From: Elusimicrobia bacterium RIFCSPLOWO2_12_FULL_59_9
Lineage (GTDB): Bacteria; Elusimicrobiota; Elusimicrobia; O2-12-FULL-59-9
Reading direction: 5' to 3'
Assembly (NCBI GenBank): GCA_001800185.1
Contig: MGUX01000066.1
Span: 1 to 50,369, forward strand
DNA: 50,369 bases
Shown: piece after piece, positions 1 through 50,369 of the stretch
How positions within the stretch are numbered: the stretch's first letter is position 1
Layout of the letters: the number at the start of each line of letters is the position of its first letter
Translations under genes and position numbers: made by a program
The notes under the pieces: generated by a model
Databases searched by the model: none
What the model was told of the DNA's origin: nothing
What the model saw: only the letters and a program-made list of their open reading frames with translations

Positions 1-112
1 ACGACGAACGGCCGTCGGGGCAAAAATGTCAAAAAAACAGCGTGCGAATCTGCTCCCCGCCCATTCTCGTGCGGGCTTGCGGAATTATTGTTGGACAAGT
101 CTCTGAGTCAAG

Positions 113-140
113 TTGTATGACCTTATTTTTGTACTATATT
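113..140 (+). promoter_or_regulatory. Candidate sigma70-type promoter for the permease gene (TTGTAT-N16-TATATT)
   Basis: Read directly: TTGTAT at 113-118, 16-nt spacer, TATATT at 135-140. It ends 22 nt before the ATG at 163 and lies in an AT-rich patch of an otherwise GC-rich window. Weak -35; low-confidence call. Confidence 0.3.
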
Positions 141-162
141 GTGCGCTGTTTTTTGAAAGGCG

Positions 163-1650
163 ATGCCCACACCCACCGGCGAGTTTAAACGGGAATTCAA
201 GCTTCTGGATTCCACCATGGTCGTCATCGGCTCCATGATAGGGTCCGGGATATTCATCGTCAGCGCGGATATCGCCCGGACGGTCGGCTCGCCGGGCTGG
301 CTGCTCCTGGTCTGGCTCATCACCGGAATTCTGACCGTCTCCGCGGCCTTGAGCTACGGCGAGTTGGCGGGCATGATGCCGCAGGCGGGGGGCCAATACG
401 TCTACCTCCGCGAGGCGTATAGCCCGCTGGTCGGGTTCTTGTATGGCTGGACCCTCTTTCTGGTGATTCAGACCGGCAGCATCGCCGCGGTCGCCGTCGC
501 TTTCGCCAAATTCACGGCCGTTTTAATTCCATGGTTTAGCGAGGAGCATGTCCTGGCCTCCGCCGGCCGGTTTAAATTCTCGGCCGCGCAGTTGTTGGCC
601 GTGGGAAGCATCGCGGCGCTGACCGGGGTCAACCTCCTCGGCGTGCACCAAGGAAAGATCATACAGAATGTCTTTACCGCGGCGAAAACGGCCGCGCTCC
701 TCGGCTTGATCGCCATCGGGGCATGGCTGGGACGAAACCACGCCGCCATCGCGGCCAACCTCTCTTCCTTTTGGCCGCCCGCGTGGACGCATCTGGCTGA
801 AAATGGGACCGTGTCTTTCCTGGAGCCCCTGTCGGGACTTGGGATTGCTGCGGCCGTGGGCGTCGCCATGGTCGGCTCGCTGTTTGCCAGCGACGGATGG
901 AACAACATCACGTTCATCGCCGGCGAGGTGGAAAATCCGCGGCGCAGCATTCCGCTGAGCCTGGCCCTGGGATGCGGCGTGGTGACCCTTCTCTACGTTT
1001 TGGCCAATGTGGTTTATTTACTGGCGCTGCCCCTGGCCGGAAGCCCGGAGGGGCTGGATGTTATGGAGCGCGGGGTGCAGTTCGCCGCAAACGACCGAGT
1101 GGGAACCGCCGCGGCCTCCATGATTCTGGGCGCGCCGGCGGCGGCGCTGATGGCGGTGCTCATCATGATCTCCACTTTCGGCTGCAACAACGGGATGATT
1201 CTGACCGGCGCCCGGGCCTACTACGCCATGGCCCAAGACGGCCTTTTCTTCAAGCGCGCCGGCGGCCTGAACCGGAACGCGGTGCCCGGCGCGGCCCTTA
1301 TTCTCCAGGGAATTTGGGCATGCCTATTGTGCCTGTCGGGCACCTACGGGGATCTTTTGGACTACGTGGTCTTCGCCGTTCTGGTGTTCTACGGTCTGAC
1401 GGTGGCCGGCATCTTCGTGCTGCGGGCGCGGCGGCCCGAGGCCGAACGGCCCTACCGGGCCTTCCTCTATCCATGGCTGCCTCTGGCCTACGTGGCCGCG
1501 GTCGCCGCCATCTGCGTGGACCTGCTCATCTTCAAACCCGTCTACACCTGGCCCGGACTGGGCATCGTGCTTTCGGGCATTCCGGTCTATTTTTTATGGA
1601 AGAGGTCGGAGCGCCGGGGCGGGTCTCCCGCGAACGTTGAAGGGCTTTAG
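163..1650 (+). CDS. APC-superfamily amino acid permease (about 12 TM helices)
   Basis: 495-aa ORF, hydrophobic throughout. The N-terminal motifs STMVVIGSMIGSGIF and GELAGMMPQAGGQYVY are typical of the first helices of amino-acid/polyamine/organocation transporters. Confidence 0.85.
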   Translation: MPTPTGEFKREFKLLDSTMVVIGSMIGSGIFIVSADIARTVGSPGWLLLVWLITGILTVSAALSYGELAGMMPQAGGQYVYLREAYSPLVGFLYGWTLFLVIQTGSIAAVAVAFAKFTAVLIPWFSEEHVLASAGRFKFSAAQLLAVGSIAALTGVNLLGVHQGKIIQNVFTAAKTAALLGLIAIGAWLGRNHAAIAANLSSFWPPAWTHLAENGTVSFLEPLSGLGIAAAVGVAMVGSLFASDGWNNITFIAGEVENPRRSIPLSLALGCGVVTLLYVLANVVYLLALPLAGSPEGLDVMERGVQFAANDRVGTAAASMILGAPAAALMAVLIMISTFGCNNGMILTGARAYYAMAQDGLFFKRAGGLNRNAVPGAALILQGIWACLLCLSGTYGDLLDYVVFAVLVFYGLTVAGIFVLRARRPEAERPYRAFLYPWLPLAYVAAVAAICVDLLIFKPVYTWPGLGIVLSGIPVYFLWKRSERRGGSPANVEGL

Positions 1651-2723
1651 CCGGGTTCGTAGGTGCAGAAGGGCTCCTCGGCCAGAACGCTTTGAGAGGC
1701 GTAGTAGGCCCGGGCGCGGCAGCCGCCGCAAATATCCTTGAAAGAGCAAAGACCGCATTTTCCCGTCAGCAGATCGGGGTCCCTAAGCTGCTTGAGGACC
1801 GTTGAACTCGCCCATATCTCGCTCAGCGGCGTCTTGAGCACGTTGCCGCAGGCGACAGGCAGGTATCCGCACGGGAAGACATCGCCTTTGTGGGAGATAA
1901 AGCACATATTGATCGCGGCCAGGCACCCCCGCCGCACGCCGTTGCCTTCCTGCTCCCGGCGGGGCTTGGGAGCGGCGCCGCCCTTTTGAGCCAGGCTCAC
2001 CTCCACCAAGTGCTCATCCTGTTTTTCGATGCGGTAAAAATGGGGCGCGCAGATCGCCTTGATGGGCAGGCTGCCTGTTCTATCCTTGACGTAGACCCAG
2101 CGGAGCCAGGCCTCCACTTCTTCGGGGCTCAGCATCTGGGTATCGGCGATTTCAACGCCGCAGCCCACGGGGACCAAGAGGAAAAGGTATAGGGCGCAGG
2201 CGCCCATATCGGAAGCCATCTTATAGATGACCGGCACTTCGGCCACGTTTTGCCGGGTGACGGTGAAATTGATCTGCACCTTGATCCCCGCGGCTTTAAG
2301 ATTTTTGAATCCCTCTACGGCCCGGTCGAAATTTCCACGGCCCCGAAAGACGTCATGGGTTTCCGCGCGCACCCCATCCAAGGAGATCGCGGCGTAGTGG
2401 ATTCCCGCTTCCTTGAGGGATGCGGCGATTTTCCCGCTGACCAAAGTTCCGTTGGTGGCGATGCCGAGGGCCAATCCCCGCTCCTTGCCGTAGCGCGCGA
2501 TTTCAAAGATATCTTTTCTGAAAAGAGGCTCTCCGCCGGAAAGAATGAGGACGGGTTTGCCTATCTGCGCCAGTTCGTCGATCAACTGCTTGGCTTGTCC
2601 GGTGGTGAGCTCGTCCGGAGAGCCTTTGGTCAAGACGTCCTGACGGCGGCAATGGATGCAGCGCAGGTTGCAGCCCGCCGTCGTTTCCCAATAAACCCGT
2701 TTGAGAGGGCTCGCTAGTTCCAT
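1647..2723 (-). CDS. Radical SAM / SPASM-domain protein of the NirJ/AhbC/AhbD type (putative alternative haem biosynthesis enzyme)
   Basis: 358 aa. It has a CNLRCIHC (CxxxCxxC) cluster motif, a GGEPL SAM motif and a Cys-rich C-terminal SPASM-like region (CFISHKGDVFPCGY, CGLCSFKDICGGC). It is the last gene of the resB-ccsA-hemA string. The exact family member is not resolvable by eye. Confidence 0.7.
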   Translation of the reverse strand: MELASPLKRVYWETTAGCNLRCIHCRRQDVLTKGSPDELTTGQAKQLIDELAQIGKPVLILSGGEPLFRKDIFEIARYGKERGLALGIATNGTLVSGKIAASLKEAGIHYAAISLDGVRAETHDVFRGRGNFDRAVEGFKNLKAAGIKVQINFTVTRQNVAEVPVIYKMASDMGACALYLFLLVPVGCGVEIADTQMLSPEEVEAWLRWVYVKDRTGSLPIKAICAPHFYRIEKQDEHLVEVSLAQKGGAAPKPRREQEGNGVRRGCLAAINMCFISHKGDVFPCGYLPVACGNVLKTPLSEIWASSTVLKQLRDPDLLTGKCGLCSFKDICGGCRARAYYASQSVLAEEPFCTYEPG

Positions 2724-2744
2724 GTTAGTGCTCCAGCCGCAAAC

Positions 2745-3839
2745 TCAGGCGCCCTGGGGCCAGGCCAGCAAAGCGCCCGCAGGCCTGGAGGCGGGGAGGG
2801 GAGCTTTTCCCAGCCCTTGGTTGGCCCGCCAAAGCTCGAGGGCCCTGATTTGAACGATTTGTTCGGCTTTTTTAGCTTCACGTTTTTTACTCTTCGCGAA
2901 CTCTTCCACGATATGTTTTAAATCGTCGATGTCATAGAGAAAAACCTGCTCTATCTTTCCAACTTCGGGATCGACGTCGCGGGGCACAGCGATATCGATC
3001 AAAAACACCGGCTTTCCGCTGCGCCGGCGCATCATTTCCCGGATGCGGGCAGGAGTGAGGACGAAATGCGGGCAGGAGGTCGAGCACAGCACGATGTCGG
3101 CGTCCGCCATCCTGGACATCCCTTCCTCCCAATGCAGCGCCTCGGCGCCGAGGGAAGCGGCCAGATCCCTCGCTCGCTCGTAGGTTCGGTTGGAGACGAA
3201 AATCGCCTTGACCTTTTTGGAGGCCAAGTGCTTGGCGGCCGCCTCCGCCATTTTGCCCGCCCCGAGCACCATGACCCGGCAAAGGGAAAGATCCGAAAAA
3301 ACTTTTTCCGCCAGAACCACGGCCGCCGAAGCTACGGAGCTTATGCCGGCAGCGATTTGAGTCTGGTTTCGAACCTGCTTGCCCGCGGCGAAGGCCGTTT
3401 GGAAAAGCCGGTTGAAAGCGCGCCGCGTGAAGCCGTTTTGCAGGGAAATTTGGTAGGCGGTCTTGATCTGCCCCAGAATTTGCGACTCGCCGAGCACCAT
3501 CGAATCGAGCCCGGCGGCGACGCGGAAAAGATGAATCGCCGCGTCCAAGCCGTGGTGAACGTAGACCTGGCCGTCTAAAACCCGGCCCGTCTTTTGCTCC
3601 CATTCCCGCCGGACTTTATCGGCGATCTCCTGGGGCGAGCCGGACCAATAGAACTCCACGCGGTTGCAGGTGGAAAGCGCCACCGCCTCTTGGCAGCCCC
3701 ACGCGGCCAGGCGGCGAAGCTGCTCCAAAATCTCCTCCGGGCGCACGGATATTTTTTCGCGGATCTCCACCGCGGCGGTCTTGTAGCTTATGCCGATGAG
3801 GGCGATTTCCGGCTCGCGGCTTGTAACCTGTTCAAGCAT
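2745..3839 (-). CDS. hemA: Glutamyl-tRNA reductase
   Basis: 364 aa. It carries IGISYKTAAVEIREK, the catalytic-Cys loop LSTCNRVEFY and the Rossmann motif VMVLGAGKMAE. The C-terminal dimerisation region looks short. Confidence 0.9.
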   Translation of the reverse strand: MLEQVTSREPEIALIGISYKTAAVEIREKISVRPEEILEQLRRLAAWGCQEAVALSTCNRVEFYWSGSPQEIADKVRREWEQKTGRVLDGQVYVHHGLDAAIHLFRVAAGLDSMVLGESQILGQIKTAYQISLQNGFTRRAFNRLFQTAFAAGKQVRNQTQIAAGISSVASAAVVLAEKVFSDLSLCRVMVLGAGKMAEAAAKHLASKKVKAIFVSNRTYERARDLAASLGAEALHWEEGMSRMADADIVLCSTSCPHFVLTPARIREMMRRRSGKPVFLIDIAVPRDVDPEVGKIEQVFLYDIDDLKHIVEEFAKSKKREAKKAEQIVQIRALELWRANQGLGKAPLPASRPAGALLAWPQGA

Positions 3840-4620
3840 AGGAATGCAGCCCGCTCAACAAGTAGTTGACTCCAAAATAGGTGAAAAGGACGAAGGCGAA
3901 GCCGGACACGGCCAGCCAAGCGAAGCGCGACTCCCGCCAGCCCCGCGTGCGCCGCAGGTGGATGGCGATGGCGTAGAAAATCCAGGTCACCAAAGACCAG
4001 GTTTCCTTGGGGTCCCAGGACCAGTAGGTGCCCCACGCCGAGTTGGCCCAAACGGCCCCCGTCAGGATTCCGAGGGTCAAAAACCAGAATCCCAGGCTGA
4101 TGGCGCGGTAAAGGAGGCCGTCAAGCAAATCCGTTTGGGAAGCGGCCCCACCTTTCTTGAAGCGCCAAAGATAAACCAACGCCGCCAGAAAGGCTAAAGA
4201 CAGCGCCCCGTAGCCGACCATGACGGTGGCCACATGCAGCAGAAGCCAATTGGATTGCAGCGCCGGAACAAGGGGCTGGATGCTGGAGTCCAACAGCGAG
4301 GCCGTCGCCAAGCTCACGACCAAAAAGACGGTCAGCGCCGGAAGCAAACCCGCGAAAGAGAGTTTGGACGAATAAAAAAGAAAGAATACCCCCAGCACGG
4401 CCCACAGCAGAAACAGCATGGACTCGTATTGGTTGGCGAGCGGCGCCCGGGCGCCGATTTGCCAGCGCGCCAACAGGTTGGCGGCCAAGGCCACCCAGCT
4501 TAGAAAAAGGAGCGCCGTGGTCCAGCGCCGCGTTGAGGATTTGAGCAGGTACTCCGCTGCGCAGGCGCCCAGAGAGGCCAAGGAGAAAATCCACACGGCC
4601 TGAAAAGAAGTTTGAACCAT
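3832..4620 (-). CDS. ccsA: System II cytochrome c biogenesis protein CcsA/ResC (haem-handling WWD protein)
   Basis: 262 aa and multi-TM. It has the Trp-rich motif WANSAWGTYWSWDPKETWS. It overlaps the hemA start by 8 nt. Confidence 0.9.
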   Translation of the reverse strand: MVQTSFQAVWIFSLASLGACAAEYLLKSSTRRWTTALLFLSWVALAANLLARWQIGARAPLANQYESMLFLLWAVLGVFFLFYSSKLSFAGLLPALTVFLVVSLATASLLDSSIQPLVPALQSNWLLLHVATVMVGYGALSLAFLAALVYLWRFKKGGAASQTDLLDGLLYRAISLGFWFLTLGILTGAVWANSAWGTYWSWDPKETWSLVTWIFYAIAIHLRRTRGWRESRFAWLAVSGFAFVLFTYFGVNYLLSGLHSYA

Positions 4621-4632
4621 AATCTCTGCCGT

Positions 4633-5739
4633 TTAACGCCGTTTTGAGGAGTTCGGCCCCCAAAACGACCAAGCCAGTCCTATCACCAAGAAAGAAAATC
4701 CCGCGTAGATGACGGGCACGCCCGGGTCCTTGGCGATTTGTATGCCTGAAAAATTTAGATTTTTGGGGTCGAATCCGGACTGGTAAAGCCGGTAGCCCTT
4801 ATACTTCAGGGGCGAGTTCACGTAGATGGTTTGCGACAACTTGGTCTGTCCGTCTTCGACGATTTCTATATCGCTCTCATATTGGCGAATCCGGCCCGGG
4901 ATATATTCGTATACCAGGCGATAGGATTCCTTGTCCGGGCCGTGGAAATCCGGAAAATTGGCGAATACAAATCGACTCGCCCCGTCCTTGCGTCCGCCGA
5001 CTTTCAACTCCCAGGCGGGATTTTCGGGAGCGTCGGTTTTTGAGCCCGCCCCCGCCTCGGTGATGACAAAATCGGGATAATACCGAACCGGCTCGATCTC
5101 CAGACCCAAGGCGGGCAATCGCAGCTTTTCGCCGGCTCTGAGTTCGGCGGTTTGGTGACCTTGCGTCGAATCGCGGGGGACGACGTGGAGCGCGTGCCTT
5201 TCATTTTCCCAATATAGAAGCCGGAAATCTTTGAGCTGAACCGAGAAGGGAAGGTGGATTTTGCCGCTGCGGTCATCGTCAAAAGAAGAGAGGGCTTGGC
5301 CTTTTTCCATGGGAAGATAGCCGCGCTGCCCGTAGGCGCCCCGCAGCATACCCCCGGCGAAAATCAGCATGATGGCCAGGTGGGACAGGAAAACGCCGGG
5401 GCGCATGAAAAGAGCTTTGTAGCGCCGCAGGGAGCAGGCGGCCAAATTGACCCCGGCTAAAGCCAGAAGGCCTAGAAACCAGAAACTGCCGAAAAGATTG
5501 TTGAGGCCGAGCCGCCCAATCCAGCCGGTCAGAGCGGGGCCGAACATCTCCTGATAACTCTCGATGGGCTGGCCCTGGGGAATAACCCCTCCCAGGATGC
5601 AGGCCGCCAAAATCAGGATGGAGGTGATGAAAAATAGCCGGATGGCGCCCAATCGTTCCAGGAGCCGCATGCCCCAGCGGCTGTATGGATAGTCGGTGGC
5701 GCGTATGACTTTAAGGCCGATGATTGGATTGGCATCCAT
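4633..5739 (-). CDS. resB: System II cytochrome c biogenesis protein ResB/Ccs1
   Basis: The ORF track extends to 6120, but those first 127 codons cross a sigma54 promoter, a repeat and the 3' end of the upstream gene. The ATG at 5739 (MDANPIIG) gives 368 aa with N-terminal TM helices, a large periplasmic domain and a C-terminal TM helix. It is adjacent to ccsA. Confidence 0.8.
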   Translation of the reverse strand: MDANPIIGLKVIRATDYPYSRWGMRLLERLGAIRLFFITSILILAACILGGVIPQGQPIESYQEMFGPALTGWIGRLGLNNLFGSFWFLGLLALAGVNLAACSLRRYKALFMRPGVFLSHLAIMLIFAGGMLRGAYGQRGYLPMEKGQALSSFDDDRSGKIHLPFSVQLKDFRLLYWENERHALHVVPRDSTQGHQTAELRAGEKLRLPALGLEIEPVRYYPDFVITEAGAGSKTDAPENPAWELKVGGRKDGASRFVFANFPDFHGPDKESYRLVYEYIPGRIRQYESDIEIVEDGQTKLSQTIYVNSPLKYKGYRLYQSGFDPKNLNFSGIQIAKDPGVPVIYAGFSFLVIGLAWSFWGPNSSKRR

Positions 5740-5763
5740 ATATTTTTGACCGCTTATAGTATT

Positions 5764-5779
5764 TGCAACGAAATTGCCA
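5764..5779 (-). promoter_or_regulatory. Sigma54 (-24/-12) promoter P1 for resB-ccsA-hemA-radical SAM
   Basis: The minus strand reads TGGCAATTTCGTTGCA, against the consensus TGGCAC-N5-TTGCW. The -12 element lies 25 nt upstream of the resB ATG. It is identical to the promoter at 17156-17171. Confidence 0.7.
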
Positions 5780-5905
5780 CGGGGGGAGTGGGGGAGGGAA
5801 AGTGGTCGAGTGGTCCAGTGGTCGAGTGCTAGGGGGAAGAGTGTCGGGTGATAAATTGGCAGGCATGGCTGCCGCTCCGTCATCGGATCATGGAGCGTTG
5901 CGGGA
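5764..5905 (-). repeat. Copy A of a shared promoter-upstream module: sigma54 promoter, AGTGGTC octamer repeats and a 21-bp near-palindrome
   Basis: It aligns by eye with 17156-17273. Shared parts are tgcaacgaaattgcca, then ggtcgagtggtccagtggtcgagtg, then ggcatggctgccgctccgt(c/g)atcggatcatggagcgttgcggga. The near-palindrome CTCCGTCATCGGATCATGGAG is at 5875-5895. Confidence 0.8.
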
Positions 5906-5915
5906 TTGGACCCGG

Positions 5916-7274
5916 TTAATGCGAAAGTTCTTGCTCCTTCACTTCCCAGACGGTGAGGATGGGCAACAACCGGGTGAATAATAGAAAGAGCAGGGCAAAG
6001 CCGGCGAACCAGGCCGCCGTAATGGACCACTCCACCCAACTGGGGGTGTAATGGGACATTCCCCAAGAAAGGTAGGGGCGCGCCCCGCTGGGAACGATAA
6101 TGCTGTACCTTTCCAGCCACATGCCGATATTGATGACTATGCAGACCCAGGCGAGGTTGCGGACGGTTCTCAGCGGCTTGATGGCCAAGACGGGAAGGGG
6201 AATTAAGAAACAGCAGGCGAACATGGTCCAGAAAAGCCAGGCATACTCGCCAAAAAACTTGGCGTTAAAGACCGCCATGTGGGCCGTCTCGCGGCCATAA
6301 AAGGTCGTGATAAACTCCAAAAAGGTGAAGTAAAACCAGAAACAGCACAGGGCCAGCAGAAACTTCCCGATCCTATCGAAATGGTCGTCGGTAAGATAGG
6401 CGTGCAGGCGGAAGAATCTCCGGATAGCCAGCATGGCCACGATGACGGTGGCAACTCCCGAATAGATGGCGCCCACGACGAAATAGGGTCCGATCACCGC
6501 GGTGTGCCAGCCGGGCTTGGTGGTCAAGCCGAAAACAAATGAGACGTTTGTATGGACTGAGATGACAAGGCAGAATAGGAAGACCGACATTCCTCCCAAG
6601 ATTTTGTGGAGCATCTTCCATTGGGCCTTGGTTCCGGTCCAGCCCAGGGCCAATTTCCGGTAAATAAACACCCTGGCGGGATGAACCACCGTGGAAAGCC
6701 TGTCCCGGCAGAGAGCGATGTCGGGGATGAGAGCGAGATAGAAGTAAAGACATGAGGTCACCAGATAGGTCGAAATGCAGACCACATCCCACAGTATGGG
6801 CGAGGTGAAGTGGGGATAGAGCAGGACGTTCAGCAGCCGCTCCGGCCGCCCAAGGTCCACGATCACGGAACTTGCGCCAAATGGCAGGGAAAACACCGTG
6901 ATGGCCTCCGCAGCGCGGGTGAACGGTCTGCGCCACTCGGTTTCCGTGATCCGCAATATGGAGGATATCAGGGTCCCCGCATGGGAGATGCCGATAAAGA
7001 AGACGAAATTGACCAAGTAGATTCCCCAGAAGACGGGAACGTTAAGTCCCGTTACCTTAAGTCCATTTTTGACCTGCCAAGCCCAGGCTGAGAGACCCCA
7101 AAGAAAAATGCAAGCCAGGACCGCTGCCGCCAGCCAAAAACCTTTTCCTGGTTTCTCAATCAGGGGCTTGAGCATTATAGATTCCAAATTCGCCTCGCTG
7201 GACTTCGCATCCGTCCAGCCCCCTTTCCAACCAGTCAAGGTGTAATCCACATCCCCACTGCCGGGTCGCATCAC
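5916..7274 (-). CDS. NrfD/PsrC-family integral membrane quinone-interacting subunit (ACIII ActC-like)
   Basis: 452 aa with about 10 TM helices. It has the motif PVFWGIYLVNFVFFIGISHAGTLIS, shared with the paralog at 21391-22959. Its start overlaps the stop of the FeS gene. Confidence 0.85.
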   Translation of the reverse strand: MMRPGSGDVDYTLTGWKGGWTDAKSSEANLESIMLKPLIEKPGKGFWLAAAVLACIFLWGLSAWAWQVKNGLKVTGLNVPVFWGIYLVNFVFFIGISHAGTLISSILRITETEWRRPFTRAAEAITVFSLPFGASSVIVDLGRPERLLNVLLYPHFTSPILWDVVCISTYLVTSCLYFYLALIPDIALCRDRLSTVVHPARVFIYRKLALGWTGTKAQWKMLHKILGGMSVFLFCLVISVHTNVSFVFGLTTKPGWHTAVIGPYFVVGAIYSGVATVIVAMLAIRRFFRLHAYLTDDHFDRIGKFLLALCCFWFYFTFLEFITTFYGRETAHMAVFNAKFFGEYAWLFWTMFACCFLIPLPVLAIKPLRTVRNLAWVCIVINIGMWLERYSIIVPSGARPYLSWGMSHYTPSWVEWSITAAWFAGFALLFLLFTRLLPILTVWEVKEQELSH

Positions 7275-8077
7275 CCCTCCCTCAAATAAATCACTTTCGG
7301 TTTTGTCCCAAGCTCCTCCAGGAACCTGTAAGCCCTGTGGCTGTCGGCAAGCCGGGAAACCTCGCTTTCTGGATTATTGAGATCCCCAAACGCGATGGCC
7401 TGGGCCGGACAGGCCGCCTTACAGGCAGGGACGTAGTCCCTTTCTTGGATCTCACGGCCCTCCTCCCGGGCCTTGTCCCTCGCTCTTTGAAGGCGCTGAT
7501 GACAGAACAGGCATTTCTCAACCACGCCTTTGTAACGGACTGAAACATCGGGGTTGAACGACTGGTTTGCTTCCGCGGGCCATTGGGGCTCGCCCCAATT
7601 GAAGAACTTGCAGGTGTAAGGGCAGGCATTGACGCAGTATCGGCAGCCGATGCAGCGGTCGTAAACTTGCCCCACAATCCCTTCCGTGTTCATGAACGTG
7701 GCCGACGTAGGACACACCCGGGTGCAAGGAGGGTCCTCGCACTGCTGGCAAGGCATGGGGATTAAACTCTGGCGGACATGGGAGCCCTCTCCTTCGGTCC
7801 TCGGAAGTATCTTCAGCCATCGGATGACTCTGCCCATGGCGGCTTCTTCGGGACTGCCCAGCATCTGGTTGTTTTCGACGGAACAGGCTACCACGCAACT
7901 CTGGCAACCCGTACAGCGATCCAGGTCGATCACCATGCCCCAGCGGTGCTTGCCCCGGGCCTGAACGATTTCCCCTTCGCTGCCGTCGGAGGCGAAGGCG
8001 CGTGGGACAAAAACCAGAAGCCCGCCGGCGAAAGCCGCCAGCCGCTTCAATAAATTTCTTCGATTCTCAGGCTCCAT
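7271..8077 (-). CDS. Tat-exported 4Fe-4S ferredoxin-type subunit (ActB2/PsrB/NrfC-like)
   Basis: 268 aa with the twin-arginine signal ENRRNLLKRLAAFAGG. Four Cys clusters are present: CTGCQSCVVAC, CQQCEDPPC, CIGCRYCVNACP and CLFC...CKAACP. Confidence 0.9.
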   Translation of the reverse strand: MEPENRRNLLKRLAAFAGGLLVFVPRAFASDGSEGEIVQARGKHRWGMVIDLDRCTGCQSCVVACSVENNQMLGSPEEAAMGRVIRWLKILPRTEGEGSHVRQSLIPMPCQQCEDPPCTRVCPTSATFMNTEGIVGQVYDRCIGCRYCVNACPYTCKFFNWGEPQWPAEANQSFNPDVSVRYKGVVEKCLFCHQRLQRARDKAREEGREIQERDYVPACKAACPAQAIAFGDLNNPESEVSRLADSHRAYRFLEELGTKPKVIYLREG

Positions 8078-10217
8078 AGACTCTCACCCAAGTGTCCTGC
8101 CAGAGCAGTTGGCCGGAGGGGTCCTGCCGCTTCTCAACGATCCTTGCCGGACTCGTTCCGATCCCCTGGGCATACCGGCCCATGGAGGTGTGACCCAAAC
8201 CCAGGGGAAGGGACACAGTATCCTGGCGCATGCCTTCATAATGCCGTGCCCGGGCCAAGATCTTGCCGGCGGGAGACTCAACCCATACCATCTGTCGATC
8301 CGAGATGCCAAGTCTTCTCGCGGCGGCAGGATGAATCTCAACCCACGTCTCCCACTGTTCGCCCAGATGTGCCCCCGCCAAGCTGTGCAGATACGGAAGA
8401 TGCGCGCCCTCTCCGAAGGAAAAGGCCAACGGGGTATGGACGTAAAGTCGCAGGGGAAAATTGGGATATTCATGCGCAAAGGGCTTTGGCTCAATATTTT
8501 TCGTCGAAAACCGGAGCTTCCTGGATTTTGTTTTAAGAGTTGACTTAATGTCGGCTTTCGCTGCCTCGTACTCCCACCAACCTCCTTCTCGCATCTGGCC
8601 CTCGGCCTGAGCTCTTTTGGCTGATTTTTCTAAGGCTTCCACGAAAGTGCTCCAAGGCAGCGCTTTGGAGACGGGCCCGCCCAGGGAATGGGCCAAGTTC
8701 AGGATGAAATCCCCGTGGTCTTCCGTATCGTAGAGCGGCCGGAGCACGGGAGGCGCGAAGCTGATCACGCCCTGTCCCAGAAGAGTTCTCGAAAAGCCGT
8801 ACTGCCAAGACTCCAGGCTGTGGTGGGGCGGAAGGACCAAGTCCGCCAGGCGGGATGATTCATCCAGATAGGGGGAGAAACTTGCGATGAACGGAATTTT
8901 CTCCAGAGCCTTTTCCCAAGAGATGGACTGAGGGGTCGAGAAAACAGGGTTGACCCGCTCCATCCAAAAGACCTCAATAGGACTTTTTGTGGAAGCCAGG
9001 ATGGCTTCCGGAACTTGGTGCAAGGACGGCGCCAGCGGAGGTTTTGGGGGCTCGGAGGAATAGGCGGCGGGCAAGGTGAGTTGGTACCTTTCCGCCTCGG
9101 TAGCCAGGACGCCGCGGCGGACCCCGATGGAGCCCAACAGCGCGTTGAGACTATGAACAGCCGTCTGGTTAAAAAGGCTGCCCCGATAGGTGATGGCGAG
9201 GGCCGGCTGGATGCGGGCCATCTCATGAGCCAACTCTGAAATCTTTTGAGTTTTGACGCTGGTAGCCTCGGCCACCTTTTGGGGAGAATATTCCTTAAGG
9301 ACCAGGGTCTTGAACTCCTCAAAACCCGATGTCCACTGGGAAACGAAGTTCCTGTCATAGAGGTTGTCTCGGACAAGCACGTGAGCGACTCCAAGCGCCA
9401 GGAGCCCTTCCGTATCGGGTCTTATGGAGATCCACTCGTCCGACTTGGCGGCCGTGGTTGAAAGTCTGGGCTCAACCTGGATGATCCGCACTCTCCTTTC
9501 AGGCCTGGCTCGGCGAAGCTCGCTGAAGGCCCTTTGAGCCTCGACCGGTGAAGGGAAGCTCTGCAGCCAGTCCCAGCCGAAAGACACGAGAAGGTTTGCG
9601 TTTTGTAGATCATAGAAGAGGCCCTCCGAAGAGCCGTGCATCATTTTGAAAGCGTCCAAAGGGGCCTCCGCCAACGGCCAGTTCCACTCCCAGAAGTTGG
9701 GCGTCCCGAAGAGCCGTGCAAAACGCTCTTGGATATCGTGCCTGATATCCCGGATGGGCGCCGCCAATACGGCCAACGCCTCCGGCGCATTGCGCCTTAA
9801 GAGGTCTGACAGCTTATCGTGGAGTATCTGATGCGCCTTACTCCAGGGGATTCTTTCCCACTGGCCGGAACCCCTTGGGCCCTTTTGGAGCAGGGGAAAA
9901 CGCAACCGGTCCGGATGGTAGAGGTCCTGAAGGATTGCTCCGCCCTTGGGGCAGTGCGTCCCGAGGCTTACGGGATGGCCGGACATCCCCGAGATTCCCA
10001 CAGCCTTGCCGTTCACGACGCGAACTTGAAGCATGCAGAGGGCCGGACAGAGTTTGCAGAGGGCGGGCTTGTAGGCCTCGGAGTCCAATTTGGGAAGAGG
10101 CTTTTCCTTGGGGGTCAACACCTTGGCTTTGAGGGCCTTGGGAAGGGCAAGCGCCGCGGTTAAAAAGCTTCCCCACTTCAAGAAGTTCTTTCTGGAAATT
10201 TCTATTTCCATAGACAT
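8067..10217 (-). CDS. Molybdopterin-oxidoreductase-like large subunit (ActB1/PsrA-like), Tat signal
   Basis: 716 aa with the signal SRKNFLKWGSFLTAALALP. The N-terminal FS0 motif CKLCPALC...HCPKG (C-x2-C-x3-C...C) is present. Whether a pterin cofactor is retained cannot be judged by eye. Confidence 0.85.
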   Translation of the reverse strand: MSMEIEISRKNFLKWGSFLTAALALPKALKAKVLTPKEKPLPKLDSEAYKPALCKLCPALCMLQVRVVNGKAVGISGMSGHPVSLGTHCPKGGAILQDLYHPDRLRFPLLQKGPRGSGQWERIPWSKAHQILHDKLSDLLRRNAPEALAVLAAPIRDIRHDIQERFARLFGTPNFWEWNWPLAEAPLDAFKMMHGSSEGLFYDLQNANLLVSFGWDWLQSFPSPVEAQRAFSELRRARPERRVRIIQVEPRLSTTAAKSDEWISIRPDTEGLLALGVAHVLVRDNLYDRNFVSQWTSGFEEFKTLVLKEYSPQKVAEATSVKTQKISELAHEMARIQPALAITYRGSLFNQTAVHSLNALLGSIGVRRGVLATEAERYQLTLPAAYSSEPPKPPLAPSLHQVPEAILASTKSPIEVFWMERVNPVFSTPQSISWEKALEKIPFIASFSPYLDESSRLADLVLPPHHSLESWQYGFSRTLLGQGVISFAPPVLRPLYDTEDHGDFILNLAHSLGGPVSKALPWSTFVEALEKSAKRAQAEGQMREGGWWEYEAAKADIKSTLKTKSRKLRFSTKNIEPKPFAHEYPNFPLRLYVHTPLAFSFGEGAHLPYLHSLAGAHLGEQWETWVEIHPAAARRLGISDRQMVWVESPAGKILARARHYEGMRQDTVSLPLGLGHTSMGRYAQGIGTSPARIVEKRQDPSGQLLWQDTWVRVYGA

Positions 10218-10234
10218 ATCTTCATTGACGGCGC

Positions 10235-10744
10235 CTACCTATGGCACGCCATACAATCCGTAGTTATTTTTTCGCGCCTATGGCAGGCCATGCATCCTTC
10301 CATTCGGAGAGGCACGGTCTGTCTCGCCACGGGCCTGTCCATCTTTCCGACATCCCCGTGGCAGACCTTGCAGTCCAGGCCGCCCGACCCCACATGGCGC
10401 TTGTGGGAGAACCGGACGTGCTGCGGAACCGTATAGACCTTTTTCCATGGGATTTCCCGCATCTGCCGGATGTATTCCTCCAAAGTTTTTGGGGTTTTGA
10501 GGCCGGGTTTGTCAGGTTGATGGCACAAGGCGCAGGTGGAGGTGTTCGGGATGCCGGCTTTCGCGGAGTCCTTAGCCCCCACGTGGCAGGCGTCGCAAGA
10601 GATACCGAAGTCCACGTGCTTTTTATGGGTGAAGGGCACTGGCTGTGAGACCTCCCACGTCCTGTATGCCGACAAACCTATCCCCGCAATTCCCGCAGCT
10701 ACGACCATCCAACCGAGCCAAGCGTGCAGCCACTCCCGCGGCAT
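10235..10744 (-). CDS. Membrane-anchored pentahaem cytochrome c (ACIII ActA-like, cytochrome c3/c7 family)
   Basis: 169 aa with one N-terminal TM helix. Five CxxCH motifs are present (CDACH, CALCH, CKVCH, CMACH, CMACH). It is a paralog of 25818-26318. Confidence 0.85.
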   Translation of the reverse strand: MPREWLHAWLGWMVVAAGIAGIGLSAYRTWEVSQPVPFTHKKHVDFGISCDACHVGAKDSAKAGIPNTSTCALCHQPDKPGLKTPKTLEEYIRQMREIPWKKVYTVPQHVRFSHKRHVGSGGLDCKVCHGDVGKMDRPVARQTVPLRMEGCMACHRREKITTDCMACHR

Positions 10745-10771
10745 CCAATCCTCCCCAAGCTACGCCGTTGC

Positions 10772-11677
10772 TTATCTGACCGACTCTACCGCTTTTTCCG
10801 CCTTTCCCGGACCGGAGCCCTTGGTTGGGGCAAACTCCTTGGCCAAGGATGTCAACCCCGTCATAGCCCCAAGGCCCATCGTCTCCACCGCGCTGGACGG
10901 CACTATCACCACCGTGGAGTTCTGCCGCATTCCTTCCAGGAGGATGTTCATGGCCCTCAGGTGCAGAGCCACGGGACTCTCTACGTACGAATTGGAGGCT
11001 TCCTTGAACTTATTGGCTACCTGGAGTTCCGATTCAGCCAGAATCACGCGCGCCTGGCGCTCCCGCTCCGCCTGAGCCTGCATGGACATGGCGTCTTGGA
11101 GCCCCACCGGGATTTTCACGTCCCGGATTTCCACAGAAAGCGCCTTAATGCCCCAGGCTTCCGTGCGCTCATCAATCATCTGGCAGAGCTTCGCGTCGAT
11201 CTTCCGCCGTCCGATCAGCATTTCAGAAAGATCCGTCTCTCCGATCATGTCTCGCAACGCCGTCTGGGACGACCAGGAGATCGCCTCCTTGTAGTTTTCA
11301 ACCTCCAAGGCCGCTTTCACCGGGTCCATAACCCTCCAAAAAAGCACCGCATCCACGTCCACGGGCACGCTGTCTTTGGTCAGGGTCTCCTCCGCGGTGA
11401 AGGGCGTCGTGATCGTCCTTAGGTCAATCCAATAGGGGATCGTATCGAAGAAAGGAAAGACTCCGAACAAGCCCGGCCCCCGCAAGCGGTGGAACCTGCC
11501 AAGCCTTAGCACCACAGCCTTCTGCCATTGACGGGCCACCCGCAGAGATATGACCCCGAAGAGTCCCGTGGCTGCTCCTATCAATGCTGCCAGCGGGGTG
11601 CCAAGCCAAGCGCTGACCAATCCTCCGGTGACCGCCAAAACAACGAACAGGCTTAGCGTCATTGGGTGAATACCCAT
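10772..11677 (-). CDS. SPFH/band-7 (stomatin/prohibitin-like) membrane scaffold protein
   Basis: It has N-terminal TM helices, then WQKAVVLRLGRF...VDVDAVLFWRV...AQAERERQARVILAE. I prefer the ATG at 11677 (MGIHPM), 9 nt after AGGAGG; the ORF track starts at 11686. It is about 80% identical by eye to 26356-27249. Confidence 0.9.
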   Translation of the reverse strand: MGIHPMTLSLFVVLAVTGGLVSAWLGTPLAALIGAATGLFGVISLRVARQWQKAVVLRLGRFHRLRGPGLFGVFPFFDTIPYWIDLRTITTPFTAEETLTKDSVPVDVDAVLFWRVMDPVKAALEVENYKEAISWSSQTALRDMIGETDLSEMLIGRRKIDAKLCQMIDERTEAWGIKALSVEIRDVKIPVGLQDAMSMQAQAERERQARVILAESELQVANKFKEASNSYVESPVALHLRAMNILLEGMRQNSTVVIVPSSAVETMGLGAMTGLTSLAKEFAPTKGSGPGKAEKAVESVR

Positions 11678-11697
11678 GTCATGCACCTCCTATTTTC

Positions 11698-12243
11698 TTA
11701 TTCATCGCGCGCTTCCTCCACATTCTGTCCTGCCGATTCCTTTGGCTCCTGGCTTTCCGTTGGCGATTTGAGACTAAAAAGATAGTGAGCCAAATCCTCA
11801 ATTTCTCCATCAGACGCCACGCCTTCCCAGGACGGCATGGCCAGGGGAGGCTCCAACTTGTCGTCATCCAACTTGGCAGGATGGGCGCCTTTGCGGATTT
11901 TGTCCTTCAGGTCCTTCCAAGTGAAGGCGTCGGCCAGGTCGTAAAGGTTCGGCACCATGCCTTCGGGGTCCGCGTTCGGATTTTTCACGCCACCCTGGCC
12001 GTCGGGTCCGTGGCAAACCCCGCAACGGAGCTCCCGAAAAAAATGGCGGCCTCGTTTTATAGGCGACTCTTCTTCGGATGAGCCAAGTTTTGCGGCGGAA
12101 CCGTCGAAAGTCTTTTCAGTGGCTGAAATGGCCCATAAGGGGCTCCACAATCTGGCCCGATATGCCAAAAACCCGTAGAAAGAGAAAAGTCCACCCCATA
12201 CGGAAGCCACAAGGATAATGAGATTGCGGGCTACGCTGTCCAT
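11698..12243 (-). CDS. Membrane-anchored monohaem class I cytochrome c
   Basis: 181 aa with an N-terminal TM helix (IILVASVWGGLFSFYGFLAY). It has a single CGVCHGPDGQG motif and a distal Met region (LAMPSW). Confidence 0.75.
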   Translation of the reverse strand: MDSVARNLIILVASVWGGLFSFYGFLAYRARLWSPLWAISATEKTFDGSAAKLGSSEEESPIKRGRHFFRELRCGVCHGPDGQGGVKNPNADPEGMVPNLYDLADAFTWKDLKDKIRKGAHPAKLDDDKLEPPLAMPSWEGVASDGEIEDLAHYLFSLKSPTESQEPKESAGQNVEEARDE

Positions 12244-12251
12244 GGCATTTT

Positions 12252-12680
12252 TTACTCAGCGCTTTCCTCTCCCGTTTTTTTGATCAGCTCCTTTTTGCGG
12301 ACCGAGGAATCGTACTTTAGGAATTCGATGATTTTGCCCGCGCTCTTGGCGTCAAGCCCGGAGCGCTTTTTCTTCCGCATTTTTCCGACATAGGGCTCCC
12401 ATTCTTGCGCCCCATAAGGGGCGTTGATGGGTCTGGCCAAAGTGTGGCATTTGGAACATTTCTTGGCGAAGGTTTTGTAATTGGCCTGCTGTTCTTGCGG
12501 ATAGTTGGAAACGTCAATGCTATCCGGGCCGCCGTCCCAGGGGAAGGTCTTCTCGGACGATGCTTCCGATGGCGATACGCCCGCGGGGGCTTCGCTTTTC
12601 TGGGCATAGAGATGCGCGTTTCCAATCCCCAAGGCCGCGCTGAGAACCGCCAAGCCCAAAGTGCGACTATTCATTTTCAT
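12252..12680 (-). CDS. Small periplasmic monohaem cytochrome c, family copy 1 of 3 in this window
   Basis: 142 aa with a Sec signal peptide. The conserved core YPQEQQANYKTFAKKCSKCHTLARPINAPY...FLKYDSSVRKK is shared with 20918-21394 and 33749-34303. Confidence 0.7.
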   Translation of the reverse strand: MKMNSRTLGLAVLSAALGIGNAHLYAQKSEAPAGVSPSEASSEKTFPWDGGPDSIDVSNYPQEQQANYKTFAKKCSKCHTLARPINAPYGAQEWEPYVGKMRKKKRSGLDAKSAGKIIEFLKYDSSVRKKELIKKTGEESAE

Positions 12681-12796
12681 GATGACTCCTAAATCGTGAC
12701 CGGCCCCGCGGAGCGGGCTTCTCCCTTTTCGGGATCGGGATGCGCGGATTGCGCACCGCGCCGGTCTTTATTAAGAACCGCTAATGCTCCGGCGGC

Positions 12797-14071
12797 TTAG
12801 AAACCGACCTCTACTTGAGCCGTCCAGCGGGTGTCCTTCGACTGCTTGGCGCCCCCCTGTTTATCAGAAAGCTCATCGTAGTATTCCACGAAGCCGCGGA
12901 CGTTCTCGGCGAGATAGCAGGATAAGTTTGCGAGGAAATGGTTCTTTTTCCTTGCGGCCTTGTCCTTGTTGGTGTCGAAACGCAGCAAAGGGACGATCCA
13001 AGGGCGGTCATCCTTTTTGATCGTGTAAAACGCCTCCAGGTAGCCCCCGCTGTTCTTCGAGTTCAAGACGCCGGTGGCCGCCACTTTGTTCTGGGCGTTG
13101 ACGATCGCTCCGCGGATATTGAGGTCCATGACTTCGACCAGGGCGTCCACGGCGTAGGCCGACATCTTATTGATCGACGTGCCCGTGGCATTTTTGCTCG
13201 TCAGATCGTCTTTTCCAGTTCTAAAGAAGGCGCCGACGGAAAGGCCCTTGAGCGTGTCGGCCACCAGCCTCAGATTATAGTTGGGCGGGCCGTAGCCCTC
13301 CTGGGCCTTGGTCGCCGCCGTTGTGGCGGCCTGCCCGCCTCCGAGTCCGACCGCATAGCTCAGGGCGCCCAGGCCCTCCTGGCTCGCCTCGCCCCGGACA
13401 GCCAGATATTGCTGATCCAGCATGAGCAATTCGCGGACGTCGCTGGCGCGCCTCGTAAAGCCGCTGTGGGCAAGAGTCTGGTAGGGGTCCACTTTGTGAA
13501 GAAAGTCCCCGAATCCGGCGATCACGTTGAAGTATGGGCTGGGATGGTAGCCCAGCGAAAGATCCGCGACCTCGGCCTCGAAGCCCGTTCCCCCGTCGTC
13601 CTCGGCCTCGATCTCCGTGAAGTAGGAGAAGTTCTTGGCCACGCTCCCATCGGCAACGAAAAGCTCCAACTCGTGGAGCGCCCGGTTCTGGGTTTTCCGG
13701 GTCTGCCCGCCGGACTTCTGTATGTCCAGGGGCCGGGCTTTGACGAACGCCCCCCAAGGGAACACGCTCGGAATGAACATGTCGCTTGCTTCGATTTTTG
13801 CGCCGGACTCTTTCTCTCTCTCCCGAACGAAGCCGTTGTTTTTGAATTCTCGGCCATAGTCGTTGAGCACGGGGAAAGCCGTGTGGCATTGAGAGCAGCT
13901 TATGCCGTATTTCCGCGCGAAGACCGGCACCGCCCCGGCCTGGCGGACGCCGCCCGGCCGCACCGGGCACAACCTTAACATCCTTTGGCTTAGAGGCGGC
14001 ACCAGCCACGAGCTGAACAGCACCCCCAAGACCGCCGCTGCGATGAGCGGGCCTTTTCTGATTTTCATCAT
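12797..14071 (-). CDS. Cyc2-like fused monohaem cytochrome c / outer-membrane beta-barrel porin (candidate metal oxidase)
   Basis: The start is set at the ATG at 14071 (MMKIRKG), preceded by GGAGG, giving 424 aa. It has a signal peptide and a single N-terminal haem motif, FARKYGISCSQCHTAFPVLNDYGREFKNNGF. About 330 aa of alternating amphipathic strands follow, ending in the OMP-type C-terminus VEVGF. Confidence 0.65.
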   Translation of the reverse strand: MMKIRKGPLIAAAVLGVLFSSWLVPPLSQRMLRLCPVRPGGVRQAGAVPVFARKYGISCSQCHTAFPVLNDYGREFKNNGFVREREKESGAKIEASDMFIPSVFPWGAFVKARPLDIQKSGGQTRKTQNRALHELELFVADGSVAKNFSYFTEIEAEDDGGTGFEAEVADLSLGYHPSPYFNVIAGFGDFLHKVDPYQTLAHSGFTRRASDVRELLMLDQQYLAVRGEASQEGLGALSYAVGLGGGQAATTAATKAQEGYGPPNYNLRLVADTLKGLSVGAFFRTGKDDLTSKNATGTSINKMSAYAVDALVEVMDLNIRGAIVNAQNKVAATGVLNSKNSGGYLEAFYTIKKDDRPWIVPLLRFDTNKDKAARKKNHFLANLSCYLAENVRGFVEYYDELSDKQGGAKQSKDTRWTAQVEVGF

Positions 14072-14114
14072 GTGTTTCCTCCAGATCACGAACCTTGCGC
14101 TTCCCCCCTCTAAA

Positions 14115-14130
14115 GGCAACACATTGGCCA
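14115..14130 (-). promoter_or_regulatory. Sigma54 promoter P2 for the cyc2-like/ACIII-like operon
   Basis: The minus strand reads TGGCCAATGTGTTGCC. It lies 44 nt upstream of the ATG at 14071 and about 90 nt downstream of the response-regulator stop. Confidence 0.6.
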
Positions 14131-14218
14131 GGAATTTTTTGCCTCTGGCCGCGATAAAACGGATTTAACAGGCAAATGCTTCCAATTTCTTGGAAAGAGG
14201 TTTTAAGTTGTTGAAAAC

Positions 14219-15580
14219 CTAGCGGAAGGACTGGGGGTTGATTTGGTGCTTCTTGAGATACCAGTAGAGGTTGCTCAGGGGAAGTCTTGCCGTTTCTGCG
14301 GTGGTCTTGACGTTGCCGCCGTGCTTCTTGAGGAGGGATTCCAGGTACTCTTTCTCAAAACTTGCCCTCAAGGAGAAAAAGTTCTCCGTCCCCTTTTCCA
14401 TGCCGTTGGAGTTTGTCACCAAGAACTCCGGAAGATCCGTGGCTTTGAGGGTGTCTCCTTCGCAAACGACCACGGACTTTCTAAGGACGTTCTGGAGTTC
14501 CCGGATGTTTCCGGGCCAGCTATAATGCGCCAGAATCTCAACGGCCGAGTCATCCAGCCGCGTAACCGGCCGGCGCATTTCTTTGGCGATTTTGGGAAGG
14601 TAGTGCTGCGCCAGAAGGGAAACATCCTCAGCCCTCTCCCGAAGCGGGGGGAGGCGGAGGGAGATGACGTTGAGCCGGTAAAAGAGATCCTCCCGGAATC
14701 TGCCCGCCTTGATTTCTTGCTCGATATCCTTGTTGGTGGCCGTGACGATGCGGACATCGACCGAACGGATTTCGGCGCCGCCGACCCGGCGAAACTGCTT
14801 CTCCTGAAGCGCCCTCAGAAGCTTGGCCTGAAGGGAGCCGGGAAGTTCGCAGACCTCATCCAGAAAGAATGTGCCGCCATCGGCGAGTTCCATGAGCCCC
14901 TGAGCGGCCCGGGATGCGTCCGTGTAAGCGCCCTTTTCATGGCCAAAAAATTCGTTCTCAAGCAGATTTTCAGGAATCGCCCCGCAATCCACGGGGATGA
15001 AGCGGCCCCGCCTGCCGGAACGAAGATGCAGCCGCCGGGCGATCAGTTCCTTGCCGGTCCCGGACTCGCCCAAAATCAAAACATCCGCAGGAGTCGCGGC
15101 CACCCTGTCCGCCATATCCAAAACCCTGAGGATGGCCGGGCTCCGGCCGATGACCTCCACGGGCGCATATTCTCTGGACACATGGCGGGCCAAGAGCCGG
15201 TTCTCCTCCCCAAGTTGTTTCTCCCGCAAGGCGCGGCGGATCTTTGAGGCAAAATCCTCCGGGTGAAAGGGCTTAAGAAGATAATCCAAGGCTCCAGCCC
15301 GCAAAGCCTCCAGGGCCGAATCCAACTCCGGGAAGGCGGTGATCAAAAGAACGGGGAAAGCCGGGTCCATCTCCTTGGCGGCTTTCAGGAGCTCTATGCC
15401 GCTTAGTTTCGGCATCTTGATGTCCGTGACGAGCAGATCGAAGTTCTGCGCTTTGAGCTTTTCGAGAGCAACGGGCGAGCGATTCTCCAAAAACACCTGA
15501 TAGCCGTCCTTGGAAAGGGCGGCCGCGCAGGTGGACAACATGTCAGGCTCGTCGTCTACGATCAGCACTTTATATTTCAT
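14219..15580 (-). CDS. Sigma54-dependent response regulator (NtrC family bacterial enhancer-binding protein)
   Basis: 453 aa. It has a receiver domain (VLIVDDEPDM...TDIKMP). The AAA+ domain carries Walker A GESGTGKE and the sigma54-contact loop GHEKGAYTDA (a GAFTGA variant). A C-terminal HTH is also present. Confidence 0.95.
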   Translation of the reverse strand: MKYKVLIVDDEPDMLSTCAAALSKDGYQVFLENRSPVALEKLKAQNFDLLVTDIKMPKLSGIELLKAAKEMDPAFPVLLITAFPELDSALEALRAGALDYLLKPFHPEDFASKIRRALREKQLGEENRLLARHVSREYAPVEVIGRSPAILRVLDMADRVAATPADVLILGESGTGKELIARRLHLRSGRRGRFIPVDCGAIPENLLENEFFGHEKGAYTDASRAAQGLMELADGGTFFLDEVCELPGSLQAKLLRALQEKQFRRVGGAEIRSVDVRIVTATNKDIEQEIKAGRFREDLFYRLNVISLRLPPLRERAEDVSLLAQHYLPKIAKEMRRPVTRLDDSAVEILAHYSWPGNIRELQNVLRKSVVVCEGDTLKATDLPEFLVTNSNGMEKGTENFFSLRASFEKEYLESLLKKHGGNVKTTAETARLPLSNLYWYLKKHQINPQSFR

Positions 15581-17127
15581 GGCTTAATCGCTGTCCTCCA
15601 AGGAAACCGGACGCGGAAGCAGCTTCCCTTTCCGCGAGCGCTTTCGACCTTGATTTCCCCGCCGAGGGATCGGACGAGGGCCAGGCTGATGGAAAGGCCC
15701 AGGCCCGTGCCTTGCTCATGGGACTTCGTCGTGTAGAAGGGATCAAAGATCTTGTCCAGAAACTCCTCGGAAATTCCCGGGCCGGTGTCCGCGATGCTCG
15801 CTGATATCCACCCATCCGCGAGATGGCTCTCGACCTTGAGCGCACCCCCCCGCGGCATGGCATCGATGGCGTTGTTGAGGATATTTAGAAAGACATGCAG
15901 CAGGTCATTGCGCCGCGATTCGATTTTGGGCAGGTCTTCCGCCAAGGTCTCTTCCATGATGATGCCGGCCCGTGAAACTCGTCCCGACAAGATGTAAAGA
16001 GCCTCGGAAAGCACATCATTGAAGTCCGTGGGGGATTTTGGCTGGAGGTGGGGTTTGGAGAGGCTGAGCAGACTTCGGACGACGTTTCCCACGCGATCCG
16101 CCTGCCGGTCCACGATCTCCAGGGTTTCCTTGAGGAACTCCGGCGCCGCATATTCAGCGGCCCCCGACCGCGCCAGCTTCATGCGGGTGGAGATGATCCC
16201 GATGGGGTTATTGACCTCATGGGCGATATAGGCCACGAGTTGCCCCAGCGCGCCGAACTTTTCAGCCTGAAGGAGCCGCTGGTTGCTGGCGCGAAGACGC
16301 TCCATGATGGTCGTGGTAAAAAAGGTCGAGCCGCCCAGCAGGATTAAAAATGTGCCGGTCGTGCCCAACACGAACGGCAACTGATGAGACGCATGAGCGG
16401 CTTGCGCGCCATGCCCCTCATGGGGAAAAATAGCCAGGGTATAGTGGGGCAAGAGCCGGAAATACTCTCCGAAAGCGGCGAAAAGGAAGAACGCGGCGAT
16501 CAGCGCCGAGACCAGGTAGGCGTCTCTCTTGGGCAGGAGTATTCCCGCAATGATGACGTGGAATATATAGATGACAAAGAGGGGATTTTCGAGTCCCCCG
16601 GAGAAATGAAGCAGATGCGTGAGGATAACAAGGTCGGTGAGGATGAGCCACAGCATGCAGGACCGGAAGTTCCCGAACTCATTCTTCGTCCAATGGAAGA
16701 CCAGGCTTGTCAACCAGAGCGCCATGCATCCCATCCACAGATACGGCGTCACGGCGTCCGGAAGGAGGCGCAGCACGTGCTGCGAGACGAATATCGCGGC
16801 GGTCGTAACGGCGGCGACGATCCAGCGCATGCTGAGAAACCAGGCGATCTGCTCGCCGATCCCTTCCGAACCGACCAGAACGCCGACGTCTTGAGAGAAC
16901 AATCGTTGTGTCCGGCGGTTCAACCACCAAGCCGCTGCGAAGGTCCCAACAAGAGTGGCGCTGATTCCTCTTAAGATGTGGAGCCGGTGAAGCGTCTCCA
17001 TCTCCGCGCCTGGCAGCCCAAAGCGCTCGAGCAGTTCATAACCGCCGAATATCACGAGGATGACGGTGGCGATGATAGCTGGAAGCTGCCATCTGTCGTT
17101 AACGGCTGGTTCAACCATGTGTTCCAT
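15577..17127 (-). CDS. Sensor histidine kinase with a polytopic membrane sensor domain
   Basis: It has a HisKA H-box (IAHEVNNPIG) and HATPase N and G boxes (LNNAIDAM, GTGLGLSI), plus about 8 N-terminal TM helices. The start is set at ATG 17127 (MEHMVEP) because the ORF-track start at 17259 lies upstream of the sigma54 promoter. It overlaps the regulator start by 4 nt. Confidence 0.9.
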   Translation of the reverse strand: MEHMVEPAVNDRWQLPAIIATVILVIFGGYELLERFGLPGAEMETLHRLHILRGISATLVGTFAAAWWLNRRTQRLFSQDVGVLVGSEGIGEQIAWFLSMRWIVAAVTTAAIFVSQHVLRLLPDAVTPYLWMGCMALWLTSLVFHWTKNEFGNFRSCMLWLILTDLVILTHLLHFSGGLENPLFVIYIFHVIIAGILLPKRDAYLVSALIAAFFLFAAFGEYFRLLPHYTLAIFPHEGHGAQAAHASHQLPFVLGTTGTFLILLGGSTFFTTTIMERLRASNQRLLQAEKFGALGQLVAYIAHEVNNPIGIISTRMKLARSGAAEYAAPEFLKETLEIVDRQADRVGNVVRSLLSLSKPHLQPKSPTDFNDVLSEALYILSGRVSRAGIIMEETLAEDLPKIESRRNDLLHVFLNILNNAIDAMPRGGALKVESHLADGWISASIADTGPGISEEFLDKIFDPFYTTKSHEQGTGLGLSISLALVRSLGGEIKVESARGKGSCFRVRFPWRTAIKP

Positions 17128-17155
17128 CGCATTTAGCGAACGGCGAGGGGGTTGG

Positions 17156-17171
17156 TGCAACGAAATTGCCA
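17156..17171 (-). promoter_or_regulatory. Sigma54 promoter P3 for the kinase/regulator operon
   Basis: The minus strand reads TGGCAATTTCGTTGCA, identical to P1. It lies 29 nt upstream of the ATG at 17127. Confidence 0.7.
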
Positions 17172-17273
17172 TATAGGGGAAAGTGTTCGAGTGGTCCAGT
17201 GGTCGAGTGGTAGAGTGGTCCATTACGGCGGCATGGCTGCCGCTCCGTGATCGGATCATGGAGCGTTGCGGGA
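17156..17273 (-). repeat. Copy B of the shared promoter-upstream module
   Basis: It contains four tandem AGTGGTC-N octamers (17185-17216 region). The near-palindrome CTCCGTGATCGGATCATGGAG is at 17243-17263. It aligns with 5764-5905. Confidence 0.8.
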
Positions 17274-17283
17274 AAAGCAGCGC

Positions 17284-18561
17284 TCAAGCCGCGTCCCGGA
17301 AGTTTCCATGCCACACAGTCTTCGACTCAATATTCATGGCGGCAGACTCGCGCGGTGTAAGCTGCCCGGTCAGCACCGGGATGGTCATCTTCAGCAATAT
17401 AGTATAGAGCAGCATCCCGAAGCCCCATATCCCGGCGCAAATCAGCCATTCGTTGAGGGTCGGGAAGTACTCGACTATCTCGCCCAGGGGGCTGGGGATG
17501 AAGGCCGGGATAACCATGCCCATCCCCTTCTCGATCCAAATGCCCACGATGGCCAGCACACAAGCCAAGCTCAGGTATCTTAGACGGCGCGAGAACGGCA
17601 GCACCAGCAGGATGAGGGCCGCCGAATCGAGAACCATGGCTGTCCATATCCAAGGCACGAGGCCGTAGTGGCCGTGGAGGCCGAAGAATAAGTACTTGGC
17701 CGAGGCCACATGGGCTGAGTCGGTATAGAATTCCTTAAAAAGCTCGCAAAGCAAGAGGAAGACATTGATGATCATCGAGACCTGAACGATGTCCCGGAGC
17801 ATGAAGAGCGCCTTGTCAGTGACCTTGTAGGAGGACAGGCGGCGGATGACTTGCAAGGTCAGAATGAGGAAGCCCGGTCCGGCCGTGAAGGCCGAGGCCA
17901 AGAAACGCGGGGCCACGATGGCTGAGTTCCAGAAAGGCCGCCCCCCCAGGCCGACATAGAGAAATGCCGTCACGGTATGGATGCTGATAGCCCAGAACAT
18001 GGCGATGAAAACGAAGGGGATGTACCAGATTTTGGCCGGCTTGCGCTTGAGATACACCATATAGACCAAGTAGCCGGAGATTTGGACGTTCAGGGCCAGG
18101 TAGCCGTTGAGGACGATGACGTCCCAGCTCAGCATGGAGATGGGCCAATTAAACTTGCCGATCCCCGGAATCATATGCCAGAACCGGTCCGGGCGGCCCA
18201 GGTCCGCGGTGACGAAGAGCAGGCACATAACGATGACCGCCACGGCCAAGAGCTCGCCGAATATGACCACGTCGTGCAGCGTCTCGTCTTTGTAGACATA
18301 GACCGGCACCACCAGCATCACCGCGGCCGCCGCCATCCCCACAAGGAAGGTGAAGTTGGCGATATAGAGTCCCCAGGAGACCTGGTCGCTCATGCCGGTG
18401 ACGGTGAGGCCGGCGACGAGCTGCTTGCAGTAGGCGTTGAGCCCCAGAAGGGACACGGCTGTCAGTGCCGTCATCCATAGGTAGTAACGCCAATCCCCGT
18501 CGAGGGTCTTGCGGGCGCAGCGCCCGACGAATACCGCGTAGTCCTTGATGGCTTGGGTCAT
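17284..18561 (-). CDS. NrfD/PsrC-family membrane subunit (DsrP/HmeB/ActF-like)
   Basis: 425 aa with about 10 TM helices. The N-terminal pattern GLTVTGMSDQVSWGLYIANFTFLVG matches the NrfD-type first helices. It follows its FeS partner after a 2-nt gap. Confidence 0.85.
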   Translation of the reverse strand: MTQAIKDYAVFVGRCARKTLDGDWRYYLWMTALTAVSLLGLNAYCKQLVAGLTVTGMSDQVSWGLYIANFTFLVGMAAAAVMLVVPVYVYKDETLHDVVIFGELLAVAVIVMCLLFVTADLGRPDRFWHMIPGIGKFNWPISMLSWDVIVLNGYLALNVQISGYLVYMVYLKRKPAKIWYIPFVFIAMFWAISIHTVTAFLYVGLGGRPFWNSAIVAPRFLASAFTAGPGFLILTLQVIRRLSSYKVTDKALFMLRDIVQVSMIINVFLLLCELFKEFYTDSAHVASAKYLFFGLHGHYGLVPWIWTAMVLDSAALILLVLPFSRRLRYLSLACVLAIVGIWIEKGMGMVIPAFIPSPLGEIVEYFPTLNEWLICAGIWGFGMLLYTILLKMTIPVLTGQLTPRESAAMNIESKTVWHGNFRDAA

Positions 18562-18563
18562 GG

Positions 18564-19493
18564 TTAGAGGTTGAAGTAGTAGTAGAACCGGGGTAAAGTG
18601 CCGACCTCCTCCTTAAGGACATACACCCTTTTAGTTTTGATGATGTTGGCGATCTCGCTGTCGGGATCGAGAAGGTTGCCGAACTTGCGCGAGCCTGTGG
18701 GACAGACTTCGACGCAGGCCGGGTACTTGCCCTTTCGGGTGCGGTGCAGGCAGAAGTGGCACTTCTCCACGACGCCCTTTGGACGCGGCCGGTTGGAGAG
18801 GTAACCCATCTCCGGATTAAGTTCGTCTTTGGGGATCTCGGGCTTCTCAAAGTTGAAGCGCCGCGCCCCGTAGGGGCAGGCGGCCATGCAATAGCGGCAG
18901 CCGATGCACCAGTTGTAGTCGATGACCACGATGCCGTCGGGCTCCTGCCAGGTGGCCTGCACGGGGCAGGCCTTCACGCAGGGCGCCTTGCGGCACTGGT
19001 GGCACTGCACCGGCATGTAATAGAAGCCGTCCTTGGGGACCTCGCCCTCGTAGTCGGTCTTGGCGCTCTCCACGTCGATGGAACCCTTGCGCATCTGCAG
19101 GACACGGATGTATTGGATCTGAGGATTGCGCGACTGGTTGTTCTCCTTGGCGCAGGCGTACACGCACTTGCGGCAGCCGATACAGCGGCCGATGTTGAGG
19201 GCGTAGCCGAACTCGACGCCGGGAATGGGAGGAGGGTCGGTGACATTGGGGCGCACGCCGTAGTCCTTCTCGACCTGCGCGGCGATCCGTTCGAGAATGG
19301 CCTTCTTGTCCTCAGGGGTGAGCTCCTTGTAGTGCAGGCGGAGGAATTCCTCCAAAGTCGGCAGATCGACGACGTCTTTGAGGGGGGACAAGGCGGCCGC
19401 CGTGGCCGTCACGGCGCTGGTGGTCAACGCGGCCAGGAAGGCCCGACGAGAGATCTCATTGGCCGGTTCGCCCGGCTTGCGTTCCTCAGACAT
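18564..19493 (-). CDS. Tat-exported 4Fe-4S cluster protein (NrfC/DsrO/HmeA-like)
   Basis: 309 aa with the signal ISRRAFLAALTTSAVTATAAA. Cluster motifs are CIGCRKCVYAC, CHQCRKAPC, CIGCRYCMAACP and CHFC...CVEVCP. Confidence 0.9.
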   Translation of the reverse strand: MSEERKPGEPANEISRRAFLAALTTSAVTATAAALSPLKDVVDLPTLEEFLRLHYKELTPEDKKAILERIAAQVEKDYGVRPNVTDPPPIPGVEFGYALNIGRCIGCRKCVYACAKENNQSRNPQIQYIRVLQMRKGSIDVESAKTDYEGEVPKDGFYYMPVQCHQCRKAPCVKACPVQATWQEPDGIVVIDYNWCIGCRYCMAACPYGARRFNFEKPEIPKDELNPEMGYLSNRPRPKGVVEKCHFCLHRTRKGKYPACVEVCPTGSRKFGNLLDPDSEIANIIKTKRVYVLKEEVGTLPRFYYYFNL

Positions 19494-20134
19494 CAGTCGA
19501 GTCCTCCGTGGTTTTCGGCGCCGGCTGTCTTGCCGCCCTTAGCGCGTGTGCGCGGGTTGATATGGGGCGGCGGAGCGGCCTTCAGGGGCTTGAAGATGGG
19601 CCAGTGCGGGTTGTGGCAGGCGATGCAGACCTGAGTCTTGAGGGGGCCCTTAGCAGTGTCCCAAAAGCCGCTGCGCCGTCCATGGATGCCCAGGCCCCAG
19701 TCACGGTAGATCGTGCCGTGGCACTTCGCGCAGAGCAGTTGGATATTGTCGAGCTTGATGGGGCTGCCGTCGAAATTGGAGAAGTCCGCCGGCTGCATGC
19801 GGTGGTGGCAGTTGAAACAGTGCTGGTTGCGGCCGTGCTTAAGCTCAATGTGTTCATGGAAAATCCCCTTCTCATGGGGATTTCCCTGGAGCGGTTCGGC
19901 GCCCTCGTGGCAGGCCTGGCATGGAGCGCCATCGAAGGTCATCTCCGTGCGGACTTTGCGCACGGTGGAGGGGTCGGCGTATTCCGGGGATAGCTTGGGA
20001 ATGTCGTCGCGGCCCGGTCCTTTGCCGATGAGGTCCTTCGTGAAGACCACGGCCAGAGCGAGCAGGCAGGCGACGGCCGCGCCGGCGGCCGCCAAAGGAA
20101 TTCTCTTCGAGCCTTCGTCACGGTCCAAGGTCAT
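19493..20134 (-). CDS. Membrane-anchored tetrahaem cytochrome c (c3 family)
   Basis: 213 aa with an N-terminal TM helix. Four CxxCH motifs are present (CQACH, CFNCH, CAKCH, CIACH). Confidence 0.8.
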   Translation of the reverse strand: MTLDRDEGSKRIPLAAAGAAVACLLALAVVFTKDLIGKGPGRDDIPKLSPEYADPSTVRKVRTEMTFDGAPCQACHEGAEPLQGNPHEKGIFHEHIELKHGRNQHCFNCHHRMQPADFSNFDGSPIKLDNIQLLCAKCHGTIYRDWGLGIHGRRSGFWDTAKGPLKTQVCIACHNPHWPIFKPLKAAPPPHINPRTRAKGGKTAGAENHGGLD

Positions 20135-20910
20135 TTTCGCCCGGAGGCATCTTCCTTGTGCGCCTCAACGTAAAGGGTCTTGAGTTCCACCAAGAGGTCC
20201 TGGGAGCGGGGCAGGAGCTTCTTAAAGTCGAACTCATGCCAGAACCGGATGACGTCTTCGTAGGCCTTGTCGACCTTGGCCATTGCCCCGGGTTTCTTGA
20301 TGGACTTGTAGTAGAACTTGAGGCCCTTGCGGTATCCGTTGGCATGGTTGAGCCGCTCGAGAATCTCTTCGGCCTGGGCGATGACCTCGGGGTGGTTCTT
20401 GGTCCTGGGGTTGTGGCAGTTCTTGCAGGCCCGCTGGAGAATGGTCTTGGAATAGACGCGCGTGTTGAGCGAGCCGTGGCAGGTGATGCAATTGGGCCCT
20501 CGCCCCGCGGCATTCAACTGGTCGTAGTGTCGGCTCATGGCGAAGCGCGCGAGAATGGGCGCGTGGCAGTTGCCGCAGGTCTTTGGGATGTTCTTAAAAT
20601 AGAACGGGCTGTTAGGATTGGATTGAGGGAGGATGCCCTTATGAGCTTCCTCCTTGGATGCCTTAGTTGGTTCGCCGTTATGACAGGCCGTGCAGGAGAG
20701 CCCCGCTAAATCATGGGCGGAGCCGCTCCATTCCCGGTAGTAGTTGTATATCTTTTTATTCTGGACGCGGAATTTCTCATCCTGGTGGCACTCGCGGCAA
20801 GACTCGCGAGGCTCGGCGGCCACGACTTGTTGTCCCCAGGGAATCGACAGCAGGACCAAGAACAGGGCGGCTTGGACCATGAGCCTCGTGTTCTTCATTA
20901 AAATCGCCAT
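20131..20910 (-). CDS. Periplasmic pentahaem cytochrome c with a non-haem helical C-terminal domain
   Basis: 259 aa with a signal peptide. Five CxxCH motifs are present (CRECH, CTACH, CGNCH, CITCH, CKNCH). The last roughly 90 aa carry no haem motif. Confidence 0.8.
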   Translation of the reverse strand: MAILMKNTRLMVQAALFLVLLSIPWGQQVVAAEPRESCRECHQDEKFRVQNKKIYNYYREWSGSAHDLAGLSCTACHNGEPTKASKEEAHKGILPQSNPNSPFYFKNIPKTCGNCHAPILARFAMSRHYDQLNAAGRGPNCITCHGSLNTRVYSKTILQRACKNCHNPRTKNHPEVIAQAEEILERLNHANGYRKGLKFYYKSIKKPGAMAKVDKAYEDVIRFWHEFDFKKLLPRSQDLLVELKTLYVEAHKEDASGRK

Positions 20911-20917
20911 GCGGTTT

Positions 20918-21394
20918 TTAATCGGGGTTTGGAGGTCTTGATTGGTTTGCGAACAAATCTTTGAGTTTTTCCTGCTGAGCCTGGAATTCGCCCTGCTTTA
21001 AGATTTTCCTGACCTTGGAATCGTAGGTGAGAAAGTCCATGATCCTTTCCTCATCCGCCTTGCTCAATTCGATTCCGCGGCCTTTCATCTTGAGATGCAT
21101 CCTGCGCACATAGCGCTTCCAGACGTCCGCCTCCATGTACGGAGAGTTCAGGGGACGCGCCGTCGTATGGCAGGAGCCGCAGACGCCCAGGAAGAACCGG
21201 TAATTCGCCTTCTGATTCTCGGGGTAGCCGGACACGTCCACGGTGGGGGAGCCCAGGTCGTAGTAAAACGGCGGGACGGCCTTTGCGGAGGCAGCCGGGT
21301 TCTTCGGCGAGGGGGATTCTTCTTTTCCGCCGCAGGCCGCCAAGGAGAGCCCCGCAAGAAGGAGGACGATGAGGCCCGACGTTCGTATCCTCAT
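20918..21394 (-). CDS. Small monohaem cytochrome c lipoprotein, family copy 2 (ActE-like position)
   Basis: The ORF track extends to 21637, but ATG 21394 overlaps the upstream stop (ATGA). That start gives MRIRTSGLIVLLLAGLSLAAC with the lipobox LAAC. The core is YPENQKANYRFFLGVCGSCHTTARPLNSPY...FLTYDSKVRK. Confidence 0.75.
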   Translation of the reverse strand: MRIRTSGLIVLLLAGLSLAACGGKEESPSPKNPAASAKAVPPFYYDLGSPTVDVSGYPENQKANYRFFLGVCGSCHTTARPLNSPYMEADVWKRYVRRMHLKMKGRGIELSKADEERIMDFLTYDSKVRKILKQGEFQAQQEKLKDLFANQSRPPNPD

Positions 21395-22959
21395 GATGGG
21401 AAATAGGTGCGGATTCTCGCCACGACTTCCCCCTCGGCCTGCTCCTTTCCCTCCCGCACCTCCCAAATGGAGACGATGGGGAACACTCGGGTAAACATCG
21501 CATAGAGCATGACAAACGTCGAGATGCATCCCGCGAAGAGCGATATCTCCACCCAACTGGGCGTGTAGCCGCCGGTCGTATAGGGCAGCCGGGGTCGGAT
21601 CAAAGTGGGCACCACGATCAGAAATCTCTCCAGCCACATGCCCACGATCACAGTCGATGAAGCGATCACCGTCCCTCGGACCGTCTTCCCCAAGGGGGAG
21701 ACCAGGACGCCGAAGGGAACTACGAAGCAGGTGACGGCCATCAGCCAGAATGCGGGAGCGTAGGGCCCGCTGATCTTCAAGTTAAAGATCACCATGTGCT
21801 CGGGCTCGCCGCCGTACCAGGTCGTCAGGTATTCGGAGAACGTGAAGTAGAACCAGAGGCAGCACATCACCAGCAAGAGCTTGCCTAGATTCTCGAAGTG
21901 TATCGCCCGGAGATGGTTCTCCAGGCCATAGCCCTTGCGGAGCACCGCCATGGCGATGATGAGCGCCGCGATCCCCGAGAAGATGGCGCCGACCACGAAG
22001 TAGGGGCCAAAGATGGTCGAGTGCCACATCGGCTGGACCGTCATGCTGAAGACGTAGGAAACCACCGTGTGGACGCTGACGGCGACGGGAATCACCAGGA
22101 TGGCCATGATGGCGATGCATTTCTCCAACACTTCCCGTTCCTCGTGGCTGCCGCTCCAGTTCAAAGAAAGCAACTCGTAAAGGGGCTTGCGCCAGCCTTG
22201 AGCGCGGTCTCTGAGGATGGCGATGTCCGGGATAAGGGGAAGGTAGAGATAGAGGGTGCTGCCGATAAGATAGGTGGTGATGCTGCAGACGTCCCACATC
22301 AGCGGCGATTGAAAACGGCCTGCAAGAAAGACGTTAAGAGCGCGATCGGGACGGCCCAGATCAAGGATGATGTTGCCCGCCCCGAAGACGAGTACTAGGA
22401 CCGTGATCACCTCCGCCGAACGCGTGATGGAGCGCCGCCACTCCGCCTGGACGATCCTGAGTATGGCTGAGATCAGCGTTCCCGCGTGCGAGATGCCGAT
22501 GAAAAAGACGAAATTGGTGATGTAGAATCCCCAAAAGACCGGATTATTGAGACCCGTCACCGCGAGCCCGTAATACATCTGGTAGCACCAGGCGAAGATC
22601 GCCCAAAGGCTCACGCAGGTCAGGACCGCCATGGTCGCGAGGAATCCCCCCGTGGGCGCTTCGAAGATGGGGGCCACCAGGACTTCCTCCTCAGGGAATA
22701 TCTCCAGGGGGGCGGGGCTTTTTCCGCTTTTTGTTTTCCGCAACGCGATCTTGAAGAAAAGACGGGAGATGATCCAGGAAAGGATGATGAAGATGGGGCC
22801 GATGATGCTGCCCATGACCACGGCCGGCAGCCAGGCGTCGCCGAGCCGGTACGACGCGGCGGCGCGCCAGACGAACCAGCCGTTGGCCGCGACCGCGAAC
22901 GCGCAGAAGCCGGCGAAGCCCGCAAGCTGAACGTAAAAGGTCCAGTTCCTTGGTCTCAT
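21391..22959 (-). CDS. NrfD/PsrC-family membrane subunit (ActC-like) with an extra N-terminal roughly 110-aa TM extension
   Basis: 522 aa. From NPVFWGFYITNFVFFIGISHAGTLIS onward it is collinear with 5916-7274. The extra N-terminal segment holds 2-3 hydrophobic helices. Confidence 0.85.
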   Translation of the reverse strand: MRPRNWTFYVQLAGFAGFCAFAVAANGWFVWRAAASYRLGDAWLPAVVMGSIIGPIFIILSWIISRLFFKIALRKTKSGKSPAPLEIFPEEEVLVAPIFEAPTGGFLATMAVLTCVSLWAIFAWCYQMYYGLAVTGLNNPVFWGFYITNFVFFIGISHAGTLISAILRIVQAEWRRSITRSAEVITVLVLVFGAGNIILDLGRPDRALNVFLAGRFQSPLMWDVCSITTYLIGSTLYLYLPLIPDIAILRDRAQGWRKPLYELLSLNWSGSHEEREVLEKCIAIMAILVIPVAVSVHTVVSYVFSMTVQPMWHSTIFGPYFVVGAIFSGIAALIIAMAVLRKGYGLENHLRAIHFENLGKLLLVMCCLWFYFTFSEYLTTWYGGEPEHMVIFNLKISGPYAPAFWLMAVTCFVVPFGVLVSPLGKTVRGTVIASSTVIVGMWLERFLIVVPTLIRPRLPYTTGGYTPSWVEISLFAGCISTFVMLYAMFTRVFPIVSIWEVREGKEQAEGEVVARIRTYFPS

Positions 22960-23783
22960 GCTCCTTCCTTCAAATAGGTCACTTTGGGTTCGGCGCCCAG
23001 TTCTTCCAAAAGATGGAAGGCGCGGGGGTCCTTGGAGAGGTTGGCCGCGTCGCTGTCGTTGTTATTGAGATCCCCGAAGACGATGGCTTTCGCGGGACAA
23101 ATCTCCGCGCAGGCGGGCTGGTAATCATTTTCCCGCAGTGGCCGTCCCTCCGCCACAGCTTCCTCCTTGGCCCGTTGCAGGCGATGGTGGCAGAAGAGGC
23201 ACTTCTCAACCACGCCTTTGGGACGAATCGAGACGTCGGGATTAAAGGAGGCCTGCATCTCCTTCGGCCAGACCGGCGCTTTCCAGTTGAAGTCCTTGCA
23301 GGTGTAGGGACAGGCGTTGAGGCAGTAGCGGCAGCCGATGCAGCGCGAATAGACCTGGCCCACGATCCCTTCCTCGTTGCGAAACGTGGCGTAGACCGGG
23401 CACACCTTGGTGCAGGGGGGGGTGTCGCATTGCTGGCAGGGCATGGGCAGAAGCCTCTGCTTCGGCGCGGGAAACTCCCCCTCCTGAGAGGGAAGAATCT
23501 TGAGCCAACGGATGATCCTGCCCATCGCGGCTTCTTGAGGGTTTCCCAATGCCAGGTTGTTTTCCGTGGAGCATGCCACCACGCAGGAGCCGCACCCGGT
23601 GCACTTGTCCAGATCGATCACCATCCCCCAACGGTGCTCCCCCGGCTTGAGAGGCCTCTTGCCATGCCCCGCATCCCCAGGCGCGGTCCCCCACGCTTTG
23701 CCGATTCCACTCAGTAAGAACACGCCGAGAGTTCCAAGGAGACCCCGAAGGAATCCGTTGCGAGAGGTCGTCAAGCTTTCCAT
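22956..23783 (-). CDS. 4Fe-4S ferredoxin-type subunit (ActB2-like), paralog of 7271-8077
   Basis: 275 aa with the same four Cys-cluster pattern (CTGCGSCVVAC, CQQCDTPPC, CIGCRYCLNACP, CLFC...CAEICP). The Tat motif is degenerate (SRNGFLRG). Confidence 0.9.
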   Translation of the reverse strand: MESLTTSRNGFLRGLLGTLGVFLLSGIGKAWGTAPGDAGHGKRPLKPGEHRWGMVIDLDKCTGCGSCVVACSTENNLALGNPQEAAMGRIIRWLKILPSQEGEFPAPKQRLLPMPCQQCDTPPCTKVCPVYATFRNEEGIVGQVYSRCIGCRYCLNACPYTCKDFNWKAPVWPKEMQASFNPDVSIRPKGVVEKCLFCHHRLQRAKEEAVAEGRPLRENDYQPACAEICPAKAIVFGDLNNNDSDAANLSKDPRAFHLLEELGAEPKVTYLKEGA

Positions 23784-25813
23784 AGCTTCACCTCGGTCCC
23801 TTCCTCGCCTATCTCCAACGGGTTGGAGCCCAAGCCCTTGGCCCAGCGTCCGTAGCCGGCATGTCCCAATCCAACGGGGAGGCTGACCACTCCGGGCATG
23901 GCCGCCCGGGACAGACGCGCCCTGGCCTTGATCTTCCCTCTCCGGGATTCGACCCAGATCGCTTCTCCGTCCGATAGCCCCGGAAGCGAAGCGGTTTCAG
24001 GGTGCATCTCCGCCCAGGTCTCCCACGCCTCCTGCGTCTGAGGTCCCGCGACGCTTTGCAGATAGGGGAGATGCGCGCCCTCTCCGAAGGAAAAGGCGAG
24101 GGGCGCGTAAAGGTGCAGATGGAGAGGAAACCCCCCGTCCTCCCGCGCCTTTTTAACGTCCTGCAGTTTCAAAATGTCCGTCAATGCGTCGAACTCAAAC
24201 TTTCCCGAGCGGGTCGCATGGGGCTTGCCGGAGGCAGCAGCGCTCATCTCCCGCCAGATCTTTCCCCCGCTGCTTTCATGGAACATCTTTTCTGCCCGCA
24301 GTTTCTTCATATGGCCCATGACGTAGGAGTCAAAATCCGCTGGAACTCTCGTCCCAGCCAAAGCTCGCGTCAACGCCAGGAATATATCCCCGGGGTCCTT
24401 GGTCGCGTAGAGCGGCGCCACCGCTTCGGGGGCGGCGCCCAAGACCGCGCTCCCGTTCGCGGACACATGGAAAGAACAGTGGCCTCTTTCCAGGGGCGTG
24501 TGGCAGGGCAACACGAGATCGGAAGATAGCGCCGTCTCGTTTAGAAAAGAAGAGACCGTCGCCACAAAGGGCGTTTTCGCCACGATCTCTTTCCATCCCG
24601 ACGGCGACAGAAAGAGAGGATCGACACGATCGACCAGAAGCAGTTCCGGCGGCCGCGCCTGGAGACTTTGGTCGGCCAAGCCGTCCGCCCAAAAGCCTTC
24701 CCGTCCCTCCATCCCTGAGAATACGCCCCCCGTGCCGATGTTCCCCAAGAGGGCGTTGAGCGCGTGGACTGCCATCTGGGTCAGCAACGGCCCGCGGTTG
24801 GTGATGGCTGCCGCGGGTTTGAGGCTGGAGAGCTTGACCGCCAGCAAACGGATCTCCTTTTCGGGGACTTCCGTTGTCTTTGAAACATCATCAAGAGAAA
24901 GGGCGTCCAGGCTCTTTTTGAAGGCCTCGAAACCCCGGGACTGCGCGTGGATGAAGGCCTTGTCGTAGGTCTCATTGGCGATCAACTGCTTGGCCAGGAT
25001 CAACGCCAGAAGACCTTCCGTCCCGGGCCGGACGGGTACCCATTGGTCCGCCTTGCCCGCGGTCACGGAGAACCTCGGCTCGATCTGGACGATTTCGGCG
25101 CGGTCTCGAGACGGCCCTCGCCGAAGCTGCGCGAAAGCCATCTGCGCCTCGACCGGAGACGGGTAGGACTGGAGCCAGTCGAATCCAAAGGAGACCAGGA
25201 GCTTTGCGCGGCTCATGTGGAAAGCCACTCGGCGGCTTCCATGCATTCTCTCGTAAGCGTCGCTGGGAAACTCAGACTTGGGAAAGCCTAGGGCGAAAAA
25301 ATTATCCTTGCCTATGGAATCGGCCAAGCCCCGGAGCGCCTCGCCTTGTATGTCCCACGCCCGCGCCCGCGTTAGCGCGGCCAGCGGCTTAATCTTGCTC
25401 CCTGACTTCGCGCGGGTGATCTTCTCCGAGAGGGCGCGCAGGGCCTCATCCCAGGAGATCTCTTTCCACTCCCCGGATCCACGGGGGCCGCGTCTGAGCA
25501 GGGGAGTCCTCAGTCGATCTGGATGGTAGAGCTCTTGCAGGGAGGCCGCGCCCTTGGGACAGAGCCCGCCCTGATTGATCGGATGATCCGGGATCCCCGA
25601 GATTCCGACGGCATGGCCGTCGACCTTGCGCACGCGGATGCCGCAGCCCGCCGGACACAACCCGCAGATGGTGTAGGCGAAGCCCTCTTCCCCCATGGGC
25701 GGCGGCGCGTCTTCCTTGGGCGTGAGCACCGCCTTCTTGGCCCAGACCGGCAAGGCGGAGGTCAAGCCAGAGAAAATGCCGAACTTGAAGAAATTTCTTC
25801 GGGATATTTCCAT
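23771..25813 (-). CDS. Molybdopterin-oxidoreductase-like large subunit (ActB1-like), paralog of 8067-10217
   Basis: 680 aa with the Tat signal ISRRNFFKFG. The FS0 motif CGLCPAGC...LCPKG is present, and the protein is collinear with the 716-aa paralog. Confidence 0.85.
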   Translation of the reverse strand: MEISRRNFFKFGIFSGLTSALPVWAKKAVLTPKEDAPPPMGEEGFAYTICGLCPAGCGIRVRKVDGHAVGISGIPDHPINQGGLCPKGAASLQELYHPDRLRTPLLRRGPRGSGEWKEISWDEALRALSEKITRAKSGSKIKPLAALTRARAWDIQGEALRGLADSIGKDNFFALGFPKSEFPSDAYERMHGSRRVAFHMSRAKLLVSFGFDWLQSYPSPVEAQMAFAQLRRGPSRDRAEIVQIEPRFSVTAGKADQWVPVRPGTEGLLALILAKQLIANETYDKAFIHAQSRGFEAFKKSLDALSLDDVSKTTEVPEKEIRLLAVKLSSLKPAAAITNRGPLLTQMAVHALNALLGNIGTGGVFSGMEGREGFWADGLADQSLQARPPELLLVDRVDPLFLSPSGWKEIVAKTPFVATVSSFLNETALSSDLVLPCHTPLERGHCSFHVSANGSAVLGAAPEAVAPLYATKDPGDIFLALTRALAGTRVPADFDSYVMGHMKKLRAEKMFHESSGGKIWREMSAAASGKPHATRSGKFEFDALTDILKLQDVKKAREDGGFPLHLHLYAPLAFSFGEGAHLPYLQSVAGPQTQEAWETWAEMHPETASLPGLSDGEAIWVESRRGKIKARARLSRAAMPGVVSLPVGLGHAGYGRWAKGLGSNPLEIGEEGTEVKLWKA

Positions 25814-25817
25814 TTCG

Positions 25818-26318
25818 TTACTTATGGCAAGCCAGGCAGTCGTTGGTCACCTTCATCCTGTGGTGGCAGCCCATACAGCGCGCCATGCTGATAGTCACCG
25901 CTTGCCGCGTGACCGGCGCCTCCACCTTGGACATGTCGCCGTGACAGAGGGCGCAGTCCAGTTTGGCTAACCCCACGTGCCTGCGGTGGGAAAAATAGAC
26001 GTGGGTCGGCACGTTGTAGACCTTCTTCCAGGGGATCGGCTTGTTGGCCGAGACATAGTCGCGCACGGCTTTGGCTCTTGGATTTTCGTCATCGGAGGTG
26101 TGGCAGGCCGCGCAGACCTCCACCGTGGGAAGCCCTCCGCGCGCCTTCCCATCAGCGATGCCTGTGTGGCAGCCGGCGCACTCCAATCCCAGGGCGATGT
26201 GCTTCTTGTGGTTGTAAGCGACGGGTTGTTTTTTAGATCCCGACTGGTAACCGGCCAGCAAAAGCCAGACGAGGCCGATGAAGGCTAGGGACAAAACGGC
26301 CGCCGCAAGGTCTTTCAT
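25818..26318 (-). CDS. Membrane-anchored pentahaem cytochrome c (ActA-like), paralog of 10235-10744
   Basis: 166 aa with an N-terminal TM helix. Five CxxCH motifs are present (CAGCH, CAACH, CALCH, CMGCH, CLACH). Confidence 0.85.
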   Translation of the reverse strand: MKDLAAAVLSLAFIGLVWLLLAGYQSGSKKQPVAYNHKKHIALGLECAGCHTGIADGKARGGLPTVEVCAACHTSDDENPRAKAVRDYVSANKPIPWKKVYNVPTHVYFSHRRHVGLAKLDCALCHGDMSKVEAPVTRQAVTISMARCMGCHHRMKVTNDCLACHK

Positions 26319-26355
26319 CTATTTCCTTTTGCCGCAAGATGAAGTTCATTCCCGC

Positions 26356-27249
26356 CTACGGCGTTGAGGAAGCCGAGCCTCCCTTGACTCCAGGGTCGCC
26401 CGCGTACTCTTTGGCCAAAGAGGTAATTCCGGTCATGGCTCCTAGACCCATGGTTTCCACGGCGCTGGAGGGAACGACCACGATGGTGGAGCTCTTCCGC
26501 ATTCCTTCCAAAAGAATGTTCATGGCGCGAAGGTGAAGCGCGACGGGGCTATTGACGTAGGCCTTGGAAGACTCCTCAAAGACCTTCGAAACCTGTCGCT
26601 CCGACTCCGCCAAAATAACCCTGGCTTGTCGCTCCCTTTCCGCTTGAGCCTGCATGGACATCGCGTTCTGCAGGCTTGAAGGGATTTTCACATCACGGAT
26701 CTCCACTGACAGAGCCTTGATGCCCCAGACCTCCGTTCGCTGCTCGATCATCTCGCAAAGGTCCTTGTCGATTTTTTCTCTTCCCCGGAGCATTTCCGAG
26801 AGGTCGGTTTTGCCGATTACGTCCCGCAGGGCGGTCTGGCTGGACCAAGCAATGGCCTGCTGGTAATCCTCCACTTCGAGGGCCGCCTTCTTAGGATCCA
26901 CCACCCGCCAGAAAAGCACCGCGTCCACGTCCACCGGCACGCTGTCCTTGGTCAATGTTTCTTCCGCGGTAAAGGGGGTGGTGATCGTCCTCAAATCTAT
27001 CCAGTAGGGGATGGTATCCACGAAGGGAATGACGCCGAATAGGCCCGGCCCCCGCAGATCGTGGAACTTTCCCATCCGGAGGATCACCGCCTTCTGCCAT
27101 TGGCGCGCGACGCGCACGGCCAAAAAGAACAAGATGGCGAAAAGCGCGATGGCGGCCCCTACGGTTGGATTTTCGAATCGGACGCTCAACGCTCCCCCCG
27201 CGGCAAGCATCAAAACAAACAAAAGCACCGTAAATGGATGGATTCCCAT
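26356..27249 (-). CDS. SPFH/band-7 membrane scaffold protein, paralog of 10772-11677
   Basis: 297 aa. The RBS AGGAGG lies 7 nt upstream of the ATG. The sequence is nearly collinear with the first copy. Confidence 0.9.
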   Translation of the reverse strand: MGIHPFTVLLFVLMLAAGGALSVRFENPTVGAAIALFAILFFLAVRVARQWQKAVILRMGKFHDLRGPGLFGVIPFVDTIPYWIDLRTITTPFTAEETLTKDSVPVDVDAVLFWRVVDPKKAALEVEDYQQAIAWSSQTALRDVIGKTDLSEMLRGREKIDKDLCEMIEQRTEVWGIKALSVEIRDVKIPSSLQNAMSMQAQAERERQARVILAESERQVSKVFEESSKAYVNSPVALHLRAMNILLEGMRKSSTIVVVPSSAVETMGLGAMTGITSLAKEYAGDPGVKGGSASSTP

Positions 27250-27303
27250 CGTTTATTCCTCCTCTTAGGCGACGCCGGATCAAGCGATGCGTCTGGATTG
27301 ATA

Positions 27304-27319
27304 TGCAACGAATTGGCCA
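27304..27319 (-). promoter_or_regulatory. Sigma54 promoter P4 for the second SPFH/ACIII-like operon
   Basis: The minus strand reads TGGCCAATTCGTTGCA. It lies 55 nt upstream of ATG 27249 and 13 nt after the stop of the upstream gene. Confidence 0.65.
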
Positions 27320-27331
27320 AAAAAAGGTGAG

Positions 27332-28570
27332 TTACCGCTTTCCCAGGGACTTCATATAAGCCACCAAAGCCCGGATCTCATCGTCTCGAAGATCGAGCTT
27401 TGGCATGGAAGAGCCGGGGCTCACGGCCTGGGGGTCGCGGAAGTGTTTCGTGAGCCACTCTTCTGCCTTCTTGCCGGCCACTTTATCCAATTCAGGTCCA
27501 ACGACCCCGCCCCTTGCATTGAGCTTGTGGCAGTAGGCGCAGTTCAAGTTGCGGTAAAGCCTCCGCCCCGCCAAAACCAGGGGGTCCTTTTCGGCGGCGG
27601 CAGCGGCAGGCGGGCCGTTGAATTTCTGGGCGGCGATGTAGCGGGCCAAGTCCTCTATCTGCGTGTCGGCCAACTGGCCCTTGAACCCCGGCATGGTGGA
27701 GGACTGGTTCAGTTGGGTAGGATCCAGGATATATTTCTTGATGTAGGTTTTGTCGCGAGCGGAACCGATGAGAGAGAGGTCGGGACCCCCGTCCCCGCCC
27801 TCCCCGCCGATGCGGTGGCAGGCGGCGCAATTGTCGGCAAAGAGTTTGGGCGCTTCGCCCGTGAAGGGCCCGCCGGCCAGAGACTTCATGTAGGCGACCA
27901 GGGCTTGAATCTCATCATCCAAAAGATTGAGTTTGGGCATCTCGGATCCCGGGTTCGCGGCTTTGGGATCGCGAAGGTGTTTTACCAACCAATCCTCCGT
28001 CTCCTCCCCGACCACCTTGTCCAACTCCGGGCCGATCTCACCCCCTTTGCCTCCAATCCTGTGGCAGTAGGCGCAGTTCAAAGCGCGGTAAAGCCGCGTC
28101 CCGGCCATCACCGCCGGGTCTTTTTCGATCACCGGGTTGAGCATGGGGCTTTTGGCGCCGTAATAGGTCAGAAGCCCAATGCCCGTCAAAGCGGCCAAGC
28201 CCAGGCTCAGCCAAAAAGGCCGATTCAAGGGGTGCCTTTCAGGCGAGCGGTCCAAGAAGGGCAGAAACAAGAGCACGCCGGCCGCCGCGCCCGGAAGGAT
28301 GACGGCGGCCACGGCTTCCAATTTACCGGGAAAGAATTTGAGGGCCTGGAATATGAACAGAAAATACCATTCAGGGCGAGGATTGTAGGTGCTGTCGGTG
28401 GGGTCGGCCAGATCTTCCAGAGGGGCGCCGAGTTTCAAGGCCAGAACGCAAAGAGCCGCCAGGATCAAGGCCGCGACGCAGATATCCTTGAACACCGCAT
28501 ACGGGAAAAAAGACTGGCCTTTTTCCTTCAATTCCTTGTATTGCTTTAAGTAATCCTGTCTCCAACTCAT
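27332..28570 (-). CDS. Cytochrome b C-terminal (subunit IV-like) domain fused to three monohaem cytochrome c domains
   Basis: 412 aa. The N-terminal part has TM helices and the PEWYF motif (YNPRPEWYFLFIFQ). Then come CAYCHRIGGKGG, CAACHRIGGEGG and CAYCHKLNARGG. Haem domains 1 and 3 are clear internal duplicates. Confidence 0.85.
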   Translation of the reverse strand: MSWRQDYLKQYKELKEKGQSFFPYAVFKDICVAALILAALCVLALKLGAPLEDLADPTDSTYNPRPEWYFLFIFQALKFFPGKLEAVAAVILPGAAAGVLLFLPFLDRSPERHPLNRPFWLSLGLAALTGIGLLTYYGAKSPMLNPVIEKDPAVMAGTRLYRALNCAYCHRIGGKGGEIGPELDKVVGEETEDWLVKHLRDPKAANPGSEMPKLNLLDDEIQALVAYMKSLAGGPFTGEAPKLFADNCAACHRIGGEGGDGGPDLSLIGSARDKTYIKKYILDPTQLNQSSTMPGFKGQLADTQIEDLARYIAAQKFNGPPAAAAAEKDPLVLAGRRLYRNLNCAYCHKLNARGGVVGPELDKVAGKKAEEWLTKHFRDPQAVSPGSSMPKLDLRDDEIRALVAYMKSLGKR

Positions 28571-28573
28571 GGA

Positions 28574-29248
28574 TTATTGGTCTTTGCGGCGCGGAGTTTC
28601 CGAGATGCCGTGCCAGACCACCAAAAACAGGTGCAGGCCCACAAACAGAATCAGCAGCGCCGGAAGCACCAGCACATGGAAAGCGTAGAAACGGCTCAGG
28701 GTCAGCGCCCCCAAAACATCTCCGCCCTTAAGCACCTTTCCTATGTAGGGTCCCAGCGTGGGAACCTGCGCCGCGATATTGGTTCCTACGGCGGTCGCCC
28801 AGTAGGCTTTCTGGTCCCAGGGCAGCAGATAGCCTGTAAAACTGAAGCCCATGACCACCATAAACAAGGCGACGCCCGCCATCCAAGTTCCTTCGCGGGG
28901 ATACTTGTAGGCCCCCATAAAAAACACTCTCAGCATGTGCAGGGCGACGATCACCACCATGAAGCTGGCTCCCCAGTGGTGAAGTCCGCGCACGAAACTT
29001 CCCAGGAGCACTTCCCGTTCTATGTAGCGGATGGAATCGTAGGCGTGGTCCGGCGAGGGGACATAGTTCATCGCCAGAAGCATGCCGGTCAGAGCTTGAA
29101 CGGCGAACAGGAGCAGGCTGGCGCTGCCCAAGGTGTAGAGCCATGCCTGCCAGCCGGACGCTTCCGGGATGCGGCGGTCCAAAAGGGCTTCCTTCACCTT
29201 TTTCCAACCGGTGCGCTCGTCCAATTCGCTCAAAAATTTAGCGATCAT
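28574..29248 (-). CDS. Cytochrome b (b6-type N-terminal four-helix subunit)
   Basis: 224 aa with the His-bearing helices GLHHWGASFMVVIVALHMLRVF and RFYAFHVLVLPALLILFVGLHLFLV. The YLLPWDQ motif (consensus LPWGQ) is also present. Confidence 0.9.
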   Translation of the reverse strand: MIAKFLSELDERTGWKKVKEALLDRRIPEASGWQAWLYTLGSASLLLFAVQALTGMLLAMNYVPSPDHAYDSIRYIEREVLLGSFVRGLHHWGASFMVVIVALHMLRVFFMGAYKYPREGTWMAGVALFMVVMGFSFTGYLLPWDQKAYWATAVGTNIAAQVPTLGPYIGKVLKGGDVLGALTLSRFYAFHVLVLPALLILFVGLHLFLVVWHGISETPRRKDQ

Positions 29249-29736
29249 GCCTTGCCGGATTCGAGAGCTTGAGGGATGATTTGCAGGCGCTCGCGCACCA
29301 CTTTGACGGGAAAGCGGTCCAGGGGTCTGGGAGGAGGGCCGGAGACGACGCGGCCGTCAACGGCGAAAGTGGCCGTGTGGCAGGGGCACAAAAATTGCTT
29401 TTTGTCGGCATCCCAGCGGTAAGGGCATCCCAGATGGGTACAGCGGGGGTCGAAGGCCACAAAATCCCTTCCATTGGAGGTCAAAAACCAGGCCGAAGAC
29501 CTGGTTTCCACCGTCATCCAGCCGTCTTTTTTTCTCTGGGTAAATTCCAATTTGACCGGGGCGCCCCGGGAAACTTCCCGTACCGAGCCGACATCGATCC
29601 AGCCCTCGTCTTCTTTTTTGAAGGCGGGAGACAGAAAATAGCCCGTCCCCGTTCCTCCCAGCACCAAGCCGATGGCCGCCGAGAGCGAGGCGATGATCCA
29701 CTGCAAAAACGTACGGCGGCTCACTTCATTTTCCAT
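29245..29736 (-). CDS. Rieske [2Fe-2S] iron-sulfur subunit
   Basis: 163 aa with a Tat-like signal (SRRTFLQW) and a TM anchor. Rieske boxes CTHLGC and CPCHTATF are present. Confidence 0.9.
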   Translation of the reverse strand: MENEVSRRTFLQWIIASLSAAIGLVLGGTGTGYFLSPAFKKEDEGWIDVGSVREVSRGAPVKLEFTQRKKDGWMTVETRSSAWFLTSNGRDFVAFDPRCTHLGCPYRWDADKKQFLCPCHTATFAVDGRVVSGPPPRPLDRFPVKVVRERLQIIPQALESGKA

Positions 29737-29882
29737 TCAGACCTTCCCAATCGGCGAAATTATGGCCCGCGTAGGTTTCGGAAGAAAGCCCGCGATGGCA
29801 CTCGATGCAAAAATTAGCCCGAATTCCCTGGTTGGGGAATTCCCTGCGCAGCGCGCAGGACGGGCTTCGCCCCGGGCTGCCT

Positions 29883-29917
29883 CGTGCAGCGTTGTCGCAG
29901 AGCGACAACGCTGCACG
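29883..29917 (-). other. Perfect 16-bp-stem hairpin inside the roughly 340-nt leader of the Rieske operon
   Basis: CGTGCAGCGTTGTCGC-AGA-GCGACAACGCTGCACG, read directly. It is flanked by further palindromes at 29843-29859 and 29954-29976. Confidence 0.6.
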
Positions 29918-30086
29918 CCCTGCGGGGAATTCTGCACAATCGTGTACGTCGCATTGAGACGGCAATCGCGTCTCAACTGCAGAATTCAGGTTAGGCTTCT
30001 GTTGGGACCAACGGGGACGGGGCGCAACCGTCAAAAATCATAAAAAACATAAGTGATTTAAACATTTTGCTCTCTCGGATTGCAAG

Positions 30087-30102
30087 CGCAACATCATTGC
30101 CA
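30087..30102 (-). promoter_or_regulatory. Sigma54 promoter P5 upstream of the Rieske/cytochrome b operon
   Basis: The minus strand reads TGGCAATGATGTTGCG, 5 nt after the stop of the upstream cytochrome gene. A possible overlapping sigma70 pair (TTGCAA-N17-TTTAAA) also exists on the same strand. The distance to the Rieske ATG is about 350 nt. Confidence 0.5.
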
Positions 30103-30106
30103 AGCC

Positions 30107-31228
30107 CTACGGGGCGTGGCAGGTCCGGCAGACCGCATCGCCCTTGAACTTGACCGACTTATGCCGGCCGAAGTCATGGCAGGCGGTGCAGGACAGCAAC
30201 TGGGTGTGCTCAAGATGGGGCATGCTCTTGCCTTGATGGCGGACCGTCACGGGAGGAACTTTCACCCCGACTTTGCTGTGGCATAAGGTGGCGCAGAAGC
30301 CCCCCGAGATGAGGGGGCGCTCCGAGAGGTCCTGCAGGGAAGCGTCCAGCTTCTTGCCGGCGCGCGCGATCTCTTGGTCCGATTCCCGCAGAAGGCCGGC
30401 GGCCAGATAGATGTTGTGAACCGCGTGGGCTTCTTTGATCAAAGTCATTTTTTCCGCCGCCTGGGCCAGGTTCTTGCGAGCCTCCTTGAGCGGAGCCTTC
30501 CCAGATTCTTTTTCCTTGATGGCCAGCGCCGTTTGCGCCAGCGCCAGGTTTTCTTCAAGCTCCTGCAAAGTCTCAGCGATAAGCTGCTTGGAATCCGCGA
30601 CGATGCCCCGGTATTTTTCTCCGTGGCATTTGATGCAGCCCGCCTCCGTGGCTTTATATGTTTTTTCCGAGTGAGTGCGGCCGGTCTGGCTGTGCAGGTG
30701 GCAGCCGACGCAGTCCACATTGGCCAGGTACATGGGGCTTGGCATCGCCTCCTTGCGCCCGCCCGCCTTGCCGGCGTAGAAAGCCGCCTGAACCTGGTGC
30801 ATTTCGAGATGGCATTTGGAGCAGTCGAGCGGAAGGCTCTCATGGGGCGTCTGGTGGTTGGCCTCCGTAAATCCATGCTTCATCTCTTTGTGGCAATGGA
30901 AGCAGGCCACGTTGTGCTTGGTGACGTGGTTTTCGTGGATAAACGCCGTGTCGGAGAATTTTGCCAGCTTCTCGGGCTGATTGTGGCAGGTGTAGCAGCG
31001 GTCCTGAGTCGCCTCGCCGCTTCCCTGGATCACGTTCAAATGGCAGTTTTGGCAGGAAACGCCTTTCTGCGTCACGAAAGCCTTATGGTTGTAGGTGATG
31101 TTGCCGATCATAAATGATTTTTTGGGAAGTTCATGGCATCCCAGGCAGCCGGCGACCGGTTTGAGTTCCCTGCCGCTTTTTGTTCCCATAAAGTGGCAGA
31201 GGTAGCAGGTGTCCCAGGTGACCTCCAC
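30107..31228 (-). CDS. 11-haem c-type cytochrome domain with no signal peptide; same frame as the upstream NapC/NirT-like ORF across one TGA
   Basis: 373 aa starting at a GTG. It has ten CxxCH motifs plus one CX3CH (CATLCH) and no N-terminal hydrophobic segment. The minus strand reads CHSQIVV-TGA-AAA-CAT-GTG(EVTWDTCYLCH), all in one frame. Confidence 0.7.
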   Translation of the reverse strand: MEVTWDTCYLCHFMGTKSGRELKPVAGCLGCHELPKKSFMIGNITYNHKAFVTQKGVSCQNCHLNVIQGSGEATQDRCYTCHNQPEKLAKFSDTAFIHENHVTKHNVACFHCHKEMKHGFTEANHQTPHESLPLDCSKCHLEMHQVQAAFYAGKAGGRKEAMPSPMYLANVDCVGCHLHSQTGRTHSEKTYKATEAGCIKCHGEKYRGIVADSKQLIAETLQELEENLALAQTALAIKEKESGKAPLKEARKNLAQAAEKMTLIKEAHAVHNIYLAAGLLRESDQEIARAGKKLDASLQDLSERPLISGGFCATLCHSKVGVKVPPVTVRHQGKSMPHLEHTQLLSCTACHDFGRHKSVKFKGDAVCRTCHAP

Positions 31229-31234
31229 ATGTTT

Positions 31235-31795
31235 TCAGACCACGATTTGGGAATGGCAGGAGACGCATCTGAGTCGTCTTCCGCGGCGGACGCCCAATAA
31301 GTGAGGTGTGTGGTCGAAATGGATGCCTTTTTCGCTGATGACTTTTCCCTGCAGGAGGCGGGTGGAGTGGCAGCCCGGGCGCAGGCAGGAAGAGTCTTCG
31401 ATCTCGGCGAAGGGTTTGGAAGAGTAGGTTCTCGTCACGTATTTGGCTACTTGGGAAAGCGCCTGGAATTTCTTCCATAGAAGCGTCCTCGGGGAGCCGG
31501 GCGGATAGTGGCATTCCACGCAGGCGACGAATTTGTGCTTGGACGTCGCCCAGGCGTTGTAATAGGGCTCCATGATGTGGCAGGAGCGGCAGAACCTCGG
31601 GCTTTCGGAATACTTCGCTAGTCCCGCCAGAACCACGACCGCGGCCAGAAAAGCGCTTCCCAAAAGCGCGAAGAAGCGCGGCCTTAAGTGGACGCTCCAT
31701 ATCTTCTCGGCCGGGACGTGGATGCCGGCGGCGTAGAGCCAGCGTCTCCACCAGGCGGCTCGTCCATAGAGCGGTTTTTCTTCCCCCTGAGTCAT
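31235..31795 (-). CDS. NapC/NirT/NrfH-family membrane-anchored tetrahaem quinol dehydrogenase-like protein
   Basis: 186 aa with an N-terminal TM helix (FFALLGSAFLAAVVVLAGL). It continues FCRSCHIMEPYYNAWATSKHKFVACVECH, then CLRPGCH (CX4CH) and CVSCH. It ends at a TGA that is in frame with the next ORF. Confidence 0.8.
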   Translation of the reverse strand: MTQGEEKPLYGRAAWWRRWLYAAGIHVPAEKIWSVHLRPRFFALLGSAFLAAVVVLAGLAKYSESPRFCRSCHIMEPYYNAWATSKHKFVACVECHYPPGSPRTLLWKKFQALSQVAKYVTRTYSSKPFAEIEDSSCLRPGCHSTRLLQGKVISEKGIHFDHTPHLLGVRRGRRLRCVSCHSQIVV

Positions 31796-33633
31796 CTCAT
31801 TTTTCTCCTTACGTAGCCGGTAAGCCAGGCCCAGTTCATCGGGTAAACGTCGGGATCAAAAATGACCCAATAGAAGTGCCATGCCGCGATGGCGGCGCAG
31901 GCCAGGATGGCCTCATAGAAATGGACGGCCGTGGCCAGGTCGGATACCCACATGGGAAAGTGCTTGAGGGTGAAATCGGAAAATACGAGAATCCCTCCCG
32001 AAATCACCATCACCACGGAGCCCCAGATGAGGGCCCAATACTCCGACTTCTCGATGTAGTTGTAGGGGGTGGAAAGATGCGGCGGAACGCGGCGCAGCCC
32101 CGCATTGAAGGCCGGCATGCGCAGGGCCTGCAGGACGTCTTCGGGTCTTGGCAGCATGGACTTGAGGACCTCTCTGCCCCTGGGGCTGAAGGCGAGATAG
32201 GCCGCATGGTAGACTCCGAGCAGGCAGAACAGGAGGGCGGCCCAGCGGTGGAAAGAGCGCCTTAAATCTTCCGCGGCGAGGGCCAGGGGATAAGCCCACC
32301 AGGTCTCCGAATATTTGAGGGCGAAGCCGGTGTAGCCTAGCCAGAAGAAAGCGAGCAGCAAAACGCCGTGCTGCAGGCGTTCGTTGAGGCTCATGCGCAT
32401 TTCATCCTGCGGGTGGCCATGGGGCGGCGGCGGGCCGGCGCGCAGAAGCTTTTTGACAAAGTCCAGGCCGTTATGTAATATCATCCCGCCGATCACCAGC
32501 GGGATGAGGATCAGGTAGAACCAGGTGGCGGCCCGCAGCGACCAGTGCTGGTTGGCGGGCGGAGGCCCATGAACGTAGCCATGGGCAAGCTGCGCCCCCG
32601 CGCCGGGATGGCATTTCCCGCAGGTGTTGCTGAGGTTGGAGCGGTGAGTGGACGAGCGGGGATCGGTATGGGCCAGCACGTCATGAAAACCGTGGCAGGA
32701 GGCGCAGTTGGCCACCATCAGGTCGCCTCTTTGGTAAGCCAGGCCGTGGTAGGTGTCCATATAGGTCTTGAGGCGGTCCACCGGAAGGTCGAACTTGCGC
32801 GTCAGCCTTTCGGAGGCGTGGCAGCCGGCGCAGGTTTTGGTGATGGCGCCGGTCCAACTGGAGGAGAAGGGGTCTTTGGGGGAGCGGATGGTATGCTCGC
32901 CATGGCAGTTCGTGCACACCGGCGCCTCCTTGATGCCCGCGCGTGTGGCCTGACCGTGGATGCTGACCTGGTAGGCTGAAAGAGCGTTGTTGTGGCAGCG
33001 GCCGCAGGTTTCAGGGATGTTGCGCCAGAAAATGCGGCTTGAGCTGTTGGCGGCGCCGTGCAGGTCGTGAGAGCCGTGGCAATCGCTGCAGACGGCGGCG
33101 TTGATTTTTCCTTGAGCGAAGGCCTCGCCGTGAACCGTATGAGCGTAGGAATCGACGGGCTGTAGCTCCGACAGCTTGAATTTTTCCATCCGCTTCAGGT
33201 CCTTATGGCAGCGGCCGCAGGTGTCCGGGATGTTCTTGCGGTTGACGGGAGATTGCGGATTTCTGGAGTTGAGCAAGGTGTGGGTCCGTCCGTGGCAGTC
33301 TTTGCAGGCCGCCGCTTCGCTCAGGCCCCGCGCCACGGCCTGGCCGTGGTCGGAGTTCATGTAAATTTGGGACTCGATGCGGTGGCAGGTTTTGCAGGAG
33401 ACCGGAGCGAGCTTCTCCGGATGCGGCAGATTGGCGGCGTCCGCGTGGCAGGAAATGCACAGATGCCGGCCGTGGATGGAGGCTTTGTGGCTTTTGAAGT
33501 CCACGCGGGGCGCTCCCATCAGCCCCTCGGAATGGCAAGCCATACAGTCCTCGTTTTGCTGCCCCCAAGCGGGGAGGCCGGTCGACAGGATGGCCAGGAC
33601 CCAAACGCTCGACAGCGCGGCTTTGATAGTCAT
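31792..33633 (-). CDS. CbcL-like fusion: periplasmic 11-haem cytochrome c domain plus C-terminal dihaem cytochrome b (FdnI/HydC-type) membrane domain
   Basis: 613 aa with a signal peptide and 11 CxxCH motifs in the first roughly 345 aa. About 5 TM helices with conserved His follow (LQHGVLLLAFFW, FHRWAALLF, AVHFYEAILA). Confidence 0.8.
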   Translation of the reverse strand: MTIKAALSSVWVLAILSTGLPAWGQQNEDCMACHSEGLMGAPRVDFKSHKASIHGRHLCISCHADAANLPHPEKLAPVSCKTCHRIESQIYMNSDHGQAVARGLSEAAACKDCHGRTHTLLNSRNPQSPVNRKNIPDTCGRCHKDLKRMEKFKLSELQPVDSYAHTVHGEAFAQGKINAAVCSDCHGSHDLHGAANSSSRIFWRNIPETCGRCHNNALSAYQVSIHGQATRAGIKEAPVCTNCHGEHTIRSPKDPFSSSWTGAITKTCAGCHASERLTRKFDLPVDRLKTYMDTYHGLAYQRGDLMVANCASCHGFHDVLAHTDPRSSTHRSNLSNTCGKCHPGAGAQLAHGYVHGPPPANQHWSLRAATWFYLILIPLVIGGMILHNGLDFVKKLLRAGPPPPHGHPQDEMRMSLNERLQHGVLLLAFFWLGYTGFALKYSETWWAYPLALAAEDLRRSFHRWAALLFCLLGVYHAAYLAFSPRGREVLKSMLPRPEDVLQALRMPAFNAGLRRVPPHLSTPYNYIEKSEYWALIWGSVVMVISGGILVFSDFTLKHFPMWVSDLATAVHFYEAILACAAIAAWHFYWVIFDPDVYPMNWAWLTGYVRRKMR

Positions 33634-33687
33634 GACGATTCATCACAGGCAACAAATCCGCCGTTACCGGACTGCGGACTCCTTTAT

Positions 33688-33703
33688 TGGCAAGGTTGTT
33701 GCA
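33688..33703 (+). promoter_or_regulatory. Sigma54 promoter P6 for the monohaem lipoprotein gene
   Basis: The plus strand reads TGGCAAGGTTGTTGCA, 46 nt upstream of the ATG at 33749. Confidence 0.6.
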
Positions 33704-33748
33704 GGAAGGGTCTGCGACCGGTTTCGGCTTTAAACCGGAGTGAGGCGC

Positions 33749-34303
33749 ATGAAAATATTTTCCATAAAAAACGGATGGATAGGCGCTCTGACGGCGGCTG
33801 CGGGACTCAATCTGGCGAGCTGCAAGAAGCCTCCGCAGGCTTCGCCCGAGCCGCGCTTCAGCGCGGAGCAGTTTGAGGCGCGCTTTTATTACGATCTCGG
33901 AGCCGCGGAGATCGACATCAGCTCATATCCTAAGAAACAGCAGGACGGCTACGCCGTTTTCGCCAGGACGTGCTCTCAGTGCCACACTTTGGCGCGGCCC
34001 ATCAACGCTCCTTTCGCCGTTCGTAAAGATTGGGAAAGATACATCCAGCGCATGCATATCCGGACGGAGAGCCGGCCCGGCACCGGCATATCCAAAGCCG
34101 AAGCCGCCGTCGTCCTGGATTTTTTGGTTTACGATTCCAAGATTCGTAAACTGGATAACAAAAGCGAATTCGCGGCCAAGACGGAGGAACTGCGCCGGCT
34201 TTTTGATGAGGTGGTGAAGGAACGCGACAGGCTCAATCTGGGGAAAGTCGAAGGCAAGGCGCGCCCCCCCGGCCCGTATACGGGAGACAAGCCCCGGCCT
34301 TGA
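33749..34303 (+). CDS. Small monohaem cytochrome c lipoprotein, family copy 3
   Basis: ATG 33749 lies 8 nt after GGAG. The signal MKIFSIKNGWIGALTAAAGLNLASC carries the lipobox LASC. The core is YPKKQQDGYAVFARTCSQCHTLARPINAPF...FLVYDSKIRK. Confidence 0.75.
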   Translation: MKIFSIKNGWIGALTAAAGLNLASCKKPPQASPEPRFSAEQFEARFYYDLGAAEIDISSYPKKQQDGYAVFARTCSQCHTLARPINAPFAVRKDWERYIQRMHIRTESRPGTGISKAEAAVVLDFLVYDSKIRKLDNKSEFAAKTEELRRLFDEVVKERDRLNLGKVEGKARPPGPYTGDKPRP

Positions 34304-34304
34304 T

Positions 34305-34320
34305 TGGCCGTTTTGTTGCA
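34305..34320 (+). promoter_or_regulatory. Sigma54 promoter P7 for the decahaem/porin operon
   Basis: The plus strand reads TGGCCGTTTTGTTGCA, 63 nt upstream of ATG 34383. Confidence 0.65.
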
Positions 34321-34382
34321 AATGAGGATAGCGTGAGATGGCGTTCGACATAAGCTGTAAATCAAGATAGGGAGAAAAGACG

Positions 34383-35348
34383 ATGAAGAAAACCATCCAT
34401 TGGATCGCATCGGTTATGGCTGTGTTGACCGTCCTGTTGTTTAGCCGGGGCATAGAACCCCGCGTATCCGCCCAAGAGGGGGAAGCCGTCTCAACCGCCC
34501 CGTCCACCGAGCAGCCCGCGGCAAAAACCGCCGAATTTGTGGGCGCTGAAACCTGCATCGCCTGCCACGCGGACAGGGCTTCCTTCAAGGATAATATCCA
34601 TGCCAGAGCCTGGCCGGCCGCCAAAGGGATCGATTTTTCAAAATCCTGCGAGACCTGCCACGGGCCCGGCTCCTTGCACGGCGGGGCTGCCGGGGACAAG
34701 GGCAATGCCGATTTTTTCACCATCAAAAATCCGAAAACCCTTTCCAGCAAGAACGTTGCAAAATTGTGCCTGGAGTGCCACCAGGGCGGTAATCGCTTTC
34801 ATTGGGACGGTGGTTCCCATGATTCGCGGGACGTTTCCTGCCTTTCCTGCCACAGCCTGCACCACGCCAAGAGCAAGGAGGAAAAATTCCTCCTGGCGAA
34901 AACCACGGAAATGGAAACCTGCTATCAATGCCATAGCGTGAAAAAGGCGCAGTTTCAGCGCTCCTCCCATATGCCTCTGCATGAGGGCAAGCTGACCTGC
35001 ACCAGTTGCCACAATCCCCACGGCAGCGTCGGCCCCACTTTGTTGAAGCAGGCTTCCGTCAACGAAAACTGCCTTTCCTGCCACGCCGAGAAAAAAGGGC
35101 CGTTTTTGTGGGAGCATGCCCCGGTCCGCGAGAACTGCTTGAACTGCCACACCCCTCACGGCTCGAAACATGAAAAGCTCCTTAAAACCAAGCGGCCCAG
35201 GCTTTGCCAGCAGTGCCACATCATCACGCGGCACCCTTCCACCGCCAGCACGCCCTCCAGTATTACCCTTGTGGGACGGAGCTGCACGGAGTGCCATTCG
35301 CAAATCCACGGGTCGAATCATCCCGCAGGCGTTCGCTTCCAGAGGTAA
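34383..35348 (+). CDS. Periplasmic decahaem cytochrome c of the MtrA/DmsE/MtoA/PioA family
   Basis: 321 aa with a signal peptide and ten CxxCH motifs. It has the family-typical C-terminus CTECHSQIHGSNHPAGVRFQR. An MtrB/PioB-like barrel gene follows immediately. Confidence 0.85.
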   Translation: MKKTIHWIASVMAVLTVLLFSRGIEPRVSAQEGEAVSTAPSTEQPAAKTAEFVGAETCIACHADRASFKDNIHARAWPAAKGIDFSKSCETCHGPGSLHGGAAGDKGNADFFTIKNPKTLSSKNVAKLCLECHQGGNRFHWDGGSHDSRDVSCLSCHSLHHAKSKEEKFLLAKTTEMETCYQCHSVKKAQFQRSSHMPLHEGKLTCTSCHNPHGSVGPTLLKQASVNENCLSCHAEKKGPFLWEHAPVRENCLNCHTPHGSKHEKLLKTKRPRLCQQCHIITRHPSTASTPSSITLVGRSCTECHSQIHGSNHPAGVRFQR

Positions 35349-35357
35349 GGAGGAAAT

Positions 35358-37541
35358 ATGCGTTTACAAAAAATCATCCCGGCCACGTTGGCAGCCCTCA
35401 TTTTGGCGCCCGCCGTATGGGCCTCCGACCCCAGCGTCAGTTTGGACTTCGGGGGACAGGCGGTTCGAGGCGACGTCGCCTCTTCCAAATTCGATGAGTA
35501 CATAGACATTCCGCGTGGATTTTACGTGGAAAGTTTGGGCTTGCGGAATTATGGAGACGATTATTATTTCCGGCTGGACGGAGCGAAGCCCGGATTTAAG
35601 GACCAGAGCCTGAACATCGAGACGGGCATTTGGGGACTCCATAAGTTTTCTCTCGGTTACGATCAAACTCCCCACAACCTGTCCAACAGCGCGCGGACGT
35701 TTCTCAGAAACGACGGGGAGGGGGTTTTCACGTTGCCGGACAATCTGCAATCAAGCTTGCAGACGTCCACCACCAACGCGGCGGGTTTCTTTCCGTGGGC
35801 GCCCGGCATTCCCTTAAGGGTGGACCGGACCAAGAGCAGCCTTGCCTACACCTACAGCCCGACGGGACCTTGGCGGGTCAATCTCGGCTACTCCGCTGAG
35901 AAGAAAGACGGGCAGAAGAACATCGGCGTAAACTTCGGTTTCCAGATCGCAGAGGCCCCGGAGCCAGTGGATTACCTGACTCAGGATCTAAACTTCGGGA
36001 CGGAGTATGTCGGCAAAACTCTGGGCTGGAGGGCGAATTACAACTTTTCAGCCTTCGCCAACGGCATTCACTCGTTGACGGTCGACAATCCGGTCAATTT
36101 GACCGATACCGCGGCGAGCGCCAGCGGGAGCTCCACTCCCGGCACGGCCCGGCTTGCGCTGCCTCCCAACAACCATTCCCACCAGTTCAGCACCGACTTT
36201 TCCGCAAAGACCACGGCCAAAAGCCATCTAAACGCCAACGCCTCCTTCACGTCTCTAAGGCAAAACGATCCCTTCCTGCCTCCGACCTCCAATGCGGTTA
36301 TTTTGAGCAAGGCCCGGGTGGCGGGCTTCGTGCCTCAATCGAGCCTGGACGGCATGGTCAACACCCTCAACGCGGCTTTGAGGTGGAATTGGAAGCCGGT
36401 AACCCCCGTGTCGGTGAACGTTCGCGCCAAGCACTACGACATCGACAACCGGACGCCCGAACTGACGCTCGAGCGGATTCCGTACGATTCTTCCTATTCC
36501 ACCGGAACCCCAACGAAGTCGTTTAAATACGGGAATGTCAGGCGGAGCCTTCCTTACAGCTACGATAAGACCAACGCCGGCGCCGACTGTTATTACTCCA
36601 TCGCCAAGCCTTTGAGCATGAAGCTGGCCTATGACTGGGAGAGGATAGGGTACGACTTTTTCGAGGCGAAGGCCACCCAGGAGGATATTTACGCAGTGTC
36701 CTTTAAGGCGGGTCCATTCTATGACTTGGTCGTGAGGCCGAGCTATCAATACGCGCGCCGCATCGTGAAGGATTATAACGAGGAGCTTCACTGGGCCGAG
36801 GAGTCATTCCCTCTGGGCGAGGGCACGGCTCTTGGGGAAATGCCGCAGTTGAGAAAATTTGACTTGGCGGGCCGCAAACGCCATAAGGTTACGGTGCGCG
36901 CCGACTGGGATCCGCTGGATTATCTCAATGCCGGAGTGGATTACGGCTTGACTAAAGACGATTATGACGCGGAATATGGGGTCCAGGACGGGCGGACTCT
37001 CTATTACTCGGTGGACGCAAGCGTTAGTCCCTCGGATAGGCTGGGCATTTACGCAGATTATAGCTGGGAACAGATGTCCGCATTCACCCGTTCCCGCTAT
37101 CGCAGTTCAACAGCCGACGATCTCGTTGCCAACGACTGGGCGGGAGTCCTCAAGGACACGGCCCATTCCGTGGATGTCGGCGTCCAATCCGTTTTGCTAA
37201 AAGACAAACTAGACGCGGATTTGGGCTGGGGCATGACCTATCTCAAGGGCCTGCAGCAGGCGAGCAATCCGGGCACCATCACCACCGCCAGCGCTTTGGC
37301 CACGGATTTCCCCAATACTTATTCTCGCCTGCAGAAGCTCCGCGCCAGCATGCGCTACCGCTGGTCTCAAAGCCTGACGGCCAGGCTTGGTTACGAGTAT
37401 CAGCGCTACACCGAAACCGACTGGTCGCAGGATGACTTGGAAGTCTATCAGAAGGATTGGGCCACCTCGGTGTTTCTGGGGGCCGCGCAGACCGGCTACG
37501 AGGCGCACTTGATTTCGTTGGGCCTGTCCTACGCGTTTTAA
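35358..37541 (+). CDS. MtrB/PioB/MtoB-family outer-membrane beta-barrel (porin partner of the decahaem cytochrome)
   Basis: 727 aa with a signal peptide (ALILAPAVWA). The N-terminal motif region is SSKFDEYIDIPRGFYVESL. Alternating beta-strand pattern runs throughout, with the C-terminal OMP signal LSYAF. Confidence 0.8.
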   Translation: MRLQKIIPATLAALILAPAVWASDPSVSLDFGGQAVRGDVASSKFDEYIDIPRGFYVESLGLRNYGDDYYFRLDGAKPGFKDQSLNIETGIWGLHKFSLGYDQTPHNLSNSARTFLRNDGEGVFTLPDNLQSSLQTSTTNAAGFFPWAPGIPLRVDRTKSSLAYTYSPTGPWRVNLGYSAEKKDGQKNIGVNFGFQIAEAPEPVDYLTQDLNFGTEYVGKTLGWRANYNFSAFANGIHSLTVDNPVNLTDTAASASGSSTPGTARLALPPNNHSHQFSTDFSAKTTAKSHLNANASFTSLRQNDPFLPPTSNAVILSKARVAGFVPQSSLDGMVNTLNAALRWNWKPVTPVSVNVRAKHYDIDNRTPELTLERIPYDSSYSTGTPTKSFKYGNVRRSLPYSYDKTNAGADCYYSIAKPLSMKLAYDWERIGYDFFEAKATQEDIYAVSFKAGPFYDLVVRPSYQYARRIVKDYNEELHWAEESFPLGEGTALGEMPQLRKFDLAGRKRHKVTVRADWDPLDYLNAGVDYGLTKDDYDAEYGVQDGRTLYYSVDASVSPSDRLGIYADYSWEQMSAFTRSRYRSSTADDLVANDWAGVLKDTAHSVDVGVQSVLLKDKLDADLGWGMTYLKGLQQASNPGTITTASALATDFPNTYSRLQKLRASMRYRWSQSLTARLGYEYQRYTETDWSQDDLEVYQKDWATSVFLGAAQTGYEAHLISLGLSYAF

Positions 37542-37556
37542 GAAGGAGGGAAACGC

Positions 37557-38537
37557 ATGAAACGGTTTGTCGCCTTATGCTTGTTGTTTTGCGTTTCCGG
37601 CGTCCGCGCGGCCGACAGCGGCAAGGGCAAGGAAGTTTTCGGCGCCAAATGCGCCTCCTGCCACGGCAAAGAGGCCAAGGGCAATCTTGCCATGGCCAAG
37701 ATGTTCAAGCTGGAGCCGGCGGCTTTGGACTTGGCGGACGAGGCGACCTTGACCAAGACCGACGATGAGCTTATTGCGATCGTGACCAAGGGAAAAAACA
37801 AGATGCCGGTATTTGAGGGCAAGCTTTCCAAAAAGGAGATTGCTGATTTGATCGCCTACCTGCGCGGGCTGGGAGGAGGCAAGGCCAAGGCTGCCAAGAA
37901 AGCCGATGGAGGGCCCGGCGCCAAGTTGTACGAGGCCAAGTGCGCCTCCTGCCACGGCAAAGACGGCAAGGGCAAAGAGGCCATGGCCAAGATGTTCAAG
38001 CTGGAGCCTGCGGCTTTGAATTTGATAGACGAGCCCACCTTGGCCCAAACTGACGAGGAACTGATCGCCACTACGACTAAGGGAAAGAACAAGATGCCGG
38101 CCTTCGAGGGCAAGCTCTCGGGCGAGGAACTCGCCGTCCTGGCCGCCTACATGCGCGAGCTGGGCGGGGGTGTGCCCAAGGCCGCCGGCGCGGGCGACGT
38201 GGAGGCCGGCGCCAAGCTCTATGAGGCCAAATGCGCGTCCTGCCACGGCAAAGACGGCAAGGGCAAAGAGGCCATGGCCAAAATGTTCAAGCTGGAGTTG
38301 GCGGCCCTGGACCTGATTGACGAGGGGAGCCTTTCTAAAACCGACAAAGAGCTCTTCGACCTCACGGCCGAGGGCATCAACAAGATGCCGGGCTATAAGG
38401 ACAAAATGAAGGCCGAAGAGATAGACGCCGTCATCGCCTATATGCGCTCGCTGGCTCCGGCACCGGTACCGGCGGAGGCGGCGCCCGAGGAAGAGGCAAA
38501 ACCTCAAGAGGGCGGGCAGGAGCCGGAAGGCGACTAA
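37557..38537 (+). CDS. Periplasmic trihaem protein made of three tandem class I monohaem cytochrome c domains (MtoD-like position)
   Basis: 326 aa with a signal peptide. It has three copies of KCASCHGK(D/E)(G/A)KG...KGKNKMP...(I/A)AY(L/M)R. The C-terminal tail is rich in Pro, Glu and Ala. Confidence 0.85.
   Translation: MKRFVALCLLFCVSGVRAADSGKGKEVFGAKCASCHGKEAKGNLAMAKMFKLEPAALDLADEATLTKTDDELIAIVTKGKNKMPVFEGKLSKKEIADLIAYLRGLGGGKAKAAKKADGGPGAKLYEAKCASCHGKDGKGKEAMAKMFKLEPAALNLIDEPTLAQTDEELIATTTKGKNKMPAFEGKLSGEELAVLAAYMRELGGGVPKAAGAGDVEAGAKLYEAKCASCHGKDGKGKEAMAKMFKLELAALDLIDEGSLSKTDKELFDLTAEGINKMPGYKDKMKAEEIDAVIAYMRSLAPAPVPAEAAPEEEAKPQEGGQEPEGD
37626..38498 (+). repeat. Three tandem 291-bp (97-codon) repeat units inside the cytochrome c gene
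   Basis: The TGCGC(C/G)TCCTGCCAC haem-motif anchors lie at 37650, 37941 and 38232, exactly 291 bp apart. There are long identical runs, for example ggcaaagacggcaagggcaaagaggccatggccaa. Confidence 0.9.
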
Positions 38538-38550
38538 ATCGTCGGGGGCT

Positions 38551-38566
38551 TGGCAATTTTGTTGCA
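38551..38566 (+). promoter_or_regulatory. Sigma54 promoter P8 upstream of feoB
   Basis: The plus strand reads TGGCAATTTTGTTGCA, 14 nt after the cytochrome stop and 126 nt upstream of the feoB ATG. Confidence 0.6.
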
Positions 38567-38601
38567 TGATATCGGGCGGGAAAGCCCCGGCCGCGGCGCA
38601 G

Positions 38602-38647
38602 TCGCGGAGAGGCCTCTTCCCCCCAACGGCAGCCCGCGAGGTTTTTT
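38602..38647 (+). terminator. Terminator-like or attenuator-like stem followed by a T6 run in the feoB leader
   Basis: TCGCGG (38602-38607) pairs with CCGCGA (38634-38639) around an internal AGAGGCCTCT palindrome, followed by GGTTTTTT. A second hairpin, GGGCCGG...CCGGCCC, lies at 38651-38679. It may terminate the upstream operon or attenuate feoB. Confidence 0.3.
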
Positions 38648-38691
38648 AAAGGGCCGGGGGTTCACAGAATCTCCGGCCCTTCCTTATTAAG

Positions 38692-40671
38692 ATGCATTCT
38701 CACGATTCTTCCATCCTGGATAATCCGGAGCACAAGCAGGTCGCCGACATGCGCGCCGTGCTGGTCGGCCATCCCAACGTCGGGAAGTCAGTCCTGTTCA
38801 ACGCCCTGACGGGCAAATACGTGACGGTTTCAAACTATCCGGGCACCACGGTGGACGTGGCTCAGGGCACAGGCCGCGTCCGCGGGCATCTTGTGGAGTT
38901 CGTCGACAGCCCGGGCATTTATTCTTTGGTGTCGCACAGCGAAGAGGAAAAAGTGACCCGGTCTCTGCTGCTGCAGTCTCCCGGCGTTTTGATTCAGGTG
39001 GCCGACGCCAAAAATCTCGCGCGGACGTTGAGCCTGACCTTCGAGCTCTCCGAACTGAACATCCCCATGGTTTTGTGCCTCAACATGATGGACGAGGCCG
39101 ATTCGTGGGGCTACCGCATCGACGCCGAGCGCTTGTCGGAAATCCTGGGCATTCCGGTCGTGAAAACGGTCGCCACTACCCAAGAAGGACTCGAGGAATT
39201 AAGAAAAAGCCTTTTCCAGGCCGCGCCTCCCAAGTGGAAGAACAGCTATCCTCCCGAGGTTCAGAGGGCGATACGGAACCTTCAGGCCGAGCTGCCGGAC
39301 AAGCTCCGCTTTATATCCGCCCTCCTGCTCCAAAACCACACACCTCCCGAGGATTTTCCATTGCTGCCGCCCCAGATTTCCGGCCGCATCGCGCATTGCC
39401 TGGAAAATATCCGCAGGCGCTTCCTCCGGCCTCTTCCGGCCATATTCATCGAGTCCAGAAGGGAGCAGGCGGCTTTGGTATTGGCGGAAGTTTTGACCTC
39501 GCCTGCCGCGCCTTTTTCGGTCCCGGCCGGCCGCGGCCTGCAGGTTCTGGGGCAATGGTGCTTGCGGCCCTGGCCCGGCTACCTGATCGCCGTCCTGGCG
39601 CTTTGGGCCCTGTATGAATTTGTCGGAGTGCTGGGAGCCCAGATTGCGGTTGATTTTTTGGAAAACACCGTTTTCGGCGGCACCGTCAACCCCGTGTTGA
39701 CGCGGGCGGTTCACCTTCTCGTCCCCTGGCCGTTTCTAAGGGATATGCTCATCGGCGATTACGGCGTGTTCACCATGGCGCTGACCTATGCCTTCGCCTT
39801 GATACTGCCTATCGTGACCACTTTCTTCCTGGCCCTTGGATTTTTGGAGGATACCGGCTACCTGCCCAGGCTCTCGGTCTTGCTCAACCGCGCTTTTAAA
39901 ATCATCGGCCTCAACGGCAAAGCGGTGCTGCCCATGATTTTGGGCGTAGGCTGCGGAACGATGGCGCTTCTGACCACGCGCATTCTGGACACCAAGAAGG
40001 AAAGAATTCTGGCCAGCTTTCTCCTGGCCTTGGCCGTGCCCTGCTCGGCGCAACTAGGGGTCATCTTCGCCATGACCGCCGGCCTCAGCGGGTCCGTTTT
40101 CGCGCTGTGGCTTTTTGTCGTCGTCGCCACATTTTTGGGCGCGGGCTGGGTGTCTTCGAAGCTTTTGCCCGGCGCTCCGGCCCCGTTTTTGATGGAGATT
40201 CCGCCGATGCGTCTTCCGCAGATGAAAAATCTGCTGACCAAGGTCGCCTCGCGGCTGAAATGGTATGTGTGGGAGGTGGTGCCGCTTTTCATTTACGGCA
40301 CTCTGGCGCTGTATTTTTTGGATGCCCTGGGCTGGCTCGGGGCCGTGGAGCGTTTTTGCGCTCCTCTCATCACCGGGCTTTTGGGCCTGCCGGAGAAGGC
40401 CACCGAGGCTTTTTTGGTCGGCTTCCTGCGCCGCGACTACGGCGCGGCCGGTCTCTACCAGCTCCAACGCCAGGGGCTCTTGAGCCTGAGGCAGAGCGCC
40501 GTGAGCCTGGTGGCCATCACGCTCTTTATGCCCTGCATCGCCCAATGGTTCATGTCGGTTAAGGAGCGCGGGCTCAAGGTGACGCTTGCGATCAGCGGCT
40601 TGGTCATTTTTTATGCGCTTTTAGTCTCGGCCGGCGTCAATCAAATTCTGCTGGCCCTGGGTTGGTCCTGA
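38692..40671 (+). CDS. feoB: Ferrous iron transporter FeoB
   Basis: 659 aa. The N-terminal G domain has GHPNVGKS, NYPGTTVD and DSPG motifs. A polytopic membrane domain follows. Confidence 0.95.
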   Translation: MHSHDSSILDNPEHKQVADMRAVLVGHPNVGKSVLFNALTGKYVTVSNYPGTTVDVAQGTGRVRGHLVEFVDSPGIYSLVSHSEEEKVTRSLLLQSPGVLIQVADAKNLARTLSLTFELSELNIPMVLCLNMMDEADSWGYRIDAERLSEILGIPVVKTVATTQEGLEELRKSLFQAAPPKWKNSYPPEVQRAIRNLQAELPDKLRFISALLLQNHTPPEDFPLLPPQISGRIAHCLENIRRRFLRPLPAIFIESRREQAALVLAEVLTSPAAPFSVPAGRGLQVLGQWCLRPWPGYLIAVLALWALYEFVGVLGAQIAVDFLENTVFGGTVNPVLTRAVHLLVPWPFLRDMLIGDYGVFTMALTYAFALILPIVTTFFLALGFLEDTGYLPRLSVLLNRAFKIIGLNGKAVLPMILGVGCGTMALLTTRILDTKKERILASFLLALAVPCSAQLGVIFAMTAGLSGSVFALWLFVVVATFLGAGWVSSKLLPGAPAPFLMEIPPMRLPQMKNLLTKVASRLKWYVWEVVPLFIYGTLALYFLDALGWLGAVERFCAPLITGLLGLPEKATEAFLVGFLRRDYGAAGLYQLQRQGLLSLRQSAVSLVAITLFMPCIAQWFMSVKERGLKVTLAISGLVIFYALLVSAGVNQILLALGWS

Positions 40672-40673
40672 TT

Positions 40674-41384
40674 ATGGATGTCAACAAGAAATATCCGATT
40701 CCCAGCACCGAAGAGGAGGATGTTGAGCAGGCGCTGGGCATTTTGTGGACTCAATTCGAGCAGGGCGTGATCAAAAAAAGCGAGCTGGAAGCGCTGCTCC
40801 AGGAGGCGATTCGTCCGGGGATATTGGAGGACCTGATCCAAGGCGGCTTCGTTTCTCAAACGGACGGCAACCTTTGCATGTCGGGCAAAGGCCTGACCAT
40901 CGCCCACGACATGGCCCGGCGGCACCGGCTGGCCGAAAGGCTCCTCACCGACGTTTTGGAGCTTCCCCGCGAGCAAATCGATCCCAACGCCTGCCGGCTG
41001 GAGCATGTCATCACCCGCGATGTCGAGAACGCGATCTGCACCTTGTTGGGCCACCCGCAAGCCTGCCCACATGGATTTTCCATCCCTCCCGGGGAATGCT
41101 GCATGAAGGCTTTGAAGCATACCGGCCCCATCGTGGCGCCGCTGAGCTCCATGCTGGAGGGCCAGGAGGGGCAAATCGTCTATCTCTCGCCTCATAACCG
41201 GCCGGAGCTGCACCGGCTGCTTTCCATGGGGCTTGTTCCCGGCAGCGTCGTCCGGGTCGTTCAAACCTCTCCCGCCGTCGTGGTTTCCACGCCGGACGGC
41301 ATTCTGGCGATGGACCCCGTTTTGGCCGACCACATTTTTCTGCGCCGCAAGAACGGCGCTGGAGCGCATCATGAAAAACAGTGA
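40674..41384 (+). CDS. DtxR/MntR-family metal-dependent regulator with a C-terminal FeoA/SH3-like domain
   Basis: I prefer the ATG at 40674 (MDVNKKYP); the ORF track starts at TTG 40662. It carries RRHRLAERLLTDVL, HPQACPHGFSIP and the FeoA-like EGQIVYL...LGLVPGSVVRV. Confidence 0.8.
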   Translation: MDVNKKYPIPSTEEEDVEQALGILWTQFEQGVIKKSELEALLQEAIRPGILEDLIQGGFVSQTDGNLCMSGKGLTIAHDMARRHRLAERLLTDVLELPREQIDPNACRLEHVITRDVENAICTLLGHPQACPHGFSIPPGECCMKALKHTGPIVAPLSSMLEGQEGQIVYLSPHNRPELHRLLSMGLVPGSVVRVVQTSPAVVVSTPDGILAMDPVLADHIFLRRKNGAGAHHEKQ

Positions 41385-41985
41385 CGAGCATTCAAGTCCC
41401 GTGATTCCTTTCGCGCTCGGGCTTGCCGCCGGAGCGGCGGTCGGGGCGTTGATCGCGTCGGCGGCTTTCGCCGACGTCCGCCGCAGGCTCAAAAATTGGG
41501 TCGGCGAGCACCTGAAAATGAGGCTTCTGGCGGAGATGAAGCGCCAGAGCCTGACCGACGAAATCCTGGCCGATCACCGCGCCATCCTGGGCGATCTGGG
41601 ACGCCTGGAGGGCCTGCTGGCCGCCTCTCCCGGCGGCGCGGAGCTCTCCTGCGCGGAGGTGCAGCGGCTGCTTCAGTCCTTGCGCAAGCGCCTGGCCGCC
41701 CATTTCGAGCTTGAAGAGTCGGGAGGCAAGTTCGAGGAGGTGACGGAGTTTCGCCCCGAGTTCAACCGGCAGGTCGCGGCGCTTTATGAGGAGCACCGCG
41801 AGCTCCTGCGGCGCGCCGACGGCCTGTGCGAGCTGGCCGAGACCCCCGCGTCCCAGGAAGCTTCCGGCGCCAGGACGCTTCAAAGGGCCTTTTTGGAGTT
41901 TGCCGCCGACCTCAGGCTGCATGAGAGAAAGGAGAACGACATCATCTTGGAGGCTTACCTAACCGACGTTGGCACCGCGGGTTGA
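41371..41985 (+). CDS. Membrane-anchored hemerythrin-like (HHE cation-binding) domain protein
   Basis: ATG 41371 (MKNSDEH) gives 204 aa with one TM helix (FALGLAAGAAVGALIASAAF). His/Glu pairs are spaced as in hemerythrin repeats (DHRAIL, AAHFELEE, EEHRELL, LHERKEND). The assignment is tentative. Confidence 0.4.
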   Translation: MKNSDEHSSPVIPFALGLAAGAAVGALIASAAFADVRRRLKNWVGEHLKMRLLAEMKRQSLTDEILADHRAILGDLGRLEGLLAASPGGAELSCAEVQRLLQSLRKRLAAHFELEESGGKFEEVTEFRPEFNRQVAALYEEHRELLRRADGLCELAETPASQEASGARTLQRAFLEFAADLRLHERKENDIILEAYLTDVGTAG

Positions 41986-41991
41986 GAGCGC

Positions 41992-42252
41992 ATGACGACA
42001 AGACGCCCGGTCAATTGGACTTCCGCCAAAATCCCGCAGGGGCAGGTTTATGTCCTGCCGGAGCGCTGCAAGGGCTGCCGTTTCTGCATCGAGTTTTGCC
42101 CCAAGAAGGTCCTGGCGGAGTCCGGGAGCATCAACGCCAAAGGCTACCACTACCCGGTCGTCGCGCCCGGCAAGGAAGCGGACTGCGTCCACTGCCGGTT
42201 CTGCGACCTGGTTTGTCCGGAATTTGCCATCTTTACCGAGGAGAGGAAATGA
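41992..42252 (+). CDS. korD: 2-oxoacid:ferredoxin oxidoreductase delta subunit (2x[4Fe-4S] ferredoxin)
   Basis: 86 aa with CKGCRFCIEFCP and CVHCRFCDLVCP. It overlaps the alpha-subunit start (ATGA). Confidence 0.8.
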   Translation: MTTRRPVNWTSAKIPQGQVYVLPERCKGCRFCIEFCPKKVLAESGSINAKGYHYPVVAPGKEADCVHCRFCDLVCPEFAIFTEERK

Positions 42253-43400
42253 GCTCCGGCAAGCGGGTGAGCGGCGGCGAGCACTTCATGGTGGGCGATC
42301 ACGCCTGCGCCGAGGGGGCGCTCGCGGCGGGGCTTGAGTTTTTCGCCGGCTATCCCATCACTCCATCAACGGAGATCACCGAGCATTTGTCCCGCAGAAT
42401 GCCCGAGCTCGGCGCCAGCTTCGTCCAGATGGAAGACGAGCTCGGGAGTTTGGCCGCCGTCCTGGGAGCATCGGCGGCGGGAGCGCGCAGCATGACGGCC
42501 ACCTCGGGTCCCGGCTTCAGCCTGATGATGGAAAATATCGGCTTGGCCGCCATGATGGAAATTCCCTGCGTCATCGTGGACGTGATGCGGGGCTCGCCTT
42601 CGACCGGGCTTCCCACCGCGGTCGGCCAGGGGGACGTCATGCAGGCGCGCTGGGGCTCGCACGGCGATTACAGCATCGTTGCCTATTGTCCCAACTCCGC
42701 GCAAGAGTGCTTCGACCTGATGATCAAGGCCTTCAACACCGCGGATCAATACCGCATTCCCACGCTCGTCTTGATGGATGAGATCATCGGCCATATGACC
42801 GAGCGCGTCGTGATTCCGGAGGCGGTCAAAATCGCTTTTTCCGGCCGCAAGAGGCCGGTTAGGCCGGCTTCGGAGGCGGCTTTTCTCCCCTTTAAGGCCG
42901 ATGGAAACGGCGTTCCACCGATGGCCCATGCGGGCGAAGGCTACAAAGTCCATTTTACGGGCCTCACTCATGATGAAAAAGGCTACCCCGCCTTGAACGC
43001 CGAAGCCCACCGGATCTTGGTGACGCGGCTGATCGATAAGGTCCGTCTCAACGCTGCGGCGATCGTGGAATACGAGGGGCTGCATTTAGACGACGCCGAG
43101 GTCGTGGTCGTGGCGTACGGCTGCACCTCGCGTTCGGCCAGGCAAGCCGTGTTCACGGCCAGGGAAAAGGGCGTCCGGGTGGGACTGCTGAGGCCGATCA
43201 CCCTTTGGCCCTTTCCTGAGGATAAGCTCCGCCGCTTATTAAGGAAGGGGGAGGTGAAGCGATTCGTCGTGGCCGAGATCAACATGGGCCAGATTTCCAG
43301 GGAGGTGGAGCGCTTGACCCAGATTCCGGTGGCGCGCGTCAATCATCCCGGCGGAGCGATGATACTGCCCGAGGATATTTTGGAGGCCGCGCTTTCATGA
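42249..43400 (+). CDS. korA: 2-oxoacid (probably 2-oxoglutarate):ferredoxin oxidoreductase alpha subunit
   Basis: ATG 42249 (MSSGKRVSGGEHFMVGDHACAEGALAAG...GYPITPSTEI) gives 383 aa. The ORF-track N-terminal extension overlaps the delta gene. The gene order delta-alpha-beta-gamma matches OorDABC-type enzymes. Confidence 0.85.
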   Translation: MSSGKRVSGGEHFMVGDHACAEGALAAGLEFFAGYPITPSTEITEHLSRRMPELGASFVQMEDELGSLAAVLGASAAGARSMTATSGPGFSLMMENIGLAAMMEIPCVIVDVMRGSPSTGLPTAVGQGDVMQARWGSHGDYSIVAYCPNSAQECFDLMIKAFNTADQYRIPTLVLMDEIIGHMTERVVIPEAVKIAFSGRKRPVRPASEAAFLPFKADGNGVPPMAHAGEGYKVHFTGLTHDEKGYPALNAEAHRILVTRLIDKVRLNAAAIVEYEGLHLDDAEVVVVAYGCTSRSARQAVFTAREKGVRVGLLRPITLWPFPEDKLRRLLRKGEVKRFVVAEINMGQISREVERLTQIPVARVNHPGGAMILPEDILEAALS

Positions 43401-44302
43401 GCGTCGAGGGCGCAAAAATCGTCCCAAGTCATCATCTGGATTCGCTTTTCCGGGCCGATCGGCTGCCCCATATTCTTTGTCCGGGCTGCGGCATCGGGCC
43501 GGCCATGCATTGTTTTGCCCAGGCGATGCTGGACTCTGGAATACCCCTGGAGCGCCATGTGTGCGTTTCCGGAATCGGCTGCACCGGCCGCGTGGCGGGC
43601 TACGTCAACGTGGACTCCTACCATACGACCCACGGCCGGGCCATTCCTTTCGCGCTGGGCATTTCGGTCGTCCGGCCCGATCTTAAGGTCACGGTTTTCA
43701 GCGGCGACGGCGACCTCATCTCCATCGGCGGCAATCACTTCATCCATGCCGCCAGGCGCAACATCAATCTCAACGTCATCTGCGTCAATAATTTCAATTA
43801 CGGGATGACCGGCGGCCAAGCCGGGCCGACCACGCCTTTGGGAGCCAAAGCCGCCACCGCCCCTTACGGCAACGCCGAAAGGCCTTTCAGCCTTCCCTAT
43901 CTGGCGGCGGCGGTGGGAGCGACGTTCGTGGCGCGGTGGACGGCGCTGCACGTGCGGCAGCTTAAAGAGGCCATGGTCCGGGCCATGAAGAAAAAAGGCT
44001 TCACCTTCATCGAGGTGCTCGCTCCGTGCCCGACCGGCTTCGGACGTCCTAACAACATCGGCGACGGCCTGGAGGAGATGGAGCGCTACCGCAGCCGCTG
44101 CGTCGTCAATCACCGGGCGGCTCTGCATGAGCTGGACCTGGATTTGCGCCGCATCGACCAGCCGTTCATCCTTGGAAATTTTGTGGACATCGACCGGCCG
44201 CATTTCCGGCCGCCCGTGATCGAGCAGGGCCCCGCCGCGGAGTTTGGCCGCGACGACAGGAGCGCCGACGGCGGCGGCGCCGCCATGGAGGGGGCTCCAT
44301 GA
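43397..44302 (+). CDS. korB: 2-oxoacid:ferredoxin oxidoreductase beta subunit (TPP-binding)
   Basis: 301 aa with CPGCGIGP, SGIGCTGR and GDGD...NNFNYGMTGGQ (TPP/Mg motif). Confidence 0.9.
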   Translation: MSVEGAKIVPSHHLDSLFRADRLPHILCPGCGIGPAMHCFAQAMLDSGIPLERHVCVSGIGCTGRVAGYVNVDSYHTTHGRAIPFALGISVVRPDLKVTVFSGDGDLISIGGNHFIHAARRNINLNVICVNNFNYGMTGGQAGPTTPLGAKAATAPYGNAERPFSLPYLAAAVGATFVARWTALHVRQLKEAMVRAMKKKGFTFIEVLAPCPTGFGRPNNIGDGLEEMERYRSRCVVNHRAALHELDLDLRRIDQPFILGNFVDIDRPHFRPPVIEQGPAAEFGRDDRSADGGGAAMEGAP

Positions 44303-44838
44303 GGACGGAGATTCAAATCGCCGGTTTCGGCGGACAGGGCATCGTGTTGACCGGACTCCTTCTGGGCAAGGCCGCGGCGCTCTACGACGGCAAACAGGCG
44401 GTTTTCACGCAGTCCTACGGCCCGGAGGCGCGGGGCGGCGCTTCCTGCGCCAACGTCGTCATCAGCGACGCGCCCATCGACTTTCCTCTGGTCACCCGTC
44501 CGGACATCCTGGTGTGCATGTTTCAGGAGGCCTACGCCAAATTCCGTCCAGGCCTAAAGAAGGGCGGCACGCTGATATTGGACTCCGGCCTTGTCCGGCC
44601 CTCTCCCATGGACGCGTCGGCGCCGTCGATCTTCGCGACGCGCCTGGCTGAGGAGCTCGGCAAAAAAATAGTGGCCAACGTGGTGATGTTCGGCTATCTG
44701 GTAGGTTTGACCCGGGCGGTCAGCTTCGCGGCTGCGGAGAAAGCCATCGCTTCGACGGTCAAGGCCAAGACCGTGACCCTCAATTTGAAGGCTTTTGCCT
44801 TGGGATTGGATCAGGTCCGGAGCAAGGCGGCAAGATGA
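44299..44838 (+). CDS. korC: 2-oxoacid:ferredoxin oxidoreductase gamma subunit
   Basis: 179 aa with the typical start IQIAGFGGQGIVLTG...SYGPEARGG. It has 4-nt overlaps with both neighbours. Confidence 0.85.
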   Translation: MRTEIQIAGFGGQGIVLTGLLLGKAAALYDGKQAVFTQSYGPEARGGASCANVVISDAPIDFPLVTRPDILVCMFQEAYAKFRPGLKKGGTLILDSGLVRPSPMDASAPSIFATRLAEELGKKIVANVVMFGYLVGLTRAVSFAAAEKAIASTVKAKTVTLNLKAFALGLDQVRSKAAR

Positions 44839-47800
44839 GCGACTCGATTCTGGTCATCGGCGGCGGCATTGCGGGCATTCAGGCCTCTCTGGATCTGGCC
44901 GAGGCCGGGGCTCACGTGATCCTGATCGAAAAATCGCCCTCCATCGGCGGCAAGATGGCCGTGCTGGATAAAAACTTTCCCACCTTGGACTGCTCGATAT
45001 GCATCGAGGCTCCGAAGATGAGCGAGGTCGCCCAGAATAAAAACATCGAAATTCTCAGCCCGGCGGAGGTCGTCGGCTTGGAGGGCGGGCCGGGGCGATT
45101 TACCGCCAAGATTGTCAAGCGAAACCGCTTGGTCACCGACGAATGCACGCGCTGCGACCTGTGCTCGCAGGCCTGCCCCCAGGTTTTGCCCAATGAGTTC
45201 GACTCCGGCATGGCTTTTCGCAAGGCCATCTACACGCCCATCACACAGGCCGTGCCCGGCGCCTATTTGGTGGACTTGGACAATTGTCTCAACGATCCCC
45301 CCAATTATCTGCCGTGCCAGCGCTGCGTGGAGGCTTGCGGGCCGCGCTGCATCGATTTCGGCATGCCGCGCCAGGAGACCCTCGTGCGGGAGGCGGCTTC
45401 GGTCATCGTGGCCACGGGCTACGACCTCATGCCAGCGGAGCGCATCAAGGAATACGGCTACGGGACCCACCCCGACATTCTCACCTCCATGGAGCTCGAA
45501 AGGCTCTTGACCTCGGCCGGTCCCACGGGCGGCGAGGTCATACGGCCCTCGGACGGGCGGCATCCGCGCAACGCGCTTCTGGTTTTGTGCGTCGGCTCCA
45601 GGGACCGGCGCTTCTTCAGGCACTGCTCGCGCTTCTGCTGCATGTACTCCGCCAAGCACGCTTTCCAACTCATGGACCACGGGGTCAAGGACGTCACCGT
45701 TCTTTATATGGACCGCCGCGCCTACGGCAAAGGCTTCGACGATTTTTGGGCGCGCACGGCCCAAGAGGGGGCCAAATTCATTCGCGGCCGGCTGGCGGAG
45801 CTCTCGCCCAACGGGGAGGGCGGCCTCAGGGCCGTCTATGAGAGCACGGCGGAGGGTCGCCTCGTGAAGCAGGATTTTGATCTCGCCGTTCTGGCCACCG
45901 CGGTGCAGCCTTCGGCCGGCCTTAATGACCTTGCCAAGGCCCTGGGCGTGGAGACGGACCCCGACGGTTTTTTTAAATCGGAGGAAACCCAGGGGGGTTT
46001 GATCGCCAGCACGCGGCCCGGCGTGTATATCGCCGGCTGCGCCTCCGGCGCCAAGGACATCCCGGACTCGGTGGCCGAGGGCGGCGCGGCGGCGGTGCTG
46101 GCCTTGGGCCATTTGGATTCCCGGCATTGGGCCGAGGAGGAGAAGGCCGCGCCCATGAAGGGCGTCGAAACGCCGCGCGTGGGGGTTTTCATCTGCCACT
46201 GCGGCTCCAACATCGCGGGAGTGGTGGACGTCAAGCGCGTGGCGGAATTCTCCAAGAAAATTCCGGGCGTGGTCTACGCCCAGACGCAGATGTTTTCCTG
46301 CGCCGGAAACACCCAGAAGGACATCGAAAAGGCCATCCGGGACAACAAGATCACGCGCGTCGTTTTGGCGGCCTGCTCTCCCAAGACCCACGAGGTCACC
46401 TTCCGCGGCGTGTGCCGCAGGTCGGGCTTAAACCCCTATTTGCTGGAAATGGCCAACGTGCGCAATCAGGATTCCTGGGTGCATAAGGAGGACAAAGAGG
46501 CCGCTACCTTGAAGGCGATGGATTTGACCGCCATGGCCGTGGAAAAAGCCAAGCGCTTGAGCCCGCTGGAACCGACGCAGCAGCCGGTCTCGCAGCAGGC
46601 CCTGGTGATCGGCGGCGGAGTGGCGGGCATGACCGCCGCGGCCGCCCTGGCCCGCCAAGGCTACGTTACACATTTAGTTGAGCGCGGCCCTCGCCTGGGC
46701 GGCATCGTGGCCGATCTAACGACTTTGGCGCCTTCCGGCGTCAACGCCACGGAATTGATCGCGGCCTTGATCAAACAGCTCGACCAGACGGGCGTGCGCG
46801 TCCACACGCAGACCGCGGTGGAGCAGATCGGCGGCTACGTGGGCAGCTTCCATGCCCGGCTTTCCACGGGGGAGGAGTTGCGCGTCGGGGCCGTGGTGAT
46901 GGCCACCGGCGCGGCGCCTTACCAACCGACGGAGTTCGGCTGCGGGACTGACGCAAGAGTTTGGACCAACTTAGATTTGGAGCGGCGCCTGGCGGGCGGC
47001 GAGCTTGAGGGGGATAAGTTCACCTTCGTGGGCTGCGTCGGCTCGCGCAAGGGAAACGCCGGCTGCTCGCGCTACTGCTGCGCCTCCATGATCAGCCAGG
47101 CGCTGCACTTGAGGCGGCTGGGCAAGAAAGTGCGGGTGCTCTACAAGGACATCCGCAGCTTCAGCCGCAATGCCGAGGAGATTTACGAACAGGCATGCAG
47201 GGAGGGCGTCCAGTTTTTCCGCTACAATCCAGAAAAAGCGCCCGAAGAAGCCGTCCGTTTCGAGAATGGAAACGCGGTATTGTGGGACGAGTTGTCAGGC
47301 CGCGAGGTCCACATTCCCACCGACCGCCTGATTCTGGCGGCGGCTCTGACGCCGCAAAACGACGGCGTTGCCTCGCAGCTCAAGCTGGCGCAAAGCCAGG
47401 ACGGATTCTTGTTGGAGCGCCACCCCAAGCTGGGTCCGGCCGAAACGGCCTCGCAGGGCATCTACTTGGCCGGCTCGGCGCAGGCGCCCAAAGACGTGCG
47501 CGAGGCCGTGGCTCAGGCTCTGGCGGCCGCCTCCAAGGCTTCCGGTCTTCTGGCCAAGGACCACATAGAGAAGGAGCCGCTGACGGCCAAGCTTGACGGC
47601 GAAAAGTGCACGGCCTGCATGGCCTGCGTGCGCGTGTGCCCCTTCGGGGCGATCGAGCAGATGGGGAAAGTCAAGACGGGCTCGATCAATATCCTCGCCG
47701 CGCTGTGCATGGGCTGCGGCACCTGCGCCGCCCAGTGCAATTTCGGCGCCATCGACATGCCCTATTTCACCCAGGACCAGGTTCTTTCGCAGATCGACGC

Positions 47801-48401
47801 CGCCTTGAGCGACAAACCCGAGGAAAAAGCCTTGGTGTTCGCCTGCAACTGGTGCTCTTACGCGGGGGCCGATCAAGCCGGCATCGAAAAGGTCCAGTAT
47901 CCGGCCTCTTCGCGGGTCATCCGCACGATGTGCTCGGCCCGCATCGAGAAGTCCTTCATCGAGCGCGCTTTTGGAAAAGGCGCCGGAGCGGTTCTCATCA
48001 CCGGCTGCCGGCTGACGCTGCAAGGCTCCGACTGCCACTACAATTACGCCAACACCAATACGCTCAAGCGCTACCGGGCTTGGAAGGCGATGTTCGCCCG
48101 CAAGGGGGTCGCGGAGGACAGATTCCAGCTCCAGTGGATTTCGGCGGCGGAGGGAAAGGAGTTCGCGGCCAAGATGAAAGAGATGCATGCGGTGGTGAAA
48201 AACTACGCGGCGGCACTCTCCGCAGCCCCTTCGCGGAGCTCAGGGACGATGGAAACCCCAGAGGGGCGTGACGATCTGCGAGGTCCCGGATGCGCCGGCC
48301 CTTTCGCGGAGCTCAAGGACGATGGAAGCACCGGTGGTGCGAGACGTGGCGCGGCGGGACTCGGGGGCAAGGCGGCCCCGGCGCCCGCGGAGAAGATATG
48401 A
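44835..48401 (+). CDS. Giant HdrA-like flavoprotein: two HdrA-type FAD/FeS modules fused to a C-terminal MvhD domain
   Basis: 1188 aa with two dinucleotide-binding motifs (VIGGGIAGIQASLDLAEAG and VIGGGVAGMTAAAALARQG). HdrA Cys motifs are present (HCSRFCCMYS, GCSRYCCASM). There are ferredoxin clusters (CTRCDLCSQACP, CTACMACVRVCP, CMGCGTCAAQC). The MvhD-like segment is ALVFACNWCSYAGAD...ITGCRLTLQGSDCHY. Confidence 0.85.
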   Translation: MSDSILVIGGGIAGIQASLDLAEAGAHVILIEKSPSIGGKMAVLDKNFPTLDCSICIEAPKMSEVAQNKNIEILSPAEVVGLEGGPGRFTAKIVKRNRLVTDECTRCDLCSQACPQVLPNEFDSGMAFRKAIYTPITQAVPGAYLVDLDNCLNDPPNYLPCQRCVEACGPRCIDFGMPRQETLVREAASVIVATGYDLMPAERIKEYGYGTHPDILTSMELERLLTSAGPTGGEVIRPSDGRHPRNALLVLCVGSRDRRFFRHCSRFCCMYSAKHAFQLMDHGVKDVTVLYMDRRAYGKGFDDFWARTAQEGAKFIRGRLAELSPNGEGGLRAVYESTAEGRLVKQDFDLAVLATAVQPSAGLNDLAKALGVETDPDGFFKSEETQGGLIASTRPGVYIAGCASGAKDIPDSVAEGGAAAVLALGHLDSRHWAEEEKAAPMKGVETPRVGVFICHCGSNIAGVVDVKRVAEFSKKIPGVVYAQTQMFSCAGNTQKDIEKAIRDNKITRVVLAACSPKTHEVTFRGVCRRSGLNPYLLEMANVRNQDSWVHKEDKEAATLKAMDLTAMAVEKAKRLSPLEPTQQPVSQQALVIGGGVAGMTAAAALARQGYVTHLVERGPRLGGIVADLTTLAPSGVNATELIAALIKQLDQTGVRVHTQTAVEQIGGYVGSFHARLSTGEELRVGAVVMATGAAPYQPTEFGCGTDARVWTNLDLERRLAGGELEGDKFTFVGCVGSRKGNAGCSRYCCASMISQALHLRRLGKKVRVLYKDIRSFSRNAEEIYEQACREGVQFFRYNPEKAPEEAVRFENGNAVLWDELSGREVHIPTDRLILAAALTPQNDGVASQLKLAQSQDGFLLERHPKLGPAETASQGIYLAGSAQAPKDVREAVAQALAAASKASGLLAKDHIEKEPLTAKLDGEKCTACMACVRVCPFGAIEQMGKVKTGSINILAALCMGCGTCAAQCNFGAIDMPYFTQDQVLSQIDAALSDKPEEKALVFACNWCSYAGADQAGIEKVQYPASSRVIRTMCSARIEKSFIERAFGKGAGAVLITGCRLTLQGSDCHYNYANTNTLKRYRAWKAMFARKGVAEDRFQLQWISAAEGKEFAAKMKEMHAVVKNYAAALSAAPSRSSGTMETPEGRDDLRGPGCAGPFAELKDDGSTGGARRGAAGLGGKAAPAPAEKI

Positions 48402-49603
48402 GCGGGCCTGCGCCTGGAAACGGGGCGGTGTCGCTCGATGACGCCCGCTGGCAGGAGGTTCTGGAGGCGACCAACGGGGACGCTTGGCCGTGCTATCAGT
48501 GCGGAACCTGCACCGCCGTTTGTCCGTGGGGCCGGGTGCGGGAAGAGCCTCTCAACGTCCGGCGAATCATCCGCGCCGCCCAACTCGGCGTGGAGGAAGA
48601 CGGCCGGATGCTGTGGTTGTGCACCTCCTGCGGCGCTTGCGAGCCGCGCTGCCCGCGCGGGGTGCCCATCGTCCGCGTTCTCCGGGCGCTGCGCTCCCTG
48701 GCGTGGAAAAAAAGGCAGGTTCCAAAGGGACTTCCCTCCGTGTTGTGGGGAATTTATCAGGACGGAAACCCCTACCGCCTGCCGCCTTCCGCGCGCTCCG
48801 ACTGGGCCAAATCGCTGGAGGTGCGGCGCTTCCAGGCCGGCGATGAAATGCTGCTCTACCTCGGCTGCACGGCCTCCTACGACCGTCGCATGCAGAAAAT
48901 CGCCCGGGCGCTGGTCCGGTTGCTGCGCGAGGCGGGCGTGAGCTTCGGCACTCTGGGAGATGAGGAGCCCTGCTGCGGCGAGGCCGCCATGGCCCTGGGG
49001 CACGCGGCCTACGCCGCCGAGATCGCCGCGGCCAACGCGAGGCTTTTCGCCGCAAAGAAGGTCCGCACTTTGGTCGCGATTTCGCCGCATTGCTACGACA
49101 TGTTTCTCAACCATACGCCCCGGCTTGAGGCGGGTTTTAAGACGCTGCACTACACGCAGGTATTGGCTGATCTTCTCAAAGCGGGCCGCCTCAGCTTCAA
49201 GGGCAGCGTGCCCAAGCGAGTCGCCTTTCATGATCCCTGCTATTTGGGCCGCAGGAACGGAGAATATGAGGCGCCGCGCGAGGTGTTGAGGCATATCCCC
49301 GGCGTGGAATTGGCGGAGCTGGCCGAGTCCAGGGAAGGCGCTCTGTGCTGCGGGGCCGGCGGCGGCAGGATGTTTTTGGAGACGCCCGCGGCGGAAAGAT
49401 TTTCGCGGCTGAGGGTTCGTCAGGCCGGCGAGGCGGGCGCCCAGATTCTTGCCGCGGCCTGCCCGTTTTGCATTTCCTGCCTGGAAGACAGCGCCAACCA
49501 ACTTGAGGCCGGGCCGGCGGTGATGGATGTGGCCGAGTTGGCGCTTGAGGCGCTGGGCGCGCCCGCTCCGGCGCTCGGAACCGCCGTGCAAGGAGGCCGG
49601 TAA
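48398..49603 (+). CDS. HdrC/HdrB-fusion (HdrD/GlpC-like) Fe-S protein with two CCG domains
   Basis: ATG 48398 overlaps the hdrA-like stop and gives 401 aa. It has CYQCGTCTAVCP and CTSCGACEPRCP, then the CCG motifs EPCCGEAA and ALCCGAGGG. Confidence 0.85.
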   Translation: MSGPAPGNGAVSLDDARWQEVLEATNGDAWPCYQCGTCTAVCPWGRVREEPLNVRRIIRAAQLGVEEDGRMLWLCTSCGACEPRCPRGVPIVRVLRALRSLAWKKRQVPKGLPSVLWGIYQDGNPYRLPPSARSDWAKSLEVRRFQAGDEMLLYLGCTASYDRRMQKIARALVRLLREAGVSFGTLGDEEPCCGEAAMALGHAAYAAEIAAANARLFAAKKVRTLVAISPHCYDMFLNHTPRLEAGFKTLHYTQVLADLLKAGRLSFKGSVPKRVAFHDPCYLGRRNGEYEAPREVLRHIPGVELAELAESREGALCCGAGGGRMFLETPAAERFSRLRVRQAGEAGAQILAAACPFCISCLEDSANQLEAGPAVMDVAELALEALGAPAPALGTAVQGGR

Positions 49604-49604
49604 G

Positions 49605-50228
49605 GTGGCTGATTCCCTTTACGGAGCGGAGCAAGCCCGGGGCGTCTGGGTTTGGCTGGAGCACGATGGAGAGTTGCTGGCGAGCGTTTCCTTGGAGCTC
49701 CTGGCCAAGGGCCGCGAGCTCGCCGATAAAGCCGGCGAGCCGCTGACGGGATTTATTCTGGGACACGAGGCCGGAAGCTTGGCCGAGGAGGCGCTCTCCC
49801 GCGGCGTCGATGAGATCGTTTTGGGAGAAAACCCGCTTTTAAAGAATTATACCACCGACCTTTATTGCGCCGCCGCGGCCGAGGCGGTTTTGAAGCACAA
49901 GCCCAACCTCCTGCTGCTCGGCGCCACGCCCGATGGACGCGATTTGGCGGGCCGCTTGGCTGTCAGGCTCAGGACCGGCCTTACCGCCGATTGCACCAAT
50001 ATGGAGATGAAGCCGGAGGACCCGTCGCTGCTCTTGAGCGAGGTGACGGGTTTTGGCGGCGGCATCGCGGCCATCATCGCCTGCCTAAGCCGGTCTGGCC
50101 GACCATGTGCTCCTTTCCTATCCAGCCTTCATCCACCGCCACCCTTGAAGCGCCGATCTCCGCGCCAATCAGCCCGGCCAACTCCATCAGCAGGCCGAAC
50201 TCGCCCCGTATCCCCCGCCCTCCGATGA
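49605..50228 (+). CDS. etfA: Electron transfer flavoprotein alpha subunit (EtfA/FixB), N-terminal domain only; homology stops at 50084
   Basis: The GTG at 49605 lies 8 nt after AGGAGG. It reads GVWVWLEHDG...LLLLGATPDGRDLAGRLAVRLRTGLTADCT...GFGGGIAAIIAC. From 50085 onward the frame becomes Pro/Ser/Arg-rich nonsense. Confidence 0.7.
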   Translation: MADSLYGAEQARGVWVWLEHDGELLASVSLELLAKGRELADKAGEPLTGFILGHEAGSLAEEALSRGVDEIVLGENPLLKNYTTDLYCAAAAEAVLKHKPNLLLLGATPDGRDLAGRLAVRLRTGLTADCTNMEMKPEDPSLLLSEVTGFGGGIAAIIACLSRSGRPCAPFLSSLHPPPPLKRRSPRQSARPTPSAGRTRPVSPALR

Positions 50229-50369
50229 CCATAAATTTTGCTTTGGTGATGTCCACCTCCGCGCCGATGCTGCGCTCGACAATCTCGGCGCGCCTGGGGA
50301 CGCCCTCCAAACCCGGCGAAAACCGCCGCAGCGCGGCGCCGGGTTTTTTGGCGGGCGCGGCCGCCAAGA
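50074..50369 (-). CDS. Fragment encoding the EtfA C-terminal (FAD-binding) domain in inverted orientation; runs off the window edge
   Basis: The minus strand reads ...KAKFMVIGGRGIRGEFGLLMELAGLIGAEIGASRVAVDEGWIGKEHMVGQTG. Homology is lost at 50088 and a stop follows at 50074-50076. This region normally follows the N-terminal domain on the same strand. Confidence 0.65.
   Translation of the reverse strand, partial: LAAAPAKKPGAALRRFSPGLEGVPRRAEIVERSIGAEVDITKAKFMVIGGRGIRGEFGLLMELAGLIGAEIGASRVAVDEGWIGKEHMVGQTGLGRR

What the first reader, a model, noticed from the sequence alone, without database searches (positions are those of the whole stretch)
5764..38566. Eight near-identical sigma54 promoters head essentially every operon of the island
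The -24/-12 elements, read directly, are:
- P1 TGGCAATTTCGTTGCA (5764-5779, minus strand);
- P2 TGGCCAATGTGTTGCC (14115-14130, minus);
- P3 TGGCAATTTCGTTGCA (17156-17171, minus);
- P4 TGGCCAATTCGTTGCA (27304-27319, minus);
- P5 TGGCAATGATGTTGCG (30087-30102, minus);
- P6 TGGCAAGGTTGTTGCA (33688-33703, plus);
- P7 TGGCCGTTTTGTTGCA (34305-34320, plus);
- P8 TGGCAATTTTGTTGCA (38551-38566, plus).

All sit in the few intergenic gaps, in the right orientation, and 25-130 nt from a start codon (about 350 nt for P5). They share the pattern TGGC-N7-GTTGC.

Only one enhancer-binding protein gene (14219-15580) is in the window. Placing haem synthesis, cytochrome maturation, both outer-membrane conduits, the bc-type complex and feoB under sigma54 would be an unusual global wiring for respiration.
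Basis: seen in the sequence. Interest (0 to 1): 0.7.

Follow-up and report, generated by a model that had tools for sequence, protein, structure and literature searches.

The report
Sigma-54 promoters drive Elusimicrobia iron-respiration island
Eight real sigma-54-type promoter sequences sit in front of nearly every operon of a cytochrome-rich, probable iron-oxidation gene island in an uncultured groundwater Elusimicrobia genome: a familiar kind of switch wired to an unfamiliar set of genes.

Summary
TGGC-N6-GTTGC occurs 8 times against 0.64 expected. All 8 lie in the 4.25% of the window that is non-coding, and all point at the downstream gene. Eight of the ten gaps of at least 79 nt hold exactly one site. 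P1 and P3 are identical because about 110 nt were duplicated.

The sigma-54 reading is well supported:
- The motif is conserved at orthologous promoters in Elusimicrobia relatives whose other intergenic DNA has diverged.
- A histidine kinase and enhancer-binding protein pair sits in the island, itself behind P3.
- P2 has a conserved upstream palindrome.
- Six relatives encode a compact (about 360 aa) sigma-54 homologue next to the same genes.

Two things are not shown: that this MAG encodes sigma-54 (the phylum's type species lacks it), and where transcription starts.

The window is a whole contig of MAG RIFCSPLOWO2_12_FULL_59_9. The island encodes a Cyc2-type cytochrome-porin, an MtrAB/PioAB-like conduit, two Qrc-like complexes, a bc complex, cytochrome maturation, haem synthesis and feoB.

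Sigma-54 control of respiratory cytochromes has precedent in Geobacter, so this is a new member of a known kind. The promoter density and gene content are notable.

The parts
5765..5779 (-). P1, -24/-12 element TGGCAATTTCGTTGC(A). It lies 136 nt after the stop codon of the upstream NrfD-like gene and 25 nt before ATG 5739 of resB. It would drive resB-ccsA-hemA-ahbD-like (5739 down to 1647).
14116..14130 (-). P2, TGGCCAATGTGTTGC(C). It lies 88 nt after the EBP stop codon and 44 nt before ATG 14071, which has a GGAGG Shine-Dalgarno. It would drive the cyc2-like gene, a 142-aa gene of unknown function, cyt c, SPFH and the Qrc-like genes (c7, Mo-pterin, FeS, NrfD), 14071 down to 5916.
   Evidence: Conserved in L004, L005, L010, L012, L013, L014, L018, L023, L024 and L163.
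17157..17171 (-). P3, TGGCAATTTCGTTGC(A), the same 16-mer as P1. It lies 29 nt before ATG 17127 of the histidine kinase and would drive the kinase-EBP operon, giving a predicted autoregulatory loop.
   Evidence: Equivalent sites precede the kinase gene in L004 (6851), L005 (6327) and L006 (2431).
27305..27319 (-). P4, TGGCCAATTCGTTGC(A). It lies 12 nt after the upstream stop codon and 55 nt before ATG 27249, which has an AGGAGG Shine-Dalgarno. It would drive SPFH, the second Qrc-like set, multihaem cytochromes and a third FeS/NrfD pair (27249 down to 17284).
30088..30102 (-). P5, TGGCAATGATGTTGC(G). It lies 4 nt after the stop codon of the multihaem gene and 351 nt before the Rieske ATG at 29736. 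It would drive Rieske, cyt b and the cyt b(C)-tri-cyt c gene.
33688..33702 (+). P6, TGGCAAGGTTGTTGC(A), in the divergent gap, 46 nt before ATG 33749 of a 184-aa CxxCH lipoprotein-like gene.
   Evidence: An equivalent site precedes the homologous gene in L014 (18272).
34305..34319 (+). P7, TGGCCGTTTTGTTGC(A). It lies 1 nt after the upstream stop codon and 63 nt before the mtrA-like ATG at 34383. It would drive a DmsE/MtrA-family decahaem cytochrome, an MtrB/PioB porin and a tri-cyt c gene.
   Evidence: Conserved before mtrA in L163, L166 and L167.
38551..38565 (+). P8, TGGCAATTTTGTTGC(A). It lies 13 nt after the upstream stop codon and 126 nt before the feoB ATG at 38692. It would drive feoB, dtxR/feoA and a hemerythrin gene.
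33649..33663 (-). Weak candidate ninth site, CGGCGGATTTGTTGC, facing the cbc-type operon (31792-33633). It lies only about 15 nt before the ATG at 33633, and its score is in the background range.
   Evidence: (13.7 bits, against at least 23.3 for the eight sites)
14219..15580 (-). Enhancer-binding protein with REC, AAA+ sigma-54-interaction domain and C-terminal HTH. Walker A reads GESGTGKE. The sigma-54 contact loop reads GAYTDA.
15577..17127 (-). Membrane histidine kinase with a multi-TM region, HisKA and HATPase domains. It is AtoS/ZraS-like, with a weak full-length resemblance to RegB/PrrB redox kinases.
14180..14216 (.). Candidate enhancer (UAS) for P2. It consists of the palindrome TTCCAAGAAATTGGAA (14180-14195) plus an upstream half-site TTTTCAA (14211-14216), centred about 60-85 nt upstream of the -24 GG. 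It is conserved in L005 and L004 and partly in L023.
   Evidence: (the exact palindrome is unique in the window)
5788..5905 (.). Upstream element shared by P1 and P3. It contains a 44-nt block with the inverted repeat CGCTCC-N13-GGAGCG (5862-5905; 98% identical to 17230-17273) and a run of 8-nt tandem repeats, CCACTSGA (5788-5840).
17177..17273 (.). The P3 copy of the same shared upstream element: repeats at 17177-17229 and the 44-nt block at 17230-17273.
29737..30076 (-). Predicted 340-nt leader of the P5 transcript. It is unusually structured and includes a 16-bp perfect hairpin. It contains a 24-codon hydrophobic mini-ORF (29991-30065).
   Evidence: (MFE -137.7 kcal/mol, z = -3.95); no Rfam family matches
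38649..38681 (+). A 15-bp GC-rich hairpin in the P8 leader, 10 nt upstream of the feoB ATG and followed by UUCCUUAUU. It could be an attenuator, or the terminator of the preceding operon.

Best explanation
The eight elements are sigma-54-family (-24/-12) promoters. They place almost the whole respiratory and iron-handling island of this Elusimicrobia genome under activator-dependent transcription.

Proposed mechanism:
- RNA polymerase carrying a sigma-54-type factor binds YGGC-N6-GTTGC as a closed complex. It fires only when an AAA+ enhancer-binding protein hydrolyses ATP.
- The local membrane histidine kinase phosphorylates the local REC-AAA+-HTH activator.
- The activator binds the conserved TTCCAAG-N3-TTGGAA site just downstream of its own gene and opens P2, which drives the cyc2-like gene and the first Qrc-like operon.
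- The kinase-activator operon is itself behind P3, so the circuit is probably self-amplifying.
- P1 shares its upstream element with P3, so cytochrome maturation and haem synthesis would be co-induced with the regulators.
- The other promoters (P4-P8) start 1-14 nt after the preceding stop codon, with no terminator between genes. They most likely act as activator-gated internal boosters within co-directional gene arrays. Their enhancers would lie inside upstream coding DNA and may be served by this or by other activators.

Shown: the motif, its statistics, its placement, its conservation, the regulator genes, and sigma-54 homologues in relatives.

Inferred: which activator serves which promoter, the signal sensed (probably redox or iron), the transcription start sites, and the presence of a sigma-54 gene in this MAG.
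For: Statistics and placement:
- 8 hits against 0.64 expected.
- 8 of 8 sites lie in the 4.25% non-coding DNA and are co-oriented with the next gene; 8 of 10 large gaps are occupied.
- The +1 spacing control gives only intragenic background.
- Sigma-70-like and terminator-like predictions are at background and absent from the gaps.

Conservation:
- Across 37 sites in the window and 14 related Elusimicrobia loci, the consensus is YGGC-M-R-W-W-W-Y-GTTGC.
- Position 10 was not selected for in the search, yet it is a pyrimidine in 37 of 37 sites.
- Orthologous promoters are kept before cyc2-like genes (10 loci), mtrA (L163, L166, L167), the kinase gene (L004, L005, L006), resB (L020) and hemA (L166/L167, as an AGGC variant).
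- The alignment of the EBP-to-cyc2 gap shows only two conserved blocks: the promoter and an upstream palindrome.

Regulators:
- The EBP has a Sigma54_activat domain at E = 4e-65, with REC and AAA-lid domains.
- Its GAYTDA/GAFTDA loop is a family trait shared by orthologues and by about 17 EBPs next to Cbc-type cytochromes in other phyla.
- F-to-Y in this loop is functional in TouR (PMC3162934).

Sigma factor:
- Compact sigma-54 homologues lie next to cyc2, the kinase and the EBP in L006, L012, L013, L014, L018 and L020.
- They match PF04552 at 55.8 bits against a cutoff of 22.8.
- The top 26 PDB fold matches are all sigma-54 chains.

Precedent:
- Geobacter RpoN regulon (PMC2725144).
- BccR-CbcBA.
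Against: - No sigma-54 gene is in the window, and none could be retrieved for this MAG.
- The activator's sigma-54 contact loop is non-canonical (GAYTDA). The G-to-D change at position 5 has not been tested in anything I read.
- No upstream motif is shared by all eight promoters. The TTCCAA palindrome is unique to P2.
- Four promoters have no non-coding room for an enhancer.
- The -22/-21 'AC' of the canonical consensus is replaced by AA, CA or CG.
- Some relatives with the same gene clusters (L164, L165) lack the motif entirely, so the wiring is not universal in the clade.
- No transcription start data exist.
Confidence: 0.82

Rival explanations
1. The elements are -24/-12 promoters, but they are read by a specialised compact (about 360 aa) sigma-54-family paralogue dedicated to this regulon rather than by a housekeeping-type RpoN. 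In relatives, this small sigma is encoded with the kinase, the activator and cyc2 as a self-contained cassette. The invariant Y-G before TTGC would be its specificity signature.
For: - Compact sigma-54 homologues sit beside cyc2, the kinase and the EBP in six related loci. In L006 the order is kinase, sigma-54-like, EBP. In L012 the gene is immediately upstream of the cyc2 promoter.
- The family is coherent: 271 representative clusters at E <= 1e-30, nearly all 340-390 aa.
- Fold matches are to sigma-54 only.
- It is far below the NCBIfam rpoN cutoff, 65 bits against 277.
- A tblastn search with E. coli RpoN did not detect these genes.
- All loci that hold it use the YGTTGC form of the motif.
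Against: - It is not present in the window, nor in the closest syntenic relatives L004 and L005.
- It may simply be the only, naturally short, sigma-54 of these organisms. Aquifex RpoN is also short; PDB entry 5ui5 was its best sequence match.
- The structure model is of moderate quality (pLDDT 64, TM 0.3-0.4).
- No evidence shows whether a second, canonical rpoN exists in these genomes.
Confidence: 0.25
2. The 15-mers are operator sites for a conventional DNA-binding regulator (a repressor or activator working with sigma-70 polymerase) that co-ordinates the island. Their resemblance to sigma-54 promoters would be coincidental.
For: - One shared motif in front of many functionally related operons is also what a regulon operator looks like.
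- Related clusters in L164 and L165 are decorated instead with a palindromic TATGAC-N5-GTCATA operator-like site. This shows that classical regulators do control these genes in some lineages.
Against: - The motif is not palindromic and is not a direct repeat.
- It is strictly orientation-locked to the downstream gene, 8 of 8 here and 29 of 29 in relatives.
- It matches the GG-N10-GC sigma-54 geometry exactly and fails at +1 spacing.
- No sigma-70-type promoter accompanies it in the gaps.
- A sigma-54 activator, and sigma-54 homologues in relatives, are encoded alongside.
Confidence: 0.05
3. The motif acts at the RNA level, as an intercistronic processing, stability or translation signal within long polycistronic transcripts. 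Most copies sit just after a stop codon in co-directional gene arrays with no terminators.
For: - P4, P5, P7 and P8 begin 1-14 nt after the preceding stop codon.
- No intrinsic terminators lie in these gaps.
- The motif's orientation follows the genes, as an RNA element's would.
Against: - The 15-mer has no self-complementarity.
- The distance to the start codon varies from 25 to 351 nt.
- P6 lies in a divergent gap where there is no upstream co-directional transcript.
- No Rfam family matches.
- The sequence matches a well-defined DNA promoter class, and the cognate regulators are encoded nearby.
Confidence: 0.04

Closest known systems
Sigma-54 (RpoN)-dependent -24/-12 promoters, consensus mrNrYTGGCACG-N4-TTGCWNNw (Barrios et al. 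1999, as quoted in PMC2725144)
   Same: - Invariant GG and GC exactly 10 nt apart.
- TGGC and TTGC(A) cores, with 8-11 of 12 consensus positions matched.
- Located upstream of genes in the sense orientation.
- An AAA+ enhancer-binding protein is encoded nearby.
   Different: - The -22/-21 'AC' is AA, CA or CG.
- There is a lineage-specific invariant pyrimidine-G immediately before TTGC.
- Several promoters abut the previous stop codon, so their enhancers must be intragenic.
- The cognate sigma factor has not been seen in this MAG.
Geobacter sulfurreducens RpoN regulon and the BccR-CbcBA module (PMC2725144; 10.1101/2021.04.15.440034)
   Same: - Sigma-54 controls anaerobic respiratory and extracellular-electron-transfer cytochromes.
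- A REC-AAA+-HTH response regulator encoded next to a b/c-type cytochrome operon activates it from a -24/-12 promoter.
- The window also holds a Cbc-type multihaem-cyt b fusion, and an EBP whose GAF/YTDA loop is shared by EBPs next to Cbc homologues in other phyla.
   Different: - Geobacter has about 110 predicted sites in the non-coding DNA of its whole genome (PMC2725144); from memory that genome is about 3.8 Mb, so about 1 site per 35 kb. Here there are 8 in 33 kb.
- In this window the Cbc-type operon is the one unit without a convincing site.
- The controlled genes include Cyc2-type and MtrAB/PioAB-type outer-membrane conduits, cytochrome c maturation, haem synthesis and feoB.
- The phylum is different (Elusimicrobia).
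Cyc2 and MtoAB/PioAB iron-oxidation pathways of neutrophilic Fe(II) oxidisers (10.1101/228056; PMC8357290)
   Same: - The P2-driven protein carries the diagnostic AXPXFAR[Q/K][T/Y]...CXXCH...PXL motif, is 424 aa long and has a beta-barrel-type C-terminus.
- P7 drives a DmsE/MtrA-family decahaem cytochrome and an MtrB/PioB porin.
- Cyc2 has already been reported in an Elusimicrobiota MAG. That MAG is my locus L014.
   Different: - Among the 8-10 top-ranked papers that each full-text search listed for combinations of Cyc2, MtoA or iron oxidation with sigma-54 terms, none linked these genes to sigma-54. Only two papers hold both 'Cyc2' and 'RpoN', with one or two mentions of RpoN each; I did not open them.
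- The function of these proteins in Elusimicrobia (oxidation or reduction) is untested.
Short sigma-54 proteins such as Aquifex aeolicus RpoN (PDB 5ui5)
   Same: The compact Elusimicrobia proteins share the C-terminal DNA-binding domain and RpoN-box-like motif (SRRTVNAVR compared with ARRTVAKYR). They have a Region-I-like N-terminus and an overall sigma-54 fold.
   Different: - They are about 360 aa.
- No Pfam hit to the activator-interacting (PF00309) or core-binding (PF04963) domains at E <= 0.01.
- 65 bits against the NCBIfam rpoN cutoff of 277.
- They are encoded inside kinase/EBP/cyc2 clusters rather than at the usual rpoN locus.
- They are seen only in relatives, not in this window.

Membership tests
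Sigma-54-dependent (-24/-12) promoter | Conserved GG and GC dinucleotides separated by exactly 10 nt, within TGGC...TTGC cores | tested here: met
   All eight sites are TGGC-N7-TTGC. The +1 spacing control gives only intragenic background.
Sigma-54-dependent (-24/-12) promoter | Located upstream of a gene, in sense orientation, in non-coding DNA, and more often than chance | tested here: met
   8 of 8 sites lie in the 4.25% non-coding DNA and are co-oriented, 25-351 nt from a start codon. 8 hits against 0.64 expected.
Sigma-54-dependent (-24/-12) promoter | Genome encodes sigma-54 (RpoN) | not testable with these tools
   - No sigma-54 gene is in the window. Only this contig of the MAG is available.
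- A tblastn search and a homologue search did not retrieve a copy from this MAG.
- Sigma-54 homologues are present next to the same module in six related Elusimicrobia loci.
- E. minutum lacks sigma-54 (PMC3162934).
Sigma-54-dependent (-24/-12) promoter | Transcription starts about 12 nt downstream of the GC and depends on an enhancer-binding protein | not testable with these tools
   No transcript data are available. This needs 5'-end mapping or reporter assays.
Sigma-54-dependent (-24/-12) promoter | Upstream activator sequence (enhancer) about 80-150 nt upstream | tested here: inconclusive
   - P2 has a conserved palindrome at about -60 to -85 from the GG.
- P1 and P3 share a 44-nt block with an inverted repeat.
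- No common motif was found for P4-P8, whose upstream DNA is coding.
Sigma-54-dependent (-24/-12) promoter | Evolutionary conservation of the element at orthologous promoters | tested here: met
   29 further sites were found in 14 related loci before cyc2-like, mtrA, kinase, resB, unk187-like, response-regulator and FNR/CRP-like genes. The surrounding intergenic DNA is not conserved.
Bacterial enhancer-binding protein (NtrC class) | AAA+ sigma-54 interaction domain with Walker A/B, plus a regulatory domain and a C-terminal HTH | tested here: met
   - PF00158 at E = 4e-65, with REC (PF00072) and AAA-lid domains.
- Walker A reads GESGTGKE, and a Fis-type HTH-like C-terminus is visible by eye.
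- The best NCBIfam matches are AtoC, NtrC and ZraR, all below their equivalog cutoffs.
Bacterial enhancer-binding protein (NtrC class) | Intact GAFTGA loop that contacts sigma-54 | tested here: inconclusive
   - The loop reads GAYTDA.
- Y at position 3 occurs in the functional activator TouR (PMC3162934).
- D at position 5 is conserved across this EBP family: GAYTDA or GAFTDA in 4 Elusimicrobia orthologues and about 17 EBPs beside Cbc-type cytochromes. Its functional status was not found in what I read.
Cyc2 fused cytochrome-porin (for the P2-driven gene 12797-14071) | Signal peptide, a single CXXCH preceded by AXPXFAR[Q/K][T/Y] and followed by PXL, length of at least 365 aa, and a beta-barrel porin domain | tested here: met
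   - The sequence reads AVPVFARKY-GIS-CSQCH-TAF-PVL, matched against the motif given in 10.1101/228056.
- It is 424 aa, has a hydrophobic N-terminus and ends in ...VEVGF.
- The barrel itself was not modelled. The family has no Pfam or NCBIfam hit.
Canonical RpoN (for the compact sigma-54-like proteins in relatives) | Full-length match to rpoN models, covering Region I (AID), the core-binding domain, and the DNA-binding domain with the RpoN box | tested here: not met
   - Only the DNA-binding domain matches: PF04552 at 55.8 bits.
- TIGR02395 scores 65 bits against a cutoff of 277, covering residues 226-353 only.
- The fold search still finds only sigma-54 chains over most of the length.
- They are therefore sigma-54 homologues, but not members of the curated rpoN equivalog.

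The most novel reading that the evidence does not exclude
A clade of groundwater and mine-drainage Elusimicrobia runs its whole Fe(II)-oxidation and extracellular-electron-transfer regulon through a self-contained transcription cassette. The regulon would include Cyc2, the MtrAB-like conduit, Qrc-like and bc complexes, cytochrome maturation, haem synthesis and iron uptake. The cassette would consist of:
- a previously uncharacterised compact (about 360 aa) sigma-54-family sigma factor;
- a membrane kinase;
- an activator with a variant GAY/FTDA contact loop;
- promoters of the form YGGC-N6-GTTGC, which this sigma recognises.

The window would be one instance of this system, with the sigma gene elsewhere in the genome.
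Probability: 0.25. Interest if true: 0.65.

Novelty: new member of a known kind. Interest (0 to 1): 0.45.

Why it matters
If the promoters work as predicted, the island is an all-or-none, signal-gated respiratory programme. Sigma-54 promoters are essentially silent without their activator. The outer-membrane iron conduits, quinone-linked complexes, cytochrome maturation, haem supply and iron uptake would then be switched on together.

That gives a concrete handle on a question with few answers: how Cyc2- and Mto-type iron-oxidation genes are regulated. It applies to an uncultured phylum whose only well-studied members ferment and lack sigma-54.

It also supplies testable parts for heterologous reconstitution: eight short promoters, one kinase-activator pair, and a candidate enhancer.

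Finally, it points to a sizeable, unnamed family of compact sigma-54 homologues that are genomically tied to these genes.

Tried and rejected
1. This is an off-by-one, not an absent motif.
2. A GG-N10-GC-only scan was uninformative: 878 hits against 922 expected.
3. A position weight matrix trained on the eight sites overfits this genome's AT-rich spacer and missed obvious orthologous sites in relatives. I replaced it with core-pattern scans.
4. One regex had the wrong spacing. I kept it as a negative control.
5. The metagenome scan with the Cbc-type cytochrome returned mostly non-Elusimicrobia loci showing only background-type hits. L083 (65% identity) is not syntenic. These loci served as a negative control, not as footprints for P4-P8.
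6. Contigs L001-L003 are the same population (at least 99.8% identical), so they carry no comparative signal and show no copy-number variation in the 8-nt repeats.
7. No upstream motif is common to all eight promoters. No conserved enhancer was found upstream of the kinase promoters across genomes.
8. The window has no Rfam family at gathering thresholds.
The compact homologues were found only by chance, through a downstream-gene survey.
10. The last homologue search, seeded with the L006 sigma-54-like protein, returned only three proteins and none from this MAG.
11. The ninth site proposed for the cbc operon was not accepted, because its score is in the background range.

Full report
**1. The observation**

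The summary pattern is mis-stated. TGGC-N7-GTTGC gives no hit. The listed sequences are TGGC-N6-GTTGC, which is TGGC-N7-TTGC, the canonical sigma-54 geometry with GG and GC 10 nt apart.

- TGGC-N6-GTTGC occurs 8 times against 0.64 +/- 0.85 expected. No shuffle out of 100 exceeded 4.
- Dropping the G adds two intragenic hits: 10 against 2.8 expected.
- One-mismatch variants are at background: 22 against 17.5.
- Shifting the spacing by one base gives four hits, all inside genes, against 9.5 expected.

**2. Placement**

I built a gene map from Pfam and NCBIfam and curated the start codons. Only 4.25% of the window is non-coding. All eight sites are in it, and all point at the next gene. Under uniform placement the probability is about 4e-14.

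Of the ten gaps of at least 79 nt, eight contain exactly one site. The two empty gaps are an intra-operon gap (12681-12796) and a gap outside the island (41986-42248).

The distance from the GC to the start codon is 25, 44, 29, 55, 351, 46, 63 and 126 nt for P1 to P8. Five downstream starts have clear Shine-Dalgarno sequences.

None of the gaps holds a sigma-70-consensus promoter or an intrinsic-terminator-like site. Both classes are at background in the region.

P1 and P3 are the same 16-mer because about 110 nt upstream of them is duplicated. The duplicated stretch has a 44-nt block (98% identical between the copies) and a run of 8-nt CCACTSGA repeats. There are therefore seven independent sequences.

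A possible ninth site faces the cbc-type operon (33649-33663, CGGC...). It scores in the background range and I do not count it.

**3. What the island is**

The window is a complete 50,369-nt contig of the Rifle groundwater MAG 'Elusimicrobia bacterium RIFCSPLOWO2_12_FULL_59_9'. The predicted operons are:

| Promoter | Genes driven |
|---|---|
| P1 | resB, ccsA, hemA, an AhbD-like radical-SAM gene |
| P2 | a 424-aa protein, a small gene of unknown function, cyt c, SPFH, then Qrc-like c7, QrcB-like, FeS and NrfD genes |
| P3 | histidine kinase and enhancer-binding protein |
| P4 | SPFH, a second Qrc-like set, multihaem cytochromes, a third FeS/NrfD pair |
| P5 | Rieske, cyt b, cyt b(C)-tri-cyt c |
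| P6 | a CxxCH lipoprotein-like gene |
| P7 | DmsE/MtrA-family decahaem cytochrome, MtrB/PioB porin, tri-cyt c |
| P8 | feoB, dtxR/feoA, hemerythrin |

The 424-aa protein behind P2 reads AVPVFARKY-GIS-CSQCH-TAF-PVL and ends in ...VEVGF. That is the diagnostic Cyc2 fused cytochrome-porin signature, AXPXFAR[Q/K][T/Y]...CXXCH...PXL, described in 10.1101/228056. One of its orthologues (L014) comes from the Elusimicrobiota 'MAG 13' already reported to encode Cyc2 (PMC8357290).

The island looks like an Fe(II)-oxidation or extracellular-electron-transfer module.

**4. Conservation**

Using the Cyc2-like protein and the MtrB-like porin as anchors, I fetched related loci. In Elusimicrobia at 31-73% protein identity, the same element precedes:

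- the cyc2-like gene in ten loci;
- mtrA in L163, L166 and L167;
- the kinase gene in L004, L005 and L006;
- resB in L020;
- hemA in L166 and L167 (an AGGC variant);
- the homologue of the P6 gene in L014;
- response-regulator and FNR/CRP-family genes.

In L163, four clean sites all fall in annotated intergenic gaps and point downstream.

The alignment of the EBP-to-cyc2 gap from four genomes shows two conserved blocks only: the -24/-12 element and an upstream TTYCAA ... TTTCCAAG-N3/4-TTGGAA block.

Thirty-seven sites give the consensus YGGC-M-R-W-W-W-Y-GTTGC. The pyrimidine at position 10 was not part of any search pattern, yet it is found in 37 of 37 sites.

Loci from other phyla, fetched through the Cbc-type cytochrome, show only background-type hits with GC-rich spacers inside genes.

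Two Elusimicrobia loci with the same mtrAB-bc-cbc cluster (L164, L165) lack the motif. They carry TATGAC-N5-GTCATA palindromes in their gaps instead. The sigma-54 wiring is therefore a trait of part of the clade, not a necessity of the genes.

**5. Regulators**

The window has one enhancer-binding protein. It has a REC domain, an AAA+ sigma-54-interaction domain (E = 4e-65), a lid domain, an intact Walker A and an HTH-like C-terminus.

Its sigma-54 contact loop is GAYTDA instead of GAFTGA. Orthologues read GAYTDA or GAFTDA. About 17 EBPs at a fixed position next to Cbc-type cytochromes in other phyla read GAFTDA. The variant is therefore a conserved family trait rather than decay.

F-to-Y occurs in the functional activator TouR (PMC3162934). 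I found no data on the G-to-D change.

The kinase is a multi-pass membrane protein of the AtoS/ZraS type. It has a weak full-length resemblance to RegB/PrrB redox kinases, 115 bits against a cutoff of 350.

Both regulator genes are behind P3, which predicts positive autoregulation. P1 shares P3's upstream element, which predicts co-induction of cytochrome maturation and haem synthesis.

The exact TTCCAA-N4-TTGGAA palindrome is unique to P2, and no motif is common to all eight upstream regions. The local activator can therefore be assigned with some confidence only to P2. P4, P5, P7 and P8 start 1-14 nt after the preceding stop codon, so any enhancer for them lies in coding DNA.

**6. The sigma factor**

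This is the weak point. The window has no rpoN. [quoted passage not shown] A tblastn search with E. coli RpoN found nothing in 2.4 Mb of fetched loci.

While surveying the genes downstream of motif copies, I found a 338-360-aa protein in L013 and L014 with these features:

- a Sigma54_DBD match of 55.8 bits against a cutoff of 22.8;
- a Region-I-like N-terminus;
- an RpoN-box-like SRRTVNAVR.

Copies lie next to cyc2, the kinase and the EBP in L012, L013, L014, L018, L020 and L006. In L006 the order is kinase, sigma-54-like, EBP.

The protein is far below the curated rpoN threshold, 65 against 277 bits. An AlphaFold model (pLDDT 64) matches only sigma-54 chains among its top 26 PDB hits, over most of its length.

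An exhaustive HMMER search finds 271 representative clusters at E <= 1e-30, nearly all 340-390 aa. IMG calls some of them 'specialized sigma54-like protein'.

The clade therefore does encode sigma-54-family factors, tightly linked to this gene set. Whether this MAG has one, and whether it is a dedicated paralogue or simply a short RpoN, remains open.

**7. Comparison with what is known**

The elements meet the sequence-level definition of sigma-54 promoters. The in vivo criteria (rpoN, transcription starts, activator dependence) could not be tested.

Functionally, the closest precedent is Geobacter. There, RpoN is an essential global regulator with about 110 predicted non-coding sites, consensus TTGGCACGGTTTTTGCT, and its regulon includes cytochromes for Fe(III) reduction (PMC2725144). 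The REC-AAA+-HTH regulator BccR is required to induce the cbcBA bc-cytochrome operon from a sigma-54 promoter, and similar clusters are noted in other phyla (10.1101/2021.04.15.440034).

Against that background, 'sigma-54 controls respiration' is not new. The following are new here:

- The phylum.
- The density: 8 sites in 33 kb. My rough figure for Geobacter is about 1 per 35 kb, using a genome size of about 3.8 Mb from memory.
- The near-complete coverage of a multi-operon island.
- The gene content: Cyc2-type and Mtr/Pio-type conduits, Qrc-like and bc complexes, CcsAB, HemA/AhbD and FeoB.

The groundwater-Elusimicrobia genomics paper contains no occurrence of 'sigma', 'iron' or 'MtrB' in its main text (10.1101/765248). 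Only two open-access papers mention both Cyc2 and RpoN, with one or two mentions of RpoN each; I did not open them.

**8. Verdict**

The sigma-54 interpretation is supported at about 0.8 confidence. It is a new member of a known kind, of moderate interest.

The more novel possibility is a dedicated compact sigma-54, kinase and activator cassette for iron respiration. It is suggested by the relatives but not shown for this genome.

Noticed in passing
L014:12365-13447 (-); also L013:12404-13471, L012:8745-9776, L006:4121-5263, L020:3-968, L018:2-685: A family of compact (about 340-390 aa) sigma-54 homologues is encoded next to cyc2, kinase and EBP genes in Elusimicrobia relatives.
- Only the DNA-binding domain matches Pfam or NCBIfam, yet the fold search hits only sigma-54 chains.
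- There are 271 representative clusters at E <= 1e-30.
- The family is unnamed apart from IMG's 'specialized sigma54-like protein'.
- The L014 copy is itself preceded by TGGTCATAATGTTGCT.
   Followed up: partly
window 12797-14071 (-): The uncharacterised 424-aa protein behind P2 carries the diagnostic Cyc2 fused cytochrome-porin motif (AVPVFARKY...CSQCH...PVL) and a beta-barrel-type C-terminal Phe. It has no Pfam or NCBIfam hit. This makes the island a probable Fe(II)-oxidation or extracellular-electron-transfer module.
   Followed up: partly
L164 and L165 intergenic gaps (for example L165 after 721, 4213, 10944 and 13251); L006 about 2380-2400: Elusimicrobia loci with the same mtrAB-bc-cbc cluster lack the sigma-54 motif. 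They carry a palindrome, TATGAC-N5-GTCATA, in at least six gaps, which suggests control by a different (CRP/FNR-like?) regulator. A similar CTATGAT-N4-ATCATAG lies just upstream of the kinase promoter in L006.
   Followed up: no
L163:567 and L020:15785: A sigma-54-type site precedes an FNR/CRP-family regulator gene that has an N-terminal cysteine cluster. This hints at a sigma-54 to FNR-like regulatory cascade in relatives.
   Followed up: partly
window 14219-15580; L087-L145 at about 16.8-17.6 kb of each locus: The EBP contact loop GAY/FTDA, with D at position 5, is conserved in Elusimicrobia orthologues. It also occurs in about 17 EBPs at a fixed distance from Cbc-type multihaem/cyt b genes in other phyla. 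This would be a BccR-like family trait.
   Followed up: partly
window 29737-30076 (-): The 340-nt leader between P5 and the Rieske gene folds far better than shuffles (z = -3.95) and includes a 16-bp perfect hairpin. It holds a 24-codon hydrophobic mini-ORF (29991-30065). No Rfam family matches.
   Followed up: partly
window 38649-38681 (+): A 15-bp GC hairpin followed by a U-rich stretch lies between P8 and the feoB start codon. It could be an attenuator, or the terminator of the mtrAB operon placed downstream of P8.
   Followed up: no
window 5788-5840 and 17177-17229: Four to five tandem 8-nt repeats (CCACTCGA/CCACTGGA) sit between the 44-nt block shared by P1 and P3 and the -24 element. The 8-nt period is odd for a protein-binding array. 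Copy number would set the phasing between enhancer and promoter.
   Followed up: partly
window 5916-11686 compared with 21391-27249: The SPFH, c7, QrcB-like, FeS and NrfD module is present twice (about 71-74% DNA identity in repeat families D2, D3 and D6). Each copy is behind its own sigma-54-type promoter (P2 and P4).
   Followed up: no
window 37644-38516 (+): The gene after mtrB is three tandem 291-nt cytochrome c domain repeats (64-75% identity).
   Followed up: no
window 33749-34303 (+) and 20918-21394 (-): Two paralogous small CxxCH proteins share the motif ...DFL(V/T)YDSK(I/V)RK. They have homologues behind sigma-54-type sites in L014. No family is assigned.
   Followed up: no
window 48225-48346 (+): Two 49-nt direct repeats (84% identity, 73 nt apart) lie at the junction of the HdrA/MvhD-like and CCG-domain genes.
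   Followed up: no

Follow-up and report, generated by a model that had tools for sequence, protein, structure and literature searches.

A predicted sigma-54 promoter cassette shared by a cytochrome c maturation operon and a two-component system operon in an uncultured Elusimicrobia lineage

Two operons of the Elusimicrobia bacterium RIFCSPLOWO2_12_FULL_59_9, one headed by resB and followed by ccsA, hemA and a radical SAM gene, the other encoding a histidine kinase and a response regulator, are preceded by nearly the same sequence. Do they answer to the same control, and is the regulator encoded in the second operon the protein that exerts it? An earlier note on this DNA, made from the letters alone, had proposed that the shared upstream region links the two operons, that the regulator encoded nearby acts on it, and that the two-component system thereby regulates both itself and the resB operon. 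We examined these proposals in the window, by which we mean the whole 50,369-nt stretch of contig MGUX01000066.1, and in related loci from genomes and metagenome assemblies.

The window is a respiratory island with two Mo-oxidoreductase/FeS/NrfD clusters, a Rieske/cytochrome b complex, an MtrB/PioB-type porin and FeoB, and it is driven by at least five predicted sigma-54 promoters. In our ORF and Pfam reading of the window (Table 1), the minus strand carries every gene near the modules upstream of the P1 and P3 promoters, in the transcription order NrfD-B cluster, P3, kinase, regulator, 424-aa gene, NrfD-A cluster, P1, resB. The paralogous Mo-oxidoreductase cluster, the Rieske/cytochrome b genes, feoB, a gene for a DtxR-type repressor, and the porin with its multihaem cytochromes lie elsewhere in the window. 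Neither rpoN nor a second enhancer-binding protein was found among the genes of the window. By its kinase homologues the organism belongs with groundwater Elusimicrobia. Several groundwater and soil metagenomes contain near-identical contigs, and in a strain-level comparison the module sequence was invariant in all of them. Some features of this setting stand apart from the promoters. The Band7/cytochrome c7/Mo-oxidoreductase/FeS/NrfD clusters at 5916-11686 and 21391-27249 are paralogous, with ~71–74% DNA identity over long stretches; in the cluster at 21391-27249 the NrfD is longer and is followed by a 158-aa lipoprotein-like gene. At 37644-38516 there are three tandem 291-nt repeats, 64–75% identical to the reference copy, of which a three-domain cytochrome c gene (37557-38537) is built. 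In contig L001 (6851-8128), NrfD-B was called in two pieces (212 and 210 aa) between identical neighbour genes, which represents either a frameshift/stop variant or an assembly error.

Table 1. Coordinates of the genes, promoters and upstream elements discussed in the text (positions refer to the window unless a locus is named)
Feature	Position	Strand	Description
NrfD-B	18561-17284	-	ends the multihaem cytochrome/FeS/NrfD cluster; stop 17284-17286; Pfam NrfD
P3 block 1 with dyad	17230..17273	.	dyad 17241-17265, core 17243-17263
P3 patch from NrfD-A	17209..17236	+	inverted match to 6036-6009 coding strand, 26/28
P3 array	17177..17221	-	~5 units, 8-52 bp upstream of -24 G
P3 core TGGCAATTTCGTTGCA	17156..17171	-	same as P1; 28 nt upstream of kinase ATG 17127
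Histidine kinase	17127-15577	-	HisKA and HATPase_c matches from ATG 17127; PilS-like membrane domain
NtrC-family response regulator	14219-15580	-	receiver, sigma-54 AAA+ domain, marginal Fis-type HTH
Tandem dyads	14180..14216	.	TTCCAAGAAATTGGAA 14180-14195 perfect; TTTCAACAACTTAAAA 14201-14216 degenerate
Dyad pairs at orthologous loci	L004 12881-12917; L005 14109-14144; L006 10908-10945; L142 3849-3885; L144 6831-6867
P2 promoter TGGCCAATGTGTTGCC	14115..14130	-	upstream of 424-aa gene and Mo-oxidoreductase/FeS/NrfD cluster A; outside the module
424-aa hypothetical protein, then small cytochromes	3' of regulator gene in transcription order	-
Band7/cytochrome c7/Mo-oxidoreductase/FeS/NrfD-A cluster	11686-5916	-	NrfD-A stop 5916-5918; Pfam NrfD
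Donor segment in NrfD-A	6009..6036	-	encodes VEWSITAAW
P1 block 1 with dyad CGCTCC-GTCATCGGATCAT-GGAGCG	5862..5905	.	dyad 5873-5897, 21-nt core 5875-5895
P1 array	5796..5832	-	~4 units, 19-55 bp upstream of -24 G
P1 core TGGCAATTTCGTTGCA (GG-N10-GC)	5764..5779	-	24 nt upstream of resB ATG 5739
resB, then ccsA, hemA, radical SAM/SPASM gene	resB 5739-4633	-	ResB Pfam match, start 5739

The regions upstream of resB (P1, 5764-5905) and of the kinase gene (P3, 17156-17273) shared three blocks in a mosaic of homology. Block 1 was identical at 43 of 44 positions (5862-5905 vs 17230-17273, E 8e-18). Block 2, the octamer array, was identical at 32 of 33 (5796-5828 vs 17177-17209), with the variant units included and in register, and block 3, the core promoter, at all 16 (5764-5779 and 17156-17171). 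The two spacers between the blocks could not be aligned between P1 and P3 and differ in length (29 vs 16 nt and ~17 vs 7 nt). At one end the homology begins 10 nt past the NrfD stop codons, and at the other it stops exactly at the -12 element. The two flanking NrfD paralogues have only 27% residue identity, compared to 97–100% identity in the three blocks. The homology proposed in the earlier note was thus confirmed, as was its observation that both copies sit right after the stop of an NrfD-family gene; the identical core promoter lies just outside the range that it gave for the P1 copy (5780-5905). The P1 spacer between array and promoter (5780-5795) is C-rich on the transcribed strand (CCCTCCCCCACTCCCCCC) and is not present in P3; a variant of this G-rich/C-rich spacer was present in one related strain.

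Motif, spacing and placement support P1 and P3 as predicted sigma-54-dependent promoters, with the GG at -24 and the GC at -12 of the TGGCAC-N5-TTGCW consensus at the fixed 10-nt spacing. The pattern TGGCA-N7-TGCA had four matches in the window (0.54 expected), all of them correctly oriented just before genes, and P2, located after the regulator gene, is a fifth promoter of sigma-54 type. On the plus strand, a match at 33688-33703 (TGGCAAGGTTGTTGCA) precedes an operon with a multihaem cytochrome and the MtrB/PioB-type porin, and another at 38551-38566 (TGGCAATTTTGTTGCA), which is identical to the P1/P3 core at 15 of 16 positions, precedes feoB. Upstream of these two promoters we found no palindrome, no octamer array and no TTCCAA dyad.

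Predicted sigma-54-type promoters at these positions are not confined to this genome. Orthologues of the kinase with 61–65% identity (L004, L006, L142 and L144) have GG-N10-GC promoter-like motifs upstream, with other sequences. In L004-L006 and L142-L144, synteny was kept downstream of the kinase, the upstream context was different, and the module was not present. In the closest distinct relative, whose kinase is 65% identical (L143 151-741 / L142 200-800), a transposase-like gene (HTH_32) lies directly upstream of the kinase sigma-54 promoter, so that the native sequence has been replaced there. On the resB side, low-coverage contigs of a related strain could be aligned through the P1 promoter before resB and on into a spacer variant and the start of the array, with ~4 differences from P1 that fall somewhere within the last 30 nt (5754-5783), their individual positions being unplaced. 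More distant Elusimicrobia resB genes have either a sigma-70-like sequence (TGATATAAT) or no intergenic region. In L006 (19222-19285), a sigma-54 promoter (TGGCGGTTTTGTTGCT) is located 25 nt or less past the stop of the NrfD-A orthologue, and judging by its first residues the gene it would drive looks NuoE-like and not like resB. A promoter at that position predates its present cargo.

We lean, with only slight preference over doubt, towards the reading that a single sigma-54 promoter cassette came to stand before both operons by copying, which would bring them under the shared control of another factor. The cassette would comprise, in order, the 44-nt block that contains the 25-nt dyad, then a few 8-bp units in tandem, and finally the -24/-12 core, with one cassette before resB-ccsA-hemA-radical SAM and a second before the kinase/regulator operon. 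Copying would have occurred long after the flanking NrfD genes diverged, and the homology for the transfer may have come from octamer arrays that the two loci had beforehand. With the same sigma-54 promoter and the same upstream context, both operons would be expected to respond to the same input. In this account the homology, the sigma-54 motifs, the dispersal of the array, the lack of block 1 at the NrfD-B stop of a related strain and the conserved P2 dyads are what we observe, whereas we infer that a protein binds the dyad, that the operons are co-regulated, and in which direction and by what mechanism the cassette was copied. At ~3% divergence and with two replaced spacers, the two copies could be identical because they were copied recently, and not because of selection.

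The most distinctive part of the cassette is the palindrome of block 1. The pattern CTCCGT(C/G)ATCGGATCATGGAG was found exactly twice in the window, compared to 0.01 occurrences expected, and it widens to a 25-nt dyad (CGCTCC...GGAGCG). The dyad centres are 5885 at P1 and 17253 at P3. Measured from the -24 G they lie 108 and 84 bp upstream, respectively, near the ~105 and ~85 bp reported for the 21-bp near-palindrome in the earlier note. In agreement with that note, the dyad (at -108/-132) is placed as an enhancer would be, within the 80–150 bp expected for one. Relative to the promoter, the two dyads are offset by 24 bp (2.3 helical turns), so they would not lie on the same helix face. To our knowledge, the dyad does not fit FNR, CRP, Fur or DtxR-type boxes. 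Its position and symmetry are most simply read as those of a putative site for a dimeric DNA-binding protein, and the leading candidate for the binder is an enhancer-binding protein encoded outside the window.

Searching for further copies, as the earlier note had suggested, showed that the palindrome is not dispersed: in the metagenome assemblies there were two copies only. When block 1 was searched in five metagenome runs (X1-X5), the reciprocal copy was the sole match, and the exact palindrome had no match in 185,579 species genomes. A degenerate form gave 58 matches in JGI metagenome contigs, which represented a few unrelated loci with 21–23 nt in common and with no sigma-54 motif nearby. 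The palindrome was also absent from the orthologous loci L004, L005, L006, L142 and L144. In a relative in which the 3' end of NrfD-B is 83% identical, only 4 nt separate the array from the NrfD-B stop, and block 1 is missing. In a relative with 93% identical NrfD-A, the 20 nt visible past the common post-stop sequence do not match block 1. Block 1 is young, being specific to this species and located at exactly two sites. The arrays are older than block 1 at these loci, and so, probably, is the sigma-54 control. Because relatives do without block 1, it is not needed for these promoters there, and it could be neutral or otherwise used.

A different role for block 1 would be that of a REP-like hairpin at the 3' ends of the NrfD operons, affecting mRNA stability or acting in weak termination or insulation, and unrelated to the promoters downstream. 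The location of both copies 10 nt past a stop codon would suit such a hairpin, as would the folding of the isolated dyad on the transcribed strand (-13.7 kcal/mol for P3, z -4.0; -9.9 kcal/mol for P1) and the fact that relatives have promoter and array without block 1. We nevertheless consider this rather unlikely. As an intrinsic terminator the element was rejected, since the hairpin is followed by GCAGCCAUGCC with no U tract, and a terminator scan gave no site at either module. As a structured RNA it was rejected as well: the fold of block 1 in context was not significant (z ~ -1.5) and differed between the copies, the one position at which the P1 and P3 blocks differ disrupts a base pair without compensation, and no Rfam family was matched at gathering thresholds anywhere in the window. 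Also, two copies are all that there are, unlike in REP families.

The earlier note had instead taken the palindrome as the enhancer of the regulator encoded at 14219-15580, which would through it autoregulate its own operon and co-regulate resB-ccsA-hemA. This is the sole enhancer-binding protein encoded in the window, and it has the sigma-54 AAA+ domain as well as a Fis-type HTH of marginal score; the position of the dyad is typical for enhancers, and sigma-54-type promoters are also found at the kinase orthologues. We regard this assignment as unlikely, however, because of what is conserved among the orthologues and what is not. The C-terminal recognition helix of the regulator (SNLYWYLKKH) is nearly invariant in orthologues at 69–72% identity, so the DNA site should be conserved too, but the palindrome was found in none of the orthologous loci. 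All six loci (the window, L004, L005, L006, L142 and L144) have, in the short intergenic stretch directly behind the regulator gene, two TTCCAA-N4-TTGGAA dyads that are 20–21 bp apart and centred 49–61 and 70–81 bp upstream of a sigma-54-type -24 G (59 and 80 bp in the window, at P2). In some loci one dyad of the pair has an N5 spacing or is degenerate. Each locus has a single perfect 16-nt dyad, located at that site in every case, with the exception of L006, where both dyads have mismatches. Such a layout is typical of a tandem enhancer. No TTCCAA-N4-TTGGAA dyad was found at P1 or P3. The outer half-sites of the palindrome resemble those of the P2 dyads (CTCCA-N11-CGGAG for the palindrome, TTCCA-N6-TGGAA for the P2 dyads) but are 11 and 6 nt apart, respectively, so one dimer could not read both.

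With a conserved site at P2 and a palindrome that the orthologues lack, the palindrome would need another binder. The TTCCAA-N4-TTGGAA pair is a probable candidate enhancer of the local regulator, which most likely drives P2 and, through P2, the neighbouring cluster. What stands of the link claimed between the resB-ccsA-hemA-radical SAM genes and the kinase/regulator operon is the pair of homologous sigma-54 regions; the local regulator as the binder, and with it the autoregulation and co-regulation through the palindrome, are not borne out by the comparison. A TAAAYC-like element is conserved between the dyads and the P2-type promoter. The sigma-54 contact motif of the regulator (14915-14932, residues 217-222) reads GAYTDA in place of the canonical GAFTGA, and orthologues keep GAYTDA or GAFTDA, so that in this clade the loop in contact with sigma-54 has a conserved G-to-D change.

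Part of the P3 copy gave a clue to how the two copies came about. Positions 17213-17232 are the exact reverse complement (20/20) of 6013-6032, which lie inside NrfD-A, and the longer match around them (Table 1) includes NrfD-A's own third-codon positions of this genome. The edges of this patch are microhomologies, GAGTGGTCC of the array and CCAxGCC of block 1. The donor stretch is located inside an encoded SWVEWS motif that is conserved in NrfD-A orthologues, which argues that the coding copy is the original. The patch is most likely a template-switch scar between nearby inverted sequences, and since the NrfD-A donor is only ~180 nt from the P1 array, the switch would most simply have occurred at the P1 locus. 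The resB locus is the probable source of the copying and the kinase locus the recipient, since P3 carries the NrfD-A patch and NrfD-A adjoins the P1 copy. If transcription of NrfD-B read through into P3, the RNA would be antisense to the NrfD-A mRNA.

A further reading is that only the -24/-12 core matters. Block 1 and the array would then have been carried along by an ectopic gene conversion between two loci that each had an octamer array before, and their identity would be a sign of recency and not of function. This would be in keeping with the ~3% divergence of the blocks and with the two discrete segment replacements, one of them the template-switch patch, as well as with the dispersal of the arrays, which relatives have at both loci, and with a block 1 that is lineage-specific. 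We think it quite improbable, as the copy ends exactly at the functional edge of the promoter and begins right past a stop codon, and a near-perfect 25-nt dyad, with 0.01 expected, is unlikely in neutral sequence.

The octamer array behaved differently from block 1. Its unit reads AGTGGTCG on the plus strand and GACCACTC-like on the minus strand. Tandem Repeats Finder returned a period of 8 with 3.5 copies at 5801-5828 and 4.9 copies at 17182-17220, in agreement with the tandem 8-bp units described in the earlier note, and no further such array in the window. At least seven further contigs of the same metagenomes carry the array, some of them in longer form, between flanks that are unrelated and often AT-richer. 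The depth of these contigs (2.8–6.6x) is similar to that of the target contigs (3–8x), and from this similarity only, all array copies would belong to one genome. Metagenome runs with related strains have at least five array loci each, and one locus was recognisably orthologous between strains. The visible 30-nt flanks of the other arrays contained no sigma-54 motif, and the loci fetched from other Elusimicrobia contained no array. The octamer array is a member of a dispersed family and is not specific to these promoters. The possibility raised earlier, that the shared element is a common dispersed repeat without promoter association, is in part true of the array, with its seven or more further loci, and is not true of the palindrome block. 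The number of units was unchanged in L001-L003, L141 and contigs of four runs, which is a weak test of variation because contigs hide rare variants. Since imperfect units stay in register between the copies, they point to inheritance and not to active slippage. At these two promoters the array is plausibly, at most, a putative site for an architectural or global factor where the DNA bends between enhancer and promoter, such bending being of help in sigma-54 activation.

A more far-reaching role for the arrays, which we offer as a long shot, would be that of genome-wide landing sites for an architectural or global DNA-binding protein and of recombination anchors through which whole cassettes of dyad and sigma-54 core are copied, an effect of which would be that the two-component system was rewired onto the control of cytochrome maturation, with RNA cross-talk between NrfD-B and NrfD-A as a by-product. 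If this were true, the 26/28 complementarity of the NrfD-B read-through RNA would allow RNA-RNA cross-talk between the respiratory clusters. We find it barely credible that the module is a small mobile element with a promoter on it, in the manner of the Correia elements of Neisseria: its size of ~100–140 bp and the 6-bp inverted repeat at its ends (GCAACG...CGTTGC) would fit, but it has only two full copies with block 1 nowhere else in the five metagenome runs, the 185,579 genomes and the JGI contigs, its flanks have no target-site duplication, and no terminal inverted repeat extends beyond the 6 bp.

The upstream elements that promoters have in common provide a first sketch of regulatory wiring in an uncultured lineage of groundwater Elusimicrobia, in which the local regulator probably acts on P2, and a separate, common cassette precedes the two-component system as well as the genes for haem synthesis and cytochrome c maturation. 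The case illustrates how promoter sequence can be copied from one operon to an unrelated one, and it gives an example, outside Geobacter, of a dispersed family of octamer arrays. Among the by-products, the candidate enhancer at P2 (TTCCAA-N4-TTGGAA), which is well supported, seems to us the most useful. Current understanding is not overturned, and the value of the analysis lies in a testable regulatory map, together with the caution that the nearest regulator need not belong to the nearest palindrome.

The closest known counterparts of P1 and P3 are sigma-54 promoters with upstream activator sequences, such as those of NtrC at glnAp2, DctD at dctA and NifA at nifH. The resemblance lies in the GG-N10-GC core, the dyad ~80–140 bp upstream, the NtrC-family two-component system nearby, and the intervening segment, at which IHF-like architectural proteins act in those systems. 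In contrast to the tandem sites usual there, each promoter here has a single dyad, and the conserved site of the nearby regulator is at P2. Imperfect palindromes right after stop codons also recall REP/BIME elements, from which block 1 differs in having two copies, no dispersal and no significant conserved RNA structure in context.

For the array, several precedents can be compared. Direct repeats with an 8-bp period are known as operators of ribbon-helix-helix repressors (the metboxes of MetJ, the ACTC boxes of ParG), and PilR binds tandem direct repeats; the unit here shares the period and has ACTC on the minus strand, and the kinase has a PilS-like membrane domain. Tandem short units near promoters are also known from cyanobacterial STRR heptamer arrays and from promoter microsatellites of Neisseria and Haemophilus. 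The arrays here are likewise intergenic and close to promoters, but their copy number does not vary among metagenome assemblies, and their units are imperfect and in register. The units described as 8-bp tandem repeats for OmpR-type regulators have a 3-bp linker and thus an 11-bp period (PMC3353115), whereas the units here are contiguous. The nearest likeness is to Geobacter metallireducens, where hepta- or octanucleotide units stand three to five in tandem and form dispersed, species-specific families (classes 1-3, for example GTTGCTYN x4), proposed as sites for IHF/HU or a global regulator (PMC2700814). The unit here is different (AGTGGTCG), and the arrays at P1 and P3 are single and not paired on opposite strands, but the two systems have in common four to five units of 8 nt, a spread over many loci (here seven or more further ones in the same metagenomes, and none in related loci), some in intergenic sequence and others beside or within genes, and restriction to one species.

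Follow-up and report, generated by a model that had tools for sequence, protein, structure and literature searches.

The locus and its contiguity

The window (the whole stretch of DNA analysed, 50,369 bp) is the entire contig of the MAG Elusimicrobia bacterium RIFCSPLOWO2_12_FULL_59_9, an uncultured bacterium from Rifle groundwater. Its electron-transfer cluster, here called the island, forms one ~33-kb stretch at positions 5916-38537 (Table 1). Contigs of independent assemblies, 99.8-100% identical to the window, tile the cluster (L016/L017 span 4219-16999, L015 spans 12486-25411 and L001/L002 span 25342-47541 of the window). The contiguity is therefore genuine, and an assembly artefact was ruled out as its source.

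CxxCH motifs were counted 66 times, in 17 ORFs. Two of these ORFs encode Fe-S subunits (7271-8077 and 22956-23783), with the motif within ferredoxin-type domains. The c-type cytochrome genes number 15, all within the island, and carry 64 CxxCH, one CX3CH (g29) and one CX4CH (g30), exactly as the earlier note had counted; the 14 flanking ORFs are free of haem motifs.

Pfam and NCBIfam profiles also found the flanking genes that had been read as haem/cytochrome maturation, feoB/dtxR and Oor/Hdr/Etf: the FeoB side encodes 2-oxoacid:ferredoxin oxidoreductase, HdrA2-like, HdrBC-like and Etf proteins. No terminal oxidase or reductase was found within the 50,369-bp window. A published metabolic table gives the MAG as 78% complete and positive for periplasmic NxrA, and lists no carbon-fixation route, oxygen reductase or complex I.

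Table 1. Genes, modules and promoters of the window (modules precede their subunits).
Feature	Position	Strand	Basis
Haem/cytochrome c maturation genes	1647-5739	-	Pfam; NCBIfam
Radical-SAM AhbD-like haem b synthase	1647-2723	-	NCBIfam AhbD 399 (below cut-off 500)
Glutamyl-tRNA reductase HemA	2745-3839	-	Pfam
CcsB	3832-4620	-	NCBIfam 237.6 (cut-off 187.6)
ResB-like	4633-5739	-	Pfam; 368 aa in other assemblies, hence start ~5739
Sigma-54-type -24/-12 promoter TGGCAATTTCGTTGC before resB-ccsB-hemA	5765-5779	-	Pattern match
Qrc/ACIII-type complex 1 and SPFH gene	5916-11686	-	Pfam; NCBIfam Qrc; PDB
NrfD/ActC-like quinone subunit	5916-7274	-	ActC E=4.5e-73 (PDB)
Fe-S subunit	7271-8077	-	ActB Fe-S domain E=1e-58 (PDB)
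Tat-signal molybdopterin-like subunit without Mo ligand	8067-10217	-	Pfam; NCBIfam
Membrane-anchored pentahaem ActA/QrcA-like cytochrome	10235-10744	-	ActA E=2e-23 (PDB)
SPFH/Band 7	10772-11686	-	Pfam
Membrane-anchored class I monohaem cytochrome c	11698-12243	-	PF00034, PF13442; hydrophobic segment residues 4-22
Small secreted monohaem cytochrome, copy 1	12252-12680	-	No Pfam match
Cyc2-family fused monohaem cytochrome-porin, 424 aa	12797-14071	-	Motif, AF2, Foldseek
Promoter before Cyc2 operon	14116-14130	-	Pattern match
Two-component system	14219-17127	-	Sigma54_activat 219 bits, Response_reg, HisKA, HATPase_c (Pfam)
NtrC-type sigma-54 activator	14219-15580	-	Pfam
Histidine kinase	~15577-17127	-	Called at 516 aa in another assembly
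Promoter before kinase/regulator pair	17157-17171	-	Pattern match
DsrOP-like module	17284-20910	-	Pfam; NCBIfam
NrfD-family DsrP-type subunit	17284-18561	-	NCBIfam DsrP 423 (cut-off 350)
DsrO-like Fe-S subunit	18564-19493	-	NCBIfam DsrO 177 (below cut-off 200)
Tetrahaem c	19493-20134	-	Pfam
Pentahaem c	20131-20910	-	Pfam
Small monohaem lipoprotein cytochrome, copy 2	~20918-21397	-	MRIRTSG...LAAC lipobox; aligned with paralogues
Qrc/ACIII-type complex 2 and SPFH gene	21391-27249	-	Pfam; NCBIfam
NrfD	21391-22959	-	Pfam
Fe-S subunit	22956-23783	-	Pfam
Molybdopterin-like subunit	23771-25813	-	QrcB model 259 (below cut-off 440)
Pentahaem	25818-26318	-	Pfam
SPFH	26356-27249	-	Pfam
Promoter before ten-gene unit 27249-17284	27305-27319	-	Pattern match
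Rieske/cytochrome b complex	27332-29736	-	Pfam; NCBIfam cytochrome b6 and ExtP ~234 bits
Subunit IV fused to three class I c-type haem domains	27332-28570	-	Pfam
b6-type cytochrome b	28574-29248	-	Pfam, NCBIfam
Rieske protein	29245-29736	-	Pfam
Promoter before Rieske/cytochrome b unit	30088-30102	-	Pattern match
NapC/NirT-type membrane tetrahaem domain fused to 11-haem periplasmic domain, 15 haem motifs	30107-31795	-	PF03264, 42 bits (cut-off 24.1)
CbcL/MtoC-type quinone-interacting protein: 11-haem periplasmic domain and HydC/FdnI-type cytochrome b membrane domain	31792-33633	-	11 CxxCH; PF01292, 61.5 (cut-off 30.1)
Promoter before 33740-34303	33688-33702	+	Pattern match; kept in L011
Small monohaem lipoprotein cytochrome, copy 3, directly upstream of mtoA	33740-34303	+	Aligned with paralogues
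Promoter before mtoA	34305-34319	+	Pattern match; kept in L009
MtrA/MtoA-type periplasmic decahaem cytochrome	34383-35348	+	10 CxxCH; TIGR03508, 264.7 (cut-off 192.2); PDB 6R2Q_A, E=3e-70
MtrB/MtoB/PioB-type outer-membrane porin	35358-37541	+	PF11854, 374 bits; TIGR03509, 324.9 (cut-off 240); PDB 6R2Q_B, E=7e-22
Secreted trihaem class I cytochrome c	37557-38537	+	Pfam, NCBIfam
Promoter before feoB	38551-38565	+	Pattern match; kept in L010
FeoB, DtxR-family repressor fused to FeoA, hemerythrin-domain protein	38692-41985	+	Pfam

Outer-membrane conduits

The earlier note had proposed two different conduits, and both proposals held. The first protein reads AVPVFARKY-GIS-CSQCH-TAF-PVL, in agreement with the published Cyc2 consensus; its AF2 model (pLDDT 79.8) has 16 long strands, and the best Foldseek matches of the model are 16-strand porins, including OprO and OprP. 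Family motif, length and the predicted 16-strand porin thus confirm, from sequence and model, its assignment to Cyc2 by the published criteria. Cyc2-family members with verified activity are Fe(II) oxidases, and the Cyc2 tested had a potential of ~+208 mV (PMC8406198).

Both proteins of the second conduit, the decahaem cytochrome and the barrel, scored above curated cut-offs and matched 6R2Q. As in described mtoDABC clusters, mtoAB has a CbcL/MtoC-type gene and one for a small cytochrome as neighbours. The Pfam and NCBIfam profile matches of the island ORFs include no surface cytochrome of MtrC/OmcA/OmcS type, and ImcH, a family of reducers only, was absent from them. Judged by gene content, MtoAB without an adjacent MtrC/OmcA-type gene is the Mto/Pio layout of Fe(II) oxidisers, not the MtrCAB layout of reducers.

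Inner-membrane modules and small cytochromes

All six quinone-interacting modules that had been listed were found by profile and PDB comparison, the Rieske/cytochrome b complex and the CbcL-like fusion as described (Pfam); the latter has the domain architecture of the CbcL/MtoC-type family (PMC6295460). Others required redefinition. The two sets first described as ACIII-like ActA/B/C are both present, and three of the four subunits resemble the solved ActA, ActB Fe-S domain and ActC. Strict ACIII identity was nevertheless rejected for both: what corresponds to ActB is encoded, as in Qrc, by two genes, one molybdopterin-like and one for an Fe-S protein; neither set has a second NrfD-type gene (ActF) or an ActD candidate; and the four subunits all score best with Qrc models (NCBIfam), yet under the cut-offs. 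The sets are split Qrc/ACIII hybrids, complex 2 showing 41-74% identity to the set 1 orthologues, and an SPFH scaffold gene precedes each of them. Because the Mo-ligand Cys is missing across the whole molybdopterin-like family and the FS0 cysteines are invariant, the complex resembles a scaffold for electron transfer more than a catalyst.

The tetrahaem/FeS/NrfD set is present too, with a membrane subunit of DsrP type and an additional pentahaem cytochrome. The supposed NapC/NirT-like anchor does contain a NapC-type domain, which in sister strains forms one gene with the next 11-haem ORF: the fusion is split in this strain by an in-frame TGA (31235-31237), where L002 and L003 have GGA and an uninterrupted 562-aa gene. 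Near-identical strains carry nonsense polymorphisms in two modules, which hints at redundancy or relaxed selection.

The three-copy small monohaem cytochrome is, on its sequence matches, a lineage-restricted family and a new finding. It has 45 matches only, the named ones from Elusimicrobia and one Omnitrophica. Its AF2 model (pLDDT 84.8) gave no PDB fold match at E<=0.001, and g32, taken to represent the family, matched the sequence of no solved chain, ActE among them.

These module assignments bear on a reading in which the island is not metal-related but a respiratory network in the periplasm acting on nitrogen or sulfur compounds, Cyc2-like and MtoAB proteins having non-iron roles. The DsrP/DsrO-like and Qrc-like best matches belong to sulfur metabolism, NxrA was scored positive in the MAG, and in L013 the Cyc2 module is placed after a type II DMSO-reductase enzyme; for many organisms with Cyc2 homologues, moreover, iron oxidation is not known (PMC8406198). 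We nonetheless regard this reading as very improbable: the island encodes no subunit that would catalyse turnover of a nitrogen or sulfur substrate, both molybdopterin-like subunits lacking the Mo ligand, DsrMK and DsrAB are not in the window, and two independent outer-membrane conduits have no obvious role for soluble periplasmic substrates.

Promoters and conservation of the units

The search for exact matches to the sigma-54-type -24/-12 pattern TGGC-N6-GTTGC gave eight sites, against 0.64 expected by chance, each upstream of a transcription unit and co-oriented with it; sigma-70-type matches were not above chance. This bears out the earlier suggestion that one promoter class heads the units. 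The cytochrome c maturation genes and feoB have such promoters too, they are kept upstream of orthologous units in six related loci, and one kinase and one NtrC-type activator lie inside the island. The ~140-bp upstream region holding the 5765-5779 promoter is duplicated at 17157-17280. The promoter at 30088-30102 is followed by a 350-nt leader containing a perfect 16-nt inverted repeat (29883-29917).

The island is an aggregate of smaller units, each kept separately in other Elusimicrobia: [kinase-activator-Cyc2-two monohaem cytochromes-SPFH-Qrc/ACIII-like] and [CbcL-type / small cytochrome-MtoA-MtoB-trihaem-FeoB]. The Cyc2-cytochrome-SPFH-Qrc/ACIII-like operon recurs, with the order of Cyc2 and Qrc/ACIII-type genes kept in L005 (69% identity), L012 (73%), L007 (45%) and L013 (43%). 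The 11698-12243 cytochrome is kept in all four, and the kinase/activator pair adjoins Cyc2 in L005, L007 and L012. In L014, complex 2 orthologues are followed by another Cyc2-like gene, and nine Cyc2-like matches come from assemblies whose longest contig equals in length that of molybdopterin-like matches. On the Mto side, copy 3 of the small cytochrome is syntenic in L009 and L011, and the trihaem cytochrome in L009 and L010. In L007 FeoB comes after the Cyc2 module, in L010 after the Mto module, a linkage seen in three genomes.

That the two halves are found apart, have separate promoters (the Mto side being divergent from the CbcL/NapC unit) and belong to reversible families would suit a mixed, bidirectional system. 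The Cyc2-Qrc/ACIII-like operon would then import electrons from Fe(II) and the Mto/CbcL/NapC side export them, with one sigma-54 regulator governing redox switching or cycling of iron where oxic and anoxic zones, or nitrate and iron, meet. We think this distinctly unlikely: since all units share a promoter type and the island has a single activator, co-expression is suggested rather than a switch, and in L009 a Cyc2-like gene directly follows mtoAB behind the same promoter type, so that both conduits are adjacent.

Direction of electron flow

We infer both the direction of electron flow and the terminal acceptor; a lithotrophic metal-oxidising lifestyle, as envisaged in the earlier note, may be supposed with them. 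We see about an even chance that the island is a sigma-54-controlled extracellular electron transfer regulon, most likely taking electrons from Fe(II). Cyc2 would oxidise soluble Fe2+, and MtoAB Fe(II) in solid or complexed form, and small periplasmic cytochromes would carry the electrons onward. The modules of Qrc/ACIII, MtoC and NapC type would spend proton-motive force to drive part of them uphill to the quinone pool, as has been proposed for ACIII, bc1, CymA and MtoC in Gallionellaceae and Zetaproteobacteria; the remainder would reach a terminal reductase whose gene lies in another part of the genome. This reading draws on the identities of the components, the MtoAB layout and its neighbours, the kept tie of Cyc2 to Qrc/ACIII-type complexes, the adjacent conduits of L009, the shared promoters and the FeoB linkage. 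In Gallionellaceae, ACIII and bc1 are the accepted candidates for passing electrons from Fe(II) to quinone.

Several points count against uptake from Fe(II). The best profile match is Qrc, whose usual reaction, the reduction of menaquinone by electrons of low potential, is not uphill. Quinone reduction from a Cyc2 at ~+208 mV would need energy input, and its supply by these modules is a proposal. The window encodes no terminal oxidase or reductase, the metabolic table of the MAG lacks oxygen reductase, complex I and carbon fixation, and two modules carry the nonsense polymorphisms noted above. The Cyc2 homologue may belong to any cluster of its family, and the function of Cluster 3 members is held uncertain (PMC8406198); the MtrAB, CymA/NapC and CbcL families operate in either direction (PMC6295460).

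Electrons could instead flow outward: quinol from heterotrophic metabolism would be oxidised by the CbcL-, NapC- and Qrc/ACIII-type modules, and MtoAB, with Cyc2 as a possible second route, would pass the electrons on to Fe(III), Mn(IV), humic substances or another cell acting as partner. Three subunits resemble ACIII proper, whose activity is that of a quinol:cytochrome c oxidoreductase. It was as quinol oxidases in metal-reducing organisms that the CbcL and CymA/NapC families were first defined, and MtrAB can run either way. The flanks carry anaerobic ferredoxin-level enzymes, no oxygen reductase is reported for the MAG, and Geobacter has several quinol-oxidising modules for acceptors of differing potential (PMC6295460). 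Outward transfer nevertheless appears rather unlikely, as Cyc2, the component tied most tightly to the Qrc/ACIII-type complex, is described solely as an Fe(II) oxidase in the literature examined (PMC8406198), and neither an MtrC/OmcA/OmcS-type surface cytochrome nor the reducer-only ImcH was among the island's profile matches.

Precedent and meaning

All parts of the island are, by sequence comparison, assignable to known families. Sideroxydans lithotrophicus ES-1 employs Cyc2 as well as Mto (PMC9731265), and mtoAB beside a CbcL-type mtoC is a described cluster type (PMC6295460). The earlier view that no described arrangement matches this one therefore stands for contiguity and module number but not for the presence of both conduits in one organism; no published account of this gene arrangement was found in the literature searched. 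New are the contiguity, the number of modules, the phylum and the operon tie of Cyc2 to a Qrc/ACIII-type complex. In Elusimicrobia, a phylum known mainly for fermentation, one cluster, probably under joint regulation, joins both known kinds of outer-membrane iron-oxidation conduit with six quinone-linking complexes.

Contiguity of the region and haem motif count

An exact look-up of the MtrB-like protein retrieved the same DNA from an ENA re-assembly of the Rifle (Anantharaman 2016) sample and from three other data sets. Independent contigs, 99.8-100% identical to the window, spanned positions 4219-16999 (L016 and L017), 12486-25411 (L015) and 25342-47541 (L001 and L002). These contigs of near-identical strains tile the island (5916-38537), which rules out a single-assembly artefact as the source of its 33-kb contiguity. 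The G+C content was even along the window (57-66%), and an Rfam search of the whole window gave no match.

Haem motifs were counted in 44 translated, non-overlapping ORFs of the window; transmembrane segments and signal peptides were called with a simple hydropathy scan. CxxCH occurred 66 times; the 17 ORFs with the motif all lie between 7271 and 38537, and the 14 flanking ORFs lack it. Two of the 17 encode Fe-S subunits, in which a reading of the CxxCH as haem sites was rejected because the motifs fall inside ferredoxin-type cluster domains; this leaves 15 cytochrome genes. The haem count of the earlier note (15 cytochrome genes with 64 CxxCH, one CX3CH and one CX4CH) was exact. The two different outer-membrane conduits that it had described were borne out, one by the Cyc2 motif and porin model and the other by MtrA and MtrB profiles above cut-off, and all six of its quinone modules were recovered in Pfam, NCBIfam and PDB comparisons.

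Features of the region and their window coordinates
Feature	Coordinates	Composition or position	Basis
Set 1, Qrc/ACIII-type	11686-5916	SPFH/Band 7, membrane-anchored pentahaem cytochrome c, Tat-signal molybdopterin-like, Tat-signal four-cluster Fe-S, NrfD	
SPFH/Band 7 gene, set 1	10772-11686		
Pentahaem ActA-like gene, set 1	10235-10744		
Molybdopterin-like gene, set 1	8067-10217		
Fe-S gene, set 1	7271-8077		
NrfD/ActC-like gene, set 1	5916-7274		
Set 2, Qrc/ACIII-type	27249-21391	same five-gene make-up, paralogous to set 1	
SPFH/Band 7 gene, set 2	26356-27249		
Molybdopterin-like gene, set 2	23771-25813		
Fe-S gene, set 2	22956-23783		
Module 3	20910-17284	pentahaem cytochrome c, tetrahaem cytochrome c, DsrO-like Fe-S, DsrP-type NrfD	NCBIfam
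Module 4	29736-27332	Rieske, b6-type cytochrome b, subunit IV fused to three class I haem domains	
Module 5	33633-31792	11 haem motifs fused to HydC/FdnI-type cytochrome b domain	
Module 6	31795-31235	NapC/NirT-type	PF03264, 42 bits vs cut-off 24.1
In-frame TGA	31235-31237 (-)	end of module 6	
Cyc2-family gene	12797-14071		
MtrA/MtoA-type gene	34383-35348		
mtoAB pair	34383-37541		
Small monohaem paralogue, copy 1	12252-12680	beside Cyc2	
Small monohaem paralogue, copy 2	~20918-21397	after second Qrc/ACIII-like set	
Small monohaem paralogue, copy 3	33740-34303	before mtoA	
Duplicated upstream region	5765-5900; 17157-17280 (-)	ahead of resB and the histidine kinase gene	
Rieske leader	29737-30106	between sigma-54-type promoter and Rieske gene	
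Inverted repeat in Rieske leader	29883-29898 / 29902-29917		
Ferredoxin-level block	41982-50228	downstream of iron-uptake genes	
Radical-SAM/SPASM gene	1647-2723	beside hemA	

The Cyc2-family protein

Members of the Cyc2 family are recognised by a signal peptide and a single CXXCH, with AxPxFAR[Q/K][T/Y] upstream and PxL four residues after it (PMC8406198), and further by a length of at least 365 aa and a 16-strand beta-barrel porin domain (PMC8406198, Keffer et al. 2021). The protein that had been read as a fused monohaem-porin is 424 aa long, above this minimum, and begins with an N-terminal hydrophobic segment (predicted signal peptide); its only CxxCH (residue 59 in the 424-aa form) lies within AVPVFARKY-GIS-CSQCH-TAF-PVL, which fits the consensus. 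Judged by its primary structure, it has every sequence feature by which PMC8406198 defines the family. All 38 aligned homologues carried the motif, including remote ones from clusters containing Chlorobiaceae proteins; no Pfam or NCBIfam model matched the protein.

An AF2 model built from the 38-homologue alignment (pLDDT 79.8, pTM 0.77) was made up of 16 long strands and, ahead of them, a small helical haem domain. Foldseek aligned it with 16-strand general and phosphate porins (E down to 9e-12), among them OprO (4RJW) and OprP (2O4V). Porins of the OprO/OprP type are reportedly the structures with which Cyc2 was first compared. Motif, length and predicted 16-strand porin thus all fit Cyc2, and the signal peptide, single CXXCH, flanking motifs and predicted OprO/OprP-like porin are those of Mariprofundus Cyc2PV-1 and Acidithiobacillus Cyc2. 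The porin part is 20-23% identical to the distant homologues retrieved, including a Chlorobiaceae-containing cluster. The window gene shares its operon with genes for an SPFH protein, a new small cytochrome and a complex of the Qrc/ACIII type, and no such operon was found described for model iron oxidisers in the literature searched.

Further Cyc2-motif proteins were seen at two related loci: in L009 (5100-6419; ITAWARKYGVSCNVCH), directly after mtoAB, and in L014 (7637-8941; AMPQFARRYGVSCTMCH), directly after a Qrc/ACIII-like set of the second type.

The MtoAB conduit

The second conduit, noticed as a decahaem cytochrome with an MtrB/PioB-like barrel, is by profile scores an unambiguous MtrA/MtoA and MtrB/PioB pair, with both predicted proteins above curated cut-offs. 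The MtrA/MtoA-type gene has ten CxxCH (TIGR03508 264.7 vs cut-off 192.2) and its product matched Shewanella MtrA over residues 20-321 (PDB 6R2Q_A, E=3e-70). The MtrB/MtoB/PioB-type gene starts 10 nt past the end of mtoA (PF11854 374.2 vs 23; TIGR03509 324.9 vs cut-off 240), and its product matched MtrB (PDB 6R2Q_B, E=7e-22). No ORF of the island reached the model for an MtrC/OmcA-type extracellular decahaem cytochrome (TIGR03507, weak partial matches with E>=7e-4), so the layout is that of Mto/Pio.

A decahaem MtrA-type cytochrome followed by an MtrB/PioB porin is also the order in MtoAB/MtoDABC of Sideroxydans, Gallionella and Dechloromonas and in Shewanella MtrAB; as in the MtoDABC clusters, MtrC is lacking and a CbcL/MtoC-type quinone module and a small monohaem cytochrome adjoin. 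Unlike in MtoDABC, the small cytochrome has no Pfam family, no sequence match to any solved chain and a predicted fold without a solved counterpart; a trihaem class I cytochrome and feoB come after mtoAB; a NapC-type 15-haem second quinone module shares a divergent unit with the CbcL/MtoC-type gene; and the host belongs to the Elusimicrobia. Close relatives of MtoB, in a single scan of a one-genome-per-species collection with MtoB as query, came from three loci in two other Elusimicrobia MAGs only.

Two Qrc/ACIII-type complexes

Sets 1 and 2 had been described as ACIII-like ActA/B/C sets. The resemblance to ActA, the Fe-S domain of ActB and ActC held, but the ActB equivalent is split and no ActF equivalent, ActD candidate or ActE match was found. 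The set 1 pentahaem cytochrome matched ActA (8K9E_A, E=2e-23; 6F0K_A, E=2e-22), the set 1 Fe-S subunit the C-terminal domain of ActB (E=1e-58) and the NrfD subunit ActC (6F0K_C, E=4.5e-73). The molybdopterin-like part matched ActB weakly (E=1e-9 to 2e-11) and is closer to ArrA/PsrA; in both sets it is encoded separately from the Fe-S subunit. Each set has one NrfD gene and hence no equivalent of ActF, the second NrfD-like subunit; among the relatives a second NrfD was seen in L007 only. No ActD candidate stood out among the genes of either set, and the small monohaem family beside the sets, tested through copy 3, had no sequence match to any solved chain, ActE included.

Qrc models were the best NCBIfam matches for three of the four set 1 subunits (cytochrome, molybdopterin-like and Fe-S), all below cut-off, and QrcB was the best for the set 2 molybdopterin-like subunit (259 vs cut-off 440). 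Scores against the equivalog cut-offs were 88.5/180 for QrcA, 300 and 259/440 for QrcB, 275.6/400 for QrcC, and 45 and 37/570 for QrcD.

The N-terminal halves of both molybdopterin-like proteins resemble ArrA, PsrA and PhsA, as would those of a catalytic arsenate, polysulfide or thiosulfate reductase. This assignment was rejected: residue-level alignments to ArrA and PsrA showed the Mo-coordinating cysteine replaced (NWPLAEAP), and none of the 23 aligned family members has Cys, Sec or Ser at the ArrA/PsrA Mo-ligand position. The four FS0 cluster cysteines are invariant in the aligned family. The absent Mo ligand, the retained FS0 cysteines and the Act and Qrc resemblances together identify sets 1 and 2 as predicted non-catalytic electron-transfer complexes of the Qrc/ACIII kind.

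As in ACIII (PDB 6F0K, 6BTM, 6LOD), there is no Mo ligand, and the pentahaem, Fe-S and NrfD subunits resemble ActA, the ActB C-terminus and ActC; unlike in ACIII, the ActB equivalent is two genes, each with its own Tat-type signal, and an SPFH gene always lies ahead of the complex. The likeness to Qrc (QrcABCD) of sulfate reducers lies in the four genes for a multihaem cytochrome c, a Mo-free molybdopterin-like subunit, an Fe-S subunit and NrfD. Unlike in Qrc, the membrane subunit is far closer to ActC, and the partners are Cyc2 and class I cytochromes in place of hydrogenase, formate dehydrogenase or cytochrome c3.

The SPFH/Band 7 (stomatin/HflK-like) gene was present ahead of every Qrc/ACIII-type set, both in the window and in L005, L007, L012, L013 and L014; we know of no described respiratory complex with an SPFH/Band 7 partner. 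The Tat motif of the set 1 molybdopterin-like protein (residues 7-13) reads SRKNFLK (Arg-Lys), and that of the paralogue and most orthologues SRRNF[LF]K.

The four other quinone modules

Module 3 had been taken for a tetrahaem/FeS/NrfD set; these components are present, but the membrane subunit is of the DsrP type and a pentahaem cytochrome is added. The DsrP model scored above cut-off (423 bits vs 350) and DsrO below it (177 vs 200), and the unit contains no DsrM or DsrK. Its cytochromes are tetra- and pentahaem, unlike the trihaem DsrJ of DsrMKJOP. In L015, which is 99.93% identical to the window over 12.9 kb and comes from the assembly of another sample, codon 213 of the DsrP-type NrfD gene (6851-8128, corresponding to window 17284-18561) is a stop in place of the Ser codon of the window.

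Module 4 contains the genes expected for the Rieske/cytochrome b complex. The CbcL/MtoC/MtrH family combines an N-terminal multihaem domain (3-23 CXXCH) with a HydC/FdnI-type cytochrome b domain (PMC6295460), and module 5, reported as a CbcL-like 11-haem/cytochrome b fusion, has this architecture: PF01292 covered residues 414-593 (61.5 vs cut-off 30.1), and a crude hydropathy scan gave at least 4 hydrophobic segments. The protein had no PDB sequence match.

Module 6, with 3 CxxCH, one CX4CH and a hydrophobic segment at residues 37-63, has the PF03264 domain of a NapC/NirT-like anchor, but in sister strains it is part of a 562-aa fusion with the next, 11-haem ORF. The in-frame TGA after residue 186 parts the NapC/NirT-type ORF (186 aa) from the 11-haem ORF (373 aa) in the window and L001; L002 and L003 have GGA (Gly) and a single 562-aa, 15-haem gene. 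The NapC-type fusion is therefore broken in the window strain, and the TGA is a nonsense polymorphism. Its translation as selenocysteine was rejected, as the sister strains have a Gly and not a Cys codon. Near-identical strains thus each carry a nonsense change in a different quinone module, which suggests redundancy of the modules or possibly sequencing error.

A new family of small monohaem cytochromes

The three paralogous small monohaem cytochromes form a new family, every other protein family in the island being known. Only 45 relatives were detectable, all the named ones from Elusimicrobia and one Omnitrophica; no Pfam family covers them, and a PDB sequence search with copy 3 matched no solved chain. 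The predicted structure was all-helical and confident (pLDDT 84.8), with no PDB fold match at E<=0.001.

Sigma-54-type promoters

The earlier note had placed the island under a single promoter class. The sigma-54 -24/-12 element TGGC-N6-GTTGC has 8 exact matches in the window vs 0.64 expected. Each of the 8 lies a short way upstream of a transcription unit and points in its direction; the units are resB-ccsB-hemA, the Cyc2 operon, the kinase and activator genes, a ten-gene unit with the second SPFH gene at its head, the Rieske unit, mtoA, the small cytochrome gene preceding mtoA, and feoB. The element is kept upstream of orthologous units in six related loci. The island also encodes an NtrC-type activator (Sigma54_activat, 219 bits) with a sensor kinase beside it, and in L007 an rpoN-like gene lies between kinase and activator. 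A sigma-70 promoter scan of window 26200-39000 gave matches not above chance. By its -24 GG/-12 GC elements and enhancer-binding protein, the island is a predicted sigma-54-dependent regulon.

An upstream region of ~140 bp is duplicated ahead of resB and the histidine kinase gene. Each copy holds a sigma-54-type element, a near-palindrome (GCTCCATGATCCGAT[G/C]ACGGAGC) and CCACTCGACCACTGGACCACTCGA repeats, and may serve the NtrC-type activator as an enhancer; the near-palindrome was not found at other promoters. A common palindromic activator site (TGATC-N-GATCA) was not supported, being confined to the two duplicated copies and not above chance. The leader ahead of the Rieske gene is unusually long (~350 nt), with a perfect 16-nt inverted repeat and a second 10-nt pair; it had no Rfam match.

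The ferredoxin-level block encodes a four-subunit 2-oxoacid:ferredoxin oxidoreductase, an HdrBC-like CCG protein, a 1188-aa HdrA2-type protein fused to an MvhD/FlpD domain (1108 bits vs cut-off 1100) and the start of an Etf gene. The block appears to be outside the regulon, as it is not preceded by a sigma-54-type element. The radical-SAM/SPASM gene beside hemA had AhbD as its best match, below cut-off (399 bits vs 500), which hints that the host makes haem by the alternative AhbD (sirohaem-dependent) pathway.

Conservation of gene order in related loci

Synteny was surveyed, as the earlier note had proposed, and parts of the island recurred as separate modules in related Elusimicrobia loci. 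The Cyc2 unit (kinase, activator, Cyc2, small cytochrome, class I cytochrome, SPFH, Qrc/ACIII-like set) kept its order in L005 (GCA_016180815.1; Cyc2 69% identity), L012 (GCA_964359165.1; Cyc2 73%) and L007 (GCA_016204975.1; 45%, with resB/ccsA ahead and feoB after), and from Cyc2 onward in L013 (43%). The neighbours outside the unit vary among relatives, and it is therefore a self-contained module. As an indirect measure of co-occurrence, nine Cyc2-like matches had the length of their longest contig in common with molybdopterin-like matches. L014 has an orthologue of the second complex, with a sigma-54 activator, a cytochrome c and SPFH ahead and a Cyc2-motif protein after it; L008 has a more distant Cyc2 homologue (35% identity), with the complex absent.

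On the Mto side, the order CbcL-type / small cytochrome-MtoA-MtoB-...-trihaem-FeoB was kept at 82-97% identity in L010/L011, two loci of one MAG. In L009, a cytochrome c gene and a second gene of the Cyc2 type come after mtoAB, so that both conduit types are adjacent again at least once. Modules are thus conserved separately in related loci, and the window island is an aggregation of modules found separately elsewhere in the lineage.

Precedents and direction of electron flow

In Sideroxydans lithotrophicus ES-1, the Cyc2 and Mto genes are at separate loci. Both are used by this organism (PMC9731265), which resembles the window host in having both conduit types and a proposed quinone route via bc1/ACIII and CymA/MtoC (PMC9731265, PMC8788666). 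Unlike in ES-1, the window conduits and six quinone modules are contiguous, share a common sigma-54 promoter type and belong to another phylum. The claim that the contiguous arrangement is undescribed stands in that none was found described in the literature searched, but the presence of both conduits in one organism is known from ES-1 (PMC9731265). There is one earlier record of Cyc2 in an Elusimicrobiota MAG, which came from acid mine drainage (PMC8357290), and CbcL homologues have been counted in two other Elusimicrobia MAGs (PMC6295460). The main comparative study of Elusimicrobia, which included this MAG, makes no mention of iron, Mtr or extracellular electron transfer, and a literature search for the MAG name found no paper citing it.

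Electron uptake from Fe(II) through the island is favoured. We infer this direction because those Cyc2-family proteins whose activity has been assayed oxidise Fe(II) (PMC8406198); because no other component of the island is coupled as closely to an inner-membrane complex as Cyc2; because the Mto side has an oxidiser-type layout (no MtrC, MtoC-type partner); because feoB and the cytochrome maturation genes have the same promoter type; and because, in Gallionellaceae, the accepted candidates for the transfer of electrons from Fe(II) to quinone are ACIII and bc1 (PMC10734462). The reversibility of the Mtr, CymA and CbcL families (PMC6295460) counts against a certain direction.

Also weighing against certainty, the window contains no terminal reductase, and the published metabolic table, which scores complex III, periplasmic NxrA and a nitrogenase paralogue as present in this 78%-complete MAG, gives no oxygen reductase, complex I, ACIII or carbon-fixation route. 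In L013 (1-2422), genes of a type II DMSO-reductase (Nxr/Nar group) lie immediately upstream of the Cyc2-Qrc/ACIII-like operon; they encode a beta subunit, a chaperone and a haem b gamma subunit fused to cytochrome c. A far-reaching and rather improbable reading is that this groundwater Elusimicrobia clade comprises enzymatic, possibly nitrate-dependent, Fe(II) oxidisers with a dedicated new supercomplex and a periplasmic type II DMSO-reductase as terminal enzyme. The supercomplex would bring together Cyc2, an SPFH scaffold, two small cytochromes, of which one has a new fold, and an Fe(II)-cytochrome:quinone oxidoreductase of the split Qrc/ACIII type. An Nxr/Nar-like terminal enzyme is suggested by the L013 gene order and by the published table, which is positive for periplasmic NxrA and negative for all oxygen reductases.

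Significance

Environmental tracking of neutral-pH iron oxidation relies mostly on cyc2 and mtoA, and the process is credited to a few proteobacterial and Chlorobi lineages, and the Elusimicrobia have long been seen as a fermentative phylum. The window holds the most complete and most compact set of cyc2/mtoA-type genes among those found; what is new is the compact, sigma-54-controlled arrangement in an unexpected phylum. The common sigma-54 promoters and the internal sensor kinase offer a handle for finding the inducing signal.

The most useful new feature is the conserved operon link of Cyc2 to a split Qrc/ACIII-type complex, which is kept over 43-73% identity and across two paralogous complexes. 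To our knowledge, no operon of the model organisms joins Cyc2 to a specific inner-membrane complex. Through its conservation, this link turns an open step, from the outer-membrane oxidase to the quinone pool and reverse electron flow, into a testable proposal with named genes.

Follow-up and report, generated by a model that had tools for sequence, protein, structure and literature searches.

How electrons drawn from dissolved iron at the cell surface reach the quinone pool of the inner membrane is still answered by a model based on co-occurrence. In the published scheme for neutrophilic iron oxidisers, Cyc2 hands electrons to a periplasmic cytochrome c and thence to ACIII or bc1 (PMC5566968; PMC7029218). 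Views on ACIII differ: an early proposal made it part of the conduit (PMC5566968), and a later study of Zetaproteobacteria concluded that Fe oxidation does not require it there (PMC7029218). The locus described here lies in a window of 50,369 nucleotides (the whole stretch of DNA analyzed; contig MGUX01000066.1), for which the original prediction placed a Cyc2-like cytochrome-porin at the head of an eight-gene operon ending in an ACIII-like complex. The features discussed below are collected in Table 1.

Table 1. Positions of the genes, protein regions and regulatory elements of the cyc2-like locus within the window.
Feature	Position	Strand	Basis
Cyc2-family fused monohaem cytochrome-porin, 424 aa	12797..14071	-	sequence criteria and predicted fold
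Cyc2 signature AVPVFARKY-GIS-CSQCH-TAF-PVL, aa 47-69, single haem c attachment site	13865..13933	-	alignment and motif
Leader, aa 1-47: basic N-terminus, hydrophobic helix aa 6-28, then PP...LCPVRPGG	13931..14071	-	sequence
Predicted 16-strand beta-barrel, aa 106-423, C-terminal Phe	12803..13756	-	DSSP on AF2 model, Foldseek
Periplasmic monohaem cytochrome c, 142 aa, CSKCH	12252..12680	-	signal peptide, one CxxCH, conserved synteny
Membrane-anchored monohaem class I cytochrome c, 181 aa, CGVCH	11698..12243	-	Pfam Cytochrom_C, E 5.6e-10
SPFH/Band_7 membrane protein, 304 aa	10772..11686	-	Pfam Band_7, E 2e-34
ActA-like pentahaem cytochrome, N-terminal TM anchor, 169 aa	10235..10744	-	five CxxCH, one TM helix
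Molybdopterin-like subunit (B1/QrcB-like), 716 aa, Tat-type leader SRKNFLKW	8067..10217	-	NCBIfam and PDB matches
4Fe-4S subunit (ActB2/QrcC-like), 268 aa, twin-arginine leader RRNLLK	7271..8077	-	PDB, NCBIfam
ActC-like NrfD-family quinone-interacting membrane subunit, 452 aa	5916..7274	-	PDB matches
Sigma54 -24/-12 promoter element TGGCCAATGTGTTGC (TGGC-N7-TTGC), 45 nt upstream of ATG	14116..14130	-	motif
Perfect palindrome TTCCAA-N4-TTGGAA, candidate UAS for adjacent sigma54 activator	14180..14195	.	exact match
Sigma54-dependent response regulator (enhancer-binding protein)	14219..15580	-	Response_reg, Sigma54_activat (E 4e-65), AAA_lid_14
Sensor histidine kinase, polytopic (PilS-like) membrane domain	15577..17259	-	HisKA, HATPase_c, weak 6TM_PilS match
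Second sigma54 promoter (TGGCAATTTCGTTGC), between actC-like and resB	5765..5779	-	motif
Cytochrome c maturation unit	ResB 4633-5738, CcsB 3832-4620, HemA 2745-3839		ResB and CcsB by Pfam and NCBIfam

The reading frame at the head of the row codes for 441 aa from a GTG (12797-14122, minus strand), and an ATG at 14071, with GGAGG in front of it at 14078-14082, gives a product of 424 aa; Elusimicrobia bacterium RIFCSPLOWO2_12_FULL_59_9 has an identical protein. The expected outline of the protein is borne out: it contains the quoted peptide FARKYGISCSQCHTAFPVLNDYGREFKNNGF, the CSQCH at residues 59-63 is its sole CxxCH, its N-terminus carries a hydrophobic helix, and it ends in AQVEVGF. By the published sequence criteria (Keffer et al. 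2021; FeGenie), it belongs to the Cyc2 family. The AXPXFAR[K/Q][Y/T] motif, which Keffer et al. 2021 called unique to Cyc2 (PMC8406198), is present as AVPVFARKY at residues 47-55, three residues N-terminal to the first haem cysteine, PXL is present as a PVL that begins at the fourth residue after His63, and the 424 residues with their leader compare with a Cyc2 definition that asks for a signal peptide and 365 aa or more. Across a 26-sequence alignment, A47, P49, R53, C59, C62, H63 and P67 are invariant. At ~47 aa, with a c-region of ~20 aa, the signal peptide is unusually long, and it ends in a signal-peptidase-type site at which it would be cleaved (AGA↓VP); short-leader Cyc2 proteins likewise have an A/V-x-A site directly before VPxFARKY. 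The extra CP-containing leader stretch is confined to the clade of this protein, and such a Cys-Pro-containing Cyc2 leader appears to be undescribed.

The protein has no sequence match in Pfam, NCBIfam or PDB, and its barrel was assessed by structure prediction. The AlphaFold2 model (pLDDT 75, pTM 0.71) has 16 long strands over residues 106-423, and the best Foldseek matches in PDB are 16-stranded porins (OmpU, OmpT, Omp32, OmpF and OprP; E down to 2e-12, TM-score up to 0.68 when normalised to the target), with OprP 2o4v, the template named by Keffer, among the top matches. The 16-strand barrel that had been anticipated is thus predicted. The haem site is conserved as well: a single CxxCH occurs at the same position in 53/53 full-length homologues from the first search and likewise in 144 of the 146 best profile-search matches examined, the remaining two lacking their N-termini. 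In the first search, 52 of the 53 homologues keep the flanking motif and its spacing to the CxxCH, and 50 end in Phe. The profile search recovered 5,597 clusters with full-length alignments at E<=1e-3, a family size of ~5,600 that is counted in clusters at 50% identity. Since the Cyc2 motif is nearly universal in the first set and Chlorobiaceae Cyc2 proteins are among the homologues, these are not plain porins. Overall, motif, length, leader and 16-strand model fit the published definition of Cyc2, in agreement with the architecture originally proposed, and none of the three outcomes named beforehand as refuting that proposal was observed.

Comparison with the known Cyc2 proteins (Mariprofundus ferrooxydans Cyc2PV-1, A. 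ferrooxidans Cyc2 and Leptospirillum Cyt572; McAllister 2020, Keffer 2021) reveals a common plan, comprising the leader, AXPXFAR[K][Y], a single CxxCH, PXL, a length of ~420 aa, a predicted 16-strand porin and a C-terminal aromatic residue. The Elusimicrobia protein differs in its clade, which is centred on Elusimicrobia and has Tenderia, Acidiferrobacterales and Thermodesulfovibrionales MAGs as its named relatives, in the conserved PP...CPVRP insert of its ~47-aa leader, in being encoded with an ACIII-like complex, and in having a function that is predicted from sequence. Its identity to Chlorobiaceae (Cluster 1-type) Cyc2 is ~20%, with BLAST aligning just the N-terminal 40-70 aa, and proteins of Candidatus Tenderia and Acidiferrobacterales MAGs are full-length relatives at 31-35% identity. 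In Fig. S7 of Keffer, T. electrophaga Cyc2 falls outside Cluster 1, and the Elusimicrobia protein is probably also outside it. Keffer et al. described the function of the divergent Cluster 3 as “most uncertain” (PMC8406198); all Cyc2 proteins tested so far, from A. ferrooxidans, Leptospirillum (Cyt572) and Cyc2PV-1, are Fe(II) oxidases (PMC8406198).

Domain and sequence matches confirmed the predicted list of downstream genes, so that the row reads cyc2-like, cytochrome c, cytochrome c (both monohaem), SPFH, ActA, B1, B2 and ActC. Successive genes are separated by 116, 8, 11, 27, 17, -11 and -4 nt; the short gaps or overlaps originally described hold for six junctions, but not for the 116-nt gap after the cyc2-like gene, which contains a GC-rich hairpin without a U-tract. 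The eight-gene order is kept in four other Elusimicrobia contigs (L004, L005, L006 and L007), although the L007 contig ends after B1 and the row is therefore cut there. Among these loci, identity is 42-69% for Cyc2 and 55-83% for the partner proteins. In more distant relatives, the cyc2 and complex modules lie 7 kb apart (L002) or are unlinked (L001 and most of L010-L086). Based on the spacing and the synteny, we infer that all eight genes are co-transcribed. Because Cyc2, two cytochromes and a quinone complex share the row, a single stretch of genes appears from the sequence to encode the entire electron path that links the cell surface with the inner membrane.

The proteins between the porin and the complex are candidate carriers and a possible scaffold. 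The 142-aa cytochrome has no Pfam or PDB match, but two paralogues in the window, 39-41% identical, are located beside other electron-transfer modules, and it appears to belong to an undescribed small cytochrome c family. The 181-aa cytochrome has an N-terminal hydrophobic helix (aa 4-27), and its PDB similarity is weak and limited to the CcoP haem domain; neither cytochrome yielded an ActE match in PDB. The SPFH protein occupies the same position in L004-L007, at 77-79% identity, and an SPFH partner of such a complex appears to be undescribed. A second ACIII-like module is preceded by an SPFH paralogue that is 74% identical.

The term ACIII-like, as first applied to the terminal complex, proved loose, though fair. 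Three subunits are indeed of ACIII type: the ActA-like protein matches the ActA chains of PDB ACIII structures (8k9e_A, E 2e-23; 6f0k_A, E 2e-22), B2 aligns with the C-terminal domain of ActB (6f0k_B, E 1.1e-58; 6lod_B, E 9e-54), and the ActC-like subunit, with eight hydrophobic segments, matches 6f0k_C at E 4.5e-73 over aa 40-446 and 6lod_C, 6btm_C and 8k9e_C at E 1e-65 to 1e-70. ACIII (ActABCDEF; 6f0k, 6btm, 6lod, 8k9e) thus shares with this complex the TM-anchored pentahaem ActA-like cytochrome, the B2-like FeS subunit and the ActC-like NrfD subunit. In both, the redox subunits would face the periplasm, where B1 and B2 are placed here by the Tat leaders on both. However, ActB is a single fused polypeptide, whereas the Elusimicrobia B1 and B2 are encoded, as in Qrc, by separate genes, which overlap by 11 nt. 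Genes for ActD, ActE and ActF are absent from 5916-14071, and the operon instead adds the SPFH gene, present at every locus of L004-L007; a second NrfD gene is found at the orthologous locus L005. B1 is also nearer to ArrA and PsrA, its best PDB matches (E 2.8e-51 and 1.2e-36), than to ActB1, the E values of its matches to ACIII ActB lying at about 1e-9 to 1e-13 across some 100 residues. The FS0 Cys motif (C-x2-C-x3-C-x27-C) is preserved in B1, as are all three molybdopterin Pfam domains. At the position of the Mo-ligand Cys of ArrA and PsrA, B1 and its orthologues have Leu and a paralogue has Lys, and the neighbouring residue varies within the family. As the Mo-ligand Cys is absent, we propose that B1 is a cofactor-less molybdopterin-like subunit.

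The closest parallel for the B1/B2 arrangement is QrcABCD, which Venceslau reportedly described in 2010 as a menaquinone reductase of sulfate reducers. The two complexes have in common the order cytochrome, molybdopterin-like, FeS and NrfD subunit, with B and C as separate proteins; QrcB and QrcC are the best NCBIfam models for the Elusimicrobia B1 and B2, and the Mo-coordinating residue is missing from both molybdopterin-like subunits. In contrast, the Elusimicrobia membrane subunit is ActC-type and not QrcD-type, and its cytochrome has five haems, whereas QrcA has six. None of the four proteins reaches the NCBIfam equivalog cut-off for Qrc (QrcA 88/180, QrcB 300/440, QrcC 275/400 and QrcD 45/570 bits). 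Judged by these matches, the complex is related to ACIII and to Qrc and is an equivalog of neither. Electrons in Qrc flow from cytochrome c to quinone (Duarte 2018, PMC6303296), the direction that the Elusimicrobia complex would need for inward flow. ActC-type complexes are known as quinol oxidisers (cf. PMC6303296), and since the membrane subunit is nearer to ActC than to QrcD, inward flow would require the complex to run in reverse.

The original prediction of a sigma54 promoter just downstream of the activator gene was supported. The element fits the GG-N10-GC form of -24/-12 promoters. Its motif occurs 10 times in the window against 2.8 +/- 1.65 expected, a number reached by 0/100 shuffles, and by our reading of the ORF map, 8/10 matches are just upstream of redox-island genes. 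L007 and L002 have counterparts of the element in front of their cyc2-like genes, and in the window the adjacent gene encodes a Sigma54_activat domain. In L004, L005 and L007, an orthologue of this response regulator, 60-69% identical, likewise sits upstream of cyc2, and rpoN is located beside the regulator genes in L005 and L002. The palindrome, which has one exact match in the window, recurs as TTCCAAGAGTTTGGAA at the equivalent place upstream of the L007 orthologue and may be where the activator binds. The histidine kinase probably starts near 17127, downstream of its own putative sigma54 promoter at 17157-17171. At the other end, the putative promoter behind the actC-like gene closes off the eight-gene unit and opens the cytochrome c maturation unit, whose ResB and CcsB genes are linked to the row in the window, L005 and L006.

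Around the row, the window forms an island of iron and electron-transfer functions that includes MtrB/PioB, MtrA-like, FeoB and DtxR-FeoA genes, a NapC/NirT (CymA-like) cytochrome and a multihaem/b-type cytochrome fusion. It also encodes PFOR and Hdr/MvhD-like proteins, typical of anaerobes. The source MAG, 78% complete, was reported by Meheust et al. to have no O2 reductase, complex I or complex II, and a “periplasmic NxrA” only; in the main survey of the Elusimicrobia phylum, iron goes unmentioned and ACIII is scored as absent from this MAG. Given the gene absences reported by Meheust et al. and the PFOR and Hdr/MvhD-like genes, neither a terminal acceptor nor a need for reverse electron flow is evident.

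The reading we favour, to which we give roughly even chances, is that of a cyc2-headed sigma54 operon through which electrons from Fe(II) oxidation would pass via the small cytochromes and the ACIII/Qrc-related complex to the quinone pool. The adjacent two-component system would switch on the operon. Dissolved Fe2+, or another soluble one-electron donor, would then enter the barrel and be oxidised at the haem, and the electron would hop onto the 142-aa periplasmic cytochrome and from there to the anchored 181-aa cytochrome, the ActA haems or both. The FeS chain of B2 would carry it to the quinone site of ActC, where proton-motive force would be spent on quinone reduction, corresponding to the “uphill” branch of the standard iron-oxidiser model; the SPFH protein may act as a scaffold. 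We hold more tentatively the specific version in which electrons from Fe(II) pass through the Cyc2 porin and the small cytochrome family to an SPFH-scaffolded ACIII/Qrc hybrid working as a cytochrome c:quinone reductase, which is possible but which we rather doubt. The labels “iron oxidase” and “outer membrane to quinone” would apply if the substrate, the cytochrome partners and, above all, the direction of flow are as we infer.

The direction of flow is where a serious rival, albeit one we consider unlikely, departs from the favoured reading. The ACIII-like complex would oxidise quinol and reduce the monohaem cytochromes, and the Cyc2-like porin would feed a soluble extracellular acceptor (chelated Fe(III), Mn(III) or humics), amounting to anaerobic respiration by electron export. 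The ActC-type rather than QrcD-type membrane subunit agrees with this, ACIII being a quinol:cytochrome c oxidoreductase (PMC8552683), as do the anaerobe-type PFOR and Hdr/MvhD-like genes. Further points in its favour are homologues of Cyc2 in organisms not known as iron oxidisers (Geobacter sp. FRC-32 served as a Cyc2 query; cf. PMC7029218) and the MAG's score without an oxidase, although this last absence is weak evidence because the MAG is incomplete. The island also holds an exporter-type MtrA/MtrB-like pair with the CymA-like cytochrome and the multihaem and b-type fusion, but MtoAB/PioAB with CymA-like genes are found in iron oxidisers too (PMC10654088). Moreover, every tested Cyc2 oxidises Fe(II), and a haem set deep inside a narrow barrel is well suited to dissolved Fe2+, whereas Fe(III) is poorly soluble at neutral pH. 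Both canonical directions, that of ACIII and that of tested Cyc2, would be kept if the porin (from Fe2+) and the complex (from quinol) fed the same small cytochromes and these passed the electrons to a terminal reductase whose gene lies elsewhere, for example an oxidase or a periplasmic Nxr/Nar-type enzyme. The operon would then group the donors of one cytochrome c pool, with no transfer from Cyc2 to quinone. Three 142-aa cytochrome paralogues beside three different modules are as expected of a shared shuttle family, the MAG is positive for a periplasmic NxrA-type enzyme, and in A. ferrooxidans, too, cyc2 shares an operon (rus) with the downhill branch (PMC5566968). We nevertheless regard this arrangement as quite improbable: neither the operon nor the 50-kb window encodes a terminal reductase, and conservation of the full eight-gene order is easier to explain by a physical or serial partnership.

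Two other explanations receive far less weight. The 716-aa subunit could be a working molybdoenzyme, making the operon a Psr/Phs/Arr-type periplasmic reductase or oxidase of unspecified substrate, with the porin supplying or removing electrons or merely admitting the substrate. The catalytic subunits ArrA and PsrA are indeed its best PDB matches, and it has kept the Cys motif for Fe4S4 (FS0) along with the three molybdopterin Pfam domains. Yet Leu or Lys replaces the Mo-ligand Cys beside a variable residue, the best family model is the cofactor-less QrcB (300 bits), and the partners are ActA, ActB2 and ActC homologues, making an active enzyme very improbable. Least credible of all, and disfavoured, is the idea that the CxxCH occurs by chance in an ordinary porin, or that the gene adjacency carries no functional meaning. 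The missing sequence-database matches and the similarity of the barrel to general porins would suit it, but the CxxCH and its flanking motif are invariant across hundreds of homologues, the gene order persists at 42-69% Cyc2 identity, and genes for the maturation proteins ResB and CcsB are linked at three loci.

Returning to the favoured reading of a cyc2-headed operon for inward flow, the nearest known arrangement is the A. ferrooxidans rus operon (cyc2-cyc1-orf-coxBACD-rus), also headed by cyc2 and also joining periplasmic carriers to an inner-membrane complex (PMC5566968). There, however, the inner-membrane partner is an aa3 oxidase, the downhill branch, and rusticyanin is among the carriers, whereas the Elusimicrobia partner is a quinone-interacting ACIII-like complex under a putative sigma54-dependent promoter. 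Within the phylum, Grettenberger and Hamilton 2021 reported a Cyc2-like gene in an acid-mine-drainage Elusimicrobiota MAG, suggesting Fe(II) oxidation (PMC8357290). Compared by description, that claim is of the same type and from the same phylum, was assigned by BLAST and tree, and concerns the GWA2-66-18 lineage; the available portion of that paper describes no operon, ACIII-like partners or regulation. An Elusimicrobiota Cyc2 and the Cyc2-ACIII model are therefore already published, and what is new is the physical operon, as a variation on them.

One conserved operon here unites Cyc2, two candidate periplasmic carriers, an ACIII-type complex and an identifiable switch. It offers a defined eight-gene set for reconstitution, together with a regulator and a promoter that allow a search for the inducer, and it broadens the record of Cyc2-based metabolism in Elusimicrobia, so far one acid-mine-drainage MAG, by a groundwater clade. 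If the proposed route is true, the operon would be the first operon-level genetic evidence wiring Cyc2 to an ACIII-type complex for reverse electron flow, and this uncultured, probably anaerobic Elusimicrobia lineage would be an iron oxidiser.

The first gene of the row at 5916-14071 was originally predicted to encode a Cyc2-like cytochrome-porin, and its described features were all recovered. The open reading frame and the quoted peptide are present on the minus strand; an ATG at 14071, with GGAGG upstream at 14078-14082, gives a 424-aa protein with a signal-type N-terminus (hydrophobic helix at aa 6-28), a sole CxxCH, the CSQCH at aa 59-63, and the C-terminus AQVEVGF. This protein is 100% identical to hypothetical protein A3G41_00345 of the source metagenome-assembled genome (MAG), which was obtained from Rifle aquifer groundwater. 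A start at Met31, which would leave no hydrophobic signal, was rejected because the GGAGG-ATG at 14071 yields a standard n-region and h-region. Behind the hydrophobic helix, the leader carries a clade-conserved W[LV]xPP...[LYQ]CP[VM]RPxG, and it closes with a classic A/V-x-A site immediately N-terminal to VPxFARKY. The element CPxR is also kept in the leaders of more distant long-leader relatives, and its Cys-Pro dipeptide resembles a haem-regulatory motif, a comparison that we regard as speculative.

Sequence searches of the cyc2-like protein against Pfam and NCBIfam returned no match, and the only PDB match, an alginate lyase (E 0.06), was taken as chance. A first homologue search recovered 53 proteins, 386-512 aa long, and the closer of these come from Elusimicrobia MAGs. 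The haem motif is conserved as the original prediction had required: exactly one CxxCH occurs in 53/53 of these proteins, preceded at three residues by A-x-P-x-[FY]-[AS]-R-x-x in 52/53 and followed, three residues past the His, by P-x-L or P-N-R; a C-terminal Phe occurs in 50/53. Residues A47, P49, R53, C59, C62, H63, P67, G73, F76 and G80 are invariant in a 26-sequence alignment, as are four further residues within the barrel. A profile search run without a word filter yielded 5,597 clusters at 50% identity with E<=1e-3 (2,979 with E<=1e-10), with alignments spanning the whole profile. Among 146 of the best matches, 144 have one CxxCH and the remaining two are N-terminally truncated. Cyc2 has been defined by a signal peptide, one CXXCH, a downstream PXL, a length of at least 365 aa and an upstream AXPXFAR[Q/K][T/Y] described as unique to Cyc2, and by a 16-strand, OprO/OprP-like porin part (Keffer et al. 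2021, PMC8406198). With its AVPVFARKY-GIS-CSQCH-TAF-PVL, the protein agrees with every sequence criterion of that definition.

The expected 16-strand barrel was also predicted. An AlphaFold2 model built on the homologue alignment (mean pLDDT 75.4, pTM 0.71) contains 16 long strands at aa 106-423, with short helices around the haem motif N-terminal to them; pLDDT falls below 50 for aa 34-49. The top Foldseek matches in the PDB were all 16-stranded porins (OmpT, OmpU, Omp32, OmpF and PorB), and OprP (2o4v) ranked 30; E-values went down to 2e-12 over 340-410 aligned columns, and no Cyc2 structure was among the PDB matches. Judged by its sequence, the protein is a member of the Cyc2 family. Two weak, N-terminal-only matches of the first search (P0046 and P0049) are in clusters that have Chlorobiaceae MAG proteins among their members, and Chlorobi Cyc2 falls within Cluster 1 of the literature (PMC8406198; PMC7029218); the link to canonical Cyc2 is thus direct but distant, at about 20% identity to the Chlorobiaceae proteins. 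Full-length relatives outside Elusimicrobia, at 31-35% identity, come from MAGs of Thermodesulfovibrionales, Candidatus Tenderia and Acidiferrobacterales. The Cyc2 of Tenderia electrophaga lies outside Cluster 1 (Keffer Fig. S7, PMC8406198), and the protein studied here probably belongs to the heterogeneous non-Cluster-1 part of the tree, for which Keffer et al. (PMC8406198) deem function least certain. The searchable supplements of Keffer and McAllister name neither Elusimicrobia nor the source MAG.

The seven genes downstream are those originally listed, with spacings of 116, 8, 11, 27, 17, -11 and -4 nt. The gene order (cyc2-like, small cytochrome c, anchored cytochrome c, Band_7 (SPFH), multihaem, molybdopterin, Fer4 and NrfD) recurs in four other Elusimicrobia contigs: L004 (cyc2-like gene P0003, Cyc2 identity 69%), L005 (P0009, 46%), which has a second NrfD gene after the actC-like gene, L006 (P0014, 42%), and L007 (cyc2-like gene from the genome scan, 45%), whose contig ends after the molybdopterin gene. 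In L008 the row is cut after the second cytochrome gene. The MAG that contains L005, JACQJP01 (Elusimicrobia), has two cyc2-like genes on separate contigs, the one at L005 in a full operon and the other elsewhere, at L014. Partner proteins in the conserved loci are 55-83% identical, above the identity of the porin, whose lower conservation is usual for porins; this argues that the set has been held together by selection. Two more distant loci, L002 and L003 (Cyc2 33%), have ACIII-like (alternative complex III) genes and copies of both cytochromes 7 kb from the cyc2-like gene, and at L001 (35%) a cytochrome c alone adjoins it. Across 80 genome-scan loci, the sole non-Elusimicrobia case with an ACIII-like cluster within 10 kb was L026, from a deltaproteobacterial MAG, so the one-row arrangement characterises a single Elusimicrobia clade rather than Cyc2 at large. 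A scan for intrinsic terminators on the minus strand gave no convincing candidate within the putative operon. The 116-nt gap after the cyc2-like gene contains two GC-rich hairpins without a U-tract, gcgcggtgcgcaatccgcgc and gcccgctccgcggggc (12690-12796, minus strand), which may set the porin-to-partner ratio as an RNA-stability or partial-attenuation element.

The inner-membrane complex at the end of the row had been predicted to be ACIII-like, and this holds for three of its subunits. The ActA-like protein (169 aa, one transmembrane helix, five CxxCH) matches ActA of solved ACIII structures (E 2e-23 and 2e-22), B2 (268 aa, with a twin-arginine leader) matches the C-terminal (B2) half of ActB (E 1.1e-58), and the NrfD protein (452 aa) has a full-length match to ActC (E 4.5e-73). 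B1 (716 aa) departs from this pattern and is closer to ArrA, PsrA and QrcB. The operon contains no ActD, ActE or ActF gene, and its two monohaem cytochromes show no similarity to ActE. In the PDB, B1 comes closest to two catalytic subunits, ArrA (E 2.8e-51) and PsrA (E 1.2e-36), and its match to ActB (about 1e-9 to 1e-13) covers only ~100 residues; among family models QrcB fits best, but its 300 bits fall short of the 440 cut-off. That B1 is a catalytic molybdoenzyme was nevertheless not adopted as the main interpretation, since none of the orthologues has the Mo-ligand Cys of ArrA and PsrA: the aligned position is Leu in B1 and in its orthologues, and Lys in the paralogue. The proximal FeS (FS0) motif C-x2-C-x3-C-x27-C is conserved. 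The leader of B1 (8067-10217, minus strand) reads SRKNFLKW, an R-K variant of the twin-arginine motif; orthologues and paralogue have SRRN[LF][LF]K. Most likely, B1 is a cofactor-less scaffold resembling QrcB and ActB1 but less degenerate. The A, B2 and C subunits are thus of ACIII type, whereas the split B is Qrc-like; all four Qrc equivalog models (QrcABCD) scored below cut-off for the operon subunits, QrcD being the farthest. By these comparisons, the complex is a four-subunit relative of ACIII and Qrc and a strict member of neither.

A second SPFH-ActA-B1-B2-ActC module lies in the window (Table), with identities to the operon module of 74% for SPFH, 42% for B1, 63% for B2 and 49% for ActC/NrfD. 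In the Elusimicrobia loci the SPFH gene is constant and 77-79% identical. B1 homologues are widespread under generic annotation, in Elusimicrobia, Coatesbacteria, Aminicenantes, Rokubacteria, Chloroflexota and others. At L087, the locus of a distant B1 homologue, a sigma54 activator is followed by a cytochrome c and an ActA-B1-B2-NrfD row with neither SPFH nor Cyc2. Its 420-aa neighbour is a polytopic membrane protein and not a Cyc2.

The claim that the operon starts at a sigma54 promoter next to its activator gene was borne out at the sequence level. The element TGGCCAATGTGTTGC at 14116-14130, 45 nt 5' of the cyc2-like ATG, fits the consensus TGGC-N7-TTGC with correct spacing. Directly upstream lies a response regulator gene (sigma54-interaction domain, E 4e-65), itself preceded by a histidine kinase gene. 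Overall, the window contains ten matches to the sigma54 pattern where 2.8 are expected, a number reached in 0/100 shuffles. According to the ORF maps, eight of the ten sit just upstream of genes and are oriented towards them. Six precede the cyc2-like gene, resB, feoB and the genes for the histidine kinase, the MtrA-like cytochrome and a small-cytochrome paralogue; the other two precede the Rieske/cytochrome b unit and the second SPFH/ACIII-like module. On this distribution, the island as a whole resembles a sigma54 regulon. In L004, L005 and L007, too, the cyc2-like gene is preceded by orthologues of the response regulator and histidine kinase; rpoN is among the regulator genes in L005 and at the edge of L002, and L007 and L002 retain a -24/-12 element ahead of the cyc2-like gene. 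In L006 and L008, by contrast, the system is of OmpR type and the upstream region AT-rich. A palindrome, TTCCAA-N4-TTGGAA (14180-14195), is also kept in L007 and is a plausible activator site. It is absent from the window's other sigma54 promoters, where loose matches (3 versus 2.3 expected) reflect chance, and it may thus be specific to the cyc2-like promoter. A duplicated promoter cassette of ~145 nt (5765-5905 and 17157-17273, minus strand) was also observed upstream of resB and the histidine kinase; the two copies have the same TGGCAATTTCGTTGC, are 98% identical over a 44-nt block, and each contain 8-nt repeats in tandem, reading GGTCGAGT/GGTCCAGT on the plus strand.

Positions 17284-40671 form one large electron-transfer and iron island (Table), which also includes a hemerythrin gene. 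Its two small monohaem cytochromes and that of the cyc2 operon are 39-41% identical, share the core YP..Q..Y..F...C..CHT.ARP.N.P, have no match in Pfam or PDB, and look like a shared periplasmic shuttle family. Directly 3' of the operon, behind a separate sigma54 element, 1647-5738 (minus strand) encodes ResB and CcsB (System II cytochrome c maturation), HemA (glutamyl-tRNA reductase) and a radical SAM/SPASM protein; ResB and CcsA genes adjoin the cyc2-like operon in L005 and L006. The PFOR (pyruvate:ferredoxin oxidoreductase)/Hdr genes at 41982-49603 are typical of anaerobes and relevant to the direction of the conduit.

Table. Features of the cyc2-like gene, the second ACIII-like module and the electron-transfer and iron genes in the window
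Feature	Position	Strand	Remark
ORF of cyc2-like gene	14122 to 12797	-	ORF map
Leader of cyc2-like protein (aa 1-47)	13931-14071	-	Unusually long
Small monohaem cytochrome c paralogue 1	12252-12680	-	In cyc2 operon
Additional multihaem/FeS/NrfD set	17284-20910
Small monohaem cytochrome c paralogue 2	~20918-21400	-	Lipobox; after second ACIII-like module
Second SPFH-ActA-B1-B2-ActC module	21391-27249	-	Paralogous to operon module
Second-module B1	23771-25813	-	FS0 four-Cys kept; Lys at Mo-ligand position; closer to ArrA and PsrA than to ActB1
Second-module ActA-like gene	~25,800-26,300		Five CxxCH; missing from long-ORF list (180-aa cut-off)
Sigma54 element of second module	27305-27319
Cytochrome b C-terminus fused to three cytochromes c	27332-28570
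Cytochrome b	28574-29248
Rieske protein	29245-29736
Further multihaem cytochrome	30107-31228
NapC/NirT cytochrome	31235-31795
Multihaem + b561 fusion	31792-33633
Small monohaem cytochrome c paralogue 3	33740-34303	+	Lipobox; sigma54 element at 33688; before MtrA-like gene
MtrA/PioA-like multihaem cytochrome	34383-35348
MtrB/PioB porin	35358-37541		E 1.7e-111
Triple cytochrome c	37557-38537		Three tandem repeats of 291 nt
FeoB	38692-40671
DtxR-FeoA fusion	40662-41384
Pyruvate:ferredoxin oxidoreductase subunits	41982-44302	+
HdrA-like flavoprotein, 1188 aa	44835-48401	+	MvhD/FlpD domain
HdrB/C-like CCG-domain FeS protein	48290-49603	+

Behind the predicted sigma54 promoter, the conserved row encodes a porin-cytochrome of the Cyc2 family, a pair of monohaem cytochromes that are secreted or anchored, and a periplasm-facing ACIII-type module with a quinone subunit, and we infer that their products form one electron path. 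In the model for neutrophilic iron oxidisers, Fe2+ is oxidised by Cyc2 and electrons pass to a periplasmic cytochrome c, and from there to an oxidase or uphill via bc1/ACIII to quinone (PMC5566968; PMC7029218). Qrc demonstrates that a module of this type can run from cytochrome c to menaquinone (PMC6303296). Given this model and this precedent, we favour an inward path, in which the cyc2-like protein would oxidise Fe(II) or another soluble donor at the outer membrane and the electrons would be delivered to the quinone pool.

A serious rival is outward flow, in which quinol would supply the electrons for a soluble extracellular acceptor. The membrane subunit belongs to the ActC type, which oxidises quinol, and not to the QrcD type, and PFOR and Hdr/MvhD-like genes are present in the window. 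The source MAG (78% complete) was scored without any O2 reductase and without complex I or II; in Table S3 of Meheust et al. 2020, complex III is 1, alternative complex III 0, all oxidases 0 and periplasmic NxrA 1. The zero for alternative complex III implies that the window's two ACIII-like modules were missed by the DMSO-reductase-tree approach of that study. The MtrA/MtrB-like, NapC/NirT and multihaem-cytochrome b fusion proteins are export parts in metal reducers, but they also serve uptake in oxidisers. Another serious rival to the inward path is a hub, in which Cyc2 and the ACIII-like complex would both reduce a shared cytochrome pool.

Cyc2, its motif and its predicted fold have already been published (PMC8406198), and a Cyc2-like gene has been reported in a single Elusimicrobiota MAG, obtained from acid mine drainage (PMC8357290). 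Iron, porins and multihaem cytochromes all go unmentioned in the main survey of the Elusimicrobia phylum. Cyc2 and ACIII have been described as occurring together in microaerophilic iron oxidisers, with a model linking them (PMC5566968), and ACIII was later found to be patchy and poorly expressed in Zetaproteobacteria (PMC7029218). Manganitrophus has Cyc2 and ACIII-like terminal-oxidase clusters, not as a single operon (PMC9040806), and PMC12442345 and PMC10654088 contain nothing on Elusimicrobia, ACIII linkage or Cyc2 direction. In the searchable literature, we came across no account of physical linkage between cyc2 and an ACIII-type complex. New here are the operon architecture, the predicted SPFH-associated minimal ACIII/Qrc hybrid and its putative sigma54 control, together with what is, by its sequence relationships, a new clade member of Cyc2. 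Taken alone, the cyc2-like protein would not surprise a specialist; the operon offers a specific wiring, open to test, for a step of iron-oxidiser bioenergetics that is under debate.
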